A stretch of DNA of 64,000 bases from a virus (taxonomy: Duplodnaviria; Caudoviricetes): the IMG/VR virus record IMGVR_UViG_3300020045_002401, positions 17,849-81,848 of that record; one strand, 5' to 3'. Each line of letters begins with the position of its first letter. Positions within the stretch are counted from its first letter, which is position 1. The translations under genes were made by a program, and so were the position numbers. The notes under the pieces were generated by a model. The model was not told the DNA's origin and searched no databases. It saw nothing but the letters and a program-made list of their open reading frames with translations. Shown here piece by piece: positions 1-64,000 of this stretch.

Positions 1-282
1 AATACCACGTGACACTTTAAGTTATCCCTATAACACCAGCAATTGGATAAGAGTTCTTATATTATTAATAACAGTCAAGAGTACTAGTAAATCAACCTTA
101 AAAAACTAATACTCTATCTGACTATTACCCTACCTTACCAAGACATCAAATCTTAGGTAGTTATCATTATTACCAAACCTCTTTTAATCCAGTAATAATA
201 ATATCTTTATCTTTTACCCTATTCCTATTAGCTCTTTTAGCATCTATACAGTTTCATAACTAATAGGAAGGGCAAAGAGTAA

Positions 283-861
283 CTATTCTCCGGGAATAGT
301 GTTATTTTTAGGTTCAAACTCTATTGATTTATAACCAGCTTGTGAGATATTTGGATATTCTTTAACCCTCTTTAGAGCCTCTTCAAGAGTTGTTCTTTCT
401 AGTTTCTTATTATAAGCTTTTACTATATCATTTGTAGCATTAAGACTTTGAGTATAAGCATTATCTTTAACTCTACCTTTATTAGTAAATAAAAAGTTAT
501 TAACATAGTCTTCTTTTTCCTCAATAATGTTAGTCTTACTAATACGTGTAATTAATTGTTCATACTTCTCTTGTTCAATATGTCTAAGAAGTTGATTATT
601 TCTACGTACACGGCACCATTGTTTATAGTATTTACTAGCAAGAGCGAAACAAGCTATACTATTAAGTATAGAAAGAAAGGAAATAGCTAATAAAACTATG
701 GTTTGAATAAAGAAGGTAAGACCAAAGTTATAGACTTCTGTAGTATCAACTGGTTGGAAGTCTATGGTTATGTAGTTGTAAGATGTGACAGTAAATTTAA
801 GTAGTAATACTGTGATGAATAGAGAGAATATCCCTAGTATTATGTATTTAATTGTTTTCAT
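283..861 (-). CDS. Hypothetical membrane protein (two N-terminal hydrophobic segments)
   Basis: 192-aa ORF; hydrophobic stretches YIILGIFSLFITVLLL and FGLTFFIQTIVLLAISFLSILNSIACFALA. Confidence 0.75.
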   Translation of the reverse strand: MKTIKYIILGIFSLFITVLLLKFTVTSYNYITIDFQPVDTTEVYNFGLTFFIQTIVLLAISFLSILNSIACFALASKYYKQWCRVRRNNQLLRHIEQEKYEQLITRISKTNIIEEKEDYVNNFLFTNKGRVKDNAYTQSLNATNDIVKAYNKKLERTTLEEALKRVKEYPNISQAGYKSIEFEPKNNTIPGE

Positions 862-934
862 TTGTATATGTATTTGTAATAGTTGATTGTAATGTGAATT
901 TAATGTGTAATCTGAGTTTAATTAGAGGTAAAAA

Positions 935-997
935 ATAGTTCCCGTATGCTACCACGAGAGTACCCATTACGGGCACCTCACGATAGCAGGGAACTAT
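935..997 (-). terminator. Long imperfect stem-loop followed by a U6 run on the minus strand (terminator or processing-site candidate)
   Basis: ATAGTTCCC 935-943 pairs with GGGAACTAT 989-997; inner TGCTA/TAGCA and CCC/GGG; A-run at 930-935 gives a U-tail on the minus strand. Confidence 0.55.
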
Positions 998-1019
998 AAG
1001 CTATTCCTATAAGCAGGAA

Positions 1020-1646
1020 TTACTTTCCAGACTTGTTGTTAGGTTTAGCTACCTCTTCTGTTTCCGGTACTGTATCAAATACAGTTTCTTCAACAAGTTC
1101 TGCAACAGGAGCAACAATAGCTTGTGACTCAACAGGAACAACAGCACTAATAGGAGCACCAATACCAAACAAACCTTGCATAATAATCAAAGGATTAGCA
1201 CTAGCAAGGAACGCTCTTTGAGCATTCTCCAAATCAGTCAATGGATAAGTCACAAAGCCTTCAATACGAGAACCTTTCTTTTCAGTGAAAAGAATATCTC
1301 CTACTTTGGCTTCTCCACGAGCAACAGCAGAACTAACTTCTGTAGCAACATATTCAGCACCAGCTTCATAGAACTCAACATCAGCAAATCCAGCTTTATT
1401 TACCAATCCAATGATAGCTTCACGGAATAGGTTATGCATAATAGGATTAGCACTATCAACACCATTATCATACAATCCAGATGGAATGTTAGATGCACGT
1501 GCTGATTTATGTAAATCAAGCAATGCTTGTTTACAAGTTCTTGCAATTTGTTGTTGTTGTCCATTAACAACTACAGTTAGACCTACGAATGGTTCAGTAC
1601 CTTGTTTCGTAATAATGTCTGCGGCGATAACATTGAATGTTTTCAT
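1020..1646 (-). CDS. Hypothetical protein
   Basis: 208-aa ORF with T-ending codon bias and an acidic, low-complexity C-terminus; followed by a hairpin. Confidence 0.75.
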   Translation of the reverse strand: MKTFNVIAADIITKQGTEPFVGLTVVVNGQQQQIARTCKQALLDLHKSARASNIPSGLYDNGVDSANPIMHNLFREAIIGLVNKAGFADVEFYEAGAEYVATEVSSAVARGEAKVGDILFTEKKGSRIEGFVTYPLTDLENAQRAFLASANPLIIMQGLFGIGAPISAVVPVESQAIVAPVAELVEETVFDTVPETEEVAKPNNKSGK

Positions 1647-2212
1647 AATTAAAATATTTAAGGGTTAAAGATTACAAGTGGTTACAACTAGTTATGCTAC
1701 TGAAACTAATACATACTAGACTTTTGTAAAACTAAAAGAATAAATGTCTTGATAACCAATATTGGTTTTAAGTTCAGGAACAACGAGAAGTGGACGGGGT
1801 ATGTTAATTCCCCGAAATGATGCGGGGGTAGTTCCACGGGTGGTGTCATAAGCATTTAACTCATATATAATTTTACCTATCGTCGAGTCTCCTCACATCT
1901 TCCTTTAAATCCCTCCAAATTTTCATAATTTTTTTTTCCTCCTATAACCTCTTCACTTCTACCTCAATCGATATACTATAACCTATACCCCAAGTCTATC
2001 TATTTCCTCCTCTCATCAAATTAATTATTCACCTTTAAGTCTTCTATTCGGTTAGGTCTATTTAATCCCTCTGTACTCGTACTCTTTATCCTTAGTAGGA
2101 AAGTCACCAAATAGAAAAGTTTCTGTATATTTTATAAAATTTTTTTTCTATGTATATTAATAATATTAATCTAGTTAGTAAAATCTACTCTCACAAACAA
2201 GATTATATTACC

Positions 2213-2242
2213 TTGCCAATCTTAGTAACTTTTAGGTATATT
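2213..2242 (+). promoter_or_regulatory. Possible sigma70-like promoter (TTGCCA-N18-TATATT)
   Basis: Hexamers at 2213-2218 and 2237-2242 upstream of the plus-strand block; weak evidence in AT-rich DNA. Confidence 0.25.
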
Positions 2243-2292
2243 AATAATAGTAATACTATGTACAAGATGGTCTATAGGAAGAGGGTCAAGAC

Positions 2293-2316
2293 TGCCCATA
2301 GAAGAAGGTTTATACG
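2293..2316 (-). repeat. Dispersed 24-bp motif copy (CGTATAAACCTTCTTCTATGGGCA)
   Basis: Exact spacing match to consensus; intergenic. Confidence 0.9.
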
Positions 2317-2347
2317 TGTTAGTTAATTTAACAAAATTTTAACACTT

Positions 2348-2355
2348 TACATTTG
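2348..2355 (+). promoter_or_regulatory. Possible Bacteroidetes-type -7 promoter element TAnnTTTG
   Basis: TACATTTG at 2348-2355, about 290 bp upstream of ORF 2642; no clean -33 TTTG. Confidence 0.25.
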
Positions 2356-2438
2356 GAAGATATACCTCATATTACTATATTTCAAATATATATATTTATA
2401 TATAGTATTATATACCTAAGTATATATAAGACTTAAGC

Positions 2439-2462
2439 CGAATAAACTCTCGACTATGGGCA
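2439..2462 (+). repeat. Dispersed 24-bp motif copy (CGAATAAACTCTCGACTATGGGCA)
   Basis: Exact spacing match; intergenic. Confidence 0.9.
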
Positions 2463-2641
2463 GGCTATTAACCCTTAACCGATATAGGCTTATATACAAG
2501 GTAGTACTATAGGAACTACTGACTATTATACAGATGTTCGTACATCTGGTAACCTCAGACCCTCTTGACCCTTAAACTTTATATATTTATACTAATGAAA
2601 CAATACTAACATTTACTAATTTTAATTAACACATAATAACG

Positions 2642-3163
2642 ATGGCAACCGATATTATTCCTATCCAACTTCAATTATATAGAAGTTTACTTACTGACTC
2701 TCTTAATAGTCTGACTAATGAAATGTATGCTAATAACATTAAAACAAGTTATAAGTATGACATTACTGCTGTACCTAAATCAGCTTACCCTTCTATTGCT
2801 AATCCACATAAAGCTTTATACTTATTTAGAGTATATGCAATAGATAAGTCAAGAAATCCAATTGGAGAAACCCACTACTTATATAATCAATACTATTCAA
2901 AAGAAGTTATTGAGTCTATACATACTATAGAAATAAAAGCTATTAAAGAATGGTTTATTATGGCTTCTAAAGCTTTATATAATGTTATGCATGATATGTA
3001 TATTGAAGAAGCTAAAGCTGTACAAGATTTTACTGATTCATTAAAAGCTGAAGGTGTAACACAAGATAACCTTACTGCTAAGAATACTATTCAAAATACT
3101 AATATTATTAAGCAACAGGAAGCTAAGATAATGCAAATAATGCCTAAGATTATTACTGAATAA
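2642..3163 (+). CDS. Hypothetical protein
   Basis: 173-aa ORF, first gene of the plus-strand block. Confidence 0.75.
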   Translation: MATDIIPIQLQLYRSLLTDSLNSLTNEMYANNIKTSYKYDITAVPKSAYPSIANPHKALYLFRVYAIDKSRNPIGETHYLYNQYYSKEVIESIHTIEIKAIKEWFIMASKALYNVMHDMYIEEAKAVQDFTDSLKAEGVTQDNLTAKNTIQNTNIIKQQEAKIMQIMPKIITE

Positions 3164-3165
3164 CA

Positions 3166-3603
3166 ATGAATATTGATAATACTCTAGCAAGAATAATAAC
3201 AGAAACTCAAAAACTTACTGCTAATGAGTATGGTATAGATTTAACATTTGAACAAGTACATGAAGTTATAGAAGTTCAACTTACTTCAACTGTATATGCT
3301 CTTACTAAAAATATACCTATTCATTGGAGAGGTTTTATGAAGTTTATTTGGACTAATAAAAGAGCCCGTAAAGCAGAATTTGACCCTGTATTTAAAGCTA
3401 TACAAGATAATGCTCATAATCTTACTGATAGAGAAATTGATTATTATACATATTTAGCTGGTGTTGCTGCAAGTTCTGCTAAACAAGAATTAGAAAAATT
3501 AAGTAGTCATTCTAAAGCTTTAAGTCCTGATGAGATTAAAGCTATTCCTACTAATGTATCTAAGTTCCGTCAATTTACTTGTTTAATTAAACAACGCCAA
3601 TAA
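3166..3603 (+). CDS. Putative HU/IHF-like DNA-binding protein
   Basis: Helix-helix then IPIHWRGFMKF, resembling the HU/IHF V-x-L-x-GFG-x-F strand; IHF-like genes are common in crAss-like phages. Confidence 0.45.
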   Translation: MNIDNTLARIITETQKLTANEYGIDLTFEQVHEVIEVQLTSTVYALTKNIPIHWRGFMKFIWTNKRARKAEFDPVFKAIQDNAHNLTDREIDYYTYLAGVAASSAKQELEKLSSHSKALSPDEIKAIPTNVSKFRQFTCLIKQRQ

Positions 3604-4271
3604 TGGTAAGACACTATGTAGGAGAAGAAGATAATGAAGTTGTTGTACATAAAAAACAATGCTTCTTAATTCCTGAATTTAAGGAACTCTTTGATAGAGA
3701 TAAAGGATGTAAACAAGATCCTAAAGGTAAACATCAACTTGTAGCTTGTGCTGAATTAAAATATATATATTATTATAATGACCCTCGTAGTGAATATTAT
3801 AATACTCCTCTTTCTGCTTCTCAGGATACTGTACGTGATTTAAGTGGTATACCTAATAACTGGAAAGCTGATAAAGTATTTGATAAGGCAGTTATAAAAT
3901 ATAAAGAACTACAAAAACTTAGTTCTGCTGGTAAAGCTTATTTTTCTGCTGATGCTGCATTATATGATTTAGGTGCTGACACTAGTGAATTATTAGAAAT
4001 AGTCAGGGACTTAAAAACAGACTTGAGAGTAGCAGTACAATTGACACAAAAGAAAACAAAAGAATATACTCTTGAAGAATTAGAGTTAGTAACTAAACTA
4101 ATAAATAAATTAGATAATGTTACTAATACCCAAGATAAGATAATAAATATTATTAACAAATTACCAAAACTTATAATTACTATTAAAAGTTTGAAAGAAC
4201 AGTATGCTCAAGAAGATAATGAGAATAATATAGTAGTAGGTAATAGAGAATTAGGTAATAGAGAAGATTAA
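3603..4271 (+). CDS. Hypothetical protein upstream of terminase (small-terminase candidate by position only)
   Basis: 222-aa helical/coiled-coil ORF overlapping the upstream stop codon. Confidence 0.6.
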   Translation: MVRHYVGEEDNEVVVHKKQCFLIPEFKELFDRDKGCKQDPKGKHQLVACAELKYIYYYNDPRSEYYNTPLSASQDTVRDLSGIPNNWKADKVFDKAVIKYKELQKLSSAGKAYFSADAALYDLGADTSELLEIVRDLKTDLRVAVQLTQKKTKEYTLEELELVTKLINKLDNVTNTQDKIINIINKLPKLIITIKSLKEQYAQEDNENNIVVGNRELGNRED

Positions 4272-4275
4272 CATT

Positions 4276-5247
4276 ATGATACCATTAATAGAATCTCAAG
4301 CTAAAGAATTAATCTTTACTGAACATGACCATAAGTATCGTGATGAAAATAATGTTATATATACATCTGTAACTACTCTTATAGATAAATATAAAGCTAA
4401 ATTTGATAATGAATTTTGGAGTATGTATACAGCTCTTAAAGATGCTGGTTATAGACTTAAACCTTATCCAGAAGAACAAGCTATTAGACTAGGTAGTGTT
4501 AAATATAAATTAGCAGATTTAAAAAAAGAAACTTATTATGTACAATTACAAGATCTTACTAAAGCTCAATGGGCTTTAAAAACTACAGAAGCTTGTATGA
4601 GAGGTAATAATATTCATAATAATATAGAATCTAATATTAATAAAACTCGATTTGATGAAGATGCTAATGATAATGATTTAATATCTTATGAAAATAATCC
4701 TTTTAAATATGGTAAAAACATAAGTAGTTTAAATGATTTAGAGGCTTCTAAATTTAAAGAAGAACACCCTTTTATATATAATAAATTAAAACCACTTGTA
4801 GAAGCAGGGGCAACTGTTTTTGCAGAGAAACGTGTATATCTTTCTAAATATAAACTTGCTGGTACTATTGATTGTCCTATTATAAAAGGTAAATACTTTT
4901 GTATTTTAGACTGGAAATCAAATGCTGCTGATATGCATGATACACCAGGATACTATAAGAAAGAAAATATAGGAGGGGAATGGATTAAAACAGATACTTG
5001 GATAATAACAGATGATAAGTTTACTAGTCCTATTAGTCATATTCCTGCTTCTAAGTTTCATACATATTGTTTACAGTTATCTATTTATGCTTATATTATG
5101 GAACAATGGGGATATACTCTTATTCCTAATGGTCTTGCCATCGTCCATTATCCTCTTAACAAGGAACCGGTATATCTCCAAGTTCCATATCTTAGAAACG
5201 AAGTTATAGCCTTACTTACTGACCATAACAGAAAGCTTTCCTTATAG
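4276..5247 (+). CDS. PD-(D/E)XK family nuclease
   Basis: YTSVTTLI ... AEKRVY ... LAGTIDCP ... ILDWKSN ... YCLQLSIYAY motifs. Confidence 0.8.
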   Translation: MIPLIESQAKELIFTEHDHKYRDENNVIYTSVTTLIDKYKAKFDNEFWSMYTALKDAGYRLKPYPEEQAIRLGSVKYKLADLKKETYYVQLQDLTKAQWALKTTEACMRGNNIHNNIESNINKTRFDEDANDNDLISYENNPFKYGKNISSLNDLEASKFKEEHPFIYNKLKPLVEAGATVFAEKRVYLSKYKLAGTIDCPIIKGKYFCILDWKSNAADMHDTPGYYKKENIGGEWIKTDTWIITDDKFTSPISHIPASKFHTYCLQLSIYAYIMEQWGYTLIPNGLAIVHYPLNKEPVYLQVPYLRNEVIALLTDHNRKLSL

Positions 5248-5260
5248 GGAAGCTTTTATT
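5232..5260 (+). terminator. Rho-independent terminator-like hairpin
   Basis: AAAGCTTTCC-TTATA-GGGAAGCTTT with one G-U pair, then TATT. Confidence 0.55.
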
Positions 5261-5282
5261 ATTAACCATAATTCCAACTATT

Positions 5283-5723
5283 ATGAATAATGCACTATTT
5301 TTGGACATTCCTACTATAATCAAAACTAATAGTAAACAAGACTTTCCTATACATAGAGAAGATTGGTATATTCCTCAAACAATTAAAGATATTATTAAAA
5401 AGCATCTTGAATTTAATTATAAGATTGTTCTTGTTGGTAATTATCCTGAAGTATATGTAAATAAAAAAGAAAGCAATCCTATAGAAAATCTATTACGTAA
5501 TATTGCGGAAAAGCTTGAAGAGGATTTTAAGCTTAAACCTTGTAGTATTAATTATGACTACTGTACAGATTCTGCTTCTTTTGAACATTTACCTCTTCCT
5601 GGTATGTTTTATAATCTTGCTTATGAACATGAATTATTATTAGGTTATTCTTTTATAATTACTAATGTAACTATAGGTAAATTTATACAACAATATTCAG
5701 GTATTAAACCTATAATAGTATAA
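5283..5723 (+). CDS. HAD-like (GmhB/PNKP-like) protein with degenerate catalytic motif
   Basis: ALFLDIPTIIKT...FPIHREDW and LPLPGMF resemble HAD class III; DxDGT is replaced by DIPTI. Confidence 0.5.
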   Translation: MNNALFLDIPTIIKTNSKQDFPIHREDWYIPQTIKDIIKKHLEFNYKIVLVGNYPEVYVNKKESNPIENLLRNIAEKLEEDFKLKPCSINYDYCTDSASFEHLPLPGMFYNLAYEHELLLGYSFIITNVTIGKFIQQYSGIKPIIV

Positions 5724-5727
5724 TAAA

Positions 5728-8088
5728 ATGAGAAGGTCAGATTCAGAAGCTTATGATTTAGTAGCTAGATTAGAAGCAGTATTACCAACTTTACCTATTA
5801 ATAATACCGTATATAGTACACCTTTTAAATCTGTTCCTTATATTAATCCTGAGAGTGACCAAGAGGATGCTCTAGAGATGTTTGACTTTGATGATATAGC
5901 TTTTGTTAATACTAGTGAAGCATCTTCAACTGCTGCTCATTTTAAGAAGTTTGGTTGTTATACTAAATTACATCCTAAATGGGATAGACGAGAGTTTAAT
6001 GCTTTTTGGGATGAAGAAGAACGTAAATGTAAAGAAGGTCTTGTTCTTCCGGGTAAACTTATTAAGAATGATGCCGGTTTATATGAAATACAAAAAGTAC
6101 ATATAACAGGTGAGCATTATGGTTATCTTAATTATTCTAAGATTAAAGCTTCTGCTGAATTTGATATTAAAAAAGGAATTATATATAGTCCTAATGGAGA
6201 ACCTATAAGTAAAGTAGAACAGGGTATTGTTGATAAAACTGCCTTGTTTCCTTCGTTTTGGGATGGAGATTATTATTTCTTTAAATCTTTAGAACTAGCT
6301 AGAAGAGTTGGTAGACACGTAGTTGTAGGTAAAGCTAGACGTAAAGGTTACTCTTATAAAAATGGTTGGATTGTAGCTAATAGAGCTAACTTATATAGAG
6401 GTAGTACATCTGTTGTATCTGCATATGATGGAGCATCTTTATTTGAAGATGGTACTATGAATAAAGTTATGTCTTTCTTAGATAATCTTAATGATAATAC
6501 TGATTGGTCTAAAGGAAGGATACATAATTCACTTGAACATATAGAAATAGGTTATAGACTTAGAGGTAATCCTGCTAAGAAAGGTTTCTTATCTAAAATA
6601 TATACTGCTATCTTAGGTAAAGATGGTGGTAAAATTAGGGGTAAAGATGCTTCTATTATTCTTATTGAAGAAGCTGGTAAATGTGCTAACCTTACAGATG
6701 TACTTGATGCTACACTTAAATCTTTAGAAGATGGCTCATTAATGACGGGTCTTATGATTGTCTTTGGTACTGGTGGTGGAGCTGAAACAGCTTGGGCAGG
6801 TTTTGAAGATTTATTTTATAATGTTATATCTCGTAAATTCCTTGCTTTTGTTAATAATTGGGATGAAGATGCTACAGATGATTATTGTGGTTTCTTTCAC
6901 CCTTGTTATATGTCTAAACCTGGTCTTTATAAAGGAGTACCTCTTATAGATAGGCACGGTAATAGTAATGTTAAAGCCGCTATTGAATTTGAGAAACAAG
7001 AATTAGTTCGTTATGGTAGTGATGATGGTAAAGTTACTGCCCACTTAATGGAAGAACCTCATTCTCCTTCTCAAGCTTTTAGTAGAGCTAAGTCTGTTAT
7101 CTTTAATGCTCAACTATTAGATGCTCAATTTAAGAAAACTGTTAAATTAGCAAGTAGAAATACTATTGGACGTGAAGGTATGTTTACTAATACAGGTTCT
7201 AAAATAGTATTTAAGGATAGAGCCTTAATGGAAGAGGATGAATTATTAAATACACCTAAAGCTATTAAGAATTATCCTATATCTAAAGCAGATGATACTA
7301 GAGGTTGTTGGGTTATATATGATGAACCTTATCGTGATCCTGCTACAGGACTTATACCAGAACATTTATATCATGTATGGAATGACCCTTTTGCTATATC
7401 TAAAACTAAAGATACTTTTACTACTAGAGATTCTTTGGCTTGTACTATTATTTATGAAGCTGCTAATAATCTTACTGCTTCTAAGGGGGATAAGATAGTT
7501 GCTGTATATGTTGGTAGAACAGAAGATACTACTGATTATGATTTACAAATGTTCCTCGGTGCTACCTATTATAATGGTAAGATATTATATGAAAATGATA
7601 GGGGTGACGTTTATGGAAATGCCTTGAAATTAGGCTATTTGCACCTCTTAAAAACTGAAACGACCTTTCAACATCAAAAAGAATTACAAAAGGGTGGAAT
7701 GGGTAGGAAATTCGGCATATCGATTGCATCCAACCCCCAAAGAAAACAGACTGGAATCGTGTATTTAAAAAACTGGTTAATAACTCCTAGAGGTAAAGAT
7801 ATACACGGAAATACTATTTTAAATTTGCATATAATATATGATTTACCTATATTGAAAGAGTTATTAAAATATGACGGTTCTAAGAATGCTGATAGGGTAT
7901 CTTGTTTAATAATAGGAATGTTTGATATTAAAGAAGCCCTTTATAAGAATCAAGTACCTGAAAGACCGCAAGCCAATATAGATAATTATTTTAATAATCC
8001 TTTTGATTATAATATAGATGATAATAACTCAATATATAATGAGGAATCTAATAATGTTCAAGGAGTGAATTTTGACCCTTATTTCTAA
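5728..8088 (+). CDS. terL: Terminase large subunit
   Basis: GKARRKGYS Walker A, ILIEEAGK Walker B, C-terminal nuclease region (NDPF...ADRVS); directly upstream of the portal. Confidence 0.92.
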   Translation: MRRSDSEAYDLVARLEAVLPTLPINNTVYSTPFKSVPYINPESDQEDALEMFDFDDIAFVNTSEASSTAAHFKKFGCYTKLHPKWDRREFNAFWDEEERKCKEGLVLPGKLIKNDAGLYEIQKVHITGEHYGYLNYSKIKASAEFDIKKGIIYSPNGEPISKVEQGIVDKTALFPSFWDGDYYFFKSLELARRVGRHVVVGKARRKGYSYKNGWIVANRANLYRGSTSVVSAYDGASLFEDGTMNKVMSFLDNLNDNTDWSKGRIHNSLEHIEIGYRLRGNPAKKGFLSKIYTAILGKDGGKIRGKDASIILIEEAGKCANLTDVLDATLKSLEDGSLMTGLMIVFGTGGGAETAWAGFEDLFYNVISRKFLAFVNNWDEDATDDYCGFFHPCYMSKPGLYKGVPLIDRHGNSNVKAAIEFEKQELVRYGSDDGKVTAHLMEEPHSPSQAFSRAKSVIFNAQLLDAQFKKTVKLASRNTIGREGMFTNTGSKIVFKDRALMEEDELLNTPKAIKNYPISKADDTRGCWVIYDEPYRDPATGLIPEHLYHVWNDPFAISKTKDTFTTRDSLACTIIYEAANNLTASKGDKIVAVYVGRTEDTTDYDLQMFLGATYYNGKILYENDRGDVYGNALKLGYLHLLKTETTFQHQKELQKGGMGRKFGISIASNPQRKQTGIVYLKNWLITPRGKDIHGNTILNLHIIYDLPILKELLKYDGSKNADRVSCLIIGMFDIKEALYKNQVPERPQANIDNYFNNPFDYNIDDNNSIYNEESNNVQGVNFDPYF

Positions 8089-8108
8089 TTAGATAAACAA
8101 ATACAAAA

Positions 8109-10463
8109 ATGCTTTTACCTAATCAACTACTTACAGCTAAAGAAAAAGCTATACGAAATCAAGATACTGGACTTACTAATATAGAAGAAACTATTGTTCA
8201 CTATATAGATAATTCAGGATGGAAAAAAGAATATGATGAAGTTAATAAACTATTTGCCGCAGTAGAAGGTATTATAGACTATAATGAATATAAGGCAATA
8301 TTTGGTTCTACTAACCAAGATAATGGTGCTAATACAGATTTTATGTATAAAGCTAAATTAGCTAATTACAATTGTCTTATGGGTATTGTTAAATTATTAC
8401 TTGGTGAATTTGGTACACGTTCTCATGAATATGAAGTTGTTAATCTAAACCCTAATGATGATATTAGTCGTCAAAAGGGTTTATCTATGTTACTTAAAGA
8501 GTATCATAAAAAGAAAGTTCTTATGGATTTTCAAAAGATAACAGGTTTAGCTCCTACAGAAGAACAACCTTTACCTGAATTACAAACTCTTGTAGATAAC
8601 TTTAATACTACTTTTAATGATGCTACATTAATAAAAGGACAAGAAGCTTTAGATTTTATTAGATTTTATTGTGATATTGACCATAAAATTATTGATGCTT
8701 ATTATGATTGGGTTGTAACAGGTGGTGCTTATACATATAAAGATGTTCTTAATGGGGAAGTTGTATATGAACATGTACCTAGAAATGAACTCTTTGTTAT
8801 TAATATGAAACCAGGGTCTTCTTTAGTAGAAGAAGCGGATGTTCATATTAGACGTAGAATAATGAGTCCTTACCAAGTATTAGAAATGCTTCAAGATGAA
8901 TTAGAAGAAGATCAAATTAAAGCTTTTGAAGCAGAAGTTAATAATGGTTTTAATGAATATAATCAACAATATGTAGTAACTAATAGAAATGGTGTAATAA
9001 ATTCACAATCTAATTATGTGAACTCTACTATACCAATGATATGTTATACTAATGGATTAGAAGTTTTTCATGTTGTTTATACTACTTATAAAGATATATA
9101 TGTTTTATCTTATTTAGATGAATTTGGATTACCACAAGAAAAAGAAGTTACTGCTGAATATGAATTACAACCTGAATTAGGTGATATAGGTATTAGTAAA
9201 GAGTGGTATACTTGTAAATATCAAGGGTATAAAGTATTAGATTATTTCTTTAAATGTGGGGAAGTTCCTTTTGACCGTTCTGATGTAGATTCTAAAGGTA
9301 ATTTAAAATCTTGTTATAATGGTATTATTGCTCGTAGTAGAGTAGGAGAAATTAATTCTATAGTTAAAGAAGGATTAGTATATCAACGTACTATTAATGT
9401 ATTGAAATTTAGTATAGAAAAATTAATTAATAAAAATAAAGATAAAGTTCTTATTATGCCATATGGATTAGTACCTAGAAGTAAAGGTATTAGTACTACT
9501 AAACAAGCTTATCATATGGAAGCTACTTCTTTATTATGGGTTGATGAATCTGCTCCTAATGCGGCTTTTGCTGCTCAAATGATTAAATCTGTTGATATGT
9601 CTTTAAATGGTATTATCAATGAAATTAGTAATTTAGTTGTACAAACTAAAAATGAATATTGGGAAGCTATTGGTATGAATGCCCAAAGATATTCTGATGT
9701 AAGTCAATATGCAGGTAAAGCTACTACAGAACAAGCTATTGTACGTAGTGCTATTATTACTTATGAACTTACTCGTGCTTTTGATAAGATGCTAGAAAAA
9801 GATTACCAAGGTTTATTAGATATATCTAAAATAGCTTGGATTGATGGAATTAAAGAACCTTATATATATAGTGATAGTTCTCGTGGCGTATTTGAAATGA
9901 ATGTTGACGATGCTAACTATCACGCTAGTTCTAATTATAATGTATTTGTAAAGGATGCTACTACTAATACTAGGGGTATTGAAGCTATGAGAAGTTTTGC
10001 AGGTTCTATGATACAAAATGGGGCAAGTGCTTCTGCTGTTAGTAAAATGTATACTACTAATAGTACTTCTAAAGTTAGTGTATTACTTGAAAAAATGGAA
10101 CAAGCACAACAAGCTATAGAAGAACAAAAAGCTCAAGCTGACCATGATAGACAGATGCAATTACAAGAACTACAAAATGAATTACAAGCTGCTCAAACAG
10201 AATTAAAACAATATGAAATTGATAGTAGATTAGAAGGTGTTAAATACACTGCTGATATGCAATATGCAGGAAAAGAGTTGACTACAGGTGATGATAACCA
10301 AGACTTGCCCATAGAAGAGGATAATACGTTTGATGAAAATCTTGCAGTTAGAGAGGCTAATAGAAAAGAAAAGATGGATAACCATACTATTAGAAAAGAT
10401 AATAAAGAACTATTGCTTAAAGAGAAATCTTTAAAGCAAAAGAAAGTAACGAGTAATAACTAA
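8109..10463 (+). CDS. Portal protein
   Basis: 784 aa between terminase and capsid genes; EAIGMNAQRYS...ATTEQAIVRS portal-like segment; C-terminal coiled coil. Confidence 0.85.
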   Translation: MLLPNQLLTAKEKAIRNQDTGLTNIEETIVHYIDNSGWKKEYDEVNKLFAAVEGIIDYNEYKAIFGSTNQDNGANTDFMYKAKLANYNCLMGIVKLLLGEFGTRSHEYEVVNLNPNDDISRQKGLSMLLKEYHKKKVLMDFQKITGLAPTEEQPLPELQTLVDNFNTTFNDATLIKGQEALDFIRFYCDIDHKIIDAYYDWVVTGGAYTYKDVLNGEVVYEHVPRNELFVINMKPGSSLVEEADVHIRRRIMSPYQVLEMLQDELEEDQIKAFEAEVNNGFNEYNQQYVVTNRNGVINSQSNYVNSTIPMICYTNGLEVFHVVYTTYKDIYVLSYLDEFGLPQEKEVTAEYELQPELGDIGISKEWYTCKYQGYKVLDYFFKCGEVPFDRSDVDSKGNLKSCYNGIIARSRVGEINSIVKEGLVYQRTINVLKFSIEKLINKNKDKVLIMPYGLVPRSKGISTTKQAYHMEATSLLWVDESAPNAAFAAQMIKSVDMSLNGIINEISNLVVQTKNEYWEAIGMNAQRYSDVSQYAGKATTEQAIVRSAIITYELTRAFDKMLEKDYQGLLDISKIAWIDGIKEPYIYSDSSRGVFEMNVDDANYHASSNYNVFVKDATTNTRGIEAMRSFAGSMIQNGASASAVSKMYTTNSTSKVSVLLEKMEQAQQAIEEQKAQADHDRQMQLQELQNELQAAQTELKQYEIDSRLEGVKYTADMQYAGKELTTGDDNQDLPIEEDNTFDENLAVREANRKEKMDNHTIRKDNKELLLKEKSLKQKKVTSNN
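10306..10328 (-). repeat. Dispersed motif copy, 1 bp short (CGTATTATCCTCTTCTATGGGCA)
   Basis: Inside the portal 3' end, antisense. Confidence 0.8.
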
Positions 10464-10475
10464 AATTAATATATT

Positions 10476-11831
10476 ATGCCAGACGATGTTATAAACAAAC
10501 CTAATGACCAAATTAGTTCATTAGATGATGTAAGTTTAGAAGGAGTACATAATCCTGTTGAACCTATCCCGAATACTCCTTCTTCTACGGGCAATCCTCA
10601 ACAACAAGCTGTAGATCCACTTGCTACCGTTATTAATAAAGAAGATGTTGTTGTAATTCCTCCTGTTGATAATACAGACGCTATTCCTACATTTAATATT
10701 AAATCTTTTGAAGATTTAACTGCTTTATTAACTACTAAAACTTCTGACCAACTATCAGAAGAAGAAAACAATGAACTTTCTGATATAGTAGATGCTTTTG
10801 GGGGTACTGGATTTAATGATAAAGGAGAAATTGTTGATGCTAATAATGCTGTGTTATTTAATGCTGACCAACTTAAACATTATTTAGAAACTAGTGAATT
10901 ACCTGTTGATGAACAAGGGGATTTTGTAGATGCTAATGGTAATGTAATAAAAACTAAAACAGAATTATATAGAGAAAGTACTACTGTAGGAACAGTAATA
11001 AATGCTTTAGCTAAAAATTTTGAAGTATCTTTTGCTGATACTTTTATGCCTGATGATACTGAAGATTCTTTAGTTGATGTAGTTAATAAAGTAGTAGGAG
11101 TTGTAGAAAAAGGAAGTGTAGAACGTTATATGCAAGCTAATCCTGAATTAGAAGCTTTCCGTAAACATTTACTTTTACACGGTTCTCCTAAAGGATATAA
11201 TTCTAGTGTAGTAGATTATGATAAGATTGATGTAAAGACTCTTTCTAAGGAAGCTAAAGCTTTATATGTATCTGATGCTTATAAAGCTAGTGGTAGAAAT
11301 TTAACACCTGCTTATGCTAAATATTTAGAAGGTCTTGATGATGAAACTTATAATACTGAAGTACTCGATAATATAAAAGTATTAAAAGATATTCAAACAA
11401 ATAAACAAAAAGAAATTGATACCCAACTTAAACTTAAAGAAGAACAAAGAAAACAAGATGCTCAAAAGTATTGGAGTACAGTAGAAACAACCATCAAAAG
11501 TGGTAAATTATCTAATCTTACTATTCCAATCCCTGAAAGAGATGCATTTTTAGCTTATGTTACAACACCGGTAAAAGACGGTATAACAAAAGATATGCTA
11601 GATGCGGAAAAAGAAGATGTATCTGCTGATTTACTTATGTCTTATTTGAGATACAAAGGGTATGATTTATCCGTTCTTGCTAAAAATATTGCTACTACTC
11701 AACAAGTACAGAGTCTTAGAGATAAAATAGGTAAGAACAAAGCACGTAATATTAGTAATAGTGATAAAGGACGATTACCTAAAACACAGAATGATAATTA
11801 CATACCAAATCTAAGTGAGGTAAATTTATAA
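10476..11831 (+). CDS. Acidic head protein between portal and capsid (scaffold/cargo-like)
   Basis: 451 aa, D/E-rich; crAss-like synteny. Confidence 0.7.
   Translation: MPDDVINKPNDQISSLDDVSLEGVHNPVEPIPNTPSSTGNPQQQAVDPLATVINKEDVVVIPPVDNTDAIPTFNIKSFEDLTALLTTKTSDQLSEEENNELSDIVDAFGGTGFNDKGEIVDANNAVLFNADQLKHYLETSELPVDEQGDFVDANGNVIKTKTELYRESTTVGTVINALAKNFEVSFADTFMPDDTEDSLVDVVNKVVGVVEKGSVERYMQANPELEAFRKHLLLHGSPKGYNSSVVDYDKIDVKTLSKEAKALYVSDAYKASGRNLTPAYAKYLEGLDDETYNTEVLDNIKVLKDIQTNKQKEIDTQLKLKEEQRKQDAQKYWSTVETTIKSGKLSNLTIPIPERDAFLAYVTTPVKDGITKDMLDAEKEDVSADLLMSYLRYKGYDLSVLAKNIATTQQVQSLRDKIGKNKARNISNSDKGRLPKTQNDNYIPNLSEVNL
10570..10593 (+). repeat. Dispersed motif copy (CGAATACTCCTTCTTCTACGGGCA)
   Basis: Exact spacing; inside ORF 10476. 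Confidence 0.9.
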
Positions 11832-11878
11832 TCTTAGAAACCTTTATTTAACATTATTAATTATTAAACAAATCAAAC

Positions 11879-13357
11879 GTGGAAAAAGCAAGAATTATGA
11901 TTCATCCTTCATATAATGAAGATGGATACACATCTAACCTTAGTTTAGCTAAAGCTAGAATGTCAAAAAGTGATACAATTAATCCTGTAGTTACCTTTCT
12001 TCAAGGTAATGACCAAAAACTCTTTCCTTTATTGTTTCTTACTGAGGGACAATTGAAAGGTGTTCAATGGAAAGGTATAGAAGATGTTGAATATGATTGG
12101 CCTATCTTTGGTAAACTTAAACATACATCTGAAGTCGTATCTCATTCTTATACTGGTGTTACTTCTGTTGGTAATGTTCCCGGTGAAGAGATTATGGTAG
12201 TGTTTAAAGATGCTTTCCTGAAGTTTCAACATAACGTCTTGTCACCTAACAATGTTTGGTGTCGTGTTATACGTAGACCTGTTAAGGTTGCTAATGGTTA
12301 TCTTTATGCTTTACAACTAGTTAAATCTGCTAACTCTACTAATCTTCCGATTGATGAAATTAAAGCAGGTTCATTGTGGGGTATGATTGGTGCTGCCAAC
12401 GTTAGTGAAGCTTACTCTGTTGGTAATGAGTCTAATAGACGTATGCCAGGTAAAGCTAAAAACCAAATTGGTATTATTAGAAAATCTTATGAATTTGCTG
12501 GTAATATTGGTAATAGAACTGTAGAGTATTTATTGCCTACTAAAAATGGTGTTACCAAGCTTTGGCAACCTTTTGAAGAGTACGAACATGAAATGGAATT
12601 TAAACGTTCATGTGAAGAATCTCTTTGGGAGTCTAATTACAATAGAGATGCTAATGGAGTAATTCAGACTATTGACCCTGATACAGGATTACCAATTCCA
12701 TACGGTGCTGGACTTAAAGCTCAGATTCCAAATAGAGGTACTTATAGTATCTTGACTTTCAAGAAAATTACTAAGATTGTTTCTGATATTTTCTATGGTG
12801 CTTCTGATAAACAAAATGTAAATGTAGTTTTATTTACAGGTACTAGTGGAAAAGAGGAATTTTCTAATGCTATTATGACTGAAGCTAAATCTTGGACTCT
12901 ATTAGAAGGTTCTTTGAACAGTACTATTACTGGTTCTCCTATGAATCTTACTTTTGGTGCTGCATTTACTCACTTCCGTCATATTGATGGTCATATTGTA
13001 TCTGTTGTTACAGTACCTTATTTTGATCATTCAGGATATGCTGATAAATCTCCTCGTCATGCTGTATCTGGACGTCCACTTTCATCTTATGAAATGCATT
13101 TCGTAGATATGTCAGTTTATGATGGAGAAAATAACGTTCAATTGGTTAACCAAAAAGGACGTTCTATGATTAGAGGTGTTGAACAAGGTATGACCTTATT
13201 GAAAGGTAATAGTTTTGCAGATTACTCTGGTAATGGTAAAGATTTAGTAGTATCAACTTCACAAGATAAATCAGCTGTTCACTTCCTTAAAACCTTAGGA
13301 GTAGCTGTACGTAGAAACACTCACTGTTTCTCTTTGTATTGTGATGCTGCTGCTTAA
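11879..13357 (+). CDS. Major capsid protein (GTG start)
   Basis: 492 aa; position after portal and scaffold; PYGAGLKAQI and VLFTGTSGKEEF segments typical of crAss-like capsid proteins; followed by a strong terminator. Confidence 0.88.
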   Translation: MEKARIMIHPSYNEDGYTSNLSLAKARMSKSDTINPVVTFLQGNDQKLFPLLFLTEGQLKGVQWKGIEDVEYDWPIFGKLKHTSEVVSHSYTGVTSVGNVPGEEIMVVFKDAFLKFQHNVLSPNNVWCRVIRRPVKVANGYLYALQLVKSANSTNLPIDEIKAGSLWGMIGAANVSEAYSVGNESNRRMPGKAKNQIGIIRKSYEFAGNIGNRTVEYLLPTKNGVTKLWQPFEEYEHEMEFKRSCEESLWESNYNRDANGVIQTIDPDTGLPIPYGAGLKAQIPNRGTYSILTFKKITKIVSDIFYGASDKQNVNVVLFTGTSGKEEFSNAIMTEAKSWTLLEGSLNSTITGSPMNLTFGAAFTHFRHIDGHIVSVVTVPYFDHSGYADKSPRHAVSGRPLSSYEMHFVDMSVYDGENNVQLVNQKGRSMIRGVEQGMTLLKGNSFADYSGNGKDLVVSTSQDKSAVHFLKTLGVAVRRNTHCFSLYCDAAA

Positions 13358-13375
13358 TATATAAGTAAGTATTTA

Positions 13376-13403
13376 AAACCCCTCTAACTTGAGGGGTTTA
13401 TTT
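13376..13403 (+). terminator. Rho-independent terminator after the capsid gene
   Basis: AAACCCCTC-TAACTT-GAGGGGTTT then ATTT. Confidence 0.75.
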
Positions 13404-13447
13404 CGTAAATTAAAAAAGTAATATAAACTATAATAATAATAAATACA

Positions 13448-14506
13448 ATGGACACTAATCAAAATCCCGGAACTACTGGTACTACTGCAACTCTAACTTC
13501 TCAAATTGCTAATAGTGCAAATAAACAAGTAACTAAAAAATTAACTTTAGCTTGTAATATTAGACTTAAAAAAGGTTTAGTTGCTTTACCTAATCAATCC
13601 TCAGAAGAATTTAATTATTATGTTGAATCTATATTAGCTCCTAGTGGTGGACCTTTAAAAGGTGTTACAGGTACATTAGAAAGGCTTATAATGCCGTCTA
13701 TTATAGATGTATCGACTAATGATAATACTTTTAATAGTCATATTAAAGAATATTGGGCAAATTTTAGTAATATTTTAGACCCTGATTCTGAAAATAAAAG
13801 AGATACTGAGCAAGGTATTAAAATGGAGATTAAATTTACTTTACATACTGCTAGTCATATTGCTAAATATGAAAAGTTAACTAGAGTAGATGAACAATTC
13901 AGATTTATACATGATTTATTAGAAGAACAAGAAGCCGGAAATAATACTAACCGTTTTATTACACTTAATTCTGAATATTATTCTGATTTTGTAAAACTAG
14001 CTTTTATATTAAAACATTCTCGTATTGCTAACCGAGCAGAAGATAAAGATAAATCTCCTAAAATTTTTGGTTATATATATGAAAAAGCTATTGACTTTAA
14101 AGCTCAAGAATCTGAAATGGATGTATTCAATAAATTCTCTGATAATCTTAGAGGACTTGATGATGAGAAAAAAGCTAATGCTATTTTACTTGCTATAGGT
14201 GAACAAGTTGTTGATGTTGATTCACTATCTGATAAAAAGATTCTTATCTATAATTTAGGTAAAAATTCTAATCCTGTTAGAGTTAAAGTTAATGCTTTAT
14301 TTGCTGATGAAAATTGGGTAGAAAAATACTATATTCAACAAGGTATATTTTTACAAATACTTAAACAACCTGTTAATAGTAAACTAGTACAATACGGTGA
14401 TAGTATCATTGGTAATGATATAGAATCTGCTGCTTCTTATTTAAAAACTAATAGTGATGGTGCTACATTATTACACATTATAAAATCTAAACTTGATATT
14501 AATTAA
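13448..14506 (+). CDS. Hypothetical protein following the capsid gene
   Basis: 352-aa ORF; position typical of crAss-like head modules. Confidence 0.7.
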   Translation: MDTNQNPGTTGTTATLTSQIANSANKQVTKKLTLACNIRLKKGLVALPNQSSEEFNYYVESILAPSGGPLKGVTGTLERLIMPSIIDVSTNDNTFNSHIKEYWANFSNILDPDSENKRDTEQGIKMEIKFTLHTASHIAKYEKLTRVDEQFRFIHDLLEEQEAGNNTNRFITLNSEYYSDFVKLAFILKHSRIANRAEDKDKSPKIFGYIYEKAIDFKAQESEMDVFNKFSDNLRGLDDEKKANAILLAIGEQVVDVDSLSDKKILIYNLGKNSNPVRVKVNALFADENWVEKYYIQQGIFLQILKQPVNSKLVQYGDSIIGNDIESAASYLKTNSDGATLLHIIKSKLDIN

Positions 14507-14523
14507 TATTAATTCCTAATAAT

Positions 14524-15609
14524 ATGACTGTTTCCGAAATCCATATAGGTTTAGGAGTACTGTTACAGAAGATAAATACACATAAATCAAAAAACTTCCT
14601 ACCACAGGAATTGGATATGTTATTTAACTTTACATCTTTAAACTATAAAGATAAACGAGCAGATTCTATTTCTAATCCAAAACAAGTATCTCTTTTTGAT
14701 ACTCATACTACTTTAGATAGTCTTAGTAGTTTATTTGAAACAGAAACATTATATCCAATAAGTAATACTAAAGAGGAAGCAGTTATATTGCTTCCTCTTG
14801 ATTTTTATGGTTGGATTAGTGCTTCTGCTAACATAGCTTATAACTGTACGGGTACTTATACTACACAAGTTGGTGGTGTTATAACTAAAGAGTATTCTAT
14901 AGCTAATTTAAAAAATATAAATTTAACTACTATAACTAGTTTTAAAATAGACCTTTCTTATATAGATAAGTCTAATGCTTTACAAGTAGTTACTATTTTT
15001 GATTATACTACTTTACCTCTTGATTATTTACCTCAAGATGGTATTAAAGATTATAAACGTTCTTTTATTTTTATTAATGGTATAGTTAATACTATTAACT
15101 TAGCCCTTGTTGATATAAATACAAAGAGTAAAGATAAGATATATTGTGAATATGATAATAAAACTGAAAAATTAGTTATTAGTTCTATTAATAATATAAC
15201 TTTATCTTTGGATACAGATATAGTTGGTTATACTTTTATGCTTAAAAATACTGTTAGTGATAAAGTTAATCTTATTACTAAACTTACTTCTCCTGTAGTA
15301 ATTAATGATTTAGAATATAATGGGCATATAAACAATTCCCACCTTTCACACAGTCGAGAAAGTGAATTTCGTGCTATCAGGACAAGTGAAAACATAAAAG
15401 TGTATATTCCAAAAGGGCTAACATTTTCAAGCCTTACGCTTCATTATATCCGCAAACCTCGACAAATTGATTACCTTTTGGGTATAGGTTCAGATTTACC
15501 TAATGATATAGTTAATAAAATAATGGCTGATACAGCTCAATTTATTAAGGGTATTATAGCTTCTGATTCTTATGATAAATTTGTTAGAGAAAATATATTA
15601 ATTGAATAA
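14524..15609 (+). CDS. Tail ring/adaptor-like protein
   Basis: N-terminal MTVSEIHIGL...FLPQELDMLFN and C-terminal LHYIRKP resemble crAss-like ring proteins. Confidence 0.6.
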   Translation: MTVSEIHIGLGVLLQKINTHKSKNFLPQELDMLFNFTSLNYKDKRADSISNPKQVSLFDTHTTLDSLSSLFETETLYPISNTKEEAVILLPLDFYGWISASANIAYNCTGTYTTQVGGVITKEYSIANLKNINLTTITSFKIDLSYIDKSNALQVVTIFDYTTLPLDYLPQDGIKDYKRSFIFINGIVNTINLALVDINTKSKDKIYCEYDNKTEKLVISSINNITLSLDTDIVGYTFMLKNTVSDKVNLITKLTSPVVINDLEYNGHINNSHLSHSRESEFRAIRTSENIKVYIPKGLTFSSLTLHYIRKPRQIDYLLGIGSDLPNDIVNKIMADTAQFIKGIIASDSYDKFVRENILIE

Positions 15610-15621
15610 ACAAAAAAGAAG

Positions 15622-16542
15622 ATGGAAAACATTTTATTTGGGACAACTATCCCTGACCTTACTGGTAAAGATTTAGATGATTTAACTGATGGACAGATTG
15701 GCTTGTTATTACACAATGCTGATGGACAAACTCCACCAATTGTTAGAGGTAGTGAAGTTACAAATACAGAACTATTGACAGCTAGAGGTGTTCAATTTAT
15801 TAAGAGAATTGATGCTACAACTTTAGAAGGTTCTCTTATTATTCCTAATAAGACTACTACTAATAGAAATTATCAAGTTTATGTAGCTGGTATAGCTGGT
15901 ATTCATAAATTAGGAGATAATGCTGCTGCTGCTACTGCTATTGTCACTCTTGACCCAGGAGAAGGTAATATTAGAATTACTGATTTAACTAATACTTATA
16001 AAGTAGATAATTTCCCTGCTAATATTAGTGCTACTAAATCAGCTTCTGAAACTGTTAGTCAGTATTTAACTAGAGTTAGAGACCTTATTAACGCTGATCC
16101 TGTTGCTAAACTCCTAGTTACTGCTTCAGTTCAAGTTTCTGGTAGTAATTATCAACTTAGATTAACTACTACTAGCTATAAAATTAAATTAGGAGTTGCT
16201 ACTGATGGTATTTTTGCTCCTTACCATTTACTTACTGAAACTGCTAGAGTATTAGCTGTTGGTTCAGGTGAACAAATGCAAGAAATTGAAAAACAACTTA
16301 CTGTATTTAAAGGTAATGGTAATTATACAGAATGGTCTCAAGAGTATTACAGTGACCCATTGAAATCTAGTGTAACTACTAATTATAATACATTATCTAT
16401 TACTTGGACAGGTATTGCTCAACCTACTGTATCAACTACAATGGCTGTAGCCTCTGTAAACTTACTAGTATGTGTACCGGCTGCTGATACTACATTAGAA
16501 GCTTTATATGATACTTTTATAACCCCTGATGTTGTAGTATAG
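15622..16542 (+). CDS. Putative virion structural protein (auxiliary capsid or tail hub-like)
   Basis: 306 aa, T/A/V-rich, in the structural module, followed by a perfect hairpin. Confidence 0.55.
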   Translation: MENILFGTTIPDLTGKDLDDLTDGQIGLLLHNADGQTPPIVRGSEVTNTELLTARGVQFIKRIDATTLEGSLIIPNKTTTNRNYQVYVAGIAGIHKLGDNAAAATAIVTLDPGEGNIRITDLTNTYKVDNFPANISATKSASETVSQYLTRVRDLINADPVAKLLVTASVQVSGSNYQLRLTTTSYKIKLGVATDGIFAPYHLLTETARVLAVGSGEQMQEIEKQLTVFKGNGNYTEWSQEYYSDPLKSSVTTNYNTLSITWTGIAQPTVSTTMAVASVNLLVCVPAADTTLEALYDTFITPDVVV

Positions 16543-16615
16543 TAGGTATATATACAATAATAAATAGTAATTACGGTAACTATTTTAATTAAGATTTTTT
16601 GAATTGATTGTTAGA

Positions 16616-16650
16616 AACCTACTGTTACTTGTTAACAGTAGGTTTATTAA
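16616..16650 (+). terminator. Hairpin/terminator after ORF 15622
   Basis: AACCTACTGTTA-CTTGT-TAACAGTAGGTT, 12-bp perfect stem. Confidence 0.6.
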
Positions 16651-16669
16651 TTTTAACCCTATTGATATT

Positions 16670-17776
16670 ATGTATTATAAAGATAATTATACTGAAATAA
16701 GATTAGGTGCTGGAATTATGGATTTTATTAGTGTTCTAGGTATAACTCTAGATTATAAATTAATAAGACTTATTCCTAATGAACCTGATGTACTTATTGC
16801 TGAATTTACGTCTGATGAACCTTTAACAGTATATCCTACTGATGACGGTAACTATAAATTAGAAGTAGCAAACGAAACTTTTACTACTTATTTTATTTAT
16901 CTTACTATTAGAGATAAATTTATTACTGAATATATTACACAAATTATAGAAACTATTTGTAATTGTGGATGTGATGATATTATTAATCCTTGTACTGAAA
17001 CCCAACTTGGTAATATAGCATTAAAACGTCAAAAGCTTTTTAACATAACAAGTATATTACCTTACACGATTAAACCCTTCTCTAAGGGCGAAGCTTTGAC
17101 GACAAATGATAAACTTATATTAATTTATCAATTATATTATAATGCATCTATAGATAATAAAATGAATGCATTAGGTAAAGAGTATTTTGATTATTACATT
17201 AAAGGTACTAATACTATTAATACTGCTTTGTTTAAAAATATTATAGCTTTAAACTATTATGCTTTATATTATTATACAAGAACTGAAATATTACCTACTG
17301 CATTAGGAAAAAGAGAAGAATATATTAAACAAATTGATTCTTTTTTTAATTATAAAGTAATTAATACTTGTTTAGGTTGTACTGACCTTGTTTCTAATAT
17401 TGAAGATATAATTAATAACCCCCCTCCTTTTACTTCTCCTATTATGATATATTACTGGCAACTTCCTTTATCTAATACTTTAGAAGATATTATACCTATT
17501 TTTGAACAAGCTACTTATATAAATAAACCAAATGAATCTTTAGTTGTATTTAATATTGGAGTTGAAATTGTAAATACTTCTGTAGGTCGTTTAGCTTTAG
17601 CTGTTGCTCCTACTGAAAATATTGCATATGAAATTATTGATAATATAACAAATAATGATGTAACTGCTTTATTTGATTCTCATTATTTTGCTGATTTAGA
17701 TGTATTATTATATGTATCTAAAGTTCCTTATACCCTTTCTACTTTTGAATTTAAAATTAAAAAATTAACATTATAA
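16670..17776 (+). CDS. Putative structural protein (likely start ATG at 16670 rather than TTG at 16604)
   Basis: The track start lies upstream of the hairpin; first ATG after the hairpin gives MYYKDNYTEI; Cys cluster CNCGC. Confidence 0.65.
   Translation: MYYKDNYTEIRLGAGIMDFISVLGITLDYKLIRLIPNEPDVLIAEFTSDEPLTVYPTDDGNYKLEVANETFTTYFIYLTIRDKFITEYITQIIETICNCGCDDIINPCTETQLGNIALKRQKLFNITSILPYTIKPFSKGEALTTNDKLILIYQLYYNASIDNKMNALGKEYFDYYIKGTNTINTALFKNIIALNYYALYYYTRTEILPTALGKREEYIKQIDSFFNYKVINTCLGCTDLVSNIEDIINNPPPFTSPIMIYYWQLPLSNTLEDIIPIFEQATYINKPNESLVVFNIGVEIVNTSVGRLALAVAPTENIAYEIIDNITNNDVTALFDSHYFADLDVLLYVSKVPYTLSTFEFKIKKLTL
17067..17090 (+). repeat. Dispersed motif copy (CGATTAAACCCTTCTCTAAGGGCG)
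   Basis: Exact spacing; inside a CDS. Confidence 0.8.
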
Positions 17777-17778
17777 TT

Positions 17779-20325
17779 ATGACTGATAATATTATACCAC
17801 CAAATGATACACCAGGTAAATTTAGAGTACCTGCACAAGTAGCTTTAGATGCTAAATCCCAAATAGCAACTACAGCTGCTCTTATAAATTTAGGCTTAAA
17901 TGATAATTTAGCTTATGAATATTTTAACGGTTTAGTTATAAAAGTTACTGATGATTTAAGTTCTTGGGAATGGCGAGAAGCTGTTAATCCTTTAGAAGTT
18001 GGATTAAGACCTACACATTTTTTATACCCTCCTAATCATATAGTAGATGGGATAGATTATTCTAATAAACTTTATAACTTTTTTGAACCTATTAGTACTG
18101 CTGAACTTTCTACTAATAAAGTAGATAAAGAAATTGGTAAATCTCTTGTTTTAGATACAGAAATAACTAAATTATCTCATTTAGATGATACTACTGATTT
18201 ACAAAAGCCTGTATCAATTGCTCAACAATTAGCTATTGATACTGCTATTCAAGCTCAAATTACAGATAGTACTATTATTAATGGAGTTACTACAACCTCT
18301 CCAGAACCTGATATTTTGTTAGGTAATGTACATGCTTTAGGTGTTGGAGAAGGTACTTATCCTAATTGGGGAGGAATGGTTATTCCTGCAAATAATTTTG
18401 GAACTCTTCAAAGAGTTGCAGGTGTTTATTCTGTTAGTTTGACGGAGATTATTTTAACAGAATATGCAAAAACTGATTATGTAAATTATTTTATAGCAGG
18501 AAATACAGATATAAAAGTAAACGGAAATGATGTTATAATATCTCCTTTTACGTTTTTATACACAGGAAAAACAAGAATAATAATTACGGCTGGAACTTAT
18601 TCATTACCTGACACTCATAGTTTTTTAGTTTGTGACATTGATGGCGCGGTTAGTGTAAAGGCTTATACTGATACTGATATTTATTCTCATTTTGTAATTG
18701 CTTGTTCTGACCCCGCTGGAGTTATAACCATTAATACATTGCAGCATCAAGACGTCATAAACAAAGAGTTGATAGTTCGTTTAGATTATGCCAATGGAAA
18801 CAATTACATTGAGTTTACGCAAAATGGTGTGTATGATGTTGACGGAAATGTAACAGGGGCTTATGGTGGATTTTATAAAGAAAAAACCATTACAGAAATT
18901 GGACTTTACAGGATTGGTTGGTCATTAGGTGGAGCTGTTAGATACATACACGCTGTTGATGTTTCTAATGTTATTCTGAAATCTTGGAGTGGAGATTATT
19001 TTTCAGATGATTATAATAAACTTATTGATGTACCAATTGGTGCTACTAAGTTATTACTTTCATCTTATGGAGATAATCCTAAAAACGGTTATCTAATAAA
19101 AGAAGATAAGGCTAATTTAGATAAATTCGGATACATTACTGAAAACAAAGTTAAAGAAATAACACAATCCTCTATTCCAAATAATACTATTCCTTATATT
19201 GAAATTCAAGGTAATGTTTGGGAAGATGGTGCTTGGAGAAACGCAGAAACAGAAAATACAATTTCAAGAGTATATACTATTTCTGATTCTGAATCATATT
19301 ATATGTTTTACAATCCTAGTATATATTACAGTCAAGCCTTTTCTTCACTTGAAATAAATAAGCAATTAGCTACCCTTGAGAATTTTGGCGGTATTTCTTT
19401 AAACGGTACGCTAACTAATAATTTAGAATCGGAACTTGATTCTGTTACTGTAAATAGTTATACAATGGGTAGAAAAACAATAACAAGTTTTACCCCGCCA
19501 GCAGGCTCAAAAAGACTTATAGTTTTATATAAAAATGTAGGAACCCTTTTAGATGATATTAGAATTTACAGAAGCTATGGAAATAATGGGACTTTAGCAC
19601 AAAACCCAAATGCAGGAAAAAAAATAGTTGTGTGCGGGGATAGTGTAGCTCAAAATATCGAAACAGAAAGAGGCAAGGAAAGATTAAGAGATTCTCTTGG
19701 TTGTAAGGTTGATACTTATGCTGTTGGAGGTGCTGGGTGGTCAATAAATGCAACACCTTCTTGGGTTACAGCTCAAAATGTTTCAGGTGTTATGCAAGTA
19801 GAAGAATTGGTAAAACCAGCTTCTGAAACTTATGATATATATTGTCTTTCAGCAACTTTAAATGACCCAATAACACATAATAAACCGATAGGAGATTTTG
19901 ATTACTGTAAACCTTATCTTTTAGATGGCTCTGACCCTGATTTTACAGACCCTAATTTAGACACGATGATAGGTGCTTTAAATTTCTCTATTCAAAGAAT
20001 CTATGAGAAGAACTCTAATGCTAAAATAGTAATAGGAACAATGAACAAATGTTTTTTGACTATTCCAACAAGTGGATTTGGATTAGCTGCTGGATATGAT
20101 CCTGACGACACAACTACAAATACAAGCGGAAGTACTTATTTTGAGTATATTCAAGCTATTAGAAAGTTAGGAGAAATATGGGGAATTCCTATCGTAGAAA
20201 TTTATAAAAAAGCAGGAATTAACGAGTATAATAAAACAGTTAAAATGTTAGATAGTTATCACCCAACTGAAAAAGGATATGAGGGTATTTGGGGGTTATG
20301 GTATGAAGCTATTTTAAATTGTTAA
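17779..20325 (+). CDS. Tail fibre/spike-like protein with C-terminal SGNH (GDSL) hydrolase domain
   Basis: KVDKEIGKSL virion-protein-like repeat; KIVVCGDS (block I), ATLND (block III), DSYHP (block V). Confidence 0.75.
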   Translation: MTDNIIPPNDTPGKFRVPAQVALDAKSQIATTAALINLGLNDNLAYEYFNGLVIKVTDDLSSWEWREAVNPLEVGLRPTHFLYPPNHIVDGIDYSNKLYNFFEPISTAELSTNKVDKEIGKSLVLDTEITKLSHLDDTTDLQKPVSIAQQLAIDTAIQAQITDSTIINGVTTTSPEPDILLGNVHALGVGEGTYPNWGGMVIPANNFGTLQRVAGVYSVSLTEIILTEYAKTDYVNYFIAGNTDIKVNGNDVIISPFTFLYTGKTRIIITAGTYSLPDTHSFLVCDIDGAVSVKAYTDTDIYSHFVIACSDPAGVITINTLQHQDVINKELIVRLDYANGNNYIEFTQNGVYDVDGNVTGAYGGFYKEKTITEIGLYRIGWSLGGAVRYIHAVDVSNVILKSWSGDYFSDDYNKLIDVPIGATKLLLSSYGDNPKNGYLIKEDKANLDKFGYITENKVKEITQSSIPNNTIPYIEIQGNVWEDGAWRNAETENTISRVYTISDSESYYMFYNPSIYYSQAFSSLEINKQLATLENFGGISLNGTLTNNLESELDSVTVNSYTMGRKTITSFTPPAGSKRLIVLYKNVGTLLDDIRIYRSYGNNGTLAQNPNAGKKIVVCGDSVAQNIETERGKERLRDSLGCKVDTYAVGGAGWSINATPSWVTAQNVSGVMQVEELVKPASETYDIYCLSATLNDPITHNKPIGDFDYCKPYLLDGSDPDFTDPNLDTMIGALNFSIQRIYEKNSNAKIVIGTMNKCFLTIPTSGFGLAAGYDPDDTTTNTSGSTYFEYIQAIRKLGEIWGIPIVEIYKKAGINEYNKTVKMLDSYHPTEKGYEGIWGLWYEAILNC

Positions 20326-20470
20326 ATTATGAATATAAAAAATATATACAAGAGTTAGAACAATTCTTGTATTGACTAATAATTAATAATAAATAATAAA
20401 TATAAAAATGAAAAAACAAATTTTAGACTTATGGGCTATAGATAAAAAGAAGCCTAATTAGTTTTAATAT

Positions 20471-20512
20471 ACCTATAAGTATAGATAATATACTTATAGG
20501 TCTATTTTATTT
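20471..20512 (+). terminator. Hairpin/terminator after the tail protein
   Basis: ACCTATAAGTATA-GATAA-TATACTTATAGGT, 13-bp perfect stem, then T-rich sequence. Confidence 0.65.
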
Positions 20513-20540
20513 TATTAATCAATTAACAATATTAAATTAT

Positions 20541-21029
20541 ATGACTTCTAATACCCCACATCAAGAGAGTTTATTACTATTAATTAAAAATGCTTTATTA
20601 TATTTTGTTAAAGATATTTATTTATGTACTGTTGGAATAAGTACTACTTTTATTGGTTACCTTTTTCCTATACGTAATATTGTACATTTAATGATAGGTT
20701 TTTTTATATTAGATGTATTATTTGGTTACTGGTCAGCAAGAGTAGTAAAAAAACAAAAATTTTCTGTTAAAATTATATGGGAACATACTGTTCCTAGAAT
20801 GACAATTGCTATAGTATTAATTATATGTACTTTTATGTGGGATAAAGAATATCACCAAGATTATATATCTACACATAAAATTGTAGGTTGGTTTATATCT
20901 GGAGTATTATTAGCTTCTATAATTGATAATGGATATAAAATTACTAAATGGAATGCTTTTCCTCAATTAAGTAAACTTATTAAAGAAAAAACAAAAGAAA
21001 AAACTGGATTAGATATAGAATCCGATTAA
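20541..21029 (+). CDS. Putative holin
   Basis: 162 aa, multiple transmembrane segments, basic C-terminus, directly upstream of the endolysin. Confidence 0.7.
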   Translation: MTSNTPHQESLLLLIKNALLYFVKDIYLCTVGISTTFIGYLFPIRNIVHLMIGFFILDVLFGYWSARVVKKQKFSVKIIWEHTVPRMTIAIVLIICTFMWDKEYHQDYISTHKIVGWFISGVLLASIIDNGYKITKWNAFPQLSKLIKEKTKEKTGLDIESD

Positions 21030-21048
21030 TTAATTAAAAAATTAATAA

Positions 21049-21663
21049 ATGATAGATAAAAAAGAAACGTTTACTGAAATACGAAAAGAATTTGGTAAAC
21101 TTAATCAAAAACAAGTAGAAGGTTTTGATGCCATATTTGATGCTTGGGATGAAACTGAGTATACTGATATACGTTGGTTAGCTTATATGCTTGCTACTCC
21201 TTGGCATGAAACAGGTACTACTATGCAAGCTATTGAAGAATGGGGTAAAGGTAAAGGTAAACCTTACGGTAAACAATTAAAGTATGCTAAGGATAAAAAA
21301 GGTAAGCATATACCCTATACAGACACGAAAGCTCTCTTCTATGGGCGAGGTTTGGTTCAATTGACTTGGTATGAATTATATAAATTAATGGGAGAAATAT
21401 TAGGTATAGATTTATTAAATCATCCTGAATTAGCTTTAGATTTAAATATAGCTATATTAATTATGTTTGAAGGTATGCTTAAAGCTGATTCTAATATTGG
21501 AGATTTTACTGGTAAATGTCTTGAACATTATTTTAATTCTACAGTTAATGACCCTATTGGAGCAAGAAAGATAATTAATGGCTCTGATAAAGCTGAACTT
21601 ATTGCTTCTTATCACACTAAATTTTTACGTTGTATAACACTTAAAACAAATAACATAACATGA
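21049..21663 (+). CDS. Endolysin, glycoside hydrolase family 19-like
   Basis: YMLAT-WHET, FYGRGLVQLTW, DLLNHPELA, ARKIING motifs. Confidence 0.85.
   Translation: MIDKKETFTEIRKEFGKLNQKQVEGFDAIFDAWDETEYTDIRWLAYMLATPWHETGTTMQAIEEWGKGKGKPYGKQLKYAKDKKGKHIPYTDTKALFYGRGLVQLTWYELYKLMGEILGIDLLNHPELALDLNIAILIMFEGMLKADSNIGDFTGKCLEHYFNSTVNDPIGARKIINGSDKAELIASYHTKFLRCITLKTNNIT
21326..21347 (+). repeat. Dispersed motif copy, 2 bp short (CGAAAGCTCTCTTCTATGGGCG)
   Basis: Inside the endolysin; overlaps conserved FYGRG codons, so partly protein-constrained. Confidence 0.55.
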
Positions 21664-22247
21664 AATATATTTTAATCTTAATTACCTTTCTTCTTATAAG
21701 TTGTGGTAGTACAAAAAATAAACAATCTTCTAGTATTAAAAAAGATACTCTTTCTATAAGTAATATTAATATTAATACTGATATTGTAGATAAAACTAAT
21801 ATTAAAAATACTACTTCTGTAACTAAAAAAGATACTATTACTACAAATAATAGTATTATTACTGATGAAACAAATATTAGTGTTAGTCCTACAGACTCTA
21901 CTAAACCTACTATATTAGAAGATTCTAAAGGTAATAAATATATAGTAACTAATGGTACAATAAATATAAATAAAAAAAATAAAAAAGAAACTAGTCAAAT
22001 TAAAGCTGGGTCTATTACTACTAATAATACTGAGCATACTGATAAATCTACTAAAACAGATAACTCTTCTGCTATAATTAATACAGAAAATAAAGGTAGT
22101 TCTGTAGAAAATAATAAAAATAAATTTAAACGTAATTGGAACTTATTTCCTTTATTTCTTATTTTAGTAGTTGGTACTATTATATATTTTAAACCATTTT
22201 TTAAGAGGATTTGGGGTATTGTTAAGTTATGGTTTTTTAAGTTTTAA
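21660..22247 (+). CDS. Putative unimolecular spanin
   Basis: Lipobox LIS-C15 signal, T/N/S/K-rich middle, C-terminal transmembrane LFPLFLILVVGTIIYF; third gene of the lysis cassette. Confidence 0.65.
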   Translation: MKYILILITFLLISCGSTKNKQSSSIKKDTLSISNININTDIVDKTNIKNTTSVTKKDTITTNNSIITDETNISVSPTDSTKPTILEDSKGNKYIVTNGTININKKNKKETSQIKAGSITTNNTEHTDKSTKTDNSSAIINTENKGSSVENNKNKFKRNWNLFPLFLILVVGTIIYFKPFFKRIWGIVKLWFFKF

Positions 22248-22278
22248 ATATCTTATTACAGTTGTTAATTCTATTACT

Positions 22279-22304
22279 AATCCCTCTCAATGAGGGATTT
22301 TTTA
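22279..22304 (+). terminator. Rho-independent terminator after the lysis cassette
   Basis: AATCCCTC-TCAAT-GAGGGATT followed by a T run. Confidence 0.75.
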
Positions 22305-22508
22305 TGTCCAAACTATACTCAAATACCCCGAAAATTCAGCAAAATCAGGGCATCCTGTGTCTTAAATTTCGTATCCATCCAAATACCTTATACGCAAAAA
22401 TATTCGATTTAAAGCCTTAATTTAGCTTAATTTTTATATATTGTAGAGATTAAGTTTTACTTATATATATATAGGTATAAAAACAATAACTTTTAATATA
22501 TATACTAG

Positions 22509-23249
22509 ATGCAATCATTAAATGCAATATCGGAAAATATATCCTATCAATTAGGTGACCAATTTAATTCCACACTTAAAGAAAGTATTAAAGATACACT
22601 TATAATATATCGTTCTAAGTTCCTTAGAGATAGTGATATTAGGAATTTTGATGATATGACTGCTTTTGCTCAACAGTTAGCTGTTCCACTTATTAAAGTA
22701 GATTTATATACAGAATTAGGTGCAGGTGTTGCTAAACAAGCTATTTCTTTTATTACTATTGAGATTCCTAAAGAACAAACTTTTATGGTACTTAGAACTA
22801 AAGAAAAAGTACCTATGCCATATAGAAATCATTTAATGCATAGAGAACCTTTTAGATTTATTGGCGCATTTGATGGTAGTACTATGTTTCATTATACTAC
22901 ATTAGCTACATTAAGATATGACGCTATATTACCTAATAGACAAAATATTATATTTTATATTTATATAAAAGGATATATATATATTATTAATAATTTACGA
23001 TGTAAAGATATTACAAATTCATTAGATATAAAAGAACTTTTTATACAAAGTATTTTTGATGACCCTAGATTAGCTTATAAAATATGTGATGACCCTTCTA
23101 CTTTTATAGATGATAGACCTTTTCCTATGTCTAATGATTTACTTACTTTTATATATAGTTTAGTTAAGAAAGGTGAATTTATTCCGGGATATAGTACTAA
23201 AGACGGGCAAACTATTAATTTAAAACTAGATAGACAAGATGATAAATAA
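22509..23249 (+). CDS. Putative tail ring/structural protein
   Basis: 246 aa, first gene after the lysis terminator; crAss-like synteny before IHF-like, tail tube and muzzle genes. Confidence 0.55.
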   Translation: MQSLNAISENISYQLGDQFNSTLKESIKDTLIIYRSKFLRDSDIRNFDDMTAFAQQLAVPLIKVDLYTELGAGVAKQAISFITIEIPKEQTFMVLRTKEKVPMPYRNHLMHREPFRFIGAFDGSTMFHYTTLATLRYDAILPNRQNIIFYIYIKGYIYIINNLRCKDITNSLDIKELFIQSIFDDPRLAYKICDDPSTFIDDRPFPMSNDLLTFIYSLVKKGEFIPGYSTKDGQTINLKLDRQDDK

Positions 23250-24015
23250 TGCTACTATGTATGGTTTTTATAAAGAAACATTAACATACAAAGCTGATAC
23301 TATTAATAACTCTTGTGTTATTACTCCTTTAGAAGAAGAATTAATGCTTGAATTATTTAACGATATTAAAAGCTTTCATCCTGAATATAAAGATAGAACT
23401 TCTATAGTAAATTTTACTACTGATGAGATTAAAAATTTAAGAATTAGTCCTTCTCAAAGTTTATTTGTAACTAATTATGTTACAGCATATAAAACTATAA
23501 GAGATAATAAAATTAAAGCTAAAGAAGTTGCTAAAATAAGACTTACTTTAACTCAATTTAGTTTTATATTAGCTACTTTTAATAAATTATTATGGAAAGC
23601 TATAATAGACGAAGCTTATATGTTTAAGTATAGTTTAATTGGACGTATTCATGCTGTTTGTAGACAAAATGCCTCTTGTAAACCTAAAATGAATTGGCAA
23701 GCTTCTCTTAATAATAGAAAAGCTATATTAAATAAAGGCGGTATTCCTAGAGTAGAACTGGATGCCCGTAGAGCAGAATTTTATAACGAACAGTATGAAG
23801 GTGAAAGATGGATAGAAAAACATGAACCTTTTAATGTATCTATTATATGGAAAAGAACAGCTTATTCTGTAGGTCAAATACCAAATAGTAGAGATTTTGC
23901 TATGAAACTTGTTAAATCTAATTCCGGTGATGGAGTAATAGAAGCTCTTAAACAAGAAAGAGATAATAATAGATTAGATGATTTAATAATTAAATATAAA
24001 CGTAACCATGGTTAA
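23239..24015 (+). CDS. Putative IHF-like DNA-binding protein of the tail module
   Basis: IIDEAYMFKYSLIGRI...KMNWQAS segment; matches the position of crAss-like IHF genes. Confidence 0.45.
   Translation: MINNATMYGFYKETLTYKADTINNSCVITPLEEELMLELFNDIKSFHPEYKDRTSIVNFTTDEIKNLRISPSQSLFVTNYVTAYKTIRDNKIKAKEVAKIRLTLTQFSFILATFNKLLWKAIIDEAYMFKYSLIGRIHAVCRQNASCKPKMNWQASLNNRKAILNKGGIPRVELDARRAEFYNEQYEGERWIEKHEPFNVSIIWKRTAYSVGQIPNSRDFAMKLVKSNSGDGVIEALKQERDNNRLDDLIIKYKRNHG
23763..23788 (-). repeat. Dispersed motif copy, 2 bp long (CGTTATAAAATTCTGCTCTACGGGCA)
   Basis: Core CTACGGGCA intact, antisense in a CDS. Confidence 0.6.
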
Positions 24016-24676
24016 TGTTATAGAAATAGAAAATTTAGAAGCTAAATTTATTCGTGAATTTGGTATTAAAAACTTATCTTATGTAATAGATTTAGAAGTA
24101 TGGGCTAGAGAGGGAATATATGATATGAGAATACCTAATTTTTATCAAGTTAAAGATAAAGAACTTACTATTGTTAATGGTAGAGCAAAAATAGGTTGTG
24201 CTTCTGATATGTTAATTGGTGCTTATTTCTATACGGATAACACGAACAACTTCTCTACTACGGGCAGTTATGAACTACTTATTAGAAATGATAATAGTCT
24301 AGGTTCTGTAGGATTACCTTGTGCTGGTAATATATACGCAAGTATAGCTAATGGTTATATACACGTTAAACAAGAATCTGGATATATTCGTTTATTTTAT
24401 AAAGATGTACCTACTGATTGTAATGGTAAAACTTTAGTTCCTAGTAATTCTAAAGTTCAAAGAGCTCTTATGTATTACTTTATATATAGAATGGCTTTAT
24501 CAGGTCATGTACATCCTGTTATTGATTTTCAAACAGCTTTACAATTATGGGAAAAAGAATACCCTGCTGCTGGTAATGATGCTTCTTGGTTTACTGAACA
24601 AGAATTACAAGCTTTTACAGAAATGTGGACTAATCCATTACTTGGAGATTTACATAGAAACAATTATATACATTAA
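24008..24676 (+). CDS. Tail tubular/ring protein-like
   Basis: 222 aa directly upstream of the large muzzle-like gene. Confidence 0.55.
   Translation: MVNVIEIENLEAKFIREFGIKNLSYVIDLEVWAREGIYDMRIPNFYQVKDKELTIVNGRAKIGCASDMLIGAYFYTDNTNNFSTTGSYELLIRNDNSLGSVGLPCAGNIYASIANGYIHVKQESGYIRLFYKDVPTDCNGKTLVPSNSKVQRALMYYFIYRMALSGHVHPVIDFQTALQLWEKEYPAAGNDASWFTEQELQAFTEMWTNPLLGDLHRNNYIH
24243..24266 (+). repeat. Dispersed motif copy (CGAACAACTTCTCTACTACGGGCA)
   Basis: Exact spacing; inside a CDS. Confidence 0.9.
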
Positions 24677-24681
24677 TAAAT

Positions 24682-27600
24682 ATGGAAAACTTTGAAGGAA
24701 TGGTACGAAGTACTACCAGAGATAAAAATCCTCCAAATACTTGGGAATTTGCCCGTAATATTTTATTATCTAAAAGTAAAACTAATATAGTAAATGAAGA
24801 TGGTTTTGATTATATACATCCTATTCCCGGTGACTTTATTGGTAAAATAGAAACAAATGAAGAGATTATTTACTTTAGTGTAGATGGTCTCTTTTCCTGT
24901 ATAGGATACTATAAAACTAATCTATTAGGTAGTACTTATATACCTGTAATTAGAAGTATTCATTTAGGTTTTAAACTTAATAGGCCTATAGAGGGTATTT
25001 CTTTTTATAACTATAAAAAAGAACTTATTATTTTATTTTGTGATGGTGTTTTTCTAGATAGTAATACACCTAAATTAATTAATGTTACTAATATAGGTGT
25101 AGATTTAGATGTTAATTTAGAATTAGTGGATTCGGCTGATTTAGGTCAACTTGAATTATATAATCAAATTTTAAATGCTGATATTGATACTACCTATTTA
25201 GATAATGGTACTTTAGAAGCTGATGTTGCTTATATTACTTATGCTTATGTATTACCTGATGGAGTATCAACTACTGCTTATTTACCTTTAATTGAAGTAT
25301 CTTATCCTACTACAGGATTTAGACAAGATTTAAAAAGAAATTTACAAATAGATTTTACAAGATTAGACCCTACATATAATAAACTTAAAATAGGGTTAGT
25401 AATTAAAAGTAATGATGGTATATTTGGATATGAAAGCTCTATTAGAAGTTATACAGGAACAGACTATTCTACTATTGTATCTACCTTATCTGCTTTTACT
25501 TCTGTTGCTGCTGATTCTTTGATTATACCTGTAGCTGTTTATAATAGAATTAGAACAATATCTACTGTTAATTCACAAGTAGTAATAGGTAATTTAGTAG
25601 GACAAGAAGAATTTCCTTTTCAAAAATATGCTAATATGCTAGAATTAGGATTAAGATATGATATAAGAAATGAGAAAGAACATACTAATCCTATATTATG
25701 TCCTGATGATGTATATGCTTTTTATATATCATTAGAATTATTAGATGGCTCTTTCACTAAAGAATTCCATATTCCTGGTGCTGTTGCAAATCCTGTTAAT
25801 AACGAACTTGTTGACTTAACTGATGCAGATTTAATTGCTTTAGGATTAAATGATTTAATAGGTACTGATACTTATAAGAGATTTAGGATATTTAATACAG
25901 GAGGTTTTCAAACGTTATCTCCTATAGGTAATCCTGTATCATCTGATATGTCTAAACTTAATTGGGGCTATTGGGAAAATCAAGAACTTTATCCTAATAG
26001 TGATGAATATAATAGTACTATTGATTATACTGGTGCTCTTTTAACTGGACAAGATTTACGAGGTACTAATATTAAATACCATAGAGTTCCAGGTTTAGAT
26101 AATCTTGTTAAAGGTTTTCCTTGTATTCTAGGTTATACAGATAGAAATAATCCTGAAATGATAGGAAGTACTGGTGCTTTTTTTCAAGGTGCTATACCAG
26201 CTTTTGCTGTAGAAGTTACTAATTTTGATACTATTATTCCTGCTGAAATAAGAAATAAAATTCAAGGGTATAAATTATCTATAGTTAAAAAAAGTCAAGG
26301 TAGTTCTCTTATTGAAGATATTAATTTTATTAAACAAGCTAGAGTAACTCATCAAGATACGGACGCAGGTATACAAGACTTTATGACTACTCCTTATATT
26401 AATGACCCTAATAGTCATAATTATAACTTTTCTCAATATGGTTTAAGTTATATAAGAAGCGTTAATCTTTCTATAAATAAATCAACTGTTATAGGTAAAC
26501 TTGTTAAAGCTAATTACGGAGTAAATAGTGCTCTTATTAGAGCTACTAGTGGTGGAGACGGTAATGAAGAAATAGATACTAAAGATTTTACTTTTATATA
26601 CGGTAATATAGGAGGAATAAGTGTATTACCTTTTAGTTCTACTGTTCTTCCTATGTATTTACGTATTCCTGATACACAAAGATTTGCTGTAATAAAAGAT
26701 GTATCTTATTTACCCGGAAATAATATACCTGCCGGTACATTATTAGGAGAAGAAACTATAGTACTTAAAGCTCATAATACTTTAGCTTTACCAGATCCAA
26801 CTAGTAGTTTACCAACTATACCTACTAGATGGAATCCTTTACTTATGGTTATTCCTGATGATTCTCTTGATAGTATTACTTTAACTATAGATGCTTTTAC
26901 GCCTAATGTAGGTTATGTGCCTTATACATATTCTACAGGAAGTACTTCTGCTTTAAATGCTATTGATGTATCTAGTACTTTTATTAATCTTCTTAAAGAT
27001 GTTTATCCTGGTTTTAAACCTAAAGATTTTATAACTATAGGTAAAGTATCATTAAGAACTATTCCTAATACTTTATCTGAAAATTTAATAAGAAATTGTG
27101 GAGATACCTTTACACATAATTTATATAATACTATTGTATCAAGGGCTGTAGGTAATGATGCTACTGGTAGAATAATATATAATCAATATGTAGCTAAAGG
27201 TATAATAAGTACTACTAATAATTCTGAAGTTTATATGACTAAAGATAGAGATTATGGGATTGCTTACGATACCTCTGATGCTTCTACTAAATTTAGTGAA
27301 ATGTTAACTTTTAATTATAATAAAACTATATTCAATTCTCCTATTTTTAATAGTTTAAATGATTTATATATAGGTATTCTATTTGATATTGATATTATAA
27401 CTATTAATTATTTCCCTTATAGAATAGCTTTTTCATTAAAAATACAATCTGAAAATCTAAGTATTAATAATGTAAGAACTTTTCTTGCTAATTCTTATAT
27501 TGATATGCTTAATGATAGAGGGGAAGTTGTAGCTTTAAGAGGTAGTAATAAAGTTCTGTATATACATCAAAAATTTAGTTTATTTACTGCTACTATTAAA

Positions 27601-28743
27601 GATAAATTAACAACTGTCGAAGGTACAACTTATTTAGGAGAAGGAAGTTTATTTGATAGAACTCCTGATGAAGTATTAGATGCCAGTAATAAAGGATATA
27701 TAGGTTGTACTAGTCAATTTGCTTCTATAATATATAAAGATGGTTATATTTGTTATGACCAAATTAAAGGTAAAATTTTTATAGTTAATACTAGAAATGC
27801 CATAGAAATATCTAAACAAGGTTTATCTATTTATTTTAGTGAAAATAGTAATACGTTTGATAAATATCATAGTATAGATAGATTTAGTAATATACAACCT
27901 TTAGATAATCCTTATCAACAAGTAGGTTATATTATTGGTTTTGATGATAAATATAATAGATTATTAATAACTAAAAAATACTTTAGATTTCTTAAACCAT
28001 TAAATGTTATTGTAGAACCTTTTACTGTATATGTATTTGATGGGGAATGGTATTATAGTCAATATACCAATGCTGCTCCTACTGTTATTACTAGATTAAA
28101 TTATAGAGATACTGATAATTTTGCAGAAGAATCTAAAACCTTTTCTTATAATCTTGATACTAATACTTGGATATGTGAACACGATTACTTTCCAATATGT
28201 TATCCTACTACTAATTTAGGTTTGTATGCTATAAGTTCTGAAAGTGACTTATATAAAACTAATAGTCTTATTACAAAAGGTTTATATTTTGGTGTTAAAT
28301 TTAAAAGTTATGTTGATTTAATATTTAATACTCGTCATGATTTATCTAAAATATATCAAAGTGTAAGTTGGACTACTATAACAAGAGATAGAGCAACTAA
28401 TGCTATTTTATTCTTTAAAACTATTGATGCTATTAGATTATATAATAACTATCAATGTACTGAATTAATAGAATTACTTCCTGATACTTTAAGTCTTGAT
28501 AGAAATGTTGAAGGTGTATGGAATTTTAATGAGTTTAGGGATATGGTCATTAACAGAGACTTGCCCATAGTCGATAAATACGGTTCGATTATAGAAAGTA
28601 ATATAAATAATAACAGAAGTTGGTTTGAAAAGTCAAATTTTATTCATACATTTATAGTTGTTCGAATGATTATGAATAATACTGATAACAAAGAAGTGAC
28701 TATTCAAAATGTGAATATTAAGAGTAGAATAAGTGATAGATAA
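24682..28743 (+). CDS. Tail muzzle/stabilisation protein-like
   Basis: 1353 aa, beta-rich; DKNPPNTWEFARNI N-terminus and GYIGCTSQF, TWICEHDY segments; precedes the cargo genes. Confidence 0.7.
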   Translation: MENFEGMVRSTTRDKNPPNTWEFARNILLSKSKTNIVNEDGFDYIHPIPGDFIGKIETNEEIIYFSVDGLFSCIGYYKTNLLGSTYIPVIRSIHLGFKLNRPIEGISFYNYKKELIILFCDGVFLDSNTPKLINVTNIGVDLDVNLELVDSADLGQLELYNQILNADIDTTYLDNGTLEADVAYITYAYVLPDGVSTTAYLPLIEVSYPTTGFRQDLKRNLQIDFTRLDPTYNKLKIGLVIKSNDGIFGYESSIRSYTGTDYSTIVSTLSAFTSVAADSLIIPVAVYNRIRTISTVNSQVVIGNLVGQEEFPFQKYANMLELGLRYDIRNEKEHTNPILCPDDVYAFYISLELLDGSFTKEFHIPGAVANPVNNELVDLTDADLIALGLNDLIGTDTYKRFRIFNTGGFQTLSPIGNPVSSDMSKLNWGYWENQELYPNSDEYNSTIDYTGALLTGQDLRGTNIKYHRVPGLDNLVKGFPCILGYTDRNNPEMIGSTGAFFQGAIPAFAVEVTNFDTIIPAEIRNKIQGYKLSIVKKSQGSSLIEDINFIKQARVTHQDTDAGIQDFMTTPYINDPNSHNYNFSQYGLSYIRSVNLSINKSTVIGKLVKANYGVNSALIRATSGGDGNEEIDTKDFTFIYGNIGGISVLPFSSTVLPMYLRIPDTQRFAVIKDVSYLPGNNIPAGTLLGEETIVLKAHNTLALPDPTSSLPTIPTRWNPLLMVIPDDSLDSITLTIDAFTPNVGYVPYTYSTGSTSALNAIDVSSTFINLLKDVYPGFKPKDFITIGKVSLRTIPNTLSENLIRNCGDTFTHNLYNTIVSRAVGNDATGRIIYNQYVAKGIISTTNNSEVYMTKDRDYGIAYDTSDASTKFSEMLTFNYNKTIFNSPIFNSLNDLYIGILFDIDIITINYFPYRIAFSLKIQSENLSINNVRTFLANSYIDMLNDRGEVVALRGSNKVLYIHQKFSLFTATIKDKLTTVEGTTYLGEGSLFDRTPDEVLDASNKGYIGCTSQFASIIYKDGYICYDQIKGKIFIVNTRNAIEISKQGLSIYFSENSNTFDKYHSIDRFSNIQPLDNPYQQVGYIIGFDDKYNRLLITKKYFRFLKPLNVIVEPFTVYVFDGEWYYSQYTNAAPTVITRLNYRDTDNFAEESKTFSYNLDTNTWICEHDYFPICYPTTNLGLYAISSESDLYKTNSLITKGLYFGVKFKSYVDLIFNTRHDLSKIYQSVSWTTITRDRATNAILFFKTIDAIRLYNNYQCTELIELLPDTLSLDRNVEGVWNFNEFRDMVINRDLPIVDKYGSIIESNINNNRSWFEKSNFIHTFIVVRMIMNNTDNKEVTIQNVNIKSRISDR
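28562..28587 (-). repeat. Dispersed motif copy, shifted CG (CGAACCGTATTTATCGACTATGGGCA)
   Basis: TCGACTATGGGCA is shared with the copy at 2439; antisense in a CDS. Confidence 0.7.
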
Positions 28744-28768
28744 GTATTAATTTAATAATAAAGAAATT

Positions 28769-30574
28769 ATGTTACAACCTAAGCGTAAAATGGTAAAACC
28801 AAATATACCAACTTCTATTGTTGAAAATAGAAAAGGTAAAAATAAATATAAAGCAGAAGATACTGAAGTAGTTAAAGCTGCTAGTGGGGCACAATTATTA
28901 GGTGCAGTTGCACCTATGGCTAATCTTATTCCTAGAGTAGGTACTATTGCTGCTCCTTTATTAAGTGGAGTAGCTTCTATGTGGGGAGCAAGTGATGCTA
29001 AAAAAGAACAAGCTAAATTATTGAAAGAACAATCAGAAGGTATGTTTAATCAAAAGAGTATAGAAGATGCTTATGCTTTAGATAATTATAATACTAAAGG
29101 TGTTAATGATATATCTAGATTTAATAAAGGAGGAAAAATAAATAAAACACCTCAACCTGATATTGCTACTTCAGTTTATAATAGAGCTAGTACATCTGTT
29201 ACTTATTTACCAACTGTTAAAGTTGATGATATAGTTAAATTACCTTCTTCTCCTACTAATACTACATATACACGTGTTAATATTAGACCTAGAGAACGGC
29301 TAATGTCTTCTCTTCCAAGATTAGAAGTAGGAGGAGTTATAGAAGAAGAAGAGACACTATCGAATAAACCTTCTACTACGGGCAAGTTCGACACCGTAGG
29401 TGGAGATTTACTACCGATATCTGATGATGCTCAAGTAGTATCAGGTAATACTCATAAAGAAAATAAAATAGATGGTTCTTATGGTGTTACATTATCTGCT
29501 GATGGTCAACCTATTGCTAACGTAGAAGATAAAGAAGTTATTGTAGATAATGATTTAGTTTTTAGTGATAAACTTAAAAAAGGTAAAGATACTTTTGCTG
29601 ATATAGCTTTAGGCGTTAATGCTAAAATAGGAGAATTACAAGATAAACTTAAAGGTGCTAAATCTAATGCTGAAAAATTTTCTTTAGAGAGAACTATACA
29701 AGGATTAGAAAAAACTAATCAAAATCTATTTAATGAACAAGAAATAGTTAAGAGTAATACAGTAGGAGAAGAAGTAGAAACTGTAAAAGTAGAAGATGGT
29801 ATTGTACCTAAAGGGGCTACAGGTTTAAATCTTGTATCAGAATTAAAATCTAAATCTTATAATAAATATGCTTATCCAAAAGTTACCGCTTCAACTAATA
29901 TACAAGGTGCTCCTGTTTATTATAAAGACCCTTTATTAGGTATAGGAGATAAAAAGCCTAATGTATTGGGACAAATAGCACCTTTATTAGCTGATAATAT
30001 TACTAATGCTATATTAACTGCTAACGCACCTAAACCGGGTAAAGTTATACCCCGTAAAACACCAATATTTGATACTACAGTAAATGTTAATCCTCAAATA
30101 GCAAAAATAGAAAAAGCAGTAGGAAGTGCTTCTGATGAAATTAGAGGTAATACAAGTAATTCAAATGTAACTAGAGCTAATATTGCTGCTACAAAACTTA
30201 AAGGAGCAGAATTAGCTAGTGATGTTTATGCTAGACAAGAAGAAGCTGAGAAAAGCCTAAAAAATAAACAAATAGAAGCTGTAACTAGTACAGCTAATCT
30301 TAATGCTGGTTTACAAGAAGATTATAATACTAATGTACGAGAGCATATGTTACAACAAAATGCTAGTCAATCTAGAAATGTTGTTGATGTTGTACAAGAT
30401 TATAAAGATGTTAAAACAGGAGAACTTCAAGATAAACAAAATCAAGATATTGTTAATCTTTCTTTAATGGATGACCCTACAGGTGAAAAATTAAGACGTT
30501 TTAGACGTTTAGGTAAAAATTTATCTACAGAAGATAAAGTGATGCTATTACAAGAAATAAATAGAAAGAAATAA
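28769..30574 (+). CDS. Virion cargo/ejection protein
   Basis: 601 aa, A/G-rich amphipathic N-terminus, xxGG motifs, GNTHKE...NVEDKEVI...VFSD segment, coiled coils; follows the muzzle gene. Confidence 0.65.
   Translation: MLQPKRKMVKPNIPTSIVENRKGKNKYKAEDTEVVKAASGAQLLGAVAPMANLIPRVGTIAAPLLSGVASMWGASDAKKEQAKLLKEQSEGMFNQKSIEDAYALDNYNTKGVNDISRFNKGGKINKTPQPDIATSVYNRASTSVTYLPTVKVDDIVKLPSSPTNTTYTRVNIRPRERLMSSLPRLEVGGVIEEEETLSNKPSTTGKFDTVGGDLLPISDDAQVVSGNTHKENKIDGSYGVTLSADGQPIANVEDKEVIVDNDLVFSDKLKKGKDTFADIALGVNAKIGELQDKLKGAKSNAEKFSLERTIQGLEKTNQNLFNEQEIVKSNTVGEEVETVKVEDGIVPKGATGLNLVSELKSKSYNKYAYPKVTASTNIQGAPVYYKDPLLGIGDKKPNVLGQIAPLLADNITNAILTANAPKPGKVIPRKTPIFDTTVNVNPQIAKIEKAVGSASDEIRGNTSNSNVTRANIAATKLKGAELASDVYARQEEAEKSLKNKQIEAVTSTANLNAGLQEDYNTNVREHMLQQNASQSRNVVDVVQDYKDVKTGELQDKQNQDIVNLSLMDDPTGEKLRRFRRLGKNLSTEDKVMLLQEINRKK
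29361..29384 (+). repeat. Dispersed motif copy (CGAATAAACCTTCTACTACGGGCA)
   Basis: Best match to consensus; inside a CDS. Confidence 0.95.
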
Positions 30575-30600
30575 TCTTAATAATATTAATATTAATTATA

Positions 30601-33600
30601 ATGGCAAAACAAAGATATAGTACAGGAGTTGATTCCTTGTCTTATAATACTTCAGGACTTCCTTATGTAGCACCCCCTACTAAGGAAATTTTGACGTTTT
30701 TAGACAAAGGCGAAGAGCGTTATTTAAAGACTAAACAAAATCTTAATTTAGCAGATGAATTACAAAAGACTATTAAATATAATCCTGTTAGTAAAGGTAT
30801 ATATGATGAATTAGTTTCAGAAGTAGATTTAGCTACTAGTAGTATTACCCCTGAAAATTATGCTGATAAAGAATTAGATTCTGCACAAGTTGCTCATGAT
30901 ATTGCTAATAAATTTGGGGGTAGAGAATTACAACAACAACAAGCTGCTTATTCTGCTGCTCAATCTGAAATAGATAAAGCAGAGAAAATAAGACCTGAAA
31001 AAAAAGATTATTATCAAGCTTTATTAGCTAGACAACTTAAACCTATTACTAGAGATACTTCTGGTGCTTTTAATGTACCTGGTGTAGGGGTTCCTACTAT
31101 GGTTCAAGATATAGATTTATTTGATAAAGCTGATAAATTATTAACAGGTTGGAAATCTAGTGGTACTTATGTAAAAGATAGTAACGGTAGATTATCTATA
31201 GACCCTGGTGTTCTTGGTCAAATGGGTATTACTAAGACAGAATTTGCTGATGAAAAAGAACTTTATGATACTGTAATAAATTATTTAGGTAATGACCCTA
31301 CTAATAGAGAATATCTTCAAAGTGAAGCTGATTTTAGTTTATTTAATAAAGAAGTTACTCCTGATTATCTTAGAAATACTTTACCTGATAATATATTGAA
31401 AAGCTATTTTCCATCTAAAGACCCAAAAGATGTTACAGCTTTAGATATACAAAATCTTACAGGTGGTGATGAAAATATGTTAAAAGATATGGCTAGCCAT
31501 GGTATAGTAAGTAATCAAATGAATCAAGTAGGTTCTGCTTTAGCTAATAAACACGGATTTAAAGAAGAAACTAAAACTTTTTTTACAGATCAAGAATACG
31601 CTGAAAGCATAAAAGCTAAATATGTTGTTAAAAAAACAGGAAGTAGTGATGGTACTCCTAATGAAGCAATGGGACAATTAGTTATTCCACAAACTGCTAC
31701 TACTATGCAAATAGGTAATCCTACTATATATGATAATTATAAAGCACAAGAAAATGAAGCTATTACTAATTATGCTAATAAAAGAGAAGAAGTTCTAAAA
31801 TTAGAAGCTGAATATAATACTGCTACACCTGACCAACAATTATTACTTAAAGAAAATGTAGCTAAAGCTAGAGAAGAAGTTGCTATTGCTGACCAAGAAA
31901 TTCAACGTGCTAGACAAGCACAAAATAATCTTACTAAAGGTACTATGAAATTAGCTACAGATAAAGGGGTTAATGTTGATAAAGCTTATACAGAAAACGC
32001 TATTCTTATATCTAATGATAATGCTGCTGCTAATAGAAAAGTTGCTCAACAATATGGTTATAGTGCTGATGTAACTAATTTGGTTAAACCTAAATCTAGT
32101 AATGAAGTATCTATTAATGTAAAAGGAAGAGTACATACTTTACCTATATTAACAGCTGACCCAGCTAGTGCTGCTAAACGTATGTTAACTCGTGATTATG
32201 TAATAAAAGATGGTAATTCTTATAAACTTTATCATAATGCTGAATCTCCAGAATTAATTAATAATTATACTCAAGGACAAAAAGGTTCTACATTTAATAG
32301 TTTAAGTAATAATCTTATAGATACTATAGGTTTTAATAAATTACAAGATAATCCTTTTAATAAACAAGGAATTAAAGATAATAGTTTATCTTTTAAAAGT
32401 AATCTTATAACTAGACCTACTGGTAGTGATTTTAAATCTATGGTTTCTCAGTTATTTATGAATCCTGATACTAAATTTCCAGGAGTACCTGATAAGACTG
32501 TAGCATTAGCTAAAGAAGAAGCTAGTAAAATTAAAAAAGTAGCTAAACCTGGAGATGTACAAGTAAATCAAACTTTAGATTATCTTTATGTACCTAGTGA
32601 TGTTAAAAAGGGTACAGCGGCTAAACGTTTATATGACCTTGGAAAAGTTATAGATAAAACATTAATAAGTGATGGTGCTCAATATAAAGTTCGTAATAAT
32701 GAAGGACAATGGGAAACTTTACCTTTATACGTTGCTTCTTTAGGTTTAGAATTTAGTGATGAACATATTGACTTTTCAAAACTTAGAACAGGTATAATGC
32801 TTACTAGTGATAGAAAATATGGACAACAATATAATATACCATTACCTTTAACAGCTAAAGGAAGAGCGGCTTTAAAAGAATCAGGGAATGAACCTTTTGC
32901 TTTAGCTGGTACATTAAATCTTACAGCTGTAAGCGCAACTGGTAGAGATAATCCTTTTAATAAGAATGTAACAGATGCAGTGTATAAAGCTTATGTAGAA
33001 TCTTATGGTAATACTTTACCTAGTGGAGAAGAAGCTAGACAAGCTTTTGGTCAAGTTACTTTTGATAATAGTCCTTATGCTAAAGATTTTTATGGTTTAA
33101 ATTTATATACTTTAGGTCACGGTGCTACTACTCAATATAAATTACCTGATGGTAACGATATTAATATTACTGCTGTTAAACGTTCTGCTACCCCTGATAA
33201 ATTAGGAGATAATGACTTTTTTATATCTAATGCACAAGGGGATATTTTTGCTTATGATGCTCAAATTGGTAAAGATAGAATGGTATCTAAAAAAGAATAT
33301 GAAGCAGATACAAGCGCTAAATTATATAGACGTAAATTATTTGCTAGTCCGGAAGATATTGGTGGTTTAATCGGTAAAAGTTTATTAGACCGTAGAGCCT
33401 TATATAATAATAATAGTTCTATGCAAACTAATCAAGTTAAAACTACTGGTAGTTCCTATATAGTTAAACCTGATAGTGTAATATCAAATGAACATAGAAC
33501 TAGTGTTAATAATACTACTAAACAATATGGAACCTCTGCTTCTCCTAGACAAATAAAAACATATAGTGGTAAAGAAGTTACAGTTAATAGTAGAATTAAC

Positions 33601-33951
33601 CCTTCTCAAATGACTTATATTAAGGATTTAGTACCTGGTAAAATTAAACCTAATGTCTATCCTTATTTTAATAATACTGTAGCTAATGAAGCTGTTAAGA
33701 TAATTAATGATTATGATTTATATGTAACAGATGCTTATAGACCTGATAGTATTAATAAACAAAGAAAAGAATCTGCTAAAGATAGTTTACATCAATATGG
33801 TAAATCTATGGACTCTCGCTATAATGAAGGTGCTAAAAAACTATTAGCAGATTTATCTACTAATCCTCAAATGGCTAAAAACTTAGGTATATCTTATGCC
33901 TTTAAACACACTGTAGATGGTGTTTCCCATCTTCATATAGATTTTGAATAA
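30601..33951 (+). CDS. Virion cargo protein with C-terminal peptidase M15-like domain
   Basis: VTDAYR...DSLHQYGKSMD...SHLHIDFE matches the S-x-H-x2-G-x-A-x-D and H-x-H zinc-ligand pattern. Confidence 0.7.
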   Translation: MAKQRYSTGVDSLSYNTSGLPYVAPPTKEILTFLDKGEERYLKTKQNLNLADELQKTIKYNPVSKGIYDELVSEVDLATSSITPENYADKELDSAQVAHDIANKFGGRELQQQQAAYSAAQSEIDKAEKIRPEKKDYYQALLARQLKPITRDTSGAFNVPGVGVPTMVQDIDLFDKADKLLTGWKSSGTYVKDSNGRLSIDPGVLGQMGITKTEFADEKELYDTVINYLGNDPTNREYLQSEADFSLFNKEVTPDYLRNTLPDNILKSYFPSKDPKDVTALDIQNLTGGDENMLKDMASHGIVSNQMNQVGSALANKHGFKEETKTFFTDQEYAESIKAKYVVKKTGSSDGTPNEAMGQLVIPQTATTMQIGNPTIYDNYKAQENEAITNYANKREEVLKLEAEYNTATPDQQLLLKENVAKAREEVAIADQEIQRARQAQNNLTKGTMKLATDKGVNVDKAYTENAILISNDNAAANRKVAQQYGYSADVTNLVKPKSSNEVSINVKGRVHTLPILTADPASAAKRMLTRDYVIKDGNSYKLYHNAESPELINNYTQGQKGSTFNSLSNNLIDTIGFNKLQDNPFNKQGIKDNSLSFKSNLITRPTGSDFKSMVSQLFMNPDTKFPGVPDKTVALAKEEASKIKKVAKPGDVQVNQTLDYLYVPSDVKKGTAAKRLYDLGKVIDKTLISDGAQYKVRNNEGQWETLPLYVASLGLEFSDEHIDFSKLRTGIMLTSDRKYGQQYNIPLPLTAKGRAALKESGNEPFALAGTLNLTAVSATGRDNPFNKNVTDAVYKAYVESYGNTLPSGEEARQAFGQVTFDNSPYAKDFYGLNLYTLGHGATTQYKLPDGNDINITAVKRSATPDKLGDNDFFISNAQGDIFAYDAQIGKDRMVSKKEYEADTSAKLYRRKLFASPEDIGGLIGKSLLDRRALYNNNSSMQTNQVKTTGSSYIVKPDSVISNEHRTSVNNTTKQYGTSASPRQIKTYSGKEVTVNSRINPSQMTYIKDLVPGKIKPNVYPYFNNTVANEAVKIINDYDLYVTDAYRPDSINKQRKESAKDSLHQYGKSMDSRYNEGAKKLLADLSTNPQMAKNLGISYAFKHTVDGVSHLHIDFE

Positions 33952-33978
33952 ATAACTTAATTTAATTTTACATACATT

Positions 33979-36900
33979 ATGGCTTTAAACAATGACACAA
34001 ATCAAGGCGACAATCTTGAGTCAAACCTAATTGAAGATTCTACTGGTATCGTAGGTGCAAAAGACTTATCAGATATTAAGCCAATAGAAGAAGTTAAAAA
34101 TAAAGAACTAGAAGCCAAAATAAAGGCTCAAGTAGCAGACTTTACTCCTGCTAAAATTGAACCTTCTGTTAAGATATTACCTCCTGAGTATTCAGGGGGT
34201 AAATCTGTTTCTAGCCCTACCACTCAAGAAGTAGTAGATAAATATGGTAAAATTCCAGATAATGAAAAACGTATAATTACATCTTCATCTGATACTGCTC
34301 CAGAGTTATCTCAACCTAGTTTTCTTGATACTATTGTTAAAGTCGGGCAAGGTGATACTAGTATTAGTCGTCCTATTGACCAGTCTATTAATTATGATGA
34401 ATATAAAGATTACTTATCTAAGAATCATTCTTACTTTGATACTGAAACAGGGTTAGATAAACTTAGGGCGCAGAATCAAAGTGAAGGTATGCAAGTTTTA
34501 AATGCAGGATTAAGAGTTCTTGCTAATGTTATACCTGAAGGTATTAAACAAACAGCTAATGCTTTTGATTTAGAACATTTAAATGCTGCTGAAGATGGTA
34601 TAGGTAATATAGTTGCTGATACTATGACTGAATGGCAAGATTCTGTTAAAGATACTTTACCTATTTATAGAGAAAATCCAGGTAAAGCCTTAGACTTTAC
34701 TGACCCTGCTTATTTAGCTGAAACTTTAGAAAGTTTAGTAACTAGTATAGGAGGTTTTGTATTAGCAGGTTATGCTACAGGTGGTGCAGCAAGTACAGTG
34801 GGTAAAGCTATTGGTGGAACAGTTGAATTAGCTTCTACTATTAATTTAGGTAAAAAAGTAACTGATGGTATTAAATCTTCTACATCTTTTCAAAATGCTT
34901 TAGCTAGTGCTAAAGCTGCTAATATAGGTTCTAAAGCTGAATCTCTTGCTGTTAACTTTTTATTAAATCAAGCAGAAGGTAGAGGTATAGGTGCACAAGT
35001 ATATGCTGATGTATACCAAAGAGAATATAATACTGCTTTAGCTACTGGTAAGTCATTAGAAGAAGCTAAAGAAATTGGTAAAGATAAAGCAGGTAAAGCT
35101 GGTGTAGCTGCTATTAACTTTAATAGAGTTACAATGCTTCTTAATGTTACTTCTTCTGATTTATTTTTACAATCTCCTAAAAATGTTGGTAAATTAATTG
35201 AAAAAGGAGGAGTTAAACAACTTTTAAAAGAAGGTGGACAAGAAGCAGGAGAAGAATACATTAATGATTTAGCTCAAATGTATGGAGAAGGTTTAGATAC
35301 TGATAAACCATTAACATTTAAAAATTCTATTGCACATTTAGCTACAGCTGAAGGTATAGAATCTCCTATATTAGGTTTTATTGGTGGTGCTGGACAAACT
35401 GCTTTAACTAAAGCAGGTAAATATATTCAGTCTTCTTCCAATGAATCTTATATGAGGCATTTTAATCAGTATATAATGGAGCACCCTATAGATGGTGCTA
35501 ATAAAGATTCTATTATAGCTTCTGCTACTAATTATGCACAACAACAAGCTGATAAAGATAAACCTTTAGGTTTTGTTAATAGAGGTAATGCAAGTGCTGA
35601 TAGAACTTCTACTGCTCAACAACTTGAATCTTTATATGTTGCTCAACAATCTAATTTAGAAGATTATAAAAAGGCAACTTTAGCTGATAGTATGAATGAC
35701 GTGGTAAATGCGACCATTTCCAGCTCATTTTCAGTCGATTTAATGAATCAAATTAAAAACGACCCCACAATGCTCCAAGAGCAAAAAGATAATCTCTTAG
35801 AACGTTCCCTGTTAAGCCACCAAGCTTATATCGCACTTCAAGTTGGCACAGAAAATCAACTTAAAGATTTGTATCGTACATATGCAAATATGGATGAAGA
35901 TACAGCTAAACAAAGAGGTATGTTTAATGGTGAATCTAAAGATGATATTAATTATTATAAAAATAAAGCAGAAAGAGCTATTAAAAGTATAGAGAATTTT
36001 GAGAAAAATTATACTAGTAGTAAACAATATGTTAATAGTGGAGAAGTATATGACAGATTAAATAATAATTATTTTAATGTTAGAGATGTTGAAGAGTTAA
36101 GTAAAAAACATAATGAATTACTTTCTAATATTAATGAATTCTCTCGTGATTTATATGAACAAGAAGGTAATGAAGAAGCTTTAGAAGATGTAGCAAATAG
36201 AAGTGCTGAAGGTAAAGCTATTGTACATCCTAGTTTATGGGAGTCTAAAATGGAAGAAGACTTTAAAGATATACAAAAAGCTTTAAAAGTTGCTAAAGAT
36301 AGTAGAGTTAAAAATGCTATACAACTTAATACTATAATGTCTACTAAGTATAATCAAGAACTTAGTGAAACTATTAATTTATATAGAATTAAACAACAAG
36401 GAGAAAGAGTTAAAAAGAACAAAGTTGCAGGAATAAGTAATACATTTGGTAAAGTATTTAGTAAAAGTAAAGAAGTAGAAAATCGTGCTAATACTGTAAA
36501 AGAGCCTAAGACAACTAAGTCGAATGAGTCTTCTACTACGGGCAAGGCACAAACGACAAAAGCTAAACCTACATCTGTACCTAATAGTACTCAAGTAGCT
36601 CCAACTGCACAAAATAATTACACTCCTCCACTTGTTAGTAATACTACTACACAAAATAATAGTGTTAATGATGTAAATAATAATCCTGATTTATTCAGTT
36701 TTAGTTATTCTGTTCCAGGTGCTAGTGATGTTATGAAATCTTTTATAGCTTCTGATAATAAAAAGATTCATGTAATATTAAAAAGTCAATATTCTTTACA
36801 AGCTAAAATAGATAAACTTAATGAAATACTTAGTGATAAAATTAATTATGAAATTAAGGAAACACCTTTAATTGCTCCAGATGGCGAAGCTGTAACTCAA

Positions 36901-39900
36901 AAATCTATAGATGTTATACAGGCTAAAATAAAAGAATTACATAATTATAAAGAAGATTTTTCTCCTGATGTAATTGATGAACAACAAGCTTATGAAAGTG
37001 ACATAGTAGATTTTGGTTTAGATTTAGAGGAATATCAATTGAATGTTGCTAATAGAGCAACTGAAGATGGTGATATAACTACTAGTACTTTTGATGTACT
37101 TACTTCTAAGTTTAATATTTATAGTGCTATATTAGATCAAATGGCTAAGAGAGGTATAGATACTACAAGTCTTGATGATGTAATGACAGAATTTAAGACT
37201 ATACTAGGTACTAAATTACTTAAAGCTGAATTTAATTCTTTACAAGGATTATTTAACTTTGCTAACAATACTACTGAGAATAGTACTTATGCTGATTTAT
37301 TTAATTCTGATAAAGATAATAATAATGATTTAGATAATTTTAATAAATTAGCAAAAGTTAATATTCAAACTGGAGAGTTTACATATGATTTAGATAAAGA
37401 ATCTAGAATGGCTATGCAAACTACTAAACAAGGTATTATTATAAATAATCCTGATACTGAAGTTAAAGGTTTAGCTTACCCTATTTATAATGAAATAGGT
37501 AGAGATAAAATAGCATATCTTGCTCAAAATTATTCTAAAGTTATTACTAAACAAACTAATGAAGACGGGCAAGAATATTATGAAGTAGATAAAGTTACTG
37601 TTGAAAATACTATCAATTCTGCTTTAGACCCTACTGTATTAGAAGAAGATTATTTTAAAGAAGGAGATAGTATTACATTTATACCTTTGGATTCCTTTAC
37701 AGATGAAGAGGGGAATGTCGTTCTAGCGAAAGACTTGCCCGTAGGAGAAAGACCTATCGGGGTTATCAAAGATGGGGAGTTAGTTAAAGGTTTATATTTA
37801 CATACAACTTCTTGGATTACTGCTGAAAATATTACTAATACACCTGCTAATATTGAAGCTGATAGACAATCTTTATTTAATTTACGTGAACGTATTATTA
37901 ATGGAGAACAAGTTACTACTATAATTAATGATGTAACTACAGGGGCTCCTATTTCTAGTGCTAATGGGGAAATGAATACTTTTGCTAATGAATTTCCTGA
38001 ACACCCTGTTGGTGTAGTACGAAATGGACAATTAGAATTAGCTAATGGTAGAATAGAATCTTATCCTGAATTTTTACATTTTGATGAAGGTGATGTTGTA
38101 TCTATTGTTAATGGCTATTATTATTATGGTAGTAGAACTAGATTATTTAGTCCTATGAGAGTTGCTATTTTATCTAGTTTAACTGCTTTTGCTACAGCTA
38201 CTCATACACAAGGTTCTGAATTTTTATTAAATAAAACAGGTAAAGATTTACTTAAACCTAAAGGAGTTGAGTCATATTTACGTGATTTTATCTATACTGC
38301 TCCTATTGCTATTGATAATGTTTATCCAACTAATTTAGAAGAATTTAGAAATGCTTTACAAACTATAGGAGAAGATAGAGTTATTGTTAATTTTATTGGT
38401 AATAGTTTTTATATCGGTAGGGGTGGAGCATTAGATGTTTTTACTTTATCTGCCGGACAATATAAAGGTAATGCTGAAGCTTTGGAATATGTACTCTCTC
38501 AAATTGAGGCTTTGCTACAAGATGCCTATGCTAACGTTAGTTTACAATCCTTAACTAGTAATAATCCATTACATATTATTAGTGAACAAGGAGTATCTAA
38601 AACTTTTGATACTTATGAAGATTATGTAAAACAAGTTTCTGTTTCTCCTTATGTATCTATTACACTACCAAGTGGAAATAAAATTACTACTATACAAAAA
38701 AGAGTAAGTTTTGATATTCCCGATATAGAACAAAATTCTGATAAAGTAGCTAGTACTGTAACTAAAAAAGGTACACCTAAAAAACCTAAAACTAAGAAAG
38801 AAATTATTACTACTGAATCAGGTAAACAACAAGTTATTGAATTTACAAGTTTAGATACTGATAGTAATGAAATTAATTTTGATGATGTTACAGAAGATTT
38901 TAGTCCTTTAGTTATTAACACTTCAGATATGTCACCTGATGTACAAGATGAAGCTTTAGAGTCCCCTTCTTATATAAATGGTATTTCATTAGAATTACAA
39001 GAAGCTGTAGTACATGATTTAGTACAAGAATATTATAATTTATTATTACAAAATAGAGGTATAGATGTTCCTATAGTACCTTTAGAACAATTTTTTGATT
39101 CTAAAGTAGCTTTTTTTAATGATGTAGTTGCTAAAGCGGAAGCTATTAATCATCCTAATTATAATAAATTAGCTTTACAAGTTCAAACTATTACTAATAA
39201 TAAAGCGCAATTTCTTAATATAACTAGACAACAATTAACTAGTGAATTAAAAGTTAAAATTACTGATACAGCTTTAGTTTTAGAACCTGTTGATGTAGAT
39301 ATTAACACTACTTTAGAAAATGTAGATGCTCCTGATGGTGTAGAATTAGAAGATGTACAAGAAGATTCTAGAATTTATTCTATGAATGAATTTGCTATAG
39401 ACCCTAAAACTCAATTAAGTTATGAAATAAAAGCTTTATTGTATGGAGTTATAGATGCTAAATTAGCTTATAAAGAAGGTGTACCTAATATTGTTCCTAG
39501 AAAATTAGGTTTACAAATTCCTTTATATGTAAATCCTAATGCTGTTTATCAAGATTTAATGATGTTATTCTCTAAATCTAGTATAAATGATGGTATGGAT
39601 ACTTCTAATTTTTCTTCTAATCCTGATTCTGCATTATTACCTAAGATTCAAATAGCTATTGAAATATTAAAATCTCAATATACTACTAAACCTTATTATG
39701 CTAATGTTGTTAAGAAACTTGAAGTTTTAGATACTAAAACTCAAATACAATTTATTACTACTTTTAATAAAAATAATACTGACCATTTAAAAGTAATAGA
39801 ATATGTAGATAAATCAGGAGAAGGAAAAGCTTTAAGACTTATTAGAAATAATAATCAAAATGCTCATGACCAACTTATAAGTTCTTGGAGTGAAACAGTA

Positions 39901-42900
39901 AAAGCTATTGGTGGATATATACCAGGAGTTAATAATATAGAATTAGATGATAAGTTATACCAAGCTTTTACTAATGCTTATAATCAAATGGCAGGTAATG
40001 TAGCTTTACATACTTATGATAATTTTAAAGTATTATTTGCTTTAGTAGGTATAAATTTATCTGTAGATGCTTTTGAAAAACTTCGTGATGGTACTTATGT
40101 AAATGGTCGTATTAAATCTATAACACAACAATTTGAACATACAGATGGTTGGTTAAAAAGAATGAAAGATAGACTAGTTTTTATTAAAACTAATAACCTT
40201 GATGCTAATACTCTTCATAATAATGATGTATTTAAGGAACTTGCTGACTTTATTTTAAAGTTTGAAAAATCTGTATTTAATACTTCATATAAGAATGGTA
40301 ATGGTGATACTATTTATGGTGTTACTAATAACCGTTATTTTATGGAAAGACTTACTGGATTAAAGAATAATGCTAAGTTGTTAAAACAATTAGCTAATAA
40401 TGCGTTTTCTTCTAAATCTTCTTGGTTATCTGAATTACTAAATTCAAACAACGGTACAGTTAATAAAGGAAAGTTTCATTCTACTTTTAGTTATAATACA
40501 CTAGATAGCTATACTACTAGAGCAAATAATAAGACTAAAATGGTTGATAGTATGAATAGAAAAGAACTTATACAACTAAGTTTAAGTTTATTCTATAATG
40601 GTGGAGAAAGTTTATATAATAAAACTACTCCTATACATACTTTCATTATACCTGCTTTATCAGATAAAAGTAATATGTTTACTGTTAAGGCTCCTGGAAG
40701 ATTTTATAATATGGTAAATAATAAACTATCTGAACAAGATTTAACTTATTTACGTACACAATTATTTGAAGGTGAATTTCATAGAATAGTACAATCTACT
40801 GTTAAAGGTAATATAGGTACTAAAGGTTATGACCAAGGTTCACGTAAATTTTTAATGTTTCCTGAATTTAATAATATAGATGGTTTATTTATAGATGGTA
40901 ACATTAATACAGAAGCTTTAGGGGATAGTGAATTAATAGAACGTATTAATGATAAAATTAATGATTATATCAGTAATATAATATTTAAGACTTATCAAGA
41001 TTGGTCTAATTTAGGTTTACTAAGACAAGGTAAAGAAAATGTTTATTCTGATAAAATGTCTTTTATAGATACAGCTTATGCAACTGTAAGTAAATCTAAT
41101 CCTAATAACTCTTTACAAGAAGCTTCAAGTGTAGTATTAAATTATACTGTTAATTATCTTGTTGCTAATGCTAATATGCAACAATTAATATTTAATGACC
41201 CTGCTTTTTATTATAAAAAAGGTAAAAGAAATAGTGAAACAGGTGCAGATATTACTACTGATATAGCAGAAACTTGGGATAATGTTACTAAACGGTATGC
41301 GGCTGTAAATGGGGGTAAAGATGATTTTGGTTTTCCTGCTGGTAGTAAATTTAGTGTACTTAGTATTAATGATACAAAAGTAACAAGTAACACTCTCGAA
41401 TATCTATCTTCTCTATGGGCAGGTCATGCCTTAGAAAAAGAAGTTATAGACACATATTCTAATATGGAACCTGGAGATGCACAAGAATATACTTCTTTAG
41501 AAGAGCATTTAGATAGAATGGTATATAGTTCTATGATAGCAGAAGATAAAGCTAAACGTATATTAACTACTTATAATAAAACAGGTAAAGTAAGTAAAAA
41601 AGATTTAGGTGCTTTATTAATTAACTTTAAGCCTTTATATTTTAATACTTTTATGGGTACTAAAGGTGTAATGGAAACTGTTTACATTAAAACCTCTAGT
41701 TTTCCTTTAATTAAAGAACTTACTAAAGGTACACAGTTAGATGAATTAAGAGAGTATTTAGATAATCCTAAAAATAAAGTTAAAGTAGCTGTATTTGCAT
41801 CTGGTATTAAAGCTGGTAACCCTGCTGAGAGTTTAGATTTATTTGATTCTAAAGGTAATATGATTTCTGGAGCCTTAAAAGGTAAGTTAGATAACTTTAT
41901 TCTTAAAGATTTACCAAGAGAAGGTCACGGTAATCAACAATCTAATCCGGATAAAAGTAAATCTACAGTTATTAATGATGGTACTCAACAAGCTAAATTA
42001 ATATTTACTAACATACTTGATGTACAAGGTTTTAAAAATCCATTTGGAGAAGGAGAAATTGGTGGTAGAGATTTAGCTACTATATATCTTAATAAATATG
42101 AAGAAAGATTTAAAATTAACTTTGATAAGTTAATGAAAGAATTAGGAGTTAAAAATGGAATAATTACTAATATAGCTAAACTTAAAAAGATACTTGTTGA
42201 TGAAGCTACTACTAGAGGTTGGACTTTTAATGAAGCTTCTTCTTTTGAATTAGATACACTTGGTCTTAATTTTGAGATACCATTATGGATGTCTGTTTCT
42301 TCTAGTAAAATAGAAAATTTATTGTCTGCTATTGTAGATAATAGAATTAGAAAAAGAAAAAGATTTGGACGTTCTTATATATTAGCTTCTGAAGCTGGTA
42401 TTAGAACATTTGATAAAGCTATTGATAATGATAATTCTGGTATAACTTTTACTAGTGATTTTACAGGAGAACTTAGAAATAGTTTTAATAAAGATGGTGA
42501 AATGACTTCTGCTGAGATACTAGTACCTTTTAGATTTTATGATAATGAAGGTAATCTTCTTAGTATAAAAGATTTTATGATTGATAACCAACTTGATTTA
42601 ACTAAATTACCTGCTAATTTATTAGAAGGCTTTGGTTATCGTATCCCTACATCTGGTATTAACTTAATGTCTAATATTAAAGTAGTTGGTTTCCTTCCTG
42701 AATCATATGGTGATACTATTATAGCTCCTGCTGATTTTACTAAGCAAATGGGTTCTGACTTTGATGTTGATAAATTTTATAGTAGTTTATATGCTACATA
42801 TTATAATAAAGAAACTAAAAGTTTAGAGAAACTAACACGTACTCATAATGATAATAGAAATCAGATTATTGATAATGTATTTAAACTTAGAAATGATTTA

Positions 42901-45900
42901 AAACGTTTAACTAATTACAAAGGCGCTAAAAAAGACTTATTAATAGAAGAAACTAAAGCTAAAATTAAATTAGAAGAAGCTAAACCTTGGTATAAACTTA
43001 AAAATTTAGATATACTTGTAATAGATAATGAATTAACTGATATTCAAAGAGCAGTATTAAATAACCCTTCTAATGTAATACAACGTGCAAGAACTAAACC
43101 TTTAATGTTTGGTAGATTAGAAGAAATGGTTACTAAATTTCATGACGCTACAACTGATTTATATTATACCTTCTTAGATAGAAGTATTCAAGATAAGAAT
43201 TATCTTAATGGACAATTAGGTAAAACAGCTGTTGGTAACTTTTCTCTTGATATGATATTAAATTCATTAGGACAATATGTTACTACTCCGTTATTCTTTC
43301 AAAATGTTTATACTGATAAAGATGGTAGAAAGAAAGTAGTAGAAGCTAAAATTAAAGCTTTTGGTTTTAGTAATAATAATATTAATGACCCATTTTTAAA
43401 TGATGGTAGTGGTAGATATAAATCTGATGTATTAGAGGGTTTAATGGCTGCGGCTTTAGATAACGGTAAAGAACAAATTTTAGGTAAATTAGGTATATCA
43501 GATAATACTTTTGATTTTATACGTGCAATGGTTGCTACAGGTTATAATGAAGAAGTTATTATGGGTATTCTTGCACAACCTATTATTAAAATGTATTTAA
43601 GTCCTACTACAGGCTTTAATACTATAATGAAAATGAAAGGTGCTTTATCTAAAATTAAAGGTGCTGATAGAAATTTAGCTGATTTTAGTTTAGCTTCTCT
43701 TTCAGAAGATTTAGAAAAATTTAATGAATTATATAGTAATCTTAAAGAAGTAGATAAATTAGTTGCTACTAGTTTTAAAGAGAATACTATACCTGATACT
43801 GCTTTAGCTTTACAGTTTTATTCTTTAGGTTTATTTATTAGTATGGAAAAAAGAGGTAGAGCCTTAAGTCAAATACGTAGTGCTTTAAATGTTGATAGTG
43901 CTGGTGTAGGTAAAAATACTATATATAGTGCTGGTAAATTAGAACAAGCTGATGCTGCTAAAAATAATTTAACTATTAATAACCCTACTGCTTATTTTGT
44001 TAATACTAAATATAATTCAGATACTCAAGAATATGAAAAAATATCTTCTTCTATAGGTAATTCTGCTTTATTTTACGGTGCTAATACTAATTATCAATTA
44101 TGGAACAGATACTTTCCATTTGATAATGAAGTAGTTAATAGAGTAATTAAAACTATTGCAGATAGAACAGGTAAAGATATATTTAGACTTAATAGCTATA
44201 GTGATTATGCTACTTTAATTCTTAAAGATTTTAAATCTTATTTAAGTGCTAAAACTGTACCTACTATTACCCCTGCTTTTATGAAAGGAATGCAAACTAA
44301 TGAAATATATAAATATATAGTTCATAGTACCCCTACTCATCAAAGTCTTGGTGAATTTATACTTGAACTTAGAAATCTTAAAGATGAACAAGGTAATGTT
44401 AAATATATTAATAGATTCTTAAATGATTTAAATATTAAACCTGTAGACAAGACTACTACAAGTGAAAATAACCCTGCTATTGTAGATATTAATTATGCTA
44501 CTATTAACCGTGTTGATAATAGTGAAAATAAAGTAGTTAATGCTATGATTGATATGTTAAATAAACCTGTAAGTTTAGGATTATGGAATGGTAATATTAT
44601 TGATAGTCGTCAATTAATGAATTTACTTACTACTTATCAACTTATTAGTAAAGGTATTCCAGCACCTAATAAATTTATAGAATTTATCCCTAATAATGAT
44701 TTAAAACGTATGGGTTATTACCATCAAATGGATAATACTTATAGTGATTTTGTTAATGATAATCTTAATAGTTCAACTAAATTAACTGAAACACAATTTC
44801 TAGTACAACACTTACAACATAATATGGAAGACTATTATAATGTAGGACAAGAACGTGCTTATACAGGTTATTTTGAGAATGGACAATTTAATAATGCTGA
44901 TTTAGCTAAATTACCTCCTTATATTGTATTTAAAGATGAAAAAGGTTATCATACTCAATATAAAACTAAACAAGGTTTTGTACGTTTAAACCCATTAGGT
45001 TGGGGTAGTAATACAGAATATAACCATGATATAATTAATCCTACTAGTATTAACCATAATAATAATAAATCTATGGTTAATGTATTTGAATTTACTAAAG
45101 CTAGTGCTGAAGTTACAGAAAATGTAATAACTACCTTTATACCTACTACTACTCTTATAGATAGTTCTTTAGGTACAGCTGTAGAAATTCTTATACCTTT
45201 TGAAAATGAAAACGGAGAAACTATGAATGGTAGTTATAAAGCTTATCCTCTTATAATGACTGCAAATGGTAGTAGTGATAGTTTTTATTTAGTTAAAAAT
45301 GGTGCTACTTATAATACTATATACCATCCTATTACGGGAGTAGTTATACCTATTAATGGATTATCTGCATTTACATCTAAACAAGAACGTGATAGTAAAA
45401 TTATGGTTGCATTATCTGTAGTACCTGCAAATGTTATTGAGGCTTTAGGTTTATCTGAACAATTAGAATCTTTTAATATTGAAAGTATAGAAAGTAATAT
45501 TGAAACATTTATGACTCCTAGTAGAGATAAACAAAAAGATGTATTCCCTTCTGATATTAATGATACTACTAGAAACTTTGCAGATGAATTAGGATTATCT
45601 GATACTAGTTTAAATTTAGAAGATAAATATTCTTTAATTTTTGATAGAATTAGAAATACAGTTGGAGAAAGTACTCCTTTAGGTTATTTTCTTGCTAAAG
45701 CTAAAGAAATTGTACCTGCATTAGGTAATACACCTATTGTAATGGATACTACTTTAAAAGCTAAAGGTGTCTATAAATCAAATGGAGCATCTAGTTATAT
45801 AGTTATAAATCCTAATAAATTTACAACTATAGAAGAAATGGCTAATGTAATTGCTCATGAAGCTATACATGGTTTGTTTAAAAAACAAATACAAGTTAAA

Positions 45901-48900
45901 AACCCTATTACTAAACAATTAGAAAAACTAAGAAAAGAAGTAGAAGATTTATTAATTGTAGAATATGGTCAACAAGCTGTAACTGATATGCAAAATAAAA
46001 TAGCTTCTGGTGCTCCTCTTGTTAGAGGTATTGAAGCTGATTTATTATATGGTGTATATAATCTTGATGAATTTATTACCAATGCTCTTACTAATCCTGC
46101 TTTTCAACAATACTTAAATAGTAAAGATATTAAACTTGCTGATAAAAGTTTATGGCAAAAATTAATGGAATTACTAAGTGGTTTATTAACTGCTATAGGT
46201 GTAAAAAAAGATAGTAAATTTGCTGATGCATTAGGTGGGATATTTGCTCTTACAGATGATATTAAGAAGAATCATTTGAAAGCTTTTCCTAAAGCAAAAT
46301 GGGCTAGAAGTATAGACTTTATTAATGAAAAGTTTAATTTAATTGATGACACGAATAAACTCTCTCCTAAGGGCAATCCTGACGAAATAGCTAATTTTAT
46401 TAATGATAATTTTGTTAATGCTACTGCTATAGTTATAGATAGTAAATATATTCAAGTTACTCCTACAACTATTACTAATACCGAAGATTTTGCTCCTTTA
46501 GTTCAAGATGATGGCTGGGATTTTTCATTCTTAAATTTAGAACAACAAGAACGTGAAATTAATAATGAAATTAGAGCTAATTATTATCAATACGGTGCTA
46601 TGCTTCGTGCTAGGGTTATTGAAGGAGAAAAAGCTGTACAACGTACTAAAGCCTCTGGTGATATTGCTGCAATAGAACAAGCTAATGAAAATCTTCTTGC
46701 TGATAAAGTAAACCTTATGAATATTCCTAAATTAAAAAGTTTACGAGATTTAGAATTGAAAGCTAATGAAGATTTAGCTAAAGTTAATAAAGTACTTAGT
46801 GAGCCTATGAATTCTGAAGATATTATATATGCTAGAAATGTATTAAATTTTTGGGCTAATGTTAGGGAATATACTTTTACTCCTAAACATACAGAATCTG
46901 AAAGTCTTATGCGTACATTTGGTAATATAGAAGATGATGCTCAAACAGCTACAAAGAAACTTGCCCTTATAGAGAAAACGTATTTAGAGTCTTTCATTAA
47001 AGATACTTTAGGTCGTGAACTTACATTAGAAGATATATTTAGTGATTATAAAGATGTAAGTGCTGTAAAAGCTCATACTAGAGATATATCTACTTATGAT
47101 AATGCTTTACTTACTGCTATTTGGAAAAAAGTACAAATTGCTAATATTCAAGCTGAAGAAGAGGCTTCTACTATGTTAGCTACTTTAGATGATTTAATAG
47201 TTAAAGTTATGCCTAAACTTACTAGTATTAATTCTAAGACTCCTTTTGAAATATTTAGACAATTAAGTAAAAATGGTAAAAAGACTAATCATTTAATAAG
47301 TCCTTATAGTTCTAAATTTTTTAGTGATAGGTCTGGCAATTTACATTATGCTAAAGAAAATGGTAATGCTGATTCTGTAAATAAATATGCTAAATGGGTT
47401 AAAGCTAATACTAGTGTTATTAATTTAGAATCATTATTTCCTCAAGATGGTATTATTACTTCTGAAATTGAAGCTAATAGAGAAGAATTAAGAAATAGAA
47501 TTGGTGATTTTAGATATAATTTATGGTTTAATGGACAAAATCGTAAGGTTAATTCTTATCTTAAACGTAAAGAAACTATGGAGGCTCTTATTAAAGAGCA
47601 AAATGGCTTAGAATTATTTGATGATATTAATACTAATGAAAATGCTTTTAAAGCCCTTAAAGGTTGGGATATAAAACATAGTCCTTATGAATTTAGTAAA
47701 ATTATTAATCAAGCTACTTATGAATATTATAGTGGTTTAGATGGTATCGATGGTTTTCAACATTATGAAGTATTACCTAGTAAACCTGACCATCTTAATT
47801 CAGATTTTGAAGCTATAGCTAATGATTCTGATTTAATGGAATTTTATACTGAATTTTCTGAATTATATGAAAATCTTAAAAAATATGTTCCTACTTCTCA
47901 ATTAGCTAACTTAATTTATGGAGGGTTACCAGTATTAGAGCAATCTATATATGATGCTTATAGTGTTAATGGTTTAAAAGCTGGATTTAAAGGTATTAAA
48001 TCTGCTTTAGTTAAAGCCAATACATCATCTTATTCTAATAAGAATAAACAGGAATTAGATTTAGTTACCGGAGAGAATGCTAAACATATGTATGTTGCTG
48101 GTATAACTTCTGATAGTAATTTTATTAAAGATTATATTAAATCTGAATCTATTAAATATGAAGTTGAAACTGGTAAACCTGTAACTGATAAACAAGAAGC
48201 AGAATTTAAGGAACAAGCTATTCATCTTGCTGCTCAAAGAAGAGATTTTGATTTAGGTAAAATGATGAAATTATTTGGTACTATTGTTATATCTCATAAA
48301 CAAATAGCATCTATAGAAGATTTAATTAAAATAGGTCAATATACTCTTAATTCTTATAAAGAAGTAGAACGTAATCCTGATGGAACACCTGCTGTTACAG
48401 TATTAAATGGAGTATCTACTTTACCTAGTACTACAGCTTTTACTAATACTAAAAAAGCTTTAGCTTATTTTGTAGATAGCCAAGTATATGGTAATATGAA
48501 AGATGAAGAAGGAGTTACTAATATTAAATTAAAAACTGCTGAAGATTCTGAAATAGCTAAAACTTATCAAGATACATTAAATGAATTAGAAACTAAAAAA
48601 GCTAATGGTGAAATTACACTTGAATTTTATGATGCTCTTAAATCTACTATAGATTCTAGTATTAAAAATTTAGGTAGTAATGTTGTTGCTTCTAAAGTAG
48701 GAGATTCTTGGCTTAAATATGTTCAACTTAAATTAATGGGTTGGAATATTTTAGGGGGTATTAGTAATAGTGCTTTTGGATTTATATCTAATATGATTGA
48801 AGCTGCTGGAGAAGGTAGTTTTACTTTAGAAGATATGAATAATGCTTATGCTATGACTGCTAGTAGTGTTGCTAAAAACCTTTCATTTAATAAATGGGAA

Positions 48901-49977
48901 GCTGGAGAATCTGGTAAGATTAGAAATGGTATGGATAAAATGAATGTATTAAAAGAAGCTTCTCACGAATTATACACTAGTAAAGATATAAATACTATTA
49001 GTGGTAAGTTTAAATTTGCTTCTCCATATAATATGAATCAACGTACTGAGTATTTAAATCAGGCTCCTATTATGATTATAATGGCTAAGAAAACTATGGT
49101 TAATACACCAGCAGGTAAAATTAGTATTTGGGAAGGTATGAATAAAGATTGGGAATGGGATACTGAAAAGTATGGTGCAGAACCTACTAAAGCTATTATT
49201 GATATGCGTATTGCTATAACTAAACAAATACAAAGACTTCATGGTAATTATGACCCAGCTTCGCCTTTAATGATTAAACAAAAATTTGCAGGTAGAGCAG
49301 TAAGTCAATTTAGAACTTGGTTATATGAATCTGTAGCTGTTAGATTTGAAAATGAAAGATATGAAGATGCTTTAGGTATTACTGTTAAAGGTAGATACAG
49401 AACATTAGGAGGTATTTTATTTGAAAATGAAAATAGATTAGGATTAAAACAAGGTAGTATTGAATTTGGTAAAGCCTTATTAAATTCTTTTACATTTGGT
49501 AAAGCTAAACTTAAATCATTTCAAAATACTAATTTATCTGATATAGATGCTCAAAATATGAGAAAAATATCAATGGAATTAGTATTATTATTAGATGTAT
49601 ATATTTTAATAATGTTACTTAAAGCTGGATTATCTGATGATGATGATGAAGCTAAAGCAATGTATAATGTATTATTAAATCAAGGTACTAGATTAAAATC
49701 TGATTTATTATTATATACTAATCCTGCTGAAGCTAGAAATATTATTAAAGATATTATACCTGCTGTATCTTTATTTGATGATATAGCTGGATTTATGAAA
49801 GCTGTGACTAATCTTGAAGAGGATGAAATTAAAACAGGTGTACATAAAGGTAATAGTAGAATTGGAACTAGTACTATGAAATTAATTCCAGGTGCATCTA
49901 AAGGATATAGTACTTATAACTCTATGTCACAAGTATTTGATAAAAGTATTAATCTAAAGGAAGATGAAGAGAAGTAA
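33979..49977 (+). CDS. Giant virion-associated RNA polymerase polyprotein (crAss-like), with zincin-like domain
   Basis: 5332 aa; GYRIPTSG and GSDFDVDK catalytic loop (DFDVD at 42757-42771); HEAIH at 45856-45870; N-terminal A/G-rich ejection-like region. Confidence 0.88.
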   Translation: MALNNDTNQGDNLESNLIEDSTGIVGAKDLSDIKPIEEVKNKELEAKIKAQVADFTPAKIEPSVKILPPEYSGGKSVSSPTTQEVVDKYGKIPDNEKRIITSSSDTAPELSQPSFLDTIVKVGQGDTSISRPIDQSINYDEYKDYLSKNHSYFDTETGLDKLRAQNQSEGMQVLNAGLRVLANVIPEGIKQTANAFDLEHLNAAEDGIGNIVADTMTEWQDSVKDTLPIYRENPGKALDFTDPAYLAETLESLVTSIGGFVLAGYATGGAASTVGKAIGGTVELASTINLGKKVTDGIKSSTSFQNALASAKAANIGSKAESLAVNFLLNQAEGRGIGAQVYADVYQREYNTALATGKSLEEAKEIGKDKAGKAGVAAINFNRVTMLLNVTSSDLFLQSPKNVGKLIEKGGVKQLLKEGGQEAGEEYINDLAQMYGEGLDTDKPLTFKNSIAHLATAEGIESPILGFIGGAGQTALTKAGKYIQSSSNESYMRHFNQYIMEHPIDGANKDSIIASATNYAQQQADKDKPLGFVNRGNASADRTSTAQQLESLYVAQQSNLEDYKKATLADSMNDVVNATISSSFSVDLMNQIKNDPTMLQEQKDNLLERSLLSHQAYIALQVGTENQLKDLYRTYANMDEDTAKQRGMFNGESKDDINYYKNKAERAIKSIENFEKNYTSSKQYVNSGEVYDRLNNNYFNVRDVEELSKKHNELLSNINEFSRDLYEQEGNEEALEDVANRSAEGKAIVHPSLWESKMEEDFKDIQKALKVAKDSRVKNAIQLNTIMSTKYNQELSETINLYRIKQQGERVKKNKVAGISNTFGKVFSKSKEVENRANTVKEPKTTKSNESSTTGKAQTTKAKPTSVPNSTQVAPTAQNNYTPPLVSNTTTQNNSVNDVNNNPDLFSFSYSVPGASDVMKSFIASDNKKIHVILKSQYSLQAKIDKLNEILSDKINYEIKETPLIAPDGEAVTQKSIDVIQAKIKELHNYKEDFSPDVIDEQQAYESDIVDFGLDLEEYQLNVANRATEDGDITTSTFDVLTSKFNIYSAILDQMAKRGIDTTSLDDVMTEFKTILGTKLLKAEFNSLQGLFNFANNTTENSTYADLFNSDKDNNNDLDNFNKLAKVNIQTGEFTYDLDKESRMAMQTTKQGIIINNPDTEVKGLAYPIYNEIGRDKIAYLAQNYSKVITKQTNEDGQEYYEVDKVTVENTINSALDPTVLEEDYFKEGDSITFIPLDSFTDEEGNVVLAKDLPVGERPIGVIKDGELVKGLYLHTTSWITAENITNTPANIEADRQSLFNLRERIINGEQVTTIINDVTTGAPISSANGEMNTFANEFPEHPVGVVRNGQLELANGRIESYPEFLHFDEGDVVSIVNGYYYYGSRTRLFSPMRVAILSSLTAFATATHTQGSEFLLNKTGKDLLKPKGVESYLRDFIYTAPIAIDNVYPTNLEEFRNALQTIGEDRVIVNFIGNSFYIGRGGALDVFTLSAGQYKGNAEALEYVLSQIEALLQDAYANVSLQSLTSNNPLHIISEQGVSKTFDTYEDYVKQVSVSPYVSITLPSGNKITTIQKRVSFDIPDIEQNSDKVASTVTKKGTPKKPKTKKEIITTESGKQQVIEFTSLDTDSNEINFDDVTEDFSPLVINTSDMSPDVQDEALESPSYINGISLELQEAVVHDLVQEYYNLLLQNRGIDVPIVPLEQFFDSKVAFFNDVVAKAEAINHPNYNKLALQVQTITNNKAQFLNITRQQLTSELKVKITDTALVLEPVDVDINTTLENVDAPDGVELEDVQEDSRIYSMNEFAIDPKTQLSYEIKALLYGVIDAKLAYKEGVPNIVPRKLGLQIPLYVNPNAVYQDLMMLFSKSSINDGMDTSNFSSNPDSALLPKIQIAIEILKSQYTTKPYYANVVKKLEVLDTKTQIQFITTFNKNNTDHLKVIEYVDKSGEGKALRLIRNNNQNAHDQLISSWSETVKAIGGYIPGVNNIELDDKLYQAFTNAYNQMAGNVALHTYDNFKVLFALVGINLSVDAFEKLRDGTYVNGRIKSITQQFEHTDGWLKRMKDRLVFIKTNNLDANTLHNNDVFKELADFILKFEKSVFNTSYKNGNGDTIYGVTNNRYFMERLTGLKNNAKLLKQLANNAFSSKSSWLSELLNSNNGTVNKGKFHSTFSYNTLDSYTTRANNKTKMVDSMNRKELIQLSLSLFYNGGESLYNKTTPIHTFIIPALSDKSNMFTVKAPGRFYNMVNNKLSEQDLTYLRTQLFEGEFHRIVQSTVKGNIGTKGYDQGSRKFLMFPEFNNIDGLFIDGNINTEALGDSELIERINDKINDYISNIIFKTYQDWSNLGLLRQGKENVYSDKMSFIDTAYATVSKSNPNNSLQEASSVVLNYTVNYLVANANMQQLIFNDPAFYYKKGKRNSETGADITTDIAETWDNVTKRYAAVNGGKDDFGFPAGSKFSVLSINDTKVTSNTLEYLSSLWAGHALEKEVIDTYSNMEPGDAQEYTSLEEHLDRMVYSSMIAEDKAKRILTTYNKTGKVSKKDLGALLINFKPLYFNTFMGTKGVMETVYIKTSSFPLIKELTKGTQLDELREYLDNPKNKVKVAVFASGIKAGNPAESLDLFDSKGNMISGALKGKLDNFILKDLPREGHGNQQSNPDKSKSTVINDGTQQAKLIFTNILDVQGFKNPFGEGEIGGRDLATIYLNKYEERFKINFDKLMKELGVKNGIITNIAKLKKILVDEATTRGWTFNEASSFELDTLGLNFEIPLWMSVSSSKIENLLSAIVDNRIRKRKRFGRSYILASEAGIRTFDKAIDNDNSGITFTSDFTGELRNSFNKDGEMTSAEILVPFRFYDNEGNLLSIKDFMIDNQLDLTKLPANLLEGFGYRIPTSGINLMSNIKVVGFLPESYGDTIIAPADFTKQMGSDFDVDKFYSSLYATYYNKETKSLEKLTRTHNDNRNQIIDNVFKLRNDLKRLTNYKGAKKDLLIEETKAKIKLEEAKPWYKLKNLDILVIDNELTDIQRAVLNNPSNVIQRARTKPLMFGRLEEMVTKFHDATTDLYYTFLDRSIQDKNYLNGQLGKTAVGNFSLDMILNSLGQYVTTPLFFQNVYTDKDGRKKVVEAKIKAFGFSNNNINDPFLNDGSGRYKSDVLEGLMAAALDNGKEQILGKLGISDNTFDFIRAMVATGYNEEVIMGILAQPIIKMYLSPTTGFNTIMKMKGALSKIKGADRNLADFSLASLSEDLEKFNELYSNLKEVDKLVATSFKENTIPDTALALQFYSLGLFISMEKRGRALSQIRSALNVDSAGVGKNTIYSAGKLEQADAAKNNLTINNPTAYFVNTKYNSDTQEYEKISSSIGNSALFYGANTNYQLWNRYFPFDNEVVNRVIKTIADRTGKDIFRLNSYSDYATLILKDFKSYLSAKTVPTITPAFMKGMQTNEIYKYIVHSTPTHQSLGEFILELRNLKDEQGNVKYINRFLNDLNIKPVDKTTTSENNPAIVDINYATINRVDNSENKVVNAMIDMLNKPVSLGLWNGNIIDSRQLMNLLTTYQLISKGIPAPNKFIEFIPNNDLKRMGYYHQMDNTYSDFVNDNLNSSTKLTETQFLVQHLQHNMEDYYNVGQERAYTGYFENGQFNNADLAKLPPYIVFKDEKGYHTQYKTKQGFVRLNPLGWGSNTEYNHDIINPTSINHNNNKSMVNVFEFTKASAEVTENVITTFIPTTTLIDSSLGTAVEILIPFENENGETMNGSYKAYPLIMTANGSSDSFYLVKNGATYNTIYHPITGVVIPINGLSAFTSKQERDSKIMVALSVVPANVIEALGLSEQLESFNIESIESNIETFMTPSRDKQKDVFPSDINDTTRNFADELGLSDTSLNLEDKYSLIFDRIRNTVGESTPLGYFLAKAKEIVPALGNTPIVMDTTLKAKGVYKSNGASSYIVINPNKFTTIEEMANVIAHEAIHGLFKKQIQVKNPITKQLEKLRKEVEDLLIVEYGQQAVTDMQNKIASGAPLVRGIEADLLYGVYNLDEFITNALTNPAFQQYLNSKDIKLADKSLWQKLMELLSGLLTAIGVKKDSKFADALGGIFALTDDIKKNHLKAFPKAKWARSIDFINEKFNLIDDTNKLSPKGNPDEIANFINDNFVNATAIVIDSKYIQVTPTTITNTEDFAPLVQDDGWDFSFLNLEQQEREINNEIRANYYQYGAMLRARVIEGEKAVQRTKASGDIAAIEQANENLLADKVNLMNIPKLKSLRDLELKANEDLAKVNKVLSEPMNSEDIIYARNVLNFWANVREYTFTPKHTESESLMRTFGNIEDDAQTATKKLALIEKTYLESFIKDTLGRELTLEDIFSDYKDVSAVKAHTRDISTYDNALLTAIWKKVQIANIQAEEEASTMLATLDDLIVKVMPKLTSINSKTPFEIFRQLSKNGKKTNHLISPYSSKFFSDRSGNLHYAKENGNADSVNKYAKWVKANTSVINLESLFPQDGIITSEIEANREELRNRIGDFRYNLWFNGQNRKVNSYLKRKETMEALIKEQNGLELFDDINTNENAFKALKGWDIKHSPYEFSKIINQATYEYYSGLDGIDGFQHYEVLPSKPDHLNSDFEAIANDSDLMEFYTEFSELYENLKKYVPTSQLANLIYGGLPVLEQSIYDAYSVNGLKAGFKGIKSALVKANTSSYSNKNKQELDLVTGENAKHMYVAGITSDSNFIKDYIKSESIKYEVETGKPVTDKQEAEFKEQAIHLAAQRRDFDLGKMMKLFGTIVISHKQIASIEDLIKIGQYTLNSYKEVERNPDGTPAVTVLNGVSTLPSTTAFTNTKKALAYFVDSQVYGNMKDEEGVTNIKLKTAEDSEIAKTYQDTLNELETKKANGEITLEFYDALKSTIDSSIKNLGSNVVASKVGDSWLKYVQLKLMGWNILGGISNSAFGFISNMIEAAGEGSFTLEDMNNAYAMTASSVAKNLSFNKWEAGESGKIRNGMDKMNVLKEASHELYTSKDINTISGKFKFASPYNMNQRTEYLNQAPIMIIMAKKTMVNTPAGKISIWEGMNKDWEWDTEKYGAEPTKAIIDMRIAITKQIQRLHGNYDPASPLMIKQKFAGRAVSQFRTWLYESVAVRFENERYEDALGITVKGRYRTLGGILFENENRLGLKQGSIEFGKALLNSFTFGKAKLKSFQNTNLSDIDAQNMRKISMELVLLLDVYILIMLLKAGLSDDDDEAKAMYNVLLNQGTRLKSDLLLYTNPAEARNIIKDIIPAVSLFDDIAGFMKAVTNLEEDEIKTGVHKGNSRIGTSTMKLIPGASKGYSTYNSMSQVFDKSINLKEDEEK
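36521..36544 (+). repeat. Dispersed motif copy (CGAATGAGTCTTCTACTACGGGCA)
   Basis: Exact spacing; inside the giant ORF. Confidence 0.92.
37736..37759 (-). repeat. Dispersed motif copy (CGATAGGTCTTTCTCCTACGGGCA)
   Basis: Exact spacing; antisense in the giant ORF. Confidence 0.88.
41397..41421 (+). repeat. Dispersed motif copy, 1 bp long (CGAATATCTATCTTCTCTATGGGCA)
   Basis: Inside the giant ORF, in a different codon phase (LEYLSSLWA). Confidence 0.8.
46352..46375 (+). repeat. Dispersed motif copy (CGAATAAACTCTCTCCTAAGGGCA)
   Basis: Exact spacing; inside the giant ORF. Confidence 0.92.
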
Positions 49978-50032
49978 TTTACTGATGTTGCTAATATAGC
50001 AAATTTTTTATAGACTAAATTTTGAGCAAGTA

Positions 50033-50060
50033 AAAGGGGGCGTAATTGCCCCCTTTCTTA
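50033..50060. terminator. Bidirectional terminator between the convergent gene blocks
   Basis: AAAGGGGGC-GTAATT-GCCCCCTTT flanked by A and T runs, between stops at 49977 (+) and 50079 (-). Confidence 0.8.
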
Positions 50061-50078
50061 TGCCTCTGGGTATCGAAA

Positions 50079-50612
50079 TTATTGACGGTACGACGTTAAA
50101 ACTTTGTTTCCTAGCTCTCCTATTATAGTTTCTTTTGATGTTTTAGATTCATCGAGAAGGCTTAATATGGACTGGTCAGGAAAGGCTTTATACTTCTTTT
50201 TTAACTTATAAATATCTATAACTTGATATTTATTTCCTTGTATAGGAAGTACTGGAATAGCTTCAGCTTTAGTACTATTAGGACTTTTGCTTATTTTAGC
50301 ATAAAATTTACCATTATATACATTATAATTACTATGAAAATTAGAGTTTATATATACTTTTATTCTTTCATTAATAAAAGTTTTTAGATAATTTTCTAGA
50401 TTATGTTTAGTTGTATATAAACTATTTCTTTCTGACTCTAATTTACTAGCATTTTCTTCTAACCTGTTTAAATCTTGAACAGTTTTATTTAATCTACTAC
50501 CTAAAATAATAGTATTTTTACGATACTGCTTTATTACAGTATTATCATTAGTTATTTTAATTAATAAAAATACTAAAATAATAAGTAATACGATGATTAT
50601 ATTTGTTGCCAT
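50079..50612 (-). CDS. Hypothetical protein with N-terminal transmembrane anchor and coiled coil
   Basis: IIIVLLIILVFLLI N-terminus. Confidence 0.7.
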   Translation of the reverse strand: MATNIIIVLLIILVFLLIKITNDNTVIKQYRKNTIILGSRLNKTVQDLNRLEENASKLESERNSLYTTKHNLENYLKTFINERIKVYINSNFHSNYNVYNGKFYAKISKSPNSTKAEAIPVLPIQGNKYQVIDIYKLKKKYKAFPDQSILSLLDESKTSKETIIGELGNKVLTSYRQ

Positions 50613-50617
50613 GTTAC

Positions 50618-51118
50618 TTAGGTATTAGGGTTTAATATATTAGTAATATCATCAGGAGACAAATCAGTACTAATAATAGAATTATCTAATTGTTTTAATT
50701 CATATAATAATGTCGCCACCAGATTTTGATGTTCTTGTTTAAAACTTGTTATATTATATGCTATAACTTCTTCTTTAGTAGGCTTGATTTGTCCGTTTAG
50801 GTAAACTAATACTTTATTATCTTTACTTTTTAATCTAATAGATTCTAAAGTTTCAAAAGTAGCTATATTATCAGCAGCCCGTGTAATTATAACAAAAGGA
50901 ATAGTATCAATAGGAAGTATTCCCTCTTCTTTTAATATAATATTTAATACCGCTTTAGTTACTTTAATAATAGCGATATTTTTGTGTTGAATTAACAACT
51001 TTTCTTTTTTATAATCAAAAACTAATCTATTCAATTTAAGAATGTCTGTAGATTGAATTATAATAATACCAATTAATACGACAATAACTAACGAGATAAT
51101 AATACTTAATGCATTCAT
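50618..51118 (-). CDS. Hypothetical protein with N-terminal transmembrane anchor
   Basis: LSIIISLVIVVLIGIIII N-terminus. Confidence 0.7.
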   Translation of the reverse strand: MNALSIIISLVIVVLIGIIIIQSTDILKLNRLVFDYKKEKLLIQHKNIAIIKVTKAVLNIILKEEGILPIDTIPFVIITRAADNIATFETLESIRLKSKDNKVLVYLNGQIKPTKEEVIAYNITSFKQEHQNLVATLLYELKQLDNSIISTDLSPDDITNILNPNT

Positions 51119-51129
51119 AATGTTTAAAT

Positions 51130-51666
51130 TTATTTAATTAATAATGAGTTAATTTGTTTAACGAAGCTTTCTTTTATAGCTTCTGTTGGTGGAATAATAG
51201 TTTTACCATTGAAACGCACATATTGTGTTTCATTAATAGGAATTAAATTTGAAATAGGATTATTACAATTAATTGTATGTGTTTGAGTGTTTTCTATTAT
51301 ATGATTATTCATATACGTATTAACCACGTCGAGAATCTTCTCTACGGGCAAGTTATGAATAACTGAAAAATATTGGAAACACATATATCCTAATAAAGCT
51401 ACATTAGCGATACTTTCTTCTGTAGTTTCATTAACAGCAAAAGGTATAGATAATATAGGATATTTAATACTGTTATCTTTTTTATCACCTAAGCTTTCAA
51501 ATATATTATAACCTACATTTTTAAAATCTACTTCCGCTTTAGAAGTAGATATTTGTGCTATTGTAACAGCGAGTTGTGTTAAATCAACTTCTGTTAATAC
51601 TTGTTTAAGTGGGATACCATTTTCAGTTACATATAACTTTAAGAAATTGTGTATAGCAGTTATCAT
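51130..51666 (-). CDS. Hypothetical protein
   Basis: 178-aa ORF in a tightly packed operon. Confidence 0.7.
   Translation of the reverse strand: MITAIHNFLKLYVTENGIPLKQVLTEVDLTQLAVTIAQISTSKAEVDFKNVGYNIFESLGDKKDNSIKYPILSIPFAVNETTEESIANVALLGYMCFQYFSVIHNLPVEKILDVVNTYMNNHIIENTQTHTINCNNPISNLIPINETQYVRFNGKTIIPPTEAIKESFVKQINSLLIK
51327..51350 (+). repeat. Dispersed motif copy (CGTCGAGAATCTTCTCTACGGGCA)
   Basis: Exact spacing; antisense to the host CDS. Confidence 0.85.
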
Positions 51667-52697
51667 TATACTAGTATTAAATCATTATAAACTTGATTTC
51701 TAATAACTTGTTGTCCAGTCATTAAAGTAGATTTAAACTTTATATCAGAATCAGTATAAGATTTTACATTTTGTAAATAACCTGTAATAGCATTATACAC
51801 ACCCCAACCTGTACCTACAAAATCTTTTTGACCAAGACCATTATAATAATAGTCAAGATTAGTTTCAAGGATATTCTTGCCCTTAGATGAGAGATTATTC
51901 GTGTCTATCTTATAGGCATTAGCCATAATATCTATAACTTCTCCTTCTGTAATATTAATATCAAGGAGACGTTCAAAATACTCCATGTGTTTAATATCTC
52001 CTTTACTTATAAGTCCTAATGTAGTTTTCGCCGCTATAAGTTTCTCGTGTGCAGATTGAGTATGTCTTATAGATACCTTATTAACACTACCTTGTAATGC
52101 TAATGTTAAGGTATTATTACATACTACTCTAATAGGTGTATAAGCAACTGTAATAGCTGAACTACCATCATGTGATAAACTGAATAGTAAATACTTATCA
52201 ATTTGGTCATTATGTATAGTCATACTTTCAGTTACTTTTGCTGTAACAAATACTATTTCTCCATTACCTAAACAACCAGCTGTTTCATATTGTGCGATAC
52301 CGTCTTGTGCAATATCATCAAAGAAATTAAAGGCTTCTATGTTTTGTACCGGTGTATATTTACTACCTACAATTCCTAAAGGATAATCATTATCTTTACG
52401 AACAATAGCAAATTTATCACGTAGTGCAAACATTTTAGTATAGTTAGGCACTAATTTACCTCCAGCTTTAGTAAAGGTTCTTTGTATAGTAGCACATTGT
52501 TTTGCATCTTCAAAACTTATGTCAAGACTAGGAGAATAAAGTTTTCTTTTTTCTACTTCAAAATCTAATCCCCCTAACTTTATAGCTTCTTTTGCATATA
52601 AGGTTTCTACTATATGTCCAAGACCGTGCCAAGGAACTTCTTTTTTACTGACAAAACTTGCTTGTCCATTTGCTTTAATATTTAGGTTATGAGCCAT
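51666..52697 (-). CDS. DUF932 family (phage/plasmid-like) protein
   Basis: MAHNL...PWHGLG, YTPVQN, YETAG-L-NG, SHDGS, TPIRVVCNNTL motifs. Confidence 0.85.
   Translation of the reverse strand: MAHNLNIKANGQASFVSKKEVPWHGLGHIVETLYAKEAIKLGGLDFEVEKRKLYSPSLDISFEDAKQCATIQRTFTKAGGKLVPNYTKMFALRDKFAIVRKDNDYPLGIVGSKYTPVQNIEAFNFFDDIAQDGIAQYETAGCLGNGEIVFVTAKVTESMTIHNDQIDKYLLFSLSHDGSSAITVAYTPIRVVCNNTLTLALQGSVNKVSIRHTQSAHEKLIAAKTTLGLISKGDIKHMEYFERLLDINITEGEVIDIMANAYKIDTNNLSSKGKNILETNLDYYYNGLGQKDFVGTGWGVYNAITGYLQNVKSYTDSDIKFKSTLMTGQQVIRNQVYNDLILV
51878..51901 (-). repeat. Dispersed motif copy (CGAATAATCTCTCATCTAAGGGCA)
   Basis: Exact spacing; inside the DUF932 gene. Confidence 0.9.
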
Positions 52698-52905
52698 TGT
52701 TTTTGTTTTTAGTTATTATATTATCTAATTGATATAAAGCGTGCTCCGTTTTACTTATATTCATATCATTAGCTACTGTTTTTCTATCAGCTTCTAAATG
52801 ATTATGTGAATACATACGTTTAAAAACCATAAATTGTGCATCAGTAATTTGTAATAGTTTTTCTAATACTAAATCTCTTGTAAATTTTTCTACTTCTTTA
52901 TTCAT
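52687..52905 (-). CDS. Small hypothetical protein
   Basis: 72 aa, overlaps neighbours in the operon. Confidence 0.65.
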   Translation of the reverse strand: MNKEVEKFTRDLVLEKLLQITDAQFMVFKRMYSHNHLEADRKTVANDMNISKTEHALYQLDNIITKNKNNGS

Positions 52906-53353
52906 TACAAAGAGATTTAAGTCTTTCCATTACATCCTCTGGTGTATGACCATCAAATTCATATTTAGCTTTAGGACAATCAGGTATTTTAAATAAATCC
53001 CAATCTTCTAGTTTATAATGATTACTAATTTGACCTGTAGGTAGTACTGCAACTACAATAAACCAACCACCACCAAAACATAATTCCCCATCATTATGAC
53101 GTATAGATTTATGAACATCATATAAAGGTTTAGCAAAGCTACTTATTTCTTTTCTCCATTCTTTTGCCCAGTCATTAAATAAAGCAGCATTATATAATTT
53201 TCTAAATTCATATAAATCATCAAATGTATGCCAACCATCTGATATATTATTTTCCTTTATAAGATTATTAGTTTTACAATGACTAATACATTCATTGATT
53301 TGTTCTTCTATTATATTAGAAGGTTGTTCTAAATTAATTGCTATTGTTTTCAT
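52898..53353 (-). CDS. Conserved phage protein (WDGH-like)
   Basis: ISDGWHTFDDLYE...GWFIV...LPTGQISNHY...FDGHTPEDV. Confidence 0.65.
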   Translation of the reverse strand: MKTIAINLEQPSNIIEEQINECISHCKTNNLIKENNISDGWHTFDDLYEFRKLYNAALFNDWAKEWRKEISSFAKPLYDVHKSIRHNDGELCFGGGWFIVVAVLPTGQISNHYKLEDWDLFKIPDCPKAKYEFDGHTPEDVMERLKSLCNE

Positions 53354-53381
53354 TAAATTTGTATTTAATATTAATAATATT

Positions 53382-53738
53382 TTATTGTAATTTACTTATT
53401 AACCAATTAGCTAAATTATCTTGTATTTTAGCAGCTTCTTTCTCTGGTAAATTATGAGCATCTTTACCAGTTAAATTTCCCCATCCTCTTATAGTAATAA
53501 AAGGGTTACCATTCATATTAATAGTAACAATTTCTTTAACATATTCTAGTGTAAAAGGTTGTTTATACACTAAAGGTTTATGTTCTTCACTGTTAATAGA
53601 TACTATTATTTTATTTACTTGTTCTTCAGTAAGATTAGGTATAATCATAAAAGCAAAATTAGCTTTATCATCATAAATATATCCACATCCTCCATCGTCT
53701 GAAAAAGGTAAAGTATAAAATTCTAAAGTACTATTCAT
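53382..53738 (-). CDS. Hypothetical protein
   Basis: 118-aa ORF; ITIRGWGNLTG segment. Confidence 0.7.
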   Translation of the reverse strand: MNSTLEFYTLPFSDDGGCGYIYDDKANFAFMIIPNLTEEQVNKIIVSINSEEHKPLVYKQPFTLEYVKEIVTINMNGNPFITIRGWGNLTGKDAHNLPEKEAAKIQDNLANWLISKLQ

Positions 53739-53895
53739 TAGTATTTAATTTTTTAAGTTCTATTTTCCAATATGTAATAGCAGTTGCTATACTATCACAA
53801 TATTCTCTAAACTCTTCTAAGGTTAAAGAAGCTTCTATCTTATCGATAGAAGCCTCTAATTGACCTATTGTTTGTAGGATTTGCTGTTTATTCAT
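53731..53895 (-). CDS. Small hypothetical protein missing from the ORF track (54 aa, MNKQQILQTIGQLEAS...)
   Basis: Manually translated; fills the gap between 53738 and 53900 and overlaps the downstream ATG. Confidence 0.65.
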   Translation of the reverse strand: MNKQQILQTIGQLEASIDKIEASLTLEEFREYCDSIATAITYWKIELKKLNTNE

Positions 53896-53899
53896 ATTA

Positions 53900-54529
53900 C
53901 TATTTATTCCAAGTAAGAATTTTAACTATAGCCATTTGTGCTTGAACCATAGTTGTAACAGCTAATGTTCTTAAAACATTTCTATTCCAAGATGATAATA
54001 ATGCACCATTTTCTGTTTTAACCTTATGGTCATAAGCTACAATATCAATTAAATCAGCAGATAATCTTTTAGCTTTATCAACTAAAGGAGAGAAAGAAGG
54101 ATTAAAGGTAATACCTACTAATTCTTCTCCTAAAGTTAAAGGTCTATTTTTATTATCAGTAATCAATGCTGTTTTATAAGCATCAACAATACCTTTAAAG
54201 ATATAATCTTTAATTTGTTGAGATTTAGGGAGATTTTCATAAGCAGTAAAACAAGGATGTTCTTTTTTCTCAGGGTCTTTTATTTCCCCATACTTCCAAC
54301 CTTCTTCTTCTTTTTGTTTAAGCCAAGATTTATGACTATCAGCAGGTGTAGTATATTCATTCAAAGAATGAAATCTAACACCTTCAATAGCACTATCTTT
54401 TTGCCATTGAGGAGCGTCTTCCCAACTAGGTTGAGAATTATCTCCAATAGTTTCACAATAAGCTTTATTAGCTTCATGACAAATTTTAGCTACATCTTCA
54501 TAAGAGTAGCCTGCGTTAACTTGATTCAT
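53900..54529 (-). CDS. RyR-domain protein fused to an Acb2/Tad1-like helical hairpin
   Basis: CHEANKAYC...HKSW...EGWKYG..KDPEKKEHPC...YENLP (RyR domain) plus GITFNPS...KRLSADLID...RTLAVTTMVQAQMAIVK. Confidence 0.65.
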   Translation of the reverse strand: MNQVNAGYSYEDVAKICHEANKAYCETIGDNSQPSWEDAPQWQKDSAIEGVRFHSLNEYTTPADSHKSWLKQKEEEGWKYGEIKDPEKKEHPCFTAYENLPKSQQIKDYIFKGIVDAYKTALITDNKNRPLTLGEELVGITFNPSFSPLVDKAKRLSADLIDIVAYDHKVKTENGALLSSWNRNVLRTLAVTTMVQAQMAIVKILTWNK

Positions 54530-54555
54530 AGGTATTTATTTAAAATTAATATTAA

Positions 54556-54984
54556 TTAATGTGTAATTCTATCTAATTCAGCTAATATTAAAGCACTAGC
54601 TTTAATAAGTTTTCTACGTTGAGGTGTTTGTTCTCTTTTATCTTCTTTCCAAGGATAAATACTTTGATTATGATTACGTGTAAACCTAAAAATAGGGTCA
54701 ATTTTAAAGTGAATAAATAAAGGTTGAGTATTAAGATATGTTTCTAAATATCCAGCAGCTGCTCCCGCAAGTTCTCCAAGATTATTGTGTATTTTATCTT
54801 TATGTACATCATATCCTTCTTCTTTAACTTGTCTTATTCTTTCTAAATAAACTTCATAAGCTTTAGAAGCTTTAAACATATTAAGTTCTTTTTCTAATAC
54901 TTTAATTCTGTAATCAGCAACTAATATAAAACCTAGAATTCCTATTATAAGAGGTACTAGTACCCATATTGAAATTTGTATCAT
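54556..54984 (-). CDS. Conserved phage hypothetical protein with N-terminal transmembrane segment
   Basis: ERIRQVKEEGYD..KD..H..GELA.AA..Y...YPW...RRKLIKASALILAELDRI family pattern. Confidence 0.7.
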   Translation of the reverse strand: MIQISIWVLVPLIIGILGFILVADYRIKVLEKELNMFKASKAYEVYLERIRQVKEEGYDVHKDKIHNNLGELAGAAAGYLETYLNTQPLFIHFKIDPIFRFTRNHNQSIYPWKEDKREQTPQRRKLIKASALILAELDRITH

Positions 54985-54986
54985 AA

Positions 54987-55868
54987 TTAAATAATTTTTT
55001 CTTTAATTAATATTTCTCTTACTGCTTCAATCAAATCTTCAATACTACCATCATTATTAAAAACATAATCAAATGTAGTAGTATCTAAAGCTGTTTCAGA
55101 TTTATGTAATGTTTCTATTTCAGCTTTAATACCTTTAGAATTAGGTCTAATAACTCTAATACTAATTCCTCCTTTATCCTTAATAGCTTTAAGTTCATTA
55201 GGAAACCTAGTATCTGTAATAACCCAATTAGGGTAAGAGGCTTGTATTTCTTTAAACATTTGATCTTTTAACGCTAAATATATAACACTATCTACTTCTT
55301 TTAAATGATTAAAATCTTTTACACCTTTAGTAAAAAACCAATTTTCTTTAAAATTATCAGTATCTGCTATTCCTTTATACTTACTCATTAAAGCATTAAC
55401 CCAAATATTATCAAGTAATTGATTTCTAAATAATTCAGTACCTATAAGTTGAAGTAATAATCTAGGAGTATAAACCGTCTTATAAGCAGTTTGCCAATTA
55501 ACTATACGTTCCTTTTCATATTTTTCTTTAGTACATTGAACACTATCCATCATTTTATGTGACGGATTATCATCAGAATGAGACCAAAAGCCATTAGCAT
55601 AAGCATATTTAGTCCATTCTTCGGGAAGTTCTTTTTCCTTAAACTCTCTATCTTCTAATTGTTCTCTAGTACAACCAAGAAGTATACATACAATATCTTT
55701 AAGAGAATCCGCCCATTTCTTTATTTCAAATTTAGGACTTAATACTTCTCTTTTAAGAAAAGCCTTTACACCTTCATTAGTTAATTGAGGACTACCTGTA
55801 AGTATTTGTATAATTTTACCTACTGTATCTTTACCACTTCCTATTTTACCTGATATACTAATTATCAT
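54987..55868 (-). CDS. Deoxynucleoside monophosphate kinase (T4 gp1-like)
   Basis: GKIGSGKDT P-loop, RLLLQLIGTE, WVNAL, ITDTRFPNE, HKSETALD. Confidence 0.85.
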   Translation of the reverse strand: MIISISGKIGSGKDTVGKIIQILTGSPQLTNEGVKAFLKREVLSPKFEIKKWADSLKDIVCILLGCTREQLEDREFKEKELPEEWTKYAYANGFWSHSDDNPSHKMMDSVQCTKEKYEKERIVNWQTAYKTVYTPRLLLQLIGTELFRNQLLDNIWVNALMSKYKGIADTDNFKENWFFTKGVKDFNHLKEVDSVIYLALKDQMFKEIQASYPNWVITDTRFPNELKAIKDKGGISIRVIRPNSKGIKAEIETLHKSETALDTTTFDYVFNNDGSIEDLIEAVREILIKEKII

Positions 55869-55869
55869 A

Positions 55870-56193
55870 TTATACTAGTTTTAACCAAAGATGTCTAAAT
55901 AAACCTTTTGAATACCCTGTATAAGCCTCTTTTTTAGTATTAGTATATCTAAAAGTTACATTAATACCCATAACTTGTTGCACATCATCTAACCAATTAA
56001 AAAATTCATTATATGTAGAAGGGTATAAATCAAAATAATAATTTACACACATTAAACCTTCTATAATATCATCATCTCCTATATCTTCCGGTTTTAAATG
56101 ATAAGCTTTATTAACCTCTTTAGCATTATAATCTCTTAATGCTACATTAAATCTTTCTTCCATATTAGCTGGAAATTTTACTACTAGTCCCAT
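55870..56193 (-). CDS. Hypothetical protein
   Basis: 107-aa ORF in the operon. Confidence 0.7.
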   Translation of the reverse strand: MGLVVKFPANMEERFNVALRDYNAKEVNKAYHLKPEDIGDDDIIEGLMCVNYYFDLYPSTYNEFFNWLDDVQQVMGINVTFRYTNTKKEAYTGYSKGLFRHLWLKLV

Positions 56194-56198
56194 AGTTT

Positions 56199-56597
56199 TT
56201 ATTTTTTGCGTTTCTTTTTCTTTTGTATTAAATGGGTATTCTTTTTACGTACTTTACCTTTAGAAGTAGGATTATAATTTAAAGTCTGTTTTGCTTCATT
56301 ATATTCTTCAATTCGCTCAGTATCTTTACCTTTAAATTCTTTTCTTCTGCCTATCCAAAGTTCTTGTTCAGCTTTGCTATGTAAACTATCTTTAATTGCT
56401 TTATCAAATATATCTCTAGCTTCTGGTGTCATACTTTGATATATTCGATCTATATAATCTTGAGTAAAGTCATGTGGTTTAGAATTAAGTATTTCTTTAA
56501 TAACAGCTTTAAGTTTTTCTGCTGATATTTTACCATAAGAGTTTTTTATTAAATCATCTTTCTCTTCCATAAGGTTTAATATTATAAGAGTATCCAA
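56199..56597 (-). CDS. Hypothetical protein with basic C-terminal tail
   Basis: 132 aa ending KKKKRKK. Confidence 0.7.
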   Translation of the reverse strand: MDTLIILNLMEEKDDLIKNSYGKISAEKLKAVIKEILNSKPHDFTQDYIDRIYQSMTPEARDIFDKAIKDSLHSKAEQELWIGRRKEFKGKDTERIEEYNEAKQTLNYNPTSKGKVRKKNTHLIQKKKKRKK

Positions 56598-56623
56598 TTA
56601 AGGATACTTTTAATTTTTATTTA

Positions 56624-57832
56624 TTAATCCAATAATTCTCTATACTGAATAAACCCTTTAAAGTTACGACACCATCCACCTAAAGCTTTTACCCTTTCTC
56701 TACTTAAATCAGAAATAGTTCTTCTATCATGAATACGACCTTTTAAATATTCATCATATTCTCTATTTGTCATAACCCTAGCAACATGTTCAAAAGGAGA
56801 CCAATGACCAGATTTAGATAATACTTCATAAAGTTCTAAATCTTTCTCATAATTAATTTCAGGATTATCTCCTAAAGTTTGGTACGAAAGACGGGCACAA
56901 CGAGCAGTAGAAATTTTACATTGTAAAGTTTCTCTAGTATCAGTTCTACCATAATCAGTATTAATTAGCCAATTATCTAAAGTTTGACTACTCATATTAT
57001 CTCCATAAGGAATATGCCATTCACCTTCTTGTAATACTTTAGGTTCAGATTCTTGAATAGCATCATATATAGCTTCAGCAAGAAACATCATATGAATATC
57101 AGCTTGTCCCGTATTAAGATTTAACCATTGTAGTGTAGATAAGTCTCCTAATGATGTACAACCTTCAGGATATTCAATAGGATTATCAGTACCAAAATAA
57201 GCAATAATATCTTTTTTACTTTTAAATACATATTCTTTTTCTTCATCGTGAAATGTATATTTAGGACATCTAAGATTAAAAAAGTTTTCCCATTCAGTAG
57301 AACTAATAAGTACTTTATGATACATAAAAGGTTCAAGAAGTCTATTAGCTAATTGTTTAGTAATACCAAGAGAAGCTAAAAGTATAGCACATTTAACAGC
57401 TTTATCTCTTGTATATAACCACCATTCTTCTAATGTTTTTCTTGTATCTTTATGTTTATCTGTTATTTCAGTTAATAAACTTAAAATTTGTTTATCTTCT
57501 TTATTATTAAATTCTAAATCAGATTGATATTTAAAAGTATCAGAAAGAATAGTTAAAAATTCAGGTAAAGAATAATCTGTATTTTTATCAAAATATTCAG
57601 TACCTTGCATACCTAAATGATCTTTTTGAAAAGCATAAGGAATAAAAGGATTTTTTAATACTTCTTTTAACATTTTTCTAAATGGTATTGCTCTACTACT
57701 TGCACTATTTTTACTAAATAGTCTATGAGTATTTAATTCCGCAAGAATATATCTAGGAAATACTATTTCTAGAGTAGTTAATCTATCTCCAGTTGGGCCA
57801 ATACTATCGGCAATAATTTCTGCTTGTATCAT
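56624..57832 (-). CDS. thyX: Flavin-dependent thymidylate synthase-like (phage Thy1/ThyX)
   Basis: LAELNTHRLFSKNSASSRAIP, KQLANRLLEPF, STARCARLSY, HWSPFEH. Confidence 0.8.
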   Translation of the reverse strand: MIQAEIIADSIGPTGDRLTTLEIVFPRYILAELNTHRLFSKNSASSRAIPFRKMLKEVLKNPFIPYAFQKDHLGMQGTEYFDKNTDYSLPEFLTILSDTFKYQSDLEFNNKEDKQILSLLTEITDKHKDTRKTLEEWWLYTRDKAVKCAILLASLGITKQLANRLLEPFMYHKVLISSTEWENFFNLRCPKYTFHDEEKEYVFKSKKDIIAYFGTDNPIEYPEGCTSLGDLSTLQWLNLNTGQADIHMMFLAEAIYDAIQESEPKVLQEGEWHIPYGDNMSSQTLDNWLINTDYGRTDTRETLQCKISTARCARLSYQTLGDNPEINYEKDLELYEVLSKSGHWSPFEHVARVMTNREYDEYLKGRIHDRRTISDLSRERVKALGGWCRNFKGFIQYRELLD

Positions 57833-57842
57833 ATTATTTACT

Positions 57843-58130
57843 TTATAATTTTATATACATTTTGCTATCATATACCTCATATAAATGAATAATTTTTCTT
57901 TGTTCATTTTTATTTTTAGGTATTTTATTCCAATCTTCAATAATTCTTTCCCATATTTTAGTATAGGTTAAATTATCAGCTAATCCATGTTTTCTACTAT
58001 AACTAATTAAATCTATATAAGTCATAGTTTCTTCATGTTTACCATGTTTACTCAAAAGTACGGCAGTTATAGCTGTAGGCTTATCTGCTGAAATAAATTG
58101 TTTTTTTAATCGTGAATTTAATTTATTCAT
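57843..58130 (-). CDS. Hypothetical protein
   Basis: 95-aa ORF in the operon. Confidence 0.6.
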   Translation of the reverse strand: MNKLNSRLKKQFISADKPTAITAVLLSKHGKHEETMTYIDLISYSRKHGLADNLTYTKIWERIIEDWNKIPKNKNEQRKIIHLYEVYDSKMYIKL

Positions 58131-58142
58131 AATTACAAATAT

Positions 58143-58343
58143 TTAAGTTATTACCCATTCATGATTAATATCAGGTATAAATGTAAGACTAGAAGTCCAT
58201 TCATATCCTACACTTTCTAGTATAAATTGGTCAGGTACATTTACATGTACTTCCTGTACTTCTCTAACTAACCAACCATTAGGTACTTTAGTTCTATGTA
58301 AGCTACCAGCTCTATCATGTGGTATTTCTTCCCAAACTAACAT
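58143..58343 (-). CDS. Small hypothetical protein
   Basis: 66 aa; RTKVPNGWLV...LTFIPD.NHEW. Confidence 0.7.
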   Translation of the reverse strand: MLVWEEIPHDRAGSLHRTKVPNGWLVREVQEVHVNVPDQFILESVGYEWTSSLTFIPDINHEWVIT

Positions 58344-59020
58344 TACTTTTTCTTTCTAGCAAATCTAACTACAATACCTTCTCTACTATATTTAATAGGA
58401 GGTATTACATTAGCTTTTAGTTTATCTTCTAATTGCTCTTCTCCAAGTATTGGTAAACTCCAATATTCTTCTTTCAAACTTCTAATACCTAATGTTTTAA
58501 CTTCAGCAGGTAATTCAGTTTTAATATATTTTTCTCTTTCTTTAACCATTTCTTTAAGTTGAGCAGTTAATTCATAAAGTCTATTAAGATATAAATCTCC
58601 ACATTCTTTATAATCCATAGTAGTAGCACCTCCTATAGCTTCTATTGATATAGTAGCACCATAAGCTTGATATTTTTCTCCTCCTAAAGTATTAATGATT
58701 TTATCTCTAAACCACGCTTTAGCTTCTTTATTAGTTCTAGCAACATCACTTCCTAAAAAATACTCATGCAAATGTTGCATTTTCTTAATCATTAATAATG
58801 TTTTAATAGGGTCAGCATTACCTTCCTTTAAAGCATTAAAAATTTGATTACCAAATTCACTACCTTCTATATTAAGAAAATTACTAACTGTACCTACTAC
58901 AGTTTCTTCTTCCATATATACTAAACCTTGTTCTTCTGCATTAGCTTCATAGGTTGATAATAATTCAGCAGGGATAGCTTCTTCGTTATCCGGATTCCAT
59001 TCTTGATTTTCTGTGTTCAT
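58343..59020 (-). CDS. Hypothetical protein
   Basis: 225 aa, acidic N-terminus. Confidence 0.75.
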   Translation of the reverse strand: MNTENQEWNPDNEEAIPAELLSTYEANAEEQGLVYMEEETVVGTVSNFLNIEGSEFGNQIFNALKEGNADPIKTLLMIKKMQHLHEYFLGSDVARTNKEAKAWFRDKIINTLGGEKYQAYGATISIEAIGGATTMDYKECGDLYLNRLYELTAQLKEMVKEREKYIKTELPAEVKTLGIRSLKEEYWSLPILGEEQLEDKLKANVIPPIKYSREGIVVRFARKKK

Positions 59021-59046
59021 TGTTTATATAATTAAATTAATTTATG

Positions 59047-60096
59047 TTAAAAAGGTAAATCATTAGTATCATGTTTACTAATATCAATACCAAGTTTTTC
59101 TAATATAACATCAAAAGCTTCTCTAGCTTCATTATTATAACAATACTTATTTCTAAAATCAACTAACATTTCTGTTATACCCATTTTAGATATTAAGAAT
59201 TTTTTAATACCTTGTAAAGCTTTAGTAAAATAAGATTGTGATTTTAAATGTTCTTTAATATCTGAATTTTTAATCACAATTTCTTCTCCTTGTTCAGTAG
59301 CAACAAATTCTAATTTACCAGCTATAACTTTAGGTTTAATAGCTACATACTTACTACTAGGTATAATTTGTACATATTTCATATCATCTAATTCTTGGTC
59401 TTTAAAACTAAACTTCTGTTCAGCTTCATTTATTTTAGATGTATGCCAACTAGTATTAAATGAATTAGGAACTCTCCTATCTCTATCTAATTTTAATACA
59501 CTAGGTCTAAGATTATAAGACTTCTTAAAATTTGGTACATTACATACAAATAATCTACCTACATAAAGATTACCTACAGCTTTATCTACTATATCCCCAT
59601 GAGGTTCAGCAGTATATAATATATCTTTCTTTTTAATAAGATTATTATTAAATTCACTAAATTCAACAGTAGGTAATTCCATACTAATAGAAAAACCGTT
59701 AATAATACTTCCTCTATCTTTTACTACTAATGCTAATGTTTTACCTATATGATTCTGATTTACCCAATTAGCTGTAATTTCTTTTTTAGGAGTATGAATA
59801 GTAATTTTATAATCTAATCTAAGGAATACTAACATAGCCATTTTAAGACCTTCTCCATGTTGACCTATAGCTTCTGTATTATCACCTTTAACAGATTTAC
59901 CTATTTGTAAAAATTCTAAATTTTCAGGTTTGTATTCATTACTTATTGTTACACAACTACAATGGTCAATTTTTGATATTCTTTGAGTAAATGTACCATA
60001 ATCCATAAAATTCTGATAAATTTCTCTTAATGCTTCTTGTATTCCCCAATCTTTAAGGTATTCTTCTCCAATACCATAATGTATTATATTAGTCAT
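59047..60096 (-). CDS. GHKL (HATPase_c-like) ATPase
   Basis: WGIQEALREIYQNFMD (N box), IGKSVK, IGQHGEGLK (G boxes). Confidence 0.75.
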   Translation of the reverse strand: MTNIIHYGIGEEYLKDWGIQEALREIYQNFMDYGTFTQRISKIDHCSCVTISNEYKPENLEFLQIGKSVKGDNTEAIGQHGEGLKMAMLVFLRLDYKITIHTPKKEITANWVNQNHIGKTLALVVKDRGSIINGFSISMELPTVEFSEFNNNLIKKKDILYTAEPHGDIVDKAVGNLYVGRLFVCNVPNFKKSYNLRPSVLKLDRDRRVPNSFNTSWHTSKINEAEQKFSFKDQELDDMKYVQIIPSSKYVAIKPKVIAGKLEFVATEQGEEIVIKNSDIKEHLKSQSYFTKALQGIKKFLISKMGITEMLVDFRNKYCYNNEAREAFDVILEKLGIDISKHDTNDLPF

Positions 60097-60106
60097 ATTG
60101 TTAATA

Positions 60107-60289
60107 TTAATTGTTATACGTTCTTATACGTTTTCTTTTTTTATTACCTTTTATACCCCATAATGTACCCTTATACACATTAATACAAGCAATATAATAA
60201 TAATTAGCACTTTCTATTTTAAATCGTTTACCAGCTTTATCTACACCAGTAATGCAATAACTTTCTATTCTTTGGTCATTAGCACTCAT
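60107..60289 (-). CDS. Small hypothetical protein
   Basis: 60 aa; first gene downstream of the 60290-60533 intergenic gap. Confidence 0.65.
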   Translation of the reverse strand: MSANDQRIESYCITGVDKAGKRFKIESANYYYIACINVYKGTLWGIKGNKKRKRIRTYNN

Positions 60290-60442
60290 ATTAAGGAATC
60301 TATTAATTAAATTGTAGTAAAATTTTGAATGGTTTAAGGTATTAAAAAATTTTGAATATAATAGAACATAACTAGAAAAAGTTTGTTAAATGTGGATGGA
60401 CTGTGTAAGTATGTGAAGCTAAAATCAGGTCTTTGAAAAGCT

Positions 60443-60466
60443 TGCCCATAGGAAAGAATTAATTCG
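60443..60466 (-). repeat. Dispersed motif copy (CGAATTAATTCTTTCCTATGGGCA)
   Basis: Exact spacing; intergenic. Confidence 0.9.
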
Positions 60467-60483
60467 ACTTTATCAACCTAAAT

Positions 60484-60507
60484 CGAATACACTCTTCTCT
60501 ACGGGCA
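60484..60507 (+). repeat. Dispersed motif copy (CGAATACACTCTTCTCTACGGGCA)
   Basis: Exact spacing; intergenic, 17 bp from its inverted partner. Confidence 0.92.
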
Positions 60508-60533
60508 AGTTTAACTTCTTTACTGTCATCGTC

Positions 60534-60974
60534 CTAATCAGCTATATCACTATTATTCTTTAGTTTTATAGCTATTACATTATAAGTTTGAATAGTACTT
60601 CTATTAGTAATAAAAGTTACATTAAAAAATGGTGCTTTACCCCTTATATGTTTTTTTATATCCATTTTAATTTCTAATGTATTAAGGTATTGATGTACAT
60701 TACCTGATTTAAATACAAAAAATTCAAATATAGGTATTATAAGATAATACGGATGATGATATACAAGAATATGTTTAGTATGTCTAAATTTAATTAATTC
60801 TTTTCCTTGTAAATTATCTACTAATGGAACCATTTTAAGTTGTTCTCTAGTCATTTCATATACAACATCATCAGGAATACCAAATATACAAGTATTTTTA
60901 ATATCATTTAATCTTCTTAATACTTTAGGAAATAATGCAGCATTAACCGTGTATAATAACTTATTTTGTATCAT
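60534..60974 (-). CDS. Hypothetical protein
   Basis: 146-aa ORF abutting the ligase stop codon. Confidence 0.65.
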   Translation of the reverse strand: MIQNKLLYTVNAALFPKVLRRLNDIKNTCIFGIPDDVVYEMTREQLKMVPLVDNLQGKELIKFRHTKHILVYHHPYYLIIPIFEFFVFKSGNVHQYLNTLEIKMDIKKHIRGKAPFFNVTFITNRSTIQTYNVIAIKLKNNSDIAD

Positions 60975-62300
60975 TTAAAAACATTTATCAATAGTATTAT
61001 TTTCATAATCTCTAACAATATTATGAACTATATGAAAAGGAATATCTTTATCAGTATATTCATAGAAGGAACAAGTTAACATCTTATTTAAGAATAAGTG
61101 AGGAGTCATAACCATAAGTCGTTTATAATCTTCATCTTCTGTAGGAGTAACTTTGAATTCCATACCATTATTGGTAGTACAAATATATAATCCTAATTCA
61201 GGGTCATTATCTTGTGATGCTATACCTATGATTTGAAATTCTTCATCTATAAGACGTTTTAATTTAAGCATATTAACAGTACGTTTACCAAATTGATAGG
61301 GTGCACTTATTTTTCGAAGTATAATACCTTCATAACCTTCTTCTATGAATTGATCAGTTTTAACTTGTACGTGAGCATCATTAATCATTTTAAAAGTTTT
61401 TACAAATCTAACTGGTACAGTAGTTTTATAATTACCATCAAAATCAATACATTCACGTAATTTATGTTTTACCATTGCAAATCTTACAGCATTAGAATGT
61501 TCTGGTATAGCAACATCATAAACTTCATAAGTAATAGAAGGTGTATTAAGATTAGGTTTAATAACAGCAGAACGTATATATTGTAATTTTTCATTATGAA
61601 TATATAATTCTCCATCATATACAATAGGTTTACCATTAATATCTTCAAATAAATCAAGACGTTCAGAAAACCAATTAATAATATGTTCTACTATATATTG
61701 TTCTCCTTCTTTAGATTTCATCTTAACTTCGCCATTTTCAAGATAAACATTACATCTTACTCCGTTTATTTTAGGTTGACCATAAATAGGAAAAGTAGCA
61801 ACTATAGCACCTTTTTCTTTAGGTTCATGTGGATTTTTAAGATAATAATATTTTCTATCTTTCCATACTTTACCTGTAGGGTCAATCCAATCTTTTTTAC
61901 TTCTAAAATAACCAGCAGCGAGCATAGGTTTAAGCATACCATCTAAATCTGTAGAATCAATAGGAAGATTAGTTCCTATTAATTCTACGATTTCGTTTTC
62001 ATCTAACATTGCTAAATCCATTGGATTAATACCTAAATCTTCTAATGATTTATAACCGTATTTTCTTTGTGCAAGTATAATAGATTGCATCATAGATTCA
62101 GCTTGTTGTTCTTTAGTAGTTTGGTTAGATTTACCAATATTTTTTTCTTTAACACTTTTATGATGTAAAGTTTTAGCACCGTAGTATTCTCCAGTTTTAA
62201 TTTCTAACTCTATATCATTATATCTAGTTAAGGCTTTAATACTCCATACTAAAACTTTTCCTTTTACATTCTTCTTATACAATGTTTCTTCAAGATTCAT
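60975..62300 (-). CDS. ATP-dependent DNA ligase
   Basis: QPKINGVRC (motif I), YDGELY (III), YEVYDV (IIIa), YEGIILR (IV), LKLK (V); C-terminal OB fold. Confidence 0.88.
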   Translation of the reverse strand: MNLEETLYKKNVKGKVLVWSIKALTRYNDIELEIKTGEYYGAKTLHHKSVKEKNIGKSNQTTKEQQAESMMQSIILAQRKYGYKSLEDLGINPMDLAMLDENEIVELIGTNLPIDSTDLDGMLKPMLAAGYFRSKKDWIDPTGKVWKDRKYYYLKNPHEPKEKGAIVATFPIYGQPKINGVRCNVYLENGEVKMKSKEGEQYIVEHIINWFSERLDLFEDINGKPIVYDGELYIHNEKLQYIRSAVIKPNLNTPSITYEVYDVAIPEHSNAVRFAMVKHKLRECIDFDGNYKTTVPVRFVKTFKMINDAHVQVKTDQFIEEGYEGIILRKISAPYQFGKRTVNMLKLKRLIDEEFQIIGIASQDNDPELGLYICTTNNGMEFKVTPTEDEDYKRLMVMTPHLFLNKMLTCSFYEYTDKDIPFHIVHNIVRDYENNTIDKCF

Positions 62301-62820
62301 AAGCTTTTATATTTTTAAATTTAACTTCAACTACTGTTACATACTTAGTATGTAATAATCTATAAATAGAATTTACAGAATGAAAGGGTGTTCTACCAAT
62401 ATCTACTAAATTATATCTATTTAACTGTTCTTCTTTAGTTATAGTATAATCTCTAAATATAGTAATATCTCCACCATCAAATTTATGTCTTTTCTTTATT
62501 ACTATATTACTTAGTAAATGATATATTTCAGTAAACTCAAATAAGTCACCTGAATATAAGGTCTTATGTTCTTTTACATCAGTAGGACTAAATGGGAAAG
62601 TAGAAAGCTTAAAAATAGTACTATCAAATAAGTTTTTTTTCTTAACTTCAAATGTTCTTTCTCTAACTGGTATAGCAATAAACATTTTAGTAGTCTTTTC
62701 TGTATGGTTAACGTATTGTTTAAGAATAACAAATTCTTGTTTTTTTTTAAATAACCAATTAATATAGTTATTTATCTTTTCTTTATGACTAGAAATAGGG
62801 ACTAGAAAATCTTGTATCAT
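62290..62820 (-). CDS. Hypothetical protein
   Basis: 176-aa ORF overlapping its neighbours. Confidence 0.65.
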   Translation of the reverse strand: MIQDFLVPISSHKEKINNYINWLFKKKQEFVILKQYVNHTEKTTKMFIAIPVRERTFEVKKKNLFDSTIFKLSTFPFSPTDVKEHKTLYSGDLFEFTEIYHLLSNIVIKKRHKFDGGDITIFRDYTITKEEQLNRYNLVDIGRTPFHSVNSIYRLLHTKYVTVVEVKFKNIKAYES

Positions 62821-63944
62821 TTTATATGTTTTAATGAGTTATAATTATACCAATCAAAGTAATCTAATACATCTTTAAATTTAGCTTCAATGGTATCTAT
62901 AAGTTTTAATGTCTCTTTATGACCATTTATAGCTCTAAAATCAGTAAAGTCTTTAGCCCCATAATGAGGTTGATGGAAACGTCCTTTGGTTAACATTAAA
63001 GGTTGAATTCCATAAAGTTTTTTATATTTTTGAGCAAGTAATATTCCAGCTTTATCATAATCGAAATTAGTTAATAAAATATCTACTTTATTTTTAAGTT
63101 TAAATATTTCATCAGGTTTCATTAAATATGTTTCAGATGGAACGGCAATAGATGATATATCATAAGTATCATAACATATTACATCTTTATAGGATTTAGT
63201 TATTAATCCATATTTGGCAGGTTTAAAAAATTGTTCTCCATATATAAAAGCATAATTAGATGTAAATCTATTTACTTTTCTATAGGGATAATATATTTTC
63301 CATAAACCAACACCATTAAGTTTACCTCCATAGTAGGCATAGGCAGGGTCATTAGAGCGGTATCTATAAAGTTCATATAAATCTTGGTTTTCATTTTGTA
63401 TATAAAGTTTTTTAACCATGTATACATTACCAATTCTTAACGAATCTTTATTAATACCATACATATCTGTCCAAAATTTAGTATCATAACTATTCATAGC
63501 ACGAGGTTCAATTTTGAATATTTTTAATGTAGTTTGAGTTCTATAACTTTTATAAAATATCTCTAGTTTTTCTACTTCTTCTCCATCTTTATATTTATGT
63601 ATTTTAAAGTCTGAAGCTATTTTATTAAGAAGTAATGCCATTCCTTGTGGAGTTGTAATTTTTATTCTAAGCATTTCAGATGCCGCATCAAAAGCATCAC
63701 CTTGGAAACCGTTACTCCAATCTTTAAATCGTAATTTAGCATATCCAGTTGCATCTATAGTATAATAGTAATTACAGGTTGGTTTGATATCTACTCTAAA
63801 AGGTGATAAGCAGGAATTAGCTTCAAGTGTTTTAGGGCACACTTTTATCTTTAAATACCTTTCCATTAATTGCTCTTGACTAACACGGTCTAATATATAT
63901 CTAATTGTAAGTTTATCTACAATACCGAGATTAGTTATTTTCAT
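62817..63944 (-). CDS. DNA primase (DnaG-like zinc-finger plus Toprim); likely start ATG at 63944
   Basis: CLSPFRVDIKPTC...FKDWSNG..GDAFD; LITKSYKDVIC; NFDYDKAG Toprim DxD. Confidence 0.82.
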   Translation of the reverse strand: MKITNLGIVDKLTIRYILDRVSQEQLMERYLKIKVCPKTLEANSCLSPFRVDIKPTCNYYYTIDATGYAKLRFKDWSNGFQGDAFDAASEMLRIKITTPQGMALLLNKIASDFKIHKYKDGEEVEKLEIFYKSYRTQTTLKIFKIEPRAMNSYDTKFWTDMYGINKDSLRIGNVYMVKKLYIQNENQDLYELYRYRSNDPAYAYYGGKLNGVGLWKIYYPYRKVNRFTSNYAFIYGEQFFKPAKYGLITKSYKDVICYDTYDISSIAVPSETYLMKPDEIFKLKNKVDILLTNFDYDKAGILLAQKYKKLYGIQPLMLTKGRFHQPHYGAKDFTDFRAINGHKETLKLIDTIEAKFKDVLDYFDWYNYNSLKHIK

Positions 63945-64000
63945 AGAGTCAAAGTAAAAAAAAATCCTATACAAATTAATGCATAGGATTTTATATATAA

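Follow-up and report, generated by a model that had tools for sequence, protein, structure and literature searches.

A dispersed, strand-specific DNA word in a divergent crAss-like phage and its possible role as a priming signal

The genome of what its sequence indicates to be a divergent, deep-branching crAss-like phage carries a DNA word of about 28 bp (26-30 bases) dispersed over both strands, with 22 exact copies and one near-copy, i.e. about 23, in the complete 81.8-kb genome. The word is a real signal, strand-specific, residing on the DNA and under purifying selection, and several crAss-like phages have signals of the same class, of which it is a local dialect. In our best reading, which is tentative (probability of about 0.3), it would be a hard-wired priming signal, that is, a fixed start of DNA-strand synthesis, with the phage DnaG-type primase as its putative reader; a 5332-aa protein is an alternative candidate reader.

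Results

The window referred to below is the whole stretch of 64,000 nucleotides that was analysed, with a GC content of 28.2%, close to the 28% judged by eye in the initial annotation. The TerL, portal and MCP families, together with a giant protein containing a DFDVD motif, bear out the crAss-like character of the genome. Its TerL is only 28-30% identical to that of any GenBank phage. Replication genes for a primase, a DnaB-like helicase, PolA and a ligase are encoded, as well as genes for a RecD-like SF1 helicase, a PD-(D/E)XK exonuclease and a RecT-like protein. The primase family is also found in crAss002, crAss001, phi14:2 and cr127_1. The giant protein is presumed, from its DFDVD motif and gene order alone, to be the crAss-type virion RNA polymerase; no sequence match to solved structures was found for its residues 1501-4000, and a search with PF00940 found no T7-type RNA polymerase in the phage. 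The genes referred to by position, in window coordinates, are:

33979..49977, plus strand: 5332-aa protein with DFDVD (aa 2927) and HEAIH (aa 3960)
60975..62300, minus strand: ATP-dependent DNA ligase gene (PF01068), context for the sealing of Okazaki fragments or nicks
62817..63944, minus strand: DnaG-type primase gene (phrog_12622), candidate reader of the motif, the link to which is putative

The core CTAHGGGC occurs 18 times in the window, versus 1.79 expected and a maximum of 6 in 100 dinucleotide shuffles, and all 18 copies previously listed were recovered at exactly the same places and on the same strands. The fixed-spacing pattern CG-N9-T-N3-CTA-N-GGGC was found in 13 of them, as had been claimed (0 expected), and the other five do keep the core with a shifted CG. 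Four further exact copies and the near-copy lie outside the window. The copies in the window, and one element between two of them, are listed here with the position of the C of CTA in brackets and with the relatives in which they are kept:

2291..2316, minus strand: motif copy (2301), intergenic, left half of the dyad at the divergent gene-block junction; PWM 36.8; kept in G002, G003 and G004
2327..2344, no strand: near-palindrome TTTAACAAAATTTTAACA with an (AT)n stretch (17% GC) after it, in the space separating the junction copies; identical in G000, G002, G003 and G004; possibly an origin or promoter element
2439..2464, plus strand: motif copy (2454), intergenic, right half of the junction dyad; top-scoring, PWM 41.5; kept in four relatives
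10304..10329, minus strand: motif copy (10314), antisense in the portal gene, where the C-terminal tail is encoded; CG displaced by 1; kept in 7 of 7 relatives covering the site
10570..10595, plus strand: motif copy (10585), sense, in the gene that follows portal, close to the N-terminus; adjoins a hypervariable stretch
17067..17092, plus strand: motif copy (17082), sense, single; kept in G004, G005 and L105 (the last two with a 1-nt shift)
21324..21349, plus strand: motif copy (21339), sense, endolysin-like gene; CG shifted
23761..23786, minus strand: weak motif copy (23771), antisense; PWM 18.3; missing at the orthologous G005 place
24243..24268, plus strand: motif copy (24258), sense; missing at the orthologous G005 place
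28560..28585, minus strand: weak motif copy (28570), antisense in the C-terminal tail of a 1353-aa gene; PWM 19.8; kept in G005
29361..29386, plus strand: motif copy (29376), sense; kept in G005
36521..36546, plus strand: motif copy (36536), sense, 5332-aa gene
37734..37759, minus strand: motif copy (37744), antisense, 5332-aa gene; kept in G005
41398..41423, plus strand: motif copy (41413), sense, 5332-aa gene; CG shifted; kept in G005 as TTATGGGC
46352..46377, plus strand: motif copy (46367), sense, 5332-aa gene; kept in G005
51327..51352, plus strand: motif copy (51342), antisense, minus-strand gene; kept in G005
51876..51901, minus strand: motif copy (51886), sense, DUF932 gene; kept in G005
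60441..60466, minus strand: motif copy (60451), intergenic, left half of a tight back-to-back dyad
60484..60509, plus strand: motif copy (60499), intergenic, right half of the same dyad

The word is built of a box CGAATAAAC, a G-free pyrimidine tract, the triplet (C/T)TA, Y, GGGC and AAG, and has an information content of about 30 bits. It is thus longer than the 24 bp first proposed, extending at its 3' end into AAG(Y)(Y) and having an extended upstream box. The triplet, described before as an invariant CTA, is so in this genome, but its first C may be T in relatives, as in G005, which has TTA. Conservation is highest in the 8-10 nt located 3' of the triplet, and the 5' side is G-free (0-2 G among 61 copies), with changes mostly between C and T. 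An internal inverted repeat is not evident in single copies, and the composition flanking the copies has no bend or A-tract signal.

In the window, four copies are intergenic (2301-, 2454+, 60451- and 60499+) and 14 are located in ORFs, both sense and antisense, as the initial annotation had it; genome-wide, 9 of the 23 are oriented against the genes and most plus copies lie inside genes. Synonymous-codon shuffles of every ORF rendered a mean of 0.2 CDS copies, versus 16 observed genome-wide, and in relatives with 65-88% nucleotide identity the core was kept at 30 of 36 orthologous places, versus 24% of flanking 7-mers. Since the word exceeds codon-preserving shuffles and persists in relatives while its flanks diverge, selection acts on the DNA rather than on the protein, in accordance with the original proposal. 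The codons said to be forced by the word are indeed rare (per 1000: ACG 1.8, GGC 2.1, TCG 0.75, CCC 1.15). Three codon phases do occur, but their variety had been overstated, 8 of 10 sense copies sharing one phase and 6 of 7 antisense copies sharing one, both of which encode linker-like peptides. The ORFs with copies remain open, and repeated flanks are absent.

Each strand carries its own regular series regardless of gene direction: 14 copies about every 6 kb on the plus strand (mean gap 5.8 kb, CV 0.33, P = 1e-4) and nine about every 9 kb on the minus strand (CV 0.32, P = 1e-3). The expected dispersion every few kb is confirmed, at 3-10 kb. Pooled sites are not regular and clump into pairs, forming 14 clusters, each with exactly one plus copy, so that the plus series is complete (14/14), and with an inverted minus partner in nine; the minus copies adjoin plus copies at a median of 271 bp (P = 5e-4). 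Three intergenic pairs are back-to-back dyads, the tight one at 60441-60509 folding as a hairpin (z -4.7), and the cores of a convergent pair, 6313+/6336-, are about 20 bp apart. Three intergenic minus copies are followed, 60-650 nt downstream, by genes in sense. In the tight dyads the upstream boxes are palindromic and shared, which points to a dimeric protein binding double-stranded DNA.

Related words were found in other crAss-like phages. That of crAss002 (MN917146) has an upstream box, a pyrimidine tract, TAY and a G-run, with TTA as the triplet, and is regularly spaced on each strand (P = 2e-4 and 2e-3), both of which carry a full series. A separate dispersed word, CTTCTGGAG, which contains CTG, is present in crAss001, so that words differ within one host genus, both phages infecting Bacteroides. 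A long repeat in cr127_1 has no clear YTR triplet, and a comparable word was looked for in phi14:2 and not found. A literature search gave no published description of the word, in keeping with the earlier statement that it is not a described crAss-like element. Pairing of the copies, the complete plus series and the related words had not been mentioned in that annotation.

Discussion

If the word is a priming signal, the fork would expose the word-bearing strand, on which the DnaG-type primase and the DnaB-like helicase would act. The primase would recognise the (C/T)TA triplet plus the conserved 3' flank YGGGCAAG, and an RNA primer would begin opposite T and copy the stretch without G on the 5' side, which extends for about 15 nt as far as CG; both the reader and this primer start are what we infer. 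Plus copies would serve rightward forks and minus copies leftward forks, and back-to-back dyads, such as the pair flanking the 17%-GC spacer at the gene-block junction, may be bidirectional start zones. DnaG primases start at the middle base of an initiation triplet, and CTA here, TTA in the relative G005 and in crAss002, and CTG in crAss001 are the three such triplets (PMC2978363), which argues for priming. T7 primase needs a 10-nt 3' flank, which reduces its strong sites to about 26, grouped into 14 clusters at distances of 1-6 kb (PMC12839067), and the most conserved 8-10 nt of the word likewise lie 3' of the triplet. The inverted dyads have a precedent in RSF1010, where the primase RepB' initiates at ssiA and ssiB, a pair of 40-nt inverted repeats (PMC8567376). 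A template for purine-rich primers should be free of G and vary between C and T, as the 5' side does, and DNA-level selection, per-strand regularity (also in crAss002) and the presence of primase, DnaB-like helicase, PolA and ligase genes point the same way. It could be, however, that the triplet match is a coincidence. To our knowledge, any known DnaG or T7 primase site needs far less information than the about 30 bits of the word. Also against priming are phi14:2, which has the same primase family without a comparable word, the cr127_1 repeat with its lack of a clear YTR, and the tight dyads, which suggest a dimeric duplex binder rather than primase-style scanning.

A less probable, though tenable, explanation is that packaged DNA has one strand cut inside the word, e.g. 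after CTA, by a nickase of the phage, and that the phage ligase seals the nick after entry. Localized single-strand interruptions, known from T5, phiKMV-like and tf/LUZ24-like phages, are the only experimentally known class of conserved words running through phage genes at conserved positions (PMC3517423), and the phiKMV consensus CGACxxxxxCCTA/CTCCGG is equally two-part, with a CGA box, a spacer and CTA at the nick. The complete plus series, one copy in each of the 14 clusters, would fit, as would the ATP-dependent ligase, which is annotated in crAss002 and cr127_1 and not in phi14:2; an accessory nickase would explain why phi14:2 lacks a word. However, described nick systems use one strand with uneven spacing (PMC3517423), whereas here both strands bear regular series, 9 of the 23 copies belonging to the second one. 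Nicks in the tight dyads and in the convergent pair would be close on opposite strands, with risk of a double-strand break, no nickase gene was identified, and crAss001 has a dispersed word without an annotated ligase.

It is doubtful that the word is a promoter or initiator, presumably for the virion polymerase in the 5332-aa protein, with the start at GGG and with transcription serving gene expression, the pulling-in of DNA or the priming of replication. The T7 promoter CTATAGGG has an AT-rich box, CTAY and then GGG at the start, and the length and build of the word recall promoters of that group; its information content of about 30 bits would suit an enzyme that diffuses freely and has to disregard the DNA of the host. 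The three intergenic minus copies upstream of sense genes and the complete plus series, suited to one-directional transcription-coupled entry, are also consistent with it, and for a related two-barrel phage RNA polymerase conserved motifs serve as promoters and a motif of 26 nt as terminator (bioRxiv 10.1101/2022.12.01.518664). Nevertheless, the PF00940 search found no T7-type polymerase, and the mRNA promoters suggested initially fit poorly with so many antisense copies and with plus copies mostly inside, not ahead of, the genes to be driven, four of them in the giant gene. Furthermore, virion-polymerase transcripts of phi14:2 have no common upstream motif (bioRxiv 10.1101/2020.03.07.982082), and one-way entry does not need the full series that crAss002 has on both strands.

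It is improbable that the word is a Chi-like or self-marking signal, read on one strand, that attenuates a translocating phage or host helicase-nuclease, so that phage DNA is protected or channelled into recombination. A signal of this kind has to recur regularly on each strand with no gap exceeding some limit, as the word does, known Chi sites are G-rich, as is the word, and the RecD-like helicase, the exonuclease and the RecT-like protein are at hand. But Chi has 5-8 nt, versus a two-part word of about 28 nt; a 16-specified-base subset of the word, searched in one genome per species (185,579), matched 94 stretches from unrelated taxa, once per stretch at most; and crAss001 and crAss002, both on Bacteroides, use different dialects.

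Very unlikely, too, is a duplex-DNA architectural site for an IHF/HU-like or parS/matS-like phage protein involved in genome packaging or ejection. IHF-type proteins typically have long, asymmetric sites such as this one, the dyads with palindromic boxes fit a dimeric binder, and the structural modules of crAss002, crAss001 and phi14:2 contain genes annotated as IHF-like. Strand should not matter to a duplex binder, yet regularity is per strand and pooled sites clump, and the flanks show neither bend nor A-tract. The parS/matS-like role proposed earlier fits poorly, those sites being palindromic and clustered and the asymmetric copies here neither. Finally, an absence of signal, the word being an artefact of codon usage, the trace of a shared peptide motif or a mobile repeat of small size, is scarcely credible and was rejected: sense copies do encode mostly xN(K)xS(T)TGK-like peptides, but both orientations, three phases and intergenic copies occur, flanks are not repeated, ORFs are open, the word is lost in codon-preserving shuffles, and Rfam and tRNA matches are absent.

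Among known systems, Chi is similarly strand-specific, G-rich and spread along the genome, but it is short and host-defined, whereas the word is lineage-specific. T7-group promoters are alike in length (about 23-28 bp), in being AT-rich upstream, in having CTA-N-GGG where transcription is presumed to start and in their high information content; here, no gene for such a polymerase was found, and many copies are antisense or intragenic. Nick words of phiKMV-like phages are also two-part, within genes, at similar positions among relatives, with a CGA box and CTA at the cut, and others are known from T5 and tf (TACT/RTGMC) (PMC3517423); they are one-stranded and unevenly spaced. T7/DnaG priming sites resemble it in the (C/T)TA triplet, the 3' flank of about 10 nt and the few dozen sites clustered a few kb apart (PMC2978363, PMC12839067), but those of T7 are loosely defined and not reported as a conserved high-information word, whereas the word here has about 30 bits and a box located 9-15 nt to the 5' side. 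RSF1010 ssiA and ssiB are likewise long, sequence-specific signals on opposite strands, as inverted repeats (PMC8567376), but they are two, at one origin, each with its own hairpin and for another primase family, versus 23 dispersed copies here. The word of crAss002 is alike in grammar, copy density, plus-strand mean gap (5.8 kb in both), use of both strands whatever the gene direction, genic and intergenic copies, and back-to-back intergenic dyads; it differs in its box (ACAGYAA instead of CGAATAAAC), in its G-run (GGGGGAA instead of GGGC then AAG) and in that its minus copies are not paired with plus copies (P = 0.21).

Copies and anatomy of the word

The initial annotation had described 18 copies of the core CTAHGGGC dispersed over the window, 13 of them with fixed internal spacing. 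All 18 were recovered with the positions and strands assigned to them, against a mean of 1.79 and a maximum of 6 in dinucleotide shuffles, and the full pattern was found 13 times against 0 expected. In the whole virus record (81,848 bp, 28.2% GC), of which the window is bases 17849-81848 (window positions are converted to genome positions by adding 17848), there are 22 exact cores, to which a position-weight scan added one near-copy. These 23 copies are distributed as 14 on the + strand and 9 on the - strand, 17 within coding sequences and 6 in intergenic regions. The dispersed motif is therefore real, but it had been described too simply: the word is longer, each strand carries its own regular series, that of the + strand being complete, and inverted partners and dyads are present.

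A logo of 22 copies placed the information between about -17 and +12 around the core, ~30 bits in total, and similarity between copies stops at a length of ~28 bp. The word reads, in order, S-N-CG, an A/T-rich box (AATAAAC), a pyrimidine tract, CTA, Y, GGGC and AAG-Y-Y. When the copies of this genome and of its relatives were pooled, T-A and GGG were invariant in 61 of 61, the base 5' of TA was always C or T, a C stood directly 3' of GGG in 59, and the ten bases 5' of GGG were essentially free of G. The word is asymmetric, and no internal inverted repeat was seen in single copies when the aligned copies were read by eye. A one-mismatch neighbour-count motif search was dominated by AT-rich words. 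A possible further weak - copy, with TAAGGGCAAGT 3' of a pyrimidine tract and ATA replacing CTA, is located at window 46963-46976, 600 bp from the + copy at 46367.

Selection on the DNA and conservation in relatives

Selection targets the DNA, as had been proposed from the sequence. When the synonymous codons of every ORF were shuffled (300 trials), a mean of 0.2 and a maximum of 4 copies appeared in coding sequences, where 16 exact copies are observed. The copies force the use of rare codons (ACG, 1.8; GGC, 2.1; TCG, 0.75; CCC, 1.15 per 1000), and the core was kept in 30 of 36 orthologous comparisons, whereas control 7-mers taken from these alignments were kept in 24%. The relatives are five IMG/VR contigs, from this sample or similar ones, with 65-88% nucleotide identity, and three more reached via the portal protein; portal-based searches rendered only seven close relatives, plus one at 25% identity.

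In the relatives the word is found at the same places despite indels and hypervariable sequence around it, and the two copies on either side of the portal gene's end are kept in all seven relatives that cover them. Conservation is lower in the immediate flanks of the copies (0.69) than in distant flanks (0.79), and changes in the pyrimidine tract between relatives are mostly exchanges of C and T. Sites can also be gained or lost: the + copy at genome 9943 is lost in two relatives, and one related contig (G005) has additional - copies. At several + copies, local alignments with relatives end directly 3' of the word. Directly 3' of the copy at window 10585(+), a coding stretch (window 10596-10720) is hypervariable among relatives, with in-frame indels. 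A mobile repeat of the MITE or REP type was considered and rejected, since the copies do not resemble each other beyond ~28 bp, interrupt no ORF and have orthologous counterparts in relatives.

Within genes, 8 of 10 sense copies are in one phase, giving peptides like xN(K)xS(T)TGK, and 6 of 7 antisense copies are in one phase, giving DLP(I/V)E-like peptides. Many copies adjoin gene ends, three antisense ones falling within the last 6% or the first 13% of a gene. Phase bias and placement suggest that the word sits where the protein tolerates it, in the least harmful frame.

Strand series, clusters and dyads

The genes are organised in a plus block (genome 20490-67825) and a minus block, which extends from 67927 across the record end up to 19494; the copies are indifferent to this organisation. 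Fourteen clusters can be distinguished, separated by 2.9-9.7 kb, each with exactly one + copy, and nine of them also with one - copy; the median distance from a - copy to a + copy is 271 bp (P = 5e-4). Each strand series is regular when compared with random placement, whereas sites pooled over both strands clump. Three pairs are intergenic, and two of these are tight back-to-back dyads with abutting upstream boxes.

Features of the word in the virus record (CV, coefficient of variation)
Genome 6336, - strand: near-copy of the word from the position-weight scan, core CTAAAGGC
+ strand series: 14 copies, CV of gaps 0.33, P = 1e-4 against random placement
Minus strand series: 9 copies, CV of gaps 0.32, P = 1e-3 against random placement
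Genome 14646-/14685+: tight intergenic dyad, predicted hairpin if single-stranded, z -4.1
Window 60451-/60499+: tight intergenic dyad, predicted hairpin if single-stranded, z -4.7
Window 2301-/2454+: third intergenic pair, on either side of a spacer (17% GC) where the two gene blocks meet

The junction spacer contains a near-palindrome, TTTAACAAAATTTTAACA (window 2327-2344), and an alternating AT stretch (window 2380-2430), which are identical in four diverged genomes. These elements lie between the two junction copies and might mark an origin or a region of divergent promoters. Neither flanking composition (up to 400 bp) nor phased A-tracts were associated with the sites.

GATC avoidance

GATC is strongly avoided in the window (15 sites, e.g. 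3717, 4552 and 7336, against 126 expected), an avoidance that points to pressure from a host restriction system cutting at GATC. The heptamer TGACCCT is over-represented, with 26 places genome-wide (e.g. window 3381, 7383, 12673 and 61206), and its 23 genic copies share sense orientation and a single phase (xxT GAC CCT). It was rejected as a second, separate word, as it is explained as a by-product of GATC avoidance: of 55 Asp-Pro pairs, 49 are encoded as GAC-CCN, even though GAT outnumbers GAC by a factor of 6.8.

A divergent crAss-like phage

Judged by its gene content, the genome carrying the word is that of a member of the Crassvirales. TerL, portal and major capsid protein (MCP) belong to crAss-type PHROGs and the gene order is parallel to that of crAss002, while TerL has at most 28-30% identity to that of any GenBank phage, the best matches listed being from Crassvirales with the exception of one Flavobacterium phage; a 10-kb megablast query had no match among GenBank phages. 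Replication genes include those for PolA, SF1 and SF2 helicases, a DnaB-like helicase, a primase (phrog_12622), a RecT-like protein and an ATP-dependent ligase. A giant protein of 5332 aa has a single DFDVD (aa 2927, window 42757-42771), the signature described for crAss virion RNAPs (bioRxiv 10.1101/2020.03.07.982082), and a single HEAIH (aa 3960, window 45856-45870). The whole giant protein had no phmmer match at E <= 1e-4 among the proteins of crAss002, crAss001, phi14:2 and cr127_1, and neither its residues 1501-4000 nor the primase had a meaningful phmmer match among PDB sequences. Nothing was found by an Rfam scan at gathering thresholds or by tRNA scans.

The record has a 121-bp terminal repeat (genome 1-121 and 81728-81848, the latter being window 63880-64000) that matches the start of a related contig, G002 (its first 121 bp), at 100% identity, while this contig is otherwise ~82% identical; it is probably an assembly node common to two strains and not a physical genome end. 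The idea that contig ends are physical breaks at word sites was rejected, the ends falling in hypervariable or strain-shared segments.

Related words in other crAss-like phages

Four other crAss-like genomes (crAss002, crAss001, cr127_1 and phi14:2) were examined for comparable words. In crAss002 there are 29 copies of box-CTCCTY-TAYGGGGGAA, 16 on the + and 13 on the - strand, with mean gaps of 5.8 and 7.2 kb, respectively; both series are regular (P = 2e-4 and 2e-3), and two tight intergenic dyads are built as in the present phage. The succession of pyrimidine tract, TAY and G-run is the same in both words, but the G-run is GGG followed by C in the present phage and not five G. A word of its own, CTTCTGGAG, is carried by crAss001 (MH675552), where 1.7 copies would be expected and 27 are present; these occupy both strands and both gene blocks, have few G on their 5' side and form a regular series on the - strand (P = 8e-4). 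In cr127_1 (Crevaviridae, NC_055886), 11 copies were found of an element of at least 33 nt that contains GGCCACAAGGGCGAGAGG and reads (T)AATGGCCACAAGGGCGAGAGGTGTTCCGAAAT, on both strands and in inverted pairs (e.g. 11358+, 11918-, 28704-, 28873+, 42046-, 42234+), mostly intergenic and also within a giant gene; it could be a separate element or the form that the signal takes in that family. No comparable word was found in phi14:2 by k-mer enrichment.

The present word thus has in common with these crAss-like dispersed signals its grammar, copy number, occurrence on both strands, regularity per strand, conserved positions and location in a Crassvirales genome. Pattern scans rendered 94 single matches in genome contigs of unrelated taxa, no genome having the word more than once per stretch, and at least 120 single matches in metagenome contigs; none of the matches listed was a relative by position-weight matrix or blastn. 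No description of dispersed crAss-like words was found in the literature. The word, found in a crAss-like lineage that is very distant, represents a new dialect of a signal class for which no published description was found; the class reaches that branch with a dialect of its own and an extra upstream box, and its anatomy is sharpened by the complete + strand series and the inverted dyads of this genome.

Possible functions of the word

A word of about 30 bits that is maintained at intervals of a few kb on each strand, although it imposes rare codons on essential genes, must serve a central DNA transaction. Two readings stay attractive, a priming signal and nick sites.

Sites of localized nicks, i.e. 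single-strand interruptions, are a possible identity of the word to which we would give a rather low probability. Among conserved words that run through phage genes they are the only class that has been proven, and the phiKMV consensus CGACxxxxxCCTA/CTCCGG has a strikingly similar architecture (PMC3517423); a short consensus at conserved genome positions, indifferent to coding, is also seen here. However, the known cases are one-stranded and unevenly spaced (PMC3517423), whereas the present copies are 14 on the + and 9 on the - strand and regular on each, and opposed nicks at the dyads would be hazardous.

An initiator for a phage RNA polymerase, the promoter role offered in the initial annotation, is unlikely. 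It is not favoured by the position of the copies, 9 of 23 being antisense and most lying inside ORFs rather than upstream of genes and pointing with them, nor by phi14:2, whose virion-RNAP transcripts have no common motif. No gene for a T7-type single-subunit RNAP was found in ORF scans or in a whole-genome PF00940 search, which is weak evidence, as the control genomes of that search also gave no match. A scan upstream of genes for Bacteroidetes-type -7 boxes (TANNTTTG) yielded two cases and carried no information.

A Chi-like or self-marking signal is very unlikely: Chi sites have 5-8 nt and are over-represented in the host chromosome, whereas the word has ~28 nt, differs between lineages as dialects do, and gives single matches in unrelated genomes, with no bacterial genome among those scanned holding more than one copy per stretch. 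A purely architectural site on duplex DNA, including the parS/matS-like role once suggested, is highly improbable, because regularity holds per strand while pooled sites clump, so that the strand matters, and parS/matS-type sites are palindromic, few and clustered, whereas the word is asymmetric and dispersed.

The reading that we prefer, with a probability of about 0.3, is that the word may be a priming signal. DNA-strand synthesis would start at the word, the triplet and its lineage-specific 3' flank being read by the phage primase-helicase, with the G-free 5' side as primer template and the inverted dyads acting as origins. A primase-type triplet is present, its (C/T)TA being invariant and its 3' flank, YGGGCAAG, conserved; here the triplet is either CTA or TTA, in crAss002 it is TTA, and the crAss001 word contains CTG, all three of which serve DnaG primases as initiation triplets, with the start at the middle base (PMC2978363). 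The regular spacing on each strand fits the needs of lagging-strand or strand-displacement synthesis. On the other hand, the information in the word is far above known primase needs, the dyads resemble sites for a duplex-binding dimer, and the signal does not track its cognate primase, since phi14:2 has a phrog_12622 primase and no comparable word. That primase is present in all five crAss-like genomes compared; a ligase is annotated in three of the five and is absent from the annotation of crAss001 although this phage has a dispersed word, and over five genomes neither phyletic pattern discriminates between the readings.

CrAss-like phages rank with the most abundant viruses in the human gut, and to our knowledge almost nothing is known of their replication, packaging or DNA injection. 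Tentatively, a priming code may be envisaged in which synthesis starts at a few dozen evenly spaced sites per genome, of high information and each composed of a triplet and a lineage-specific flank, with dyads as origins and a dialect that co-evolves with the primase-helicase. Were this true, the present deep-branching lineage would show the code to be older than the split of the gut families. The sites provide exact coordinates at which to look for nicks, primer starts, RNA 5' ends or bound proteins in the cultured phages crAss002 (on Bacteroides xylanisolvens) and crAss001 (on B. intestinalis), so that the question of function is directly testable, and priming or nick sites would be handles for engineering or typing crAss-like phages.

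Among known systems, the proposed priming signal can be compared with that of T7 primase, which needs a 10-nt 3' flank, a requirement that restricts its strong sites to ~26, grouped in 14 clusters at distances of 1-6 kb (PMC12839067); in the present word the strongest conservation likewise covers the 8-10 nt 3' of the triplet. The inverted dyads, in turn, recall ssiA and ssiB of RSF1010 (PMC8567376).
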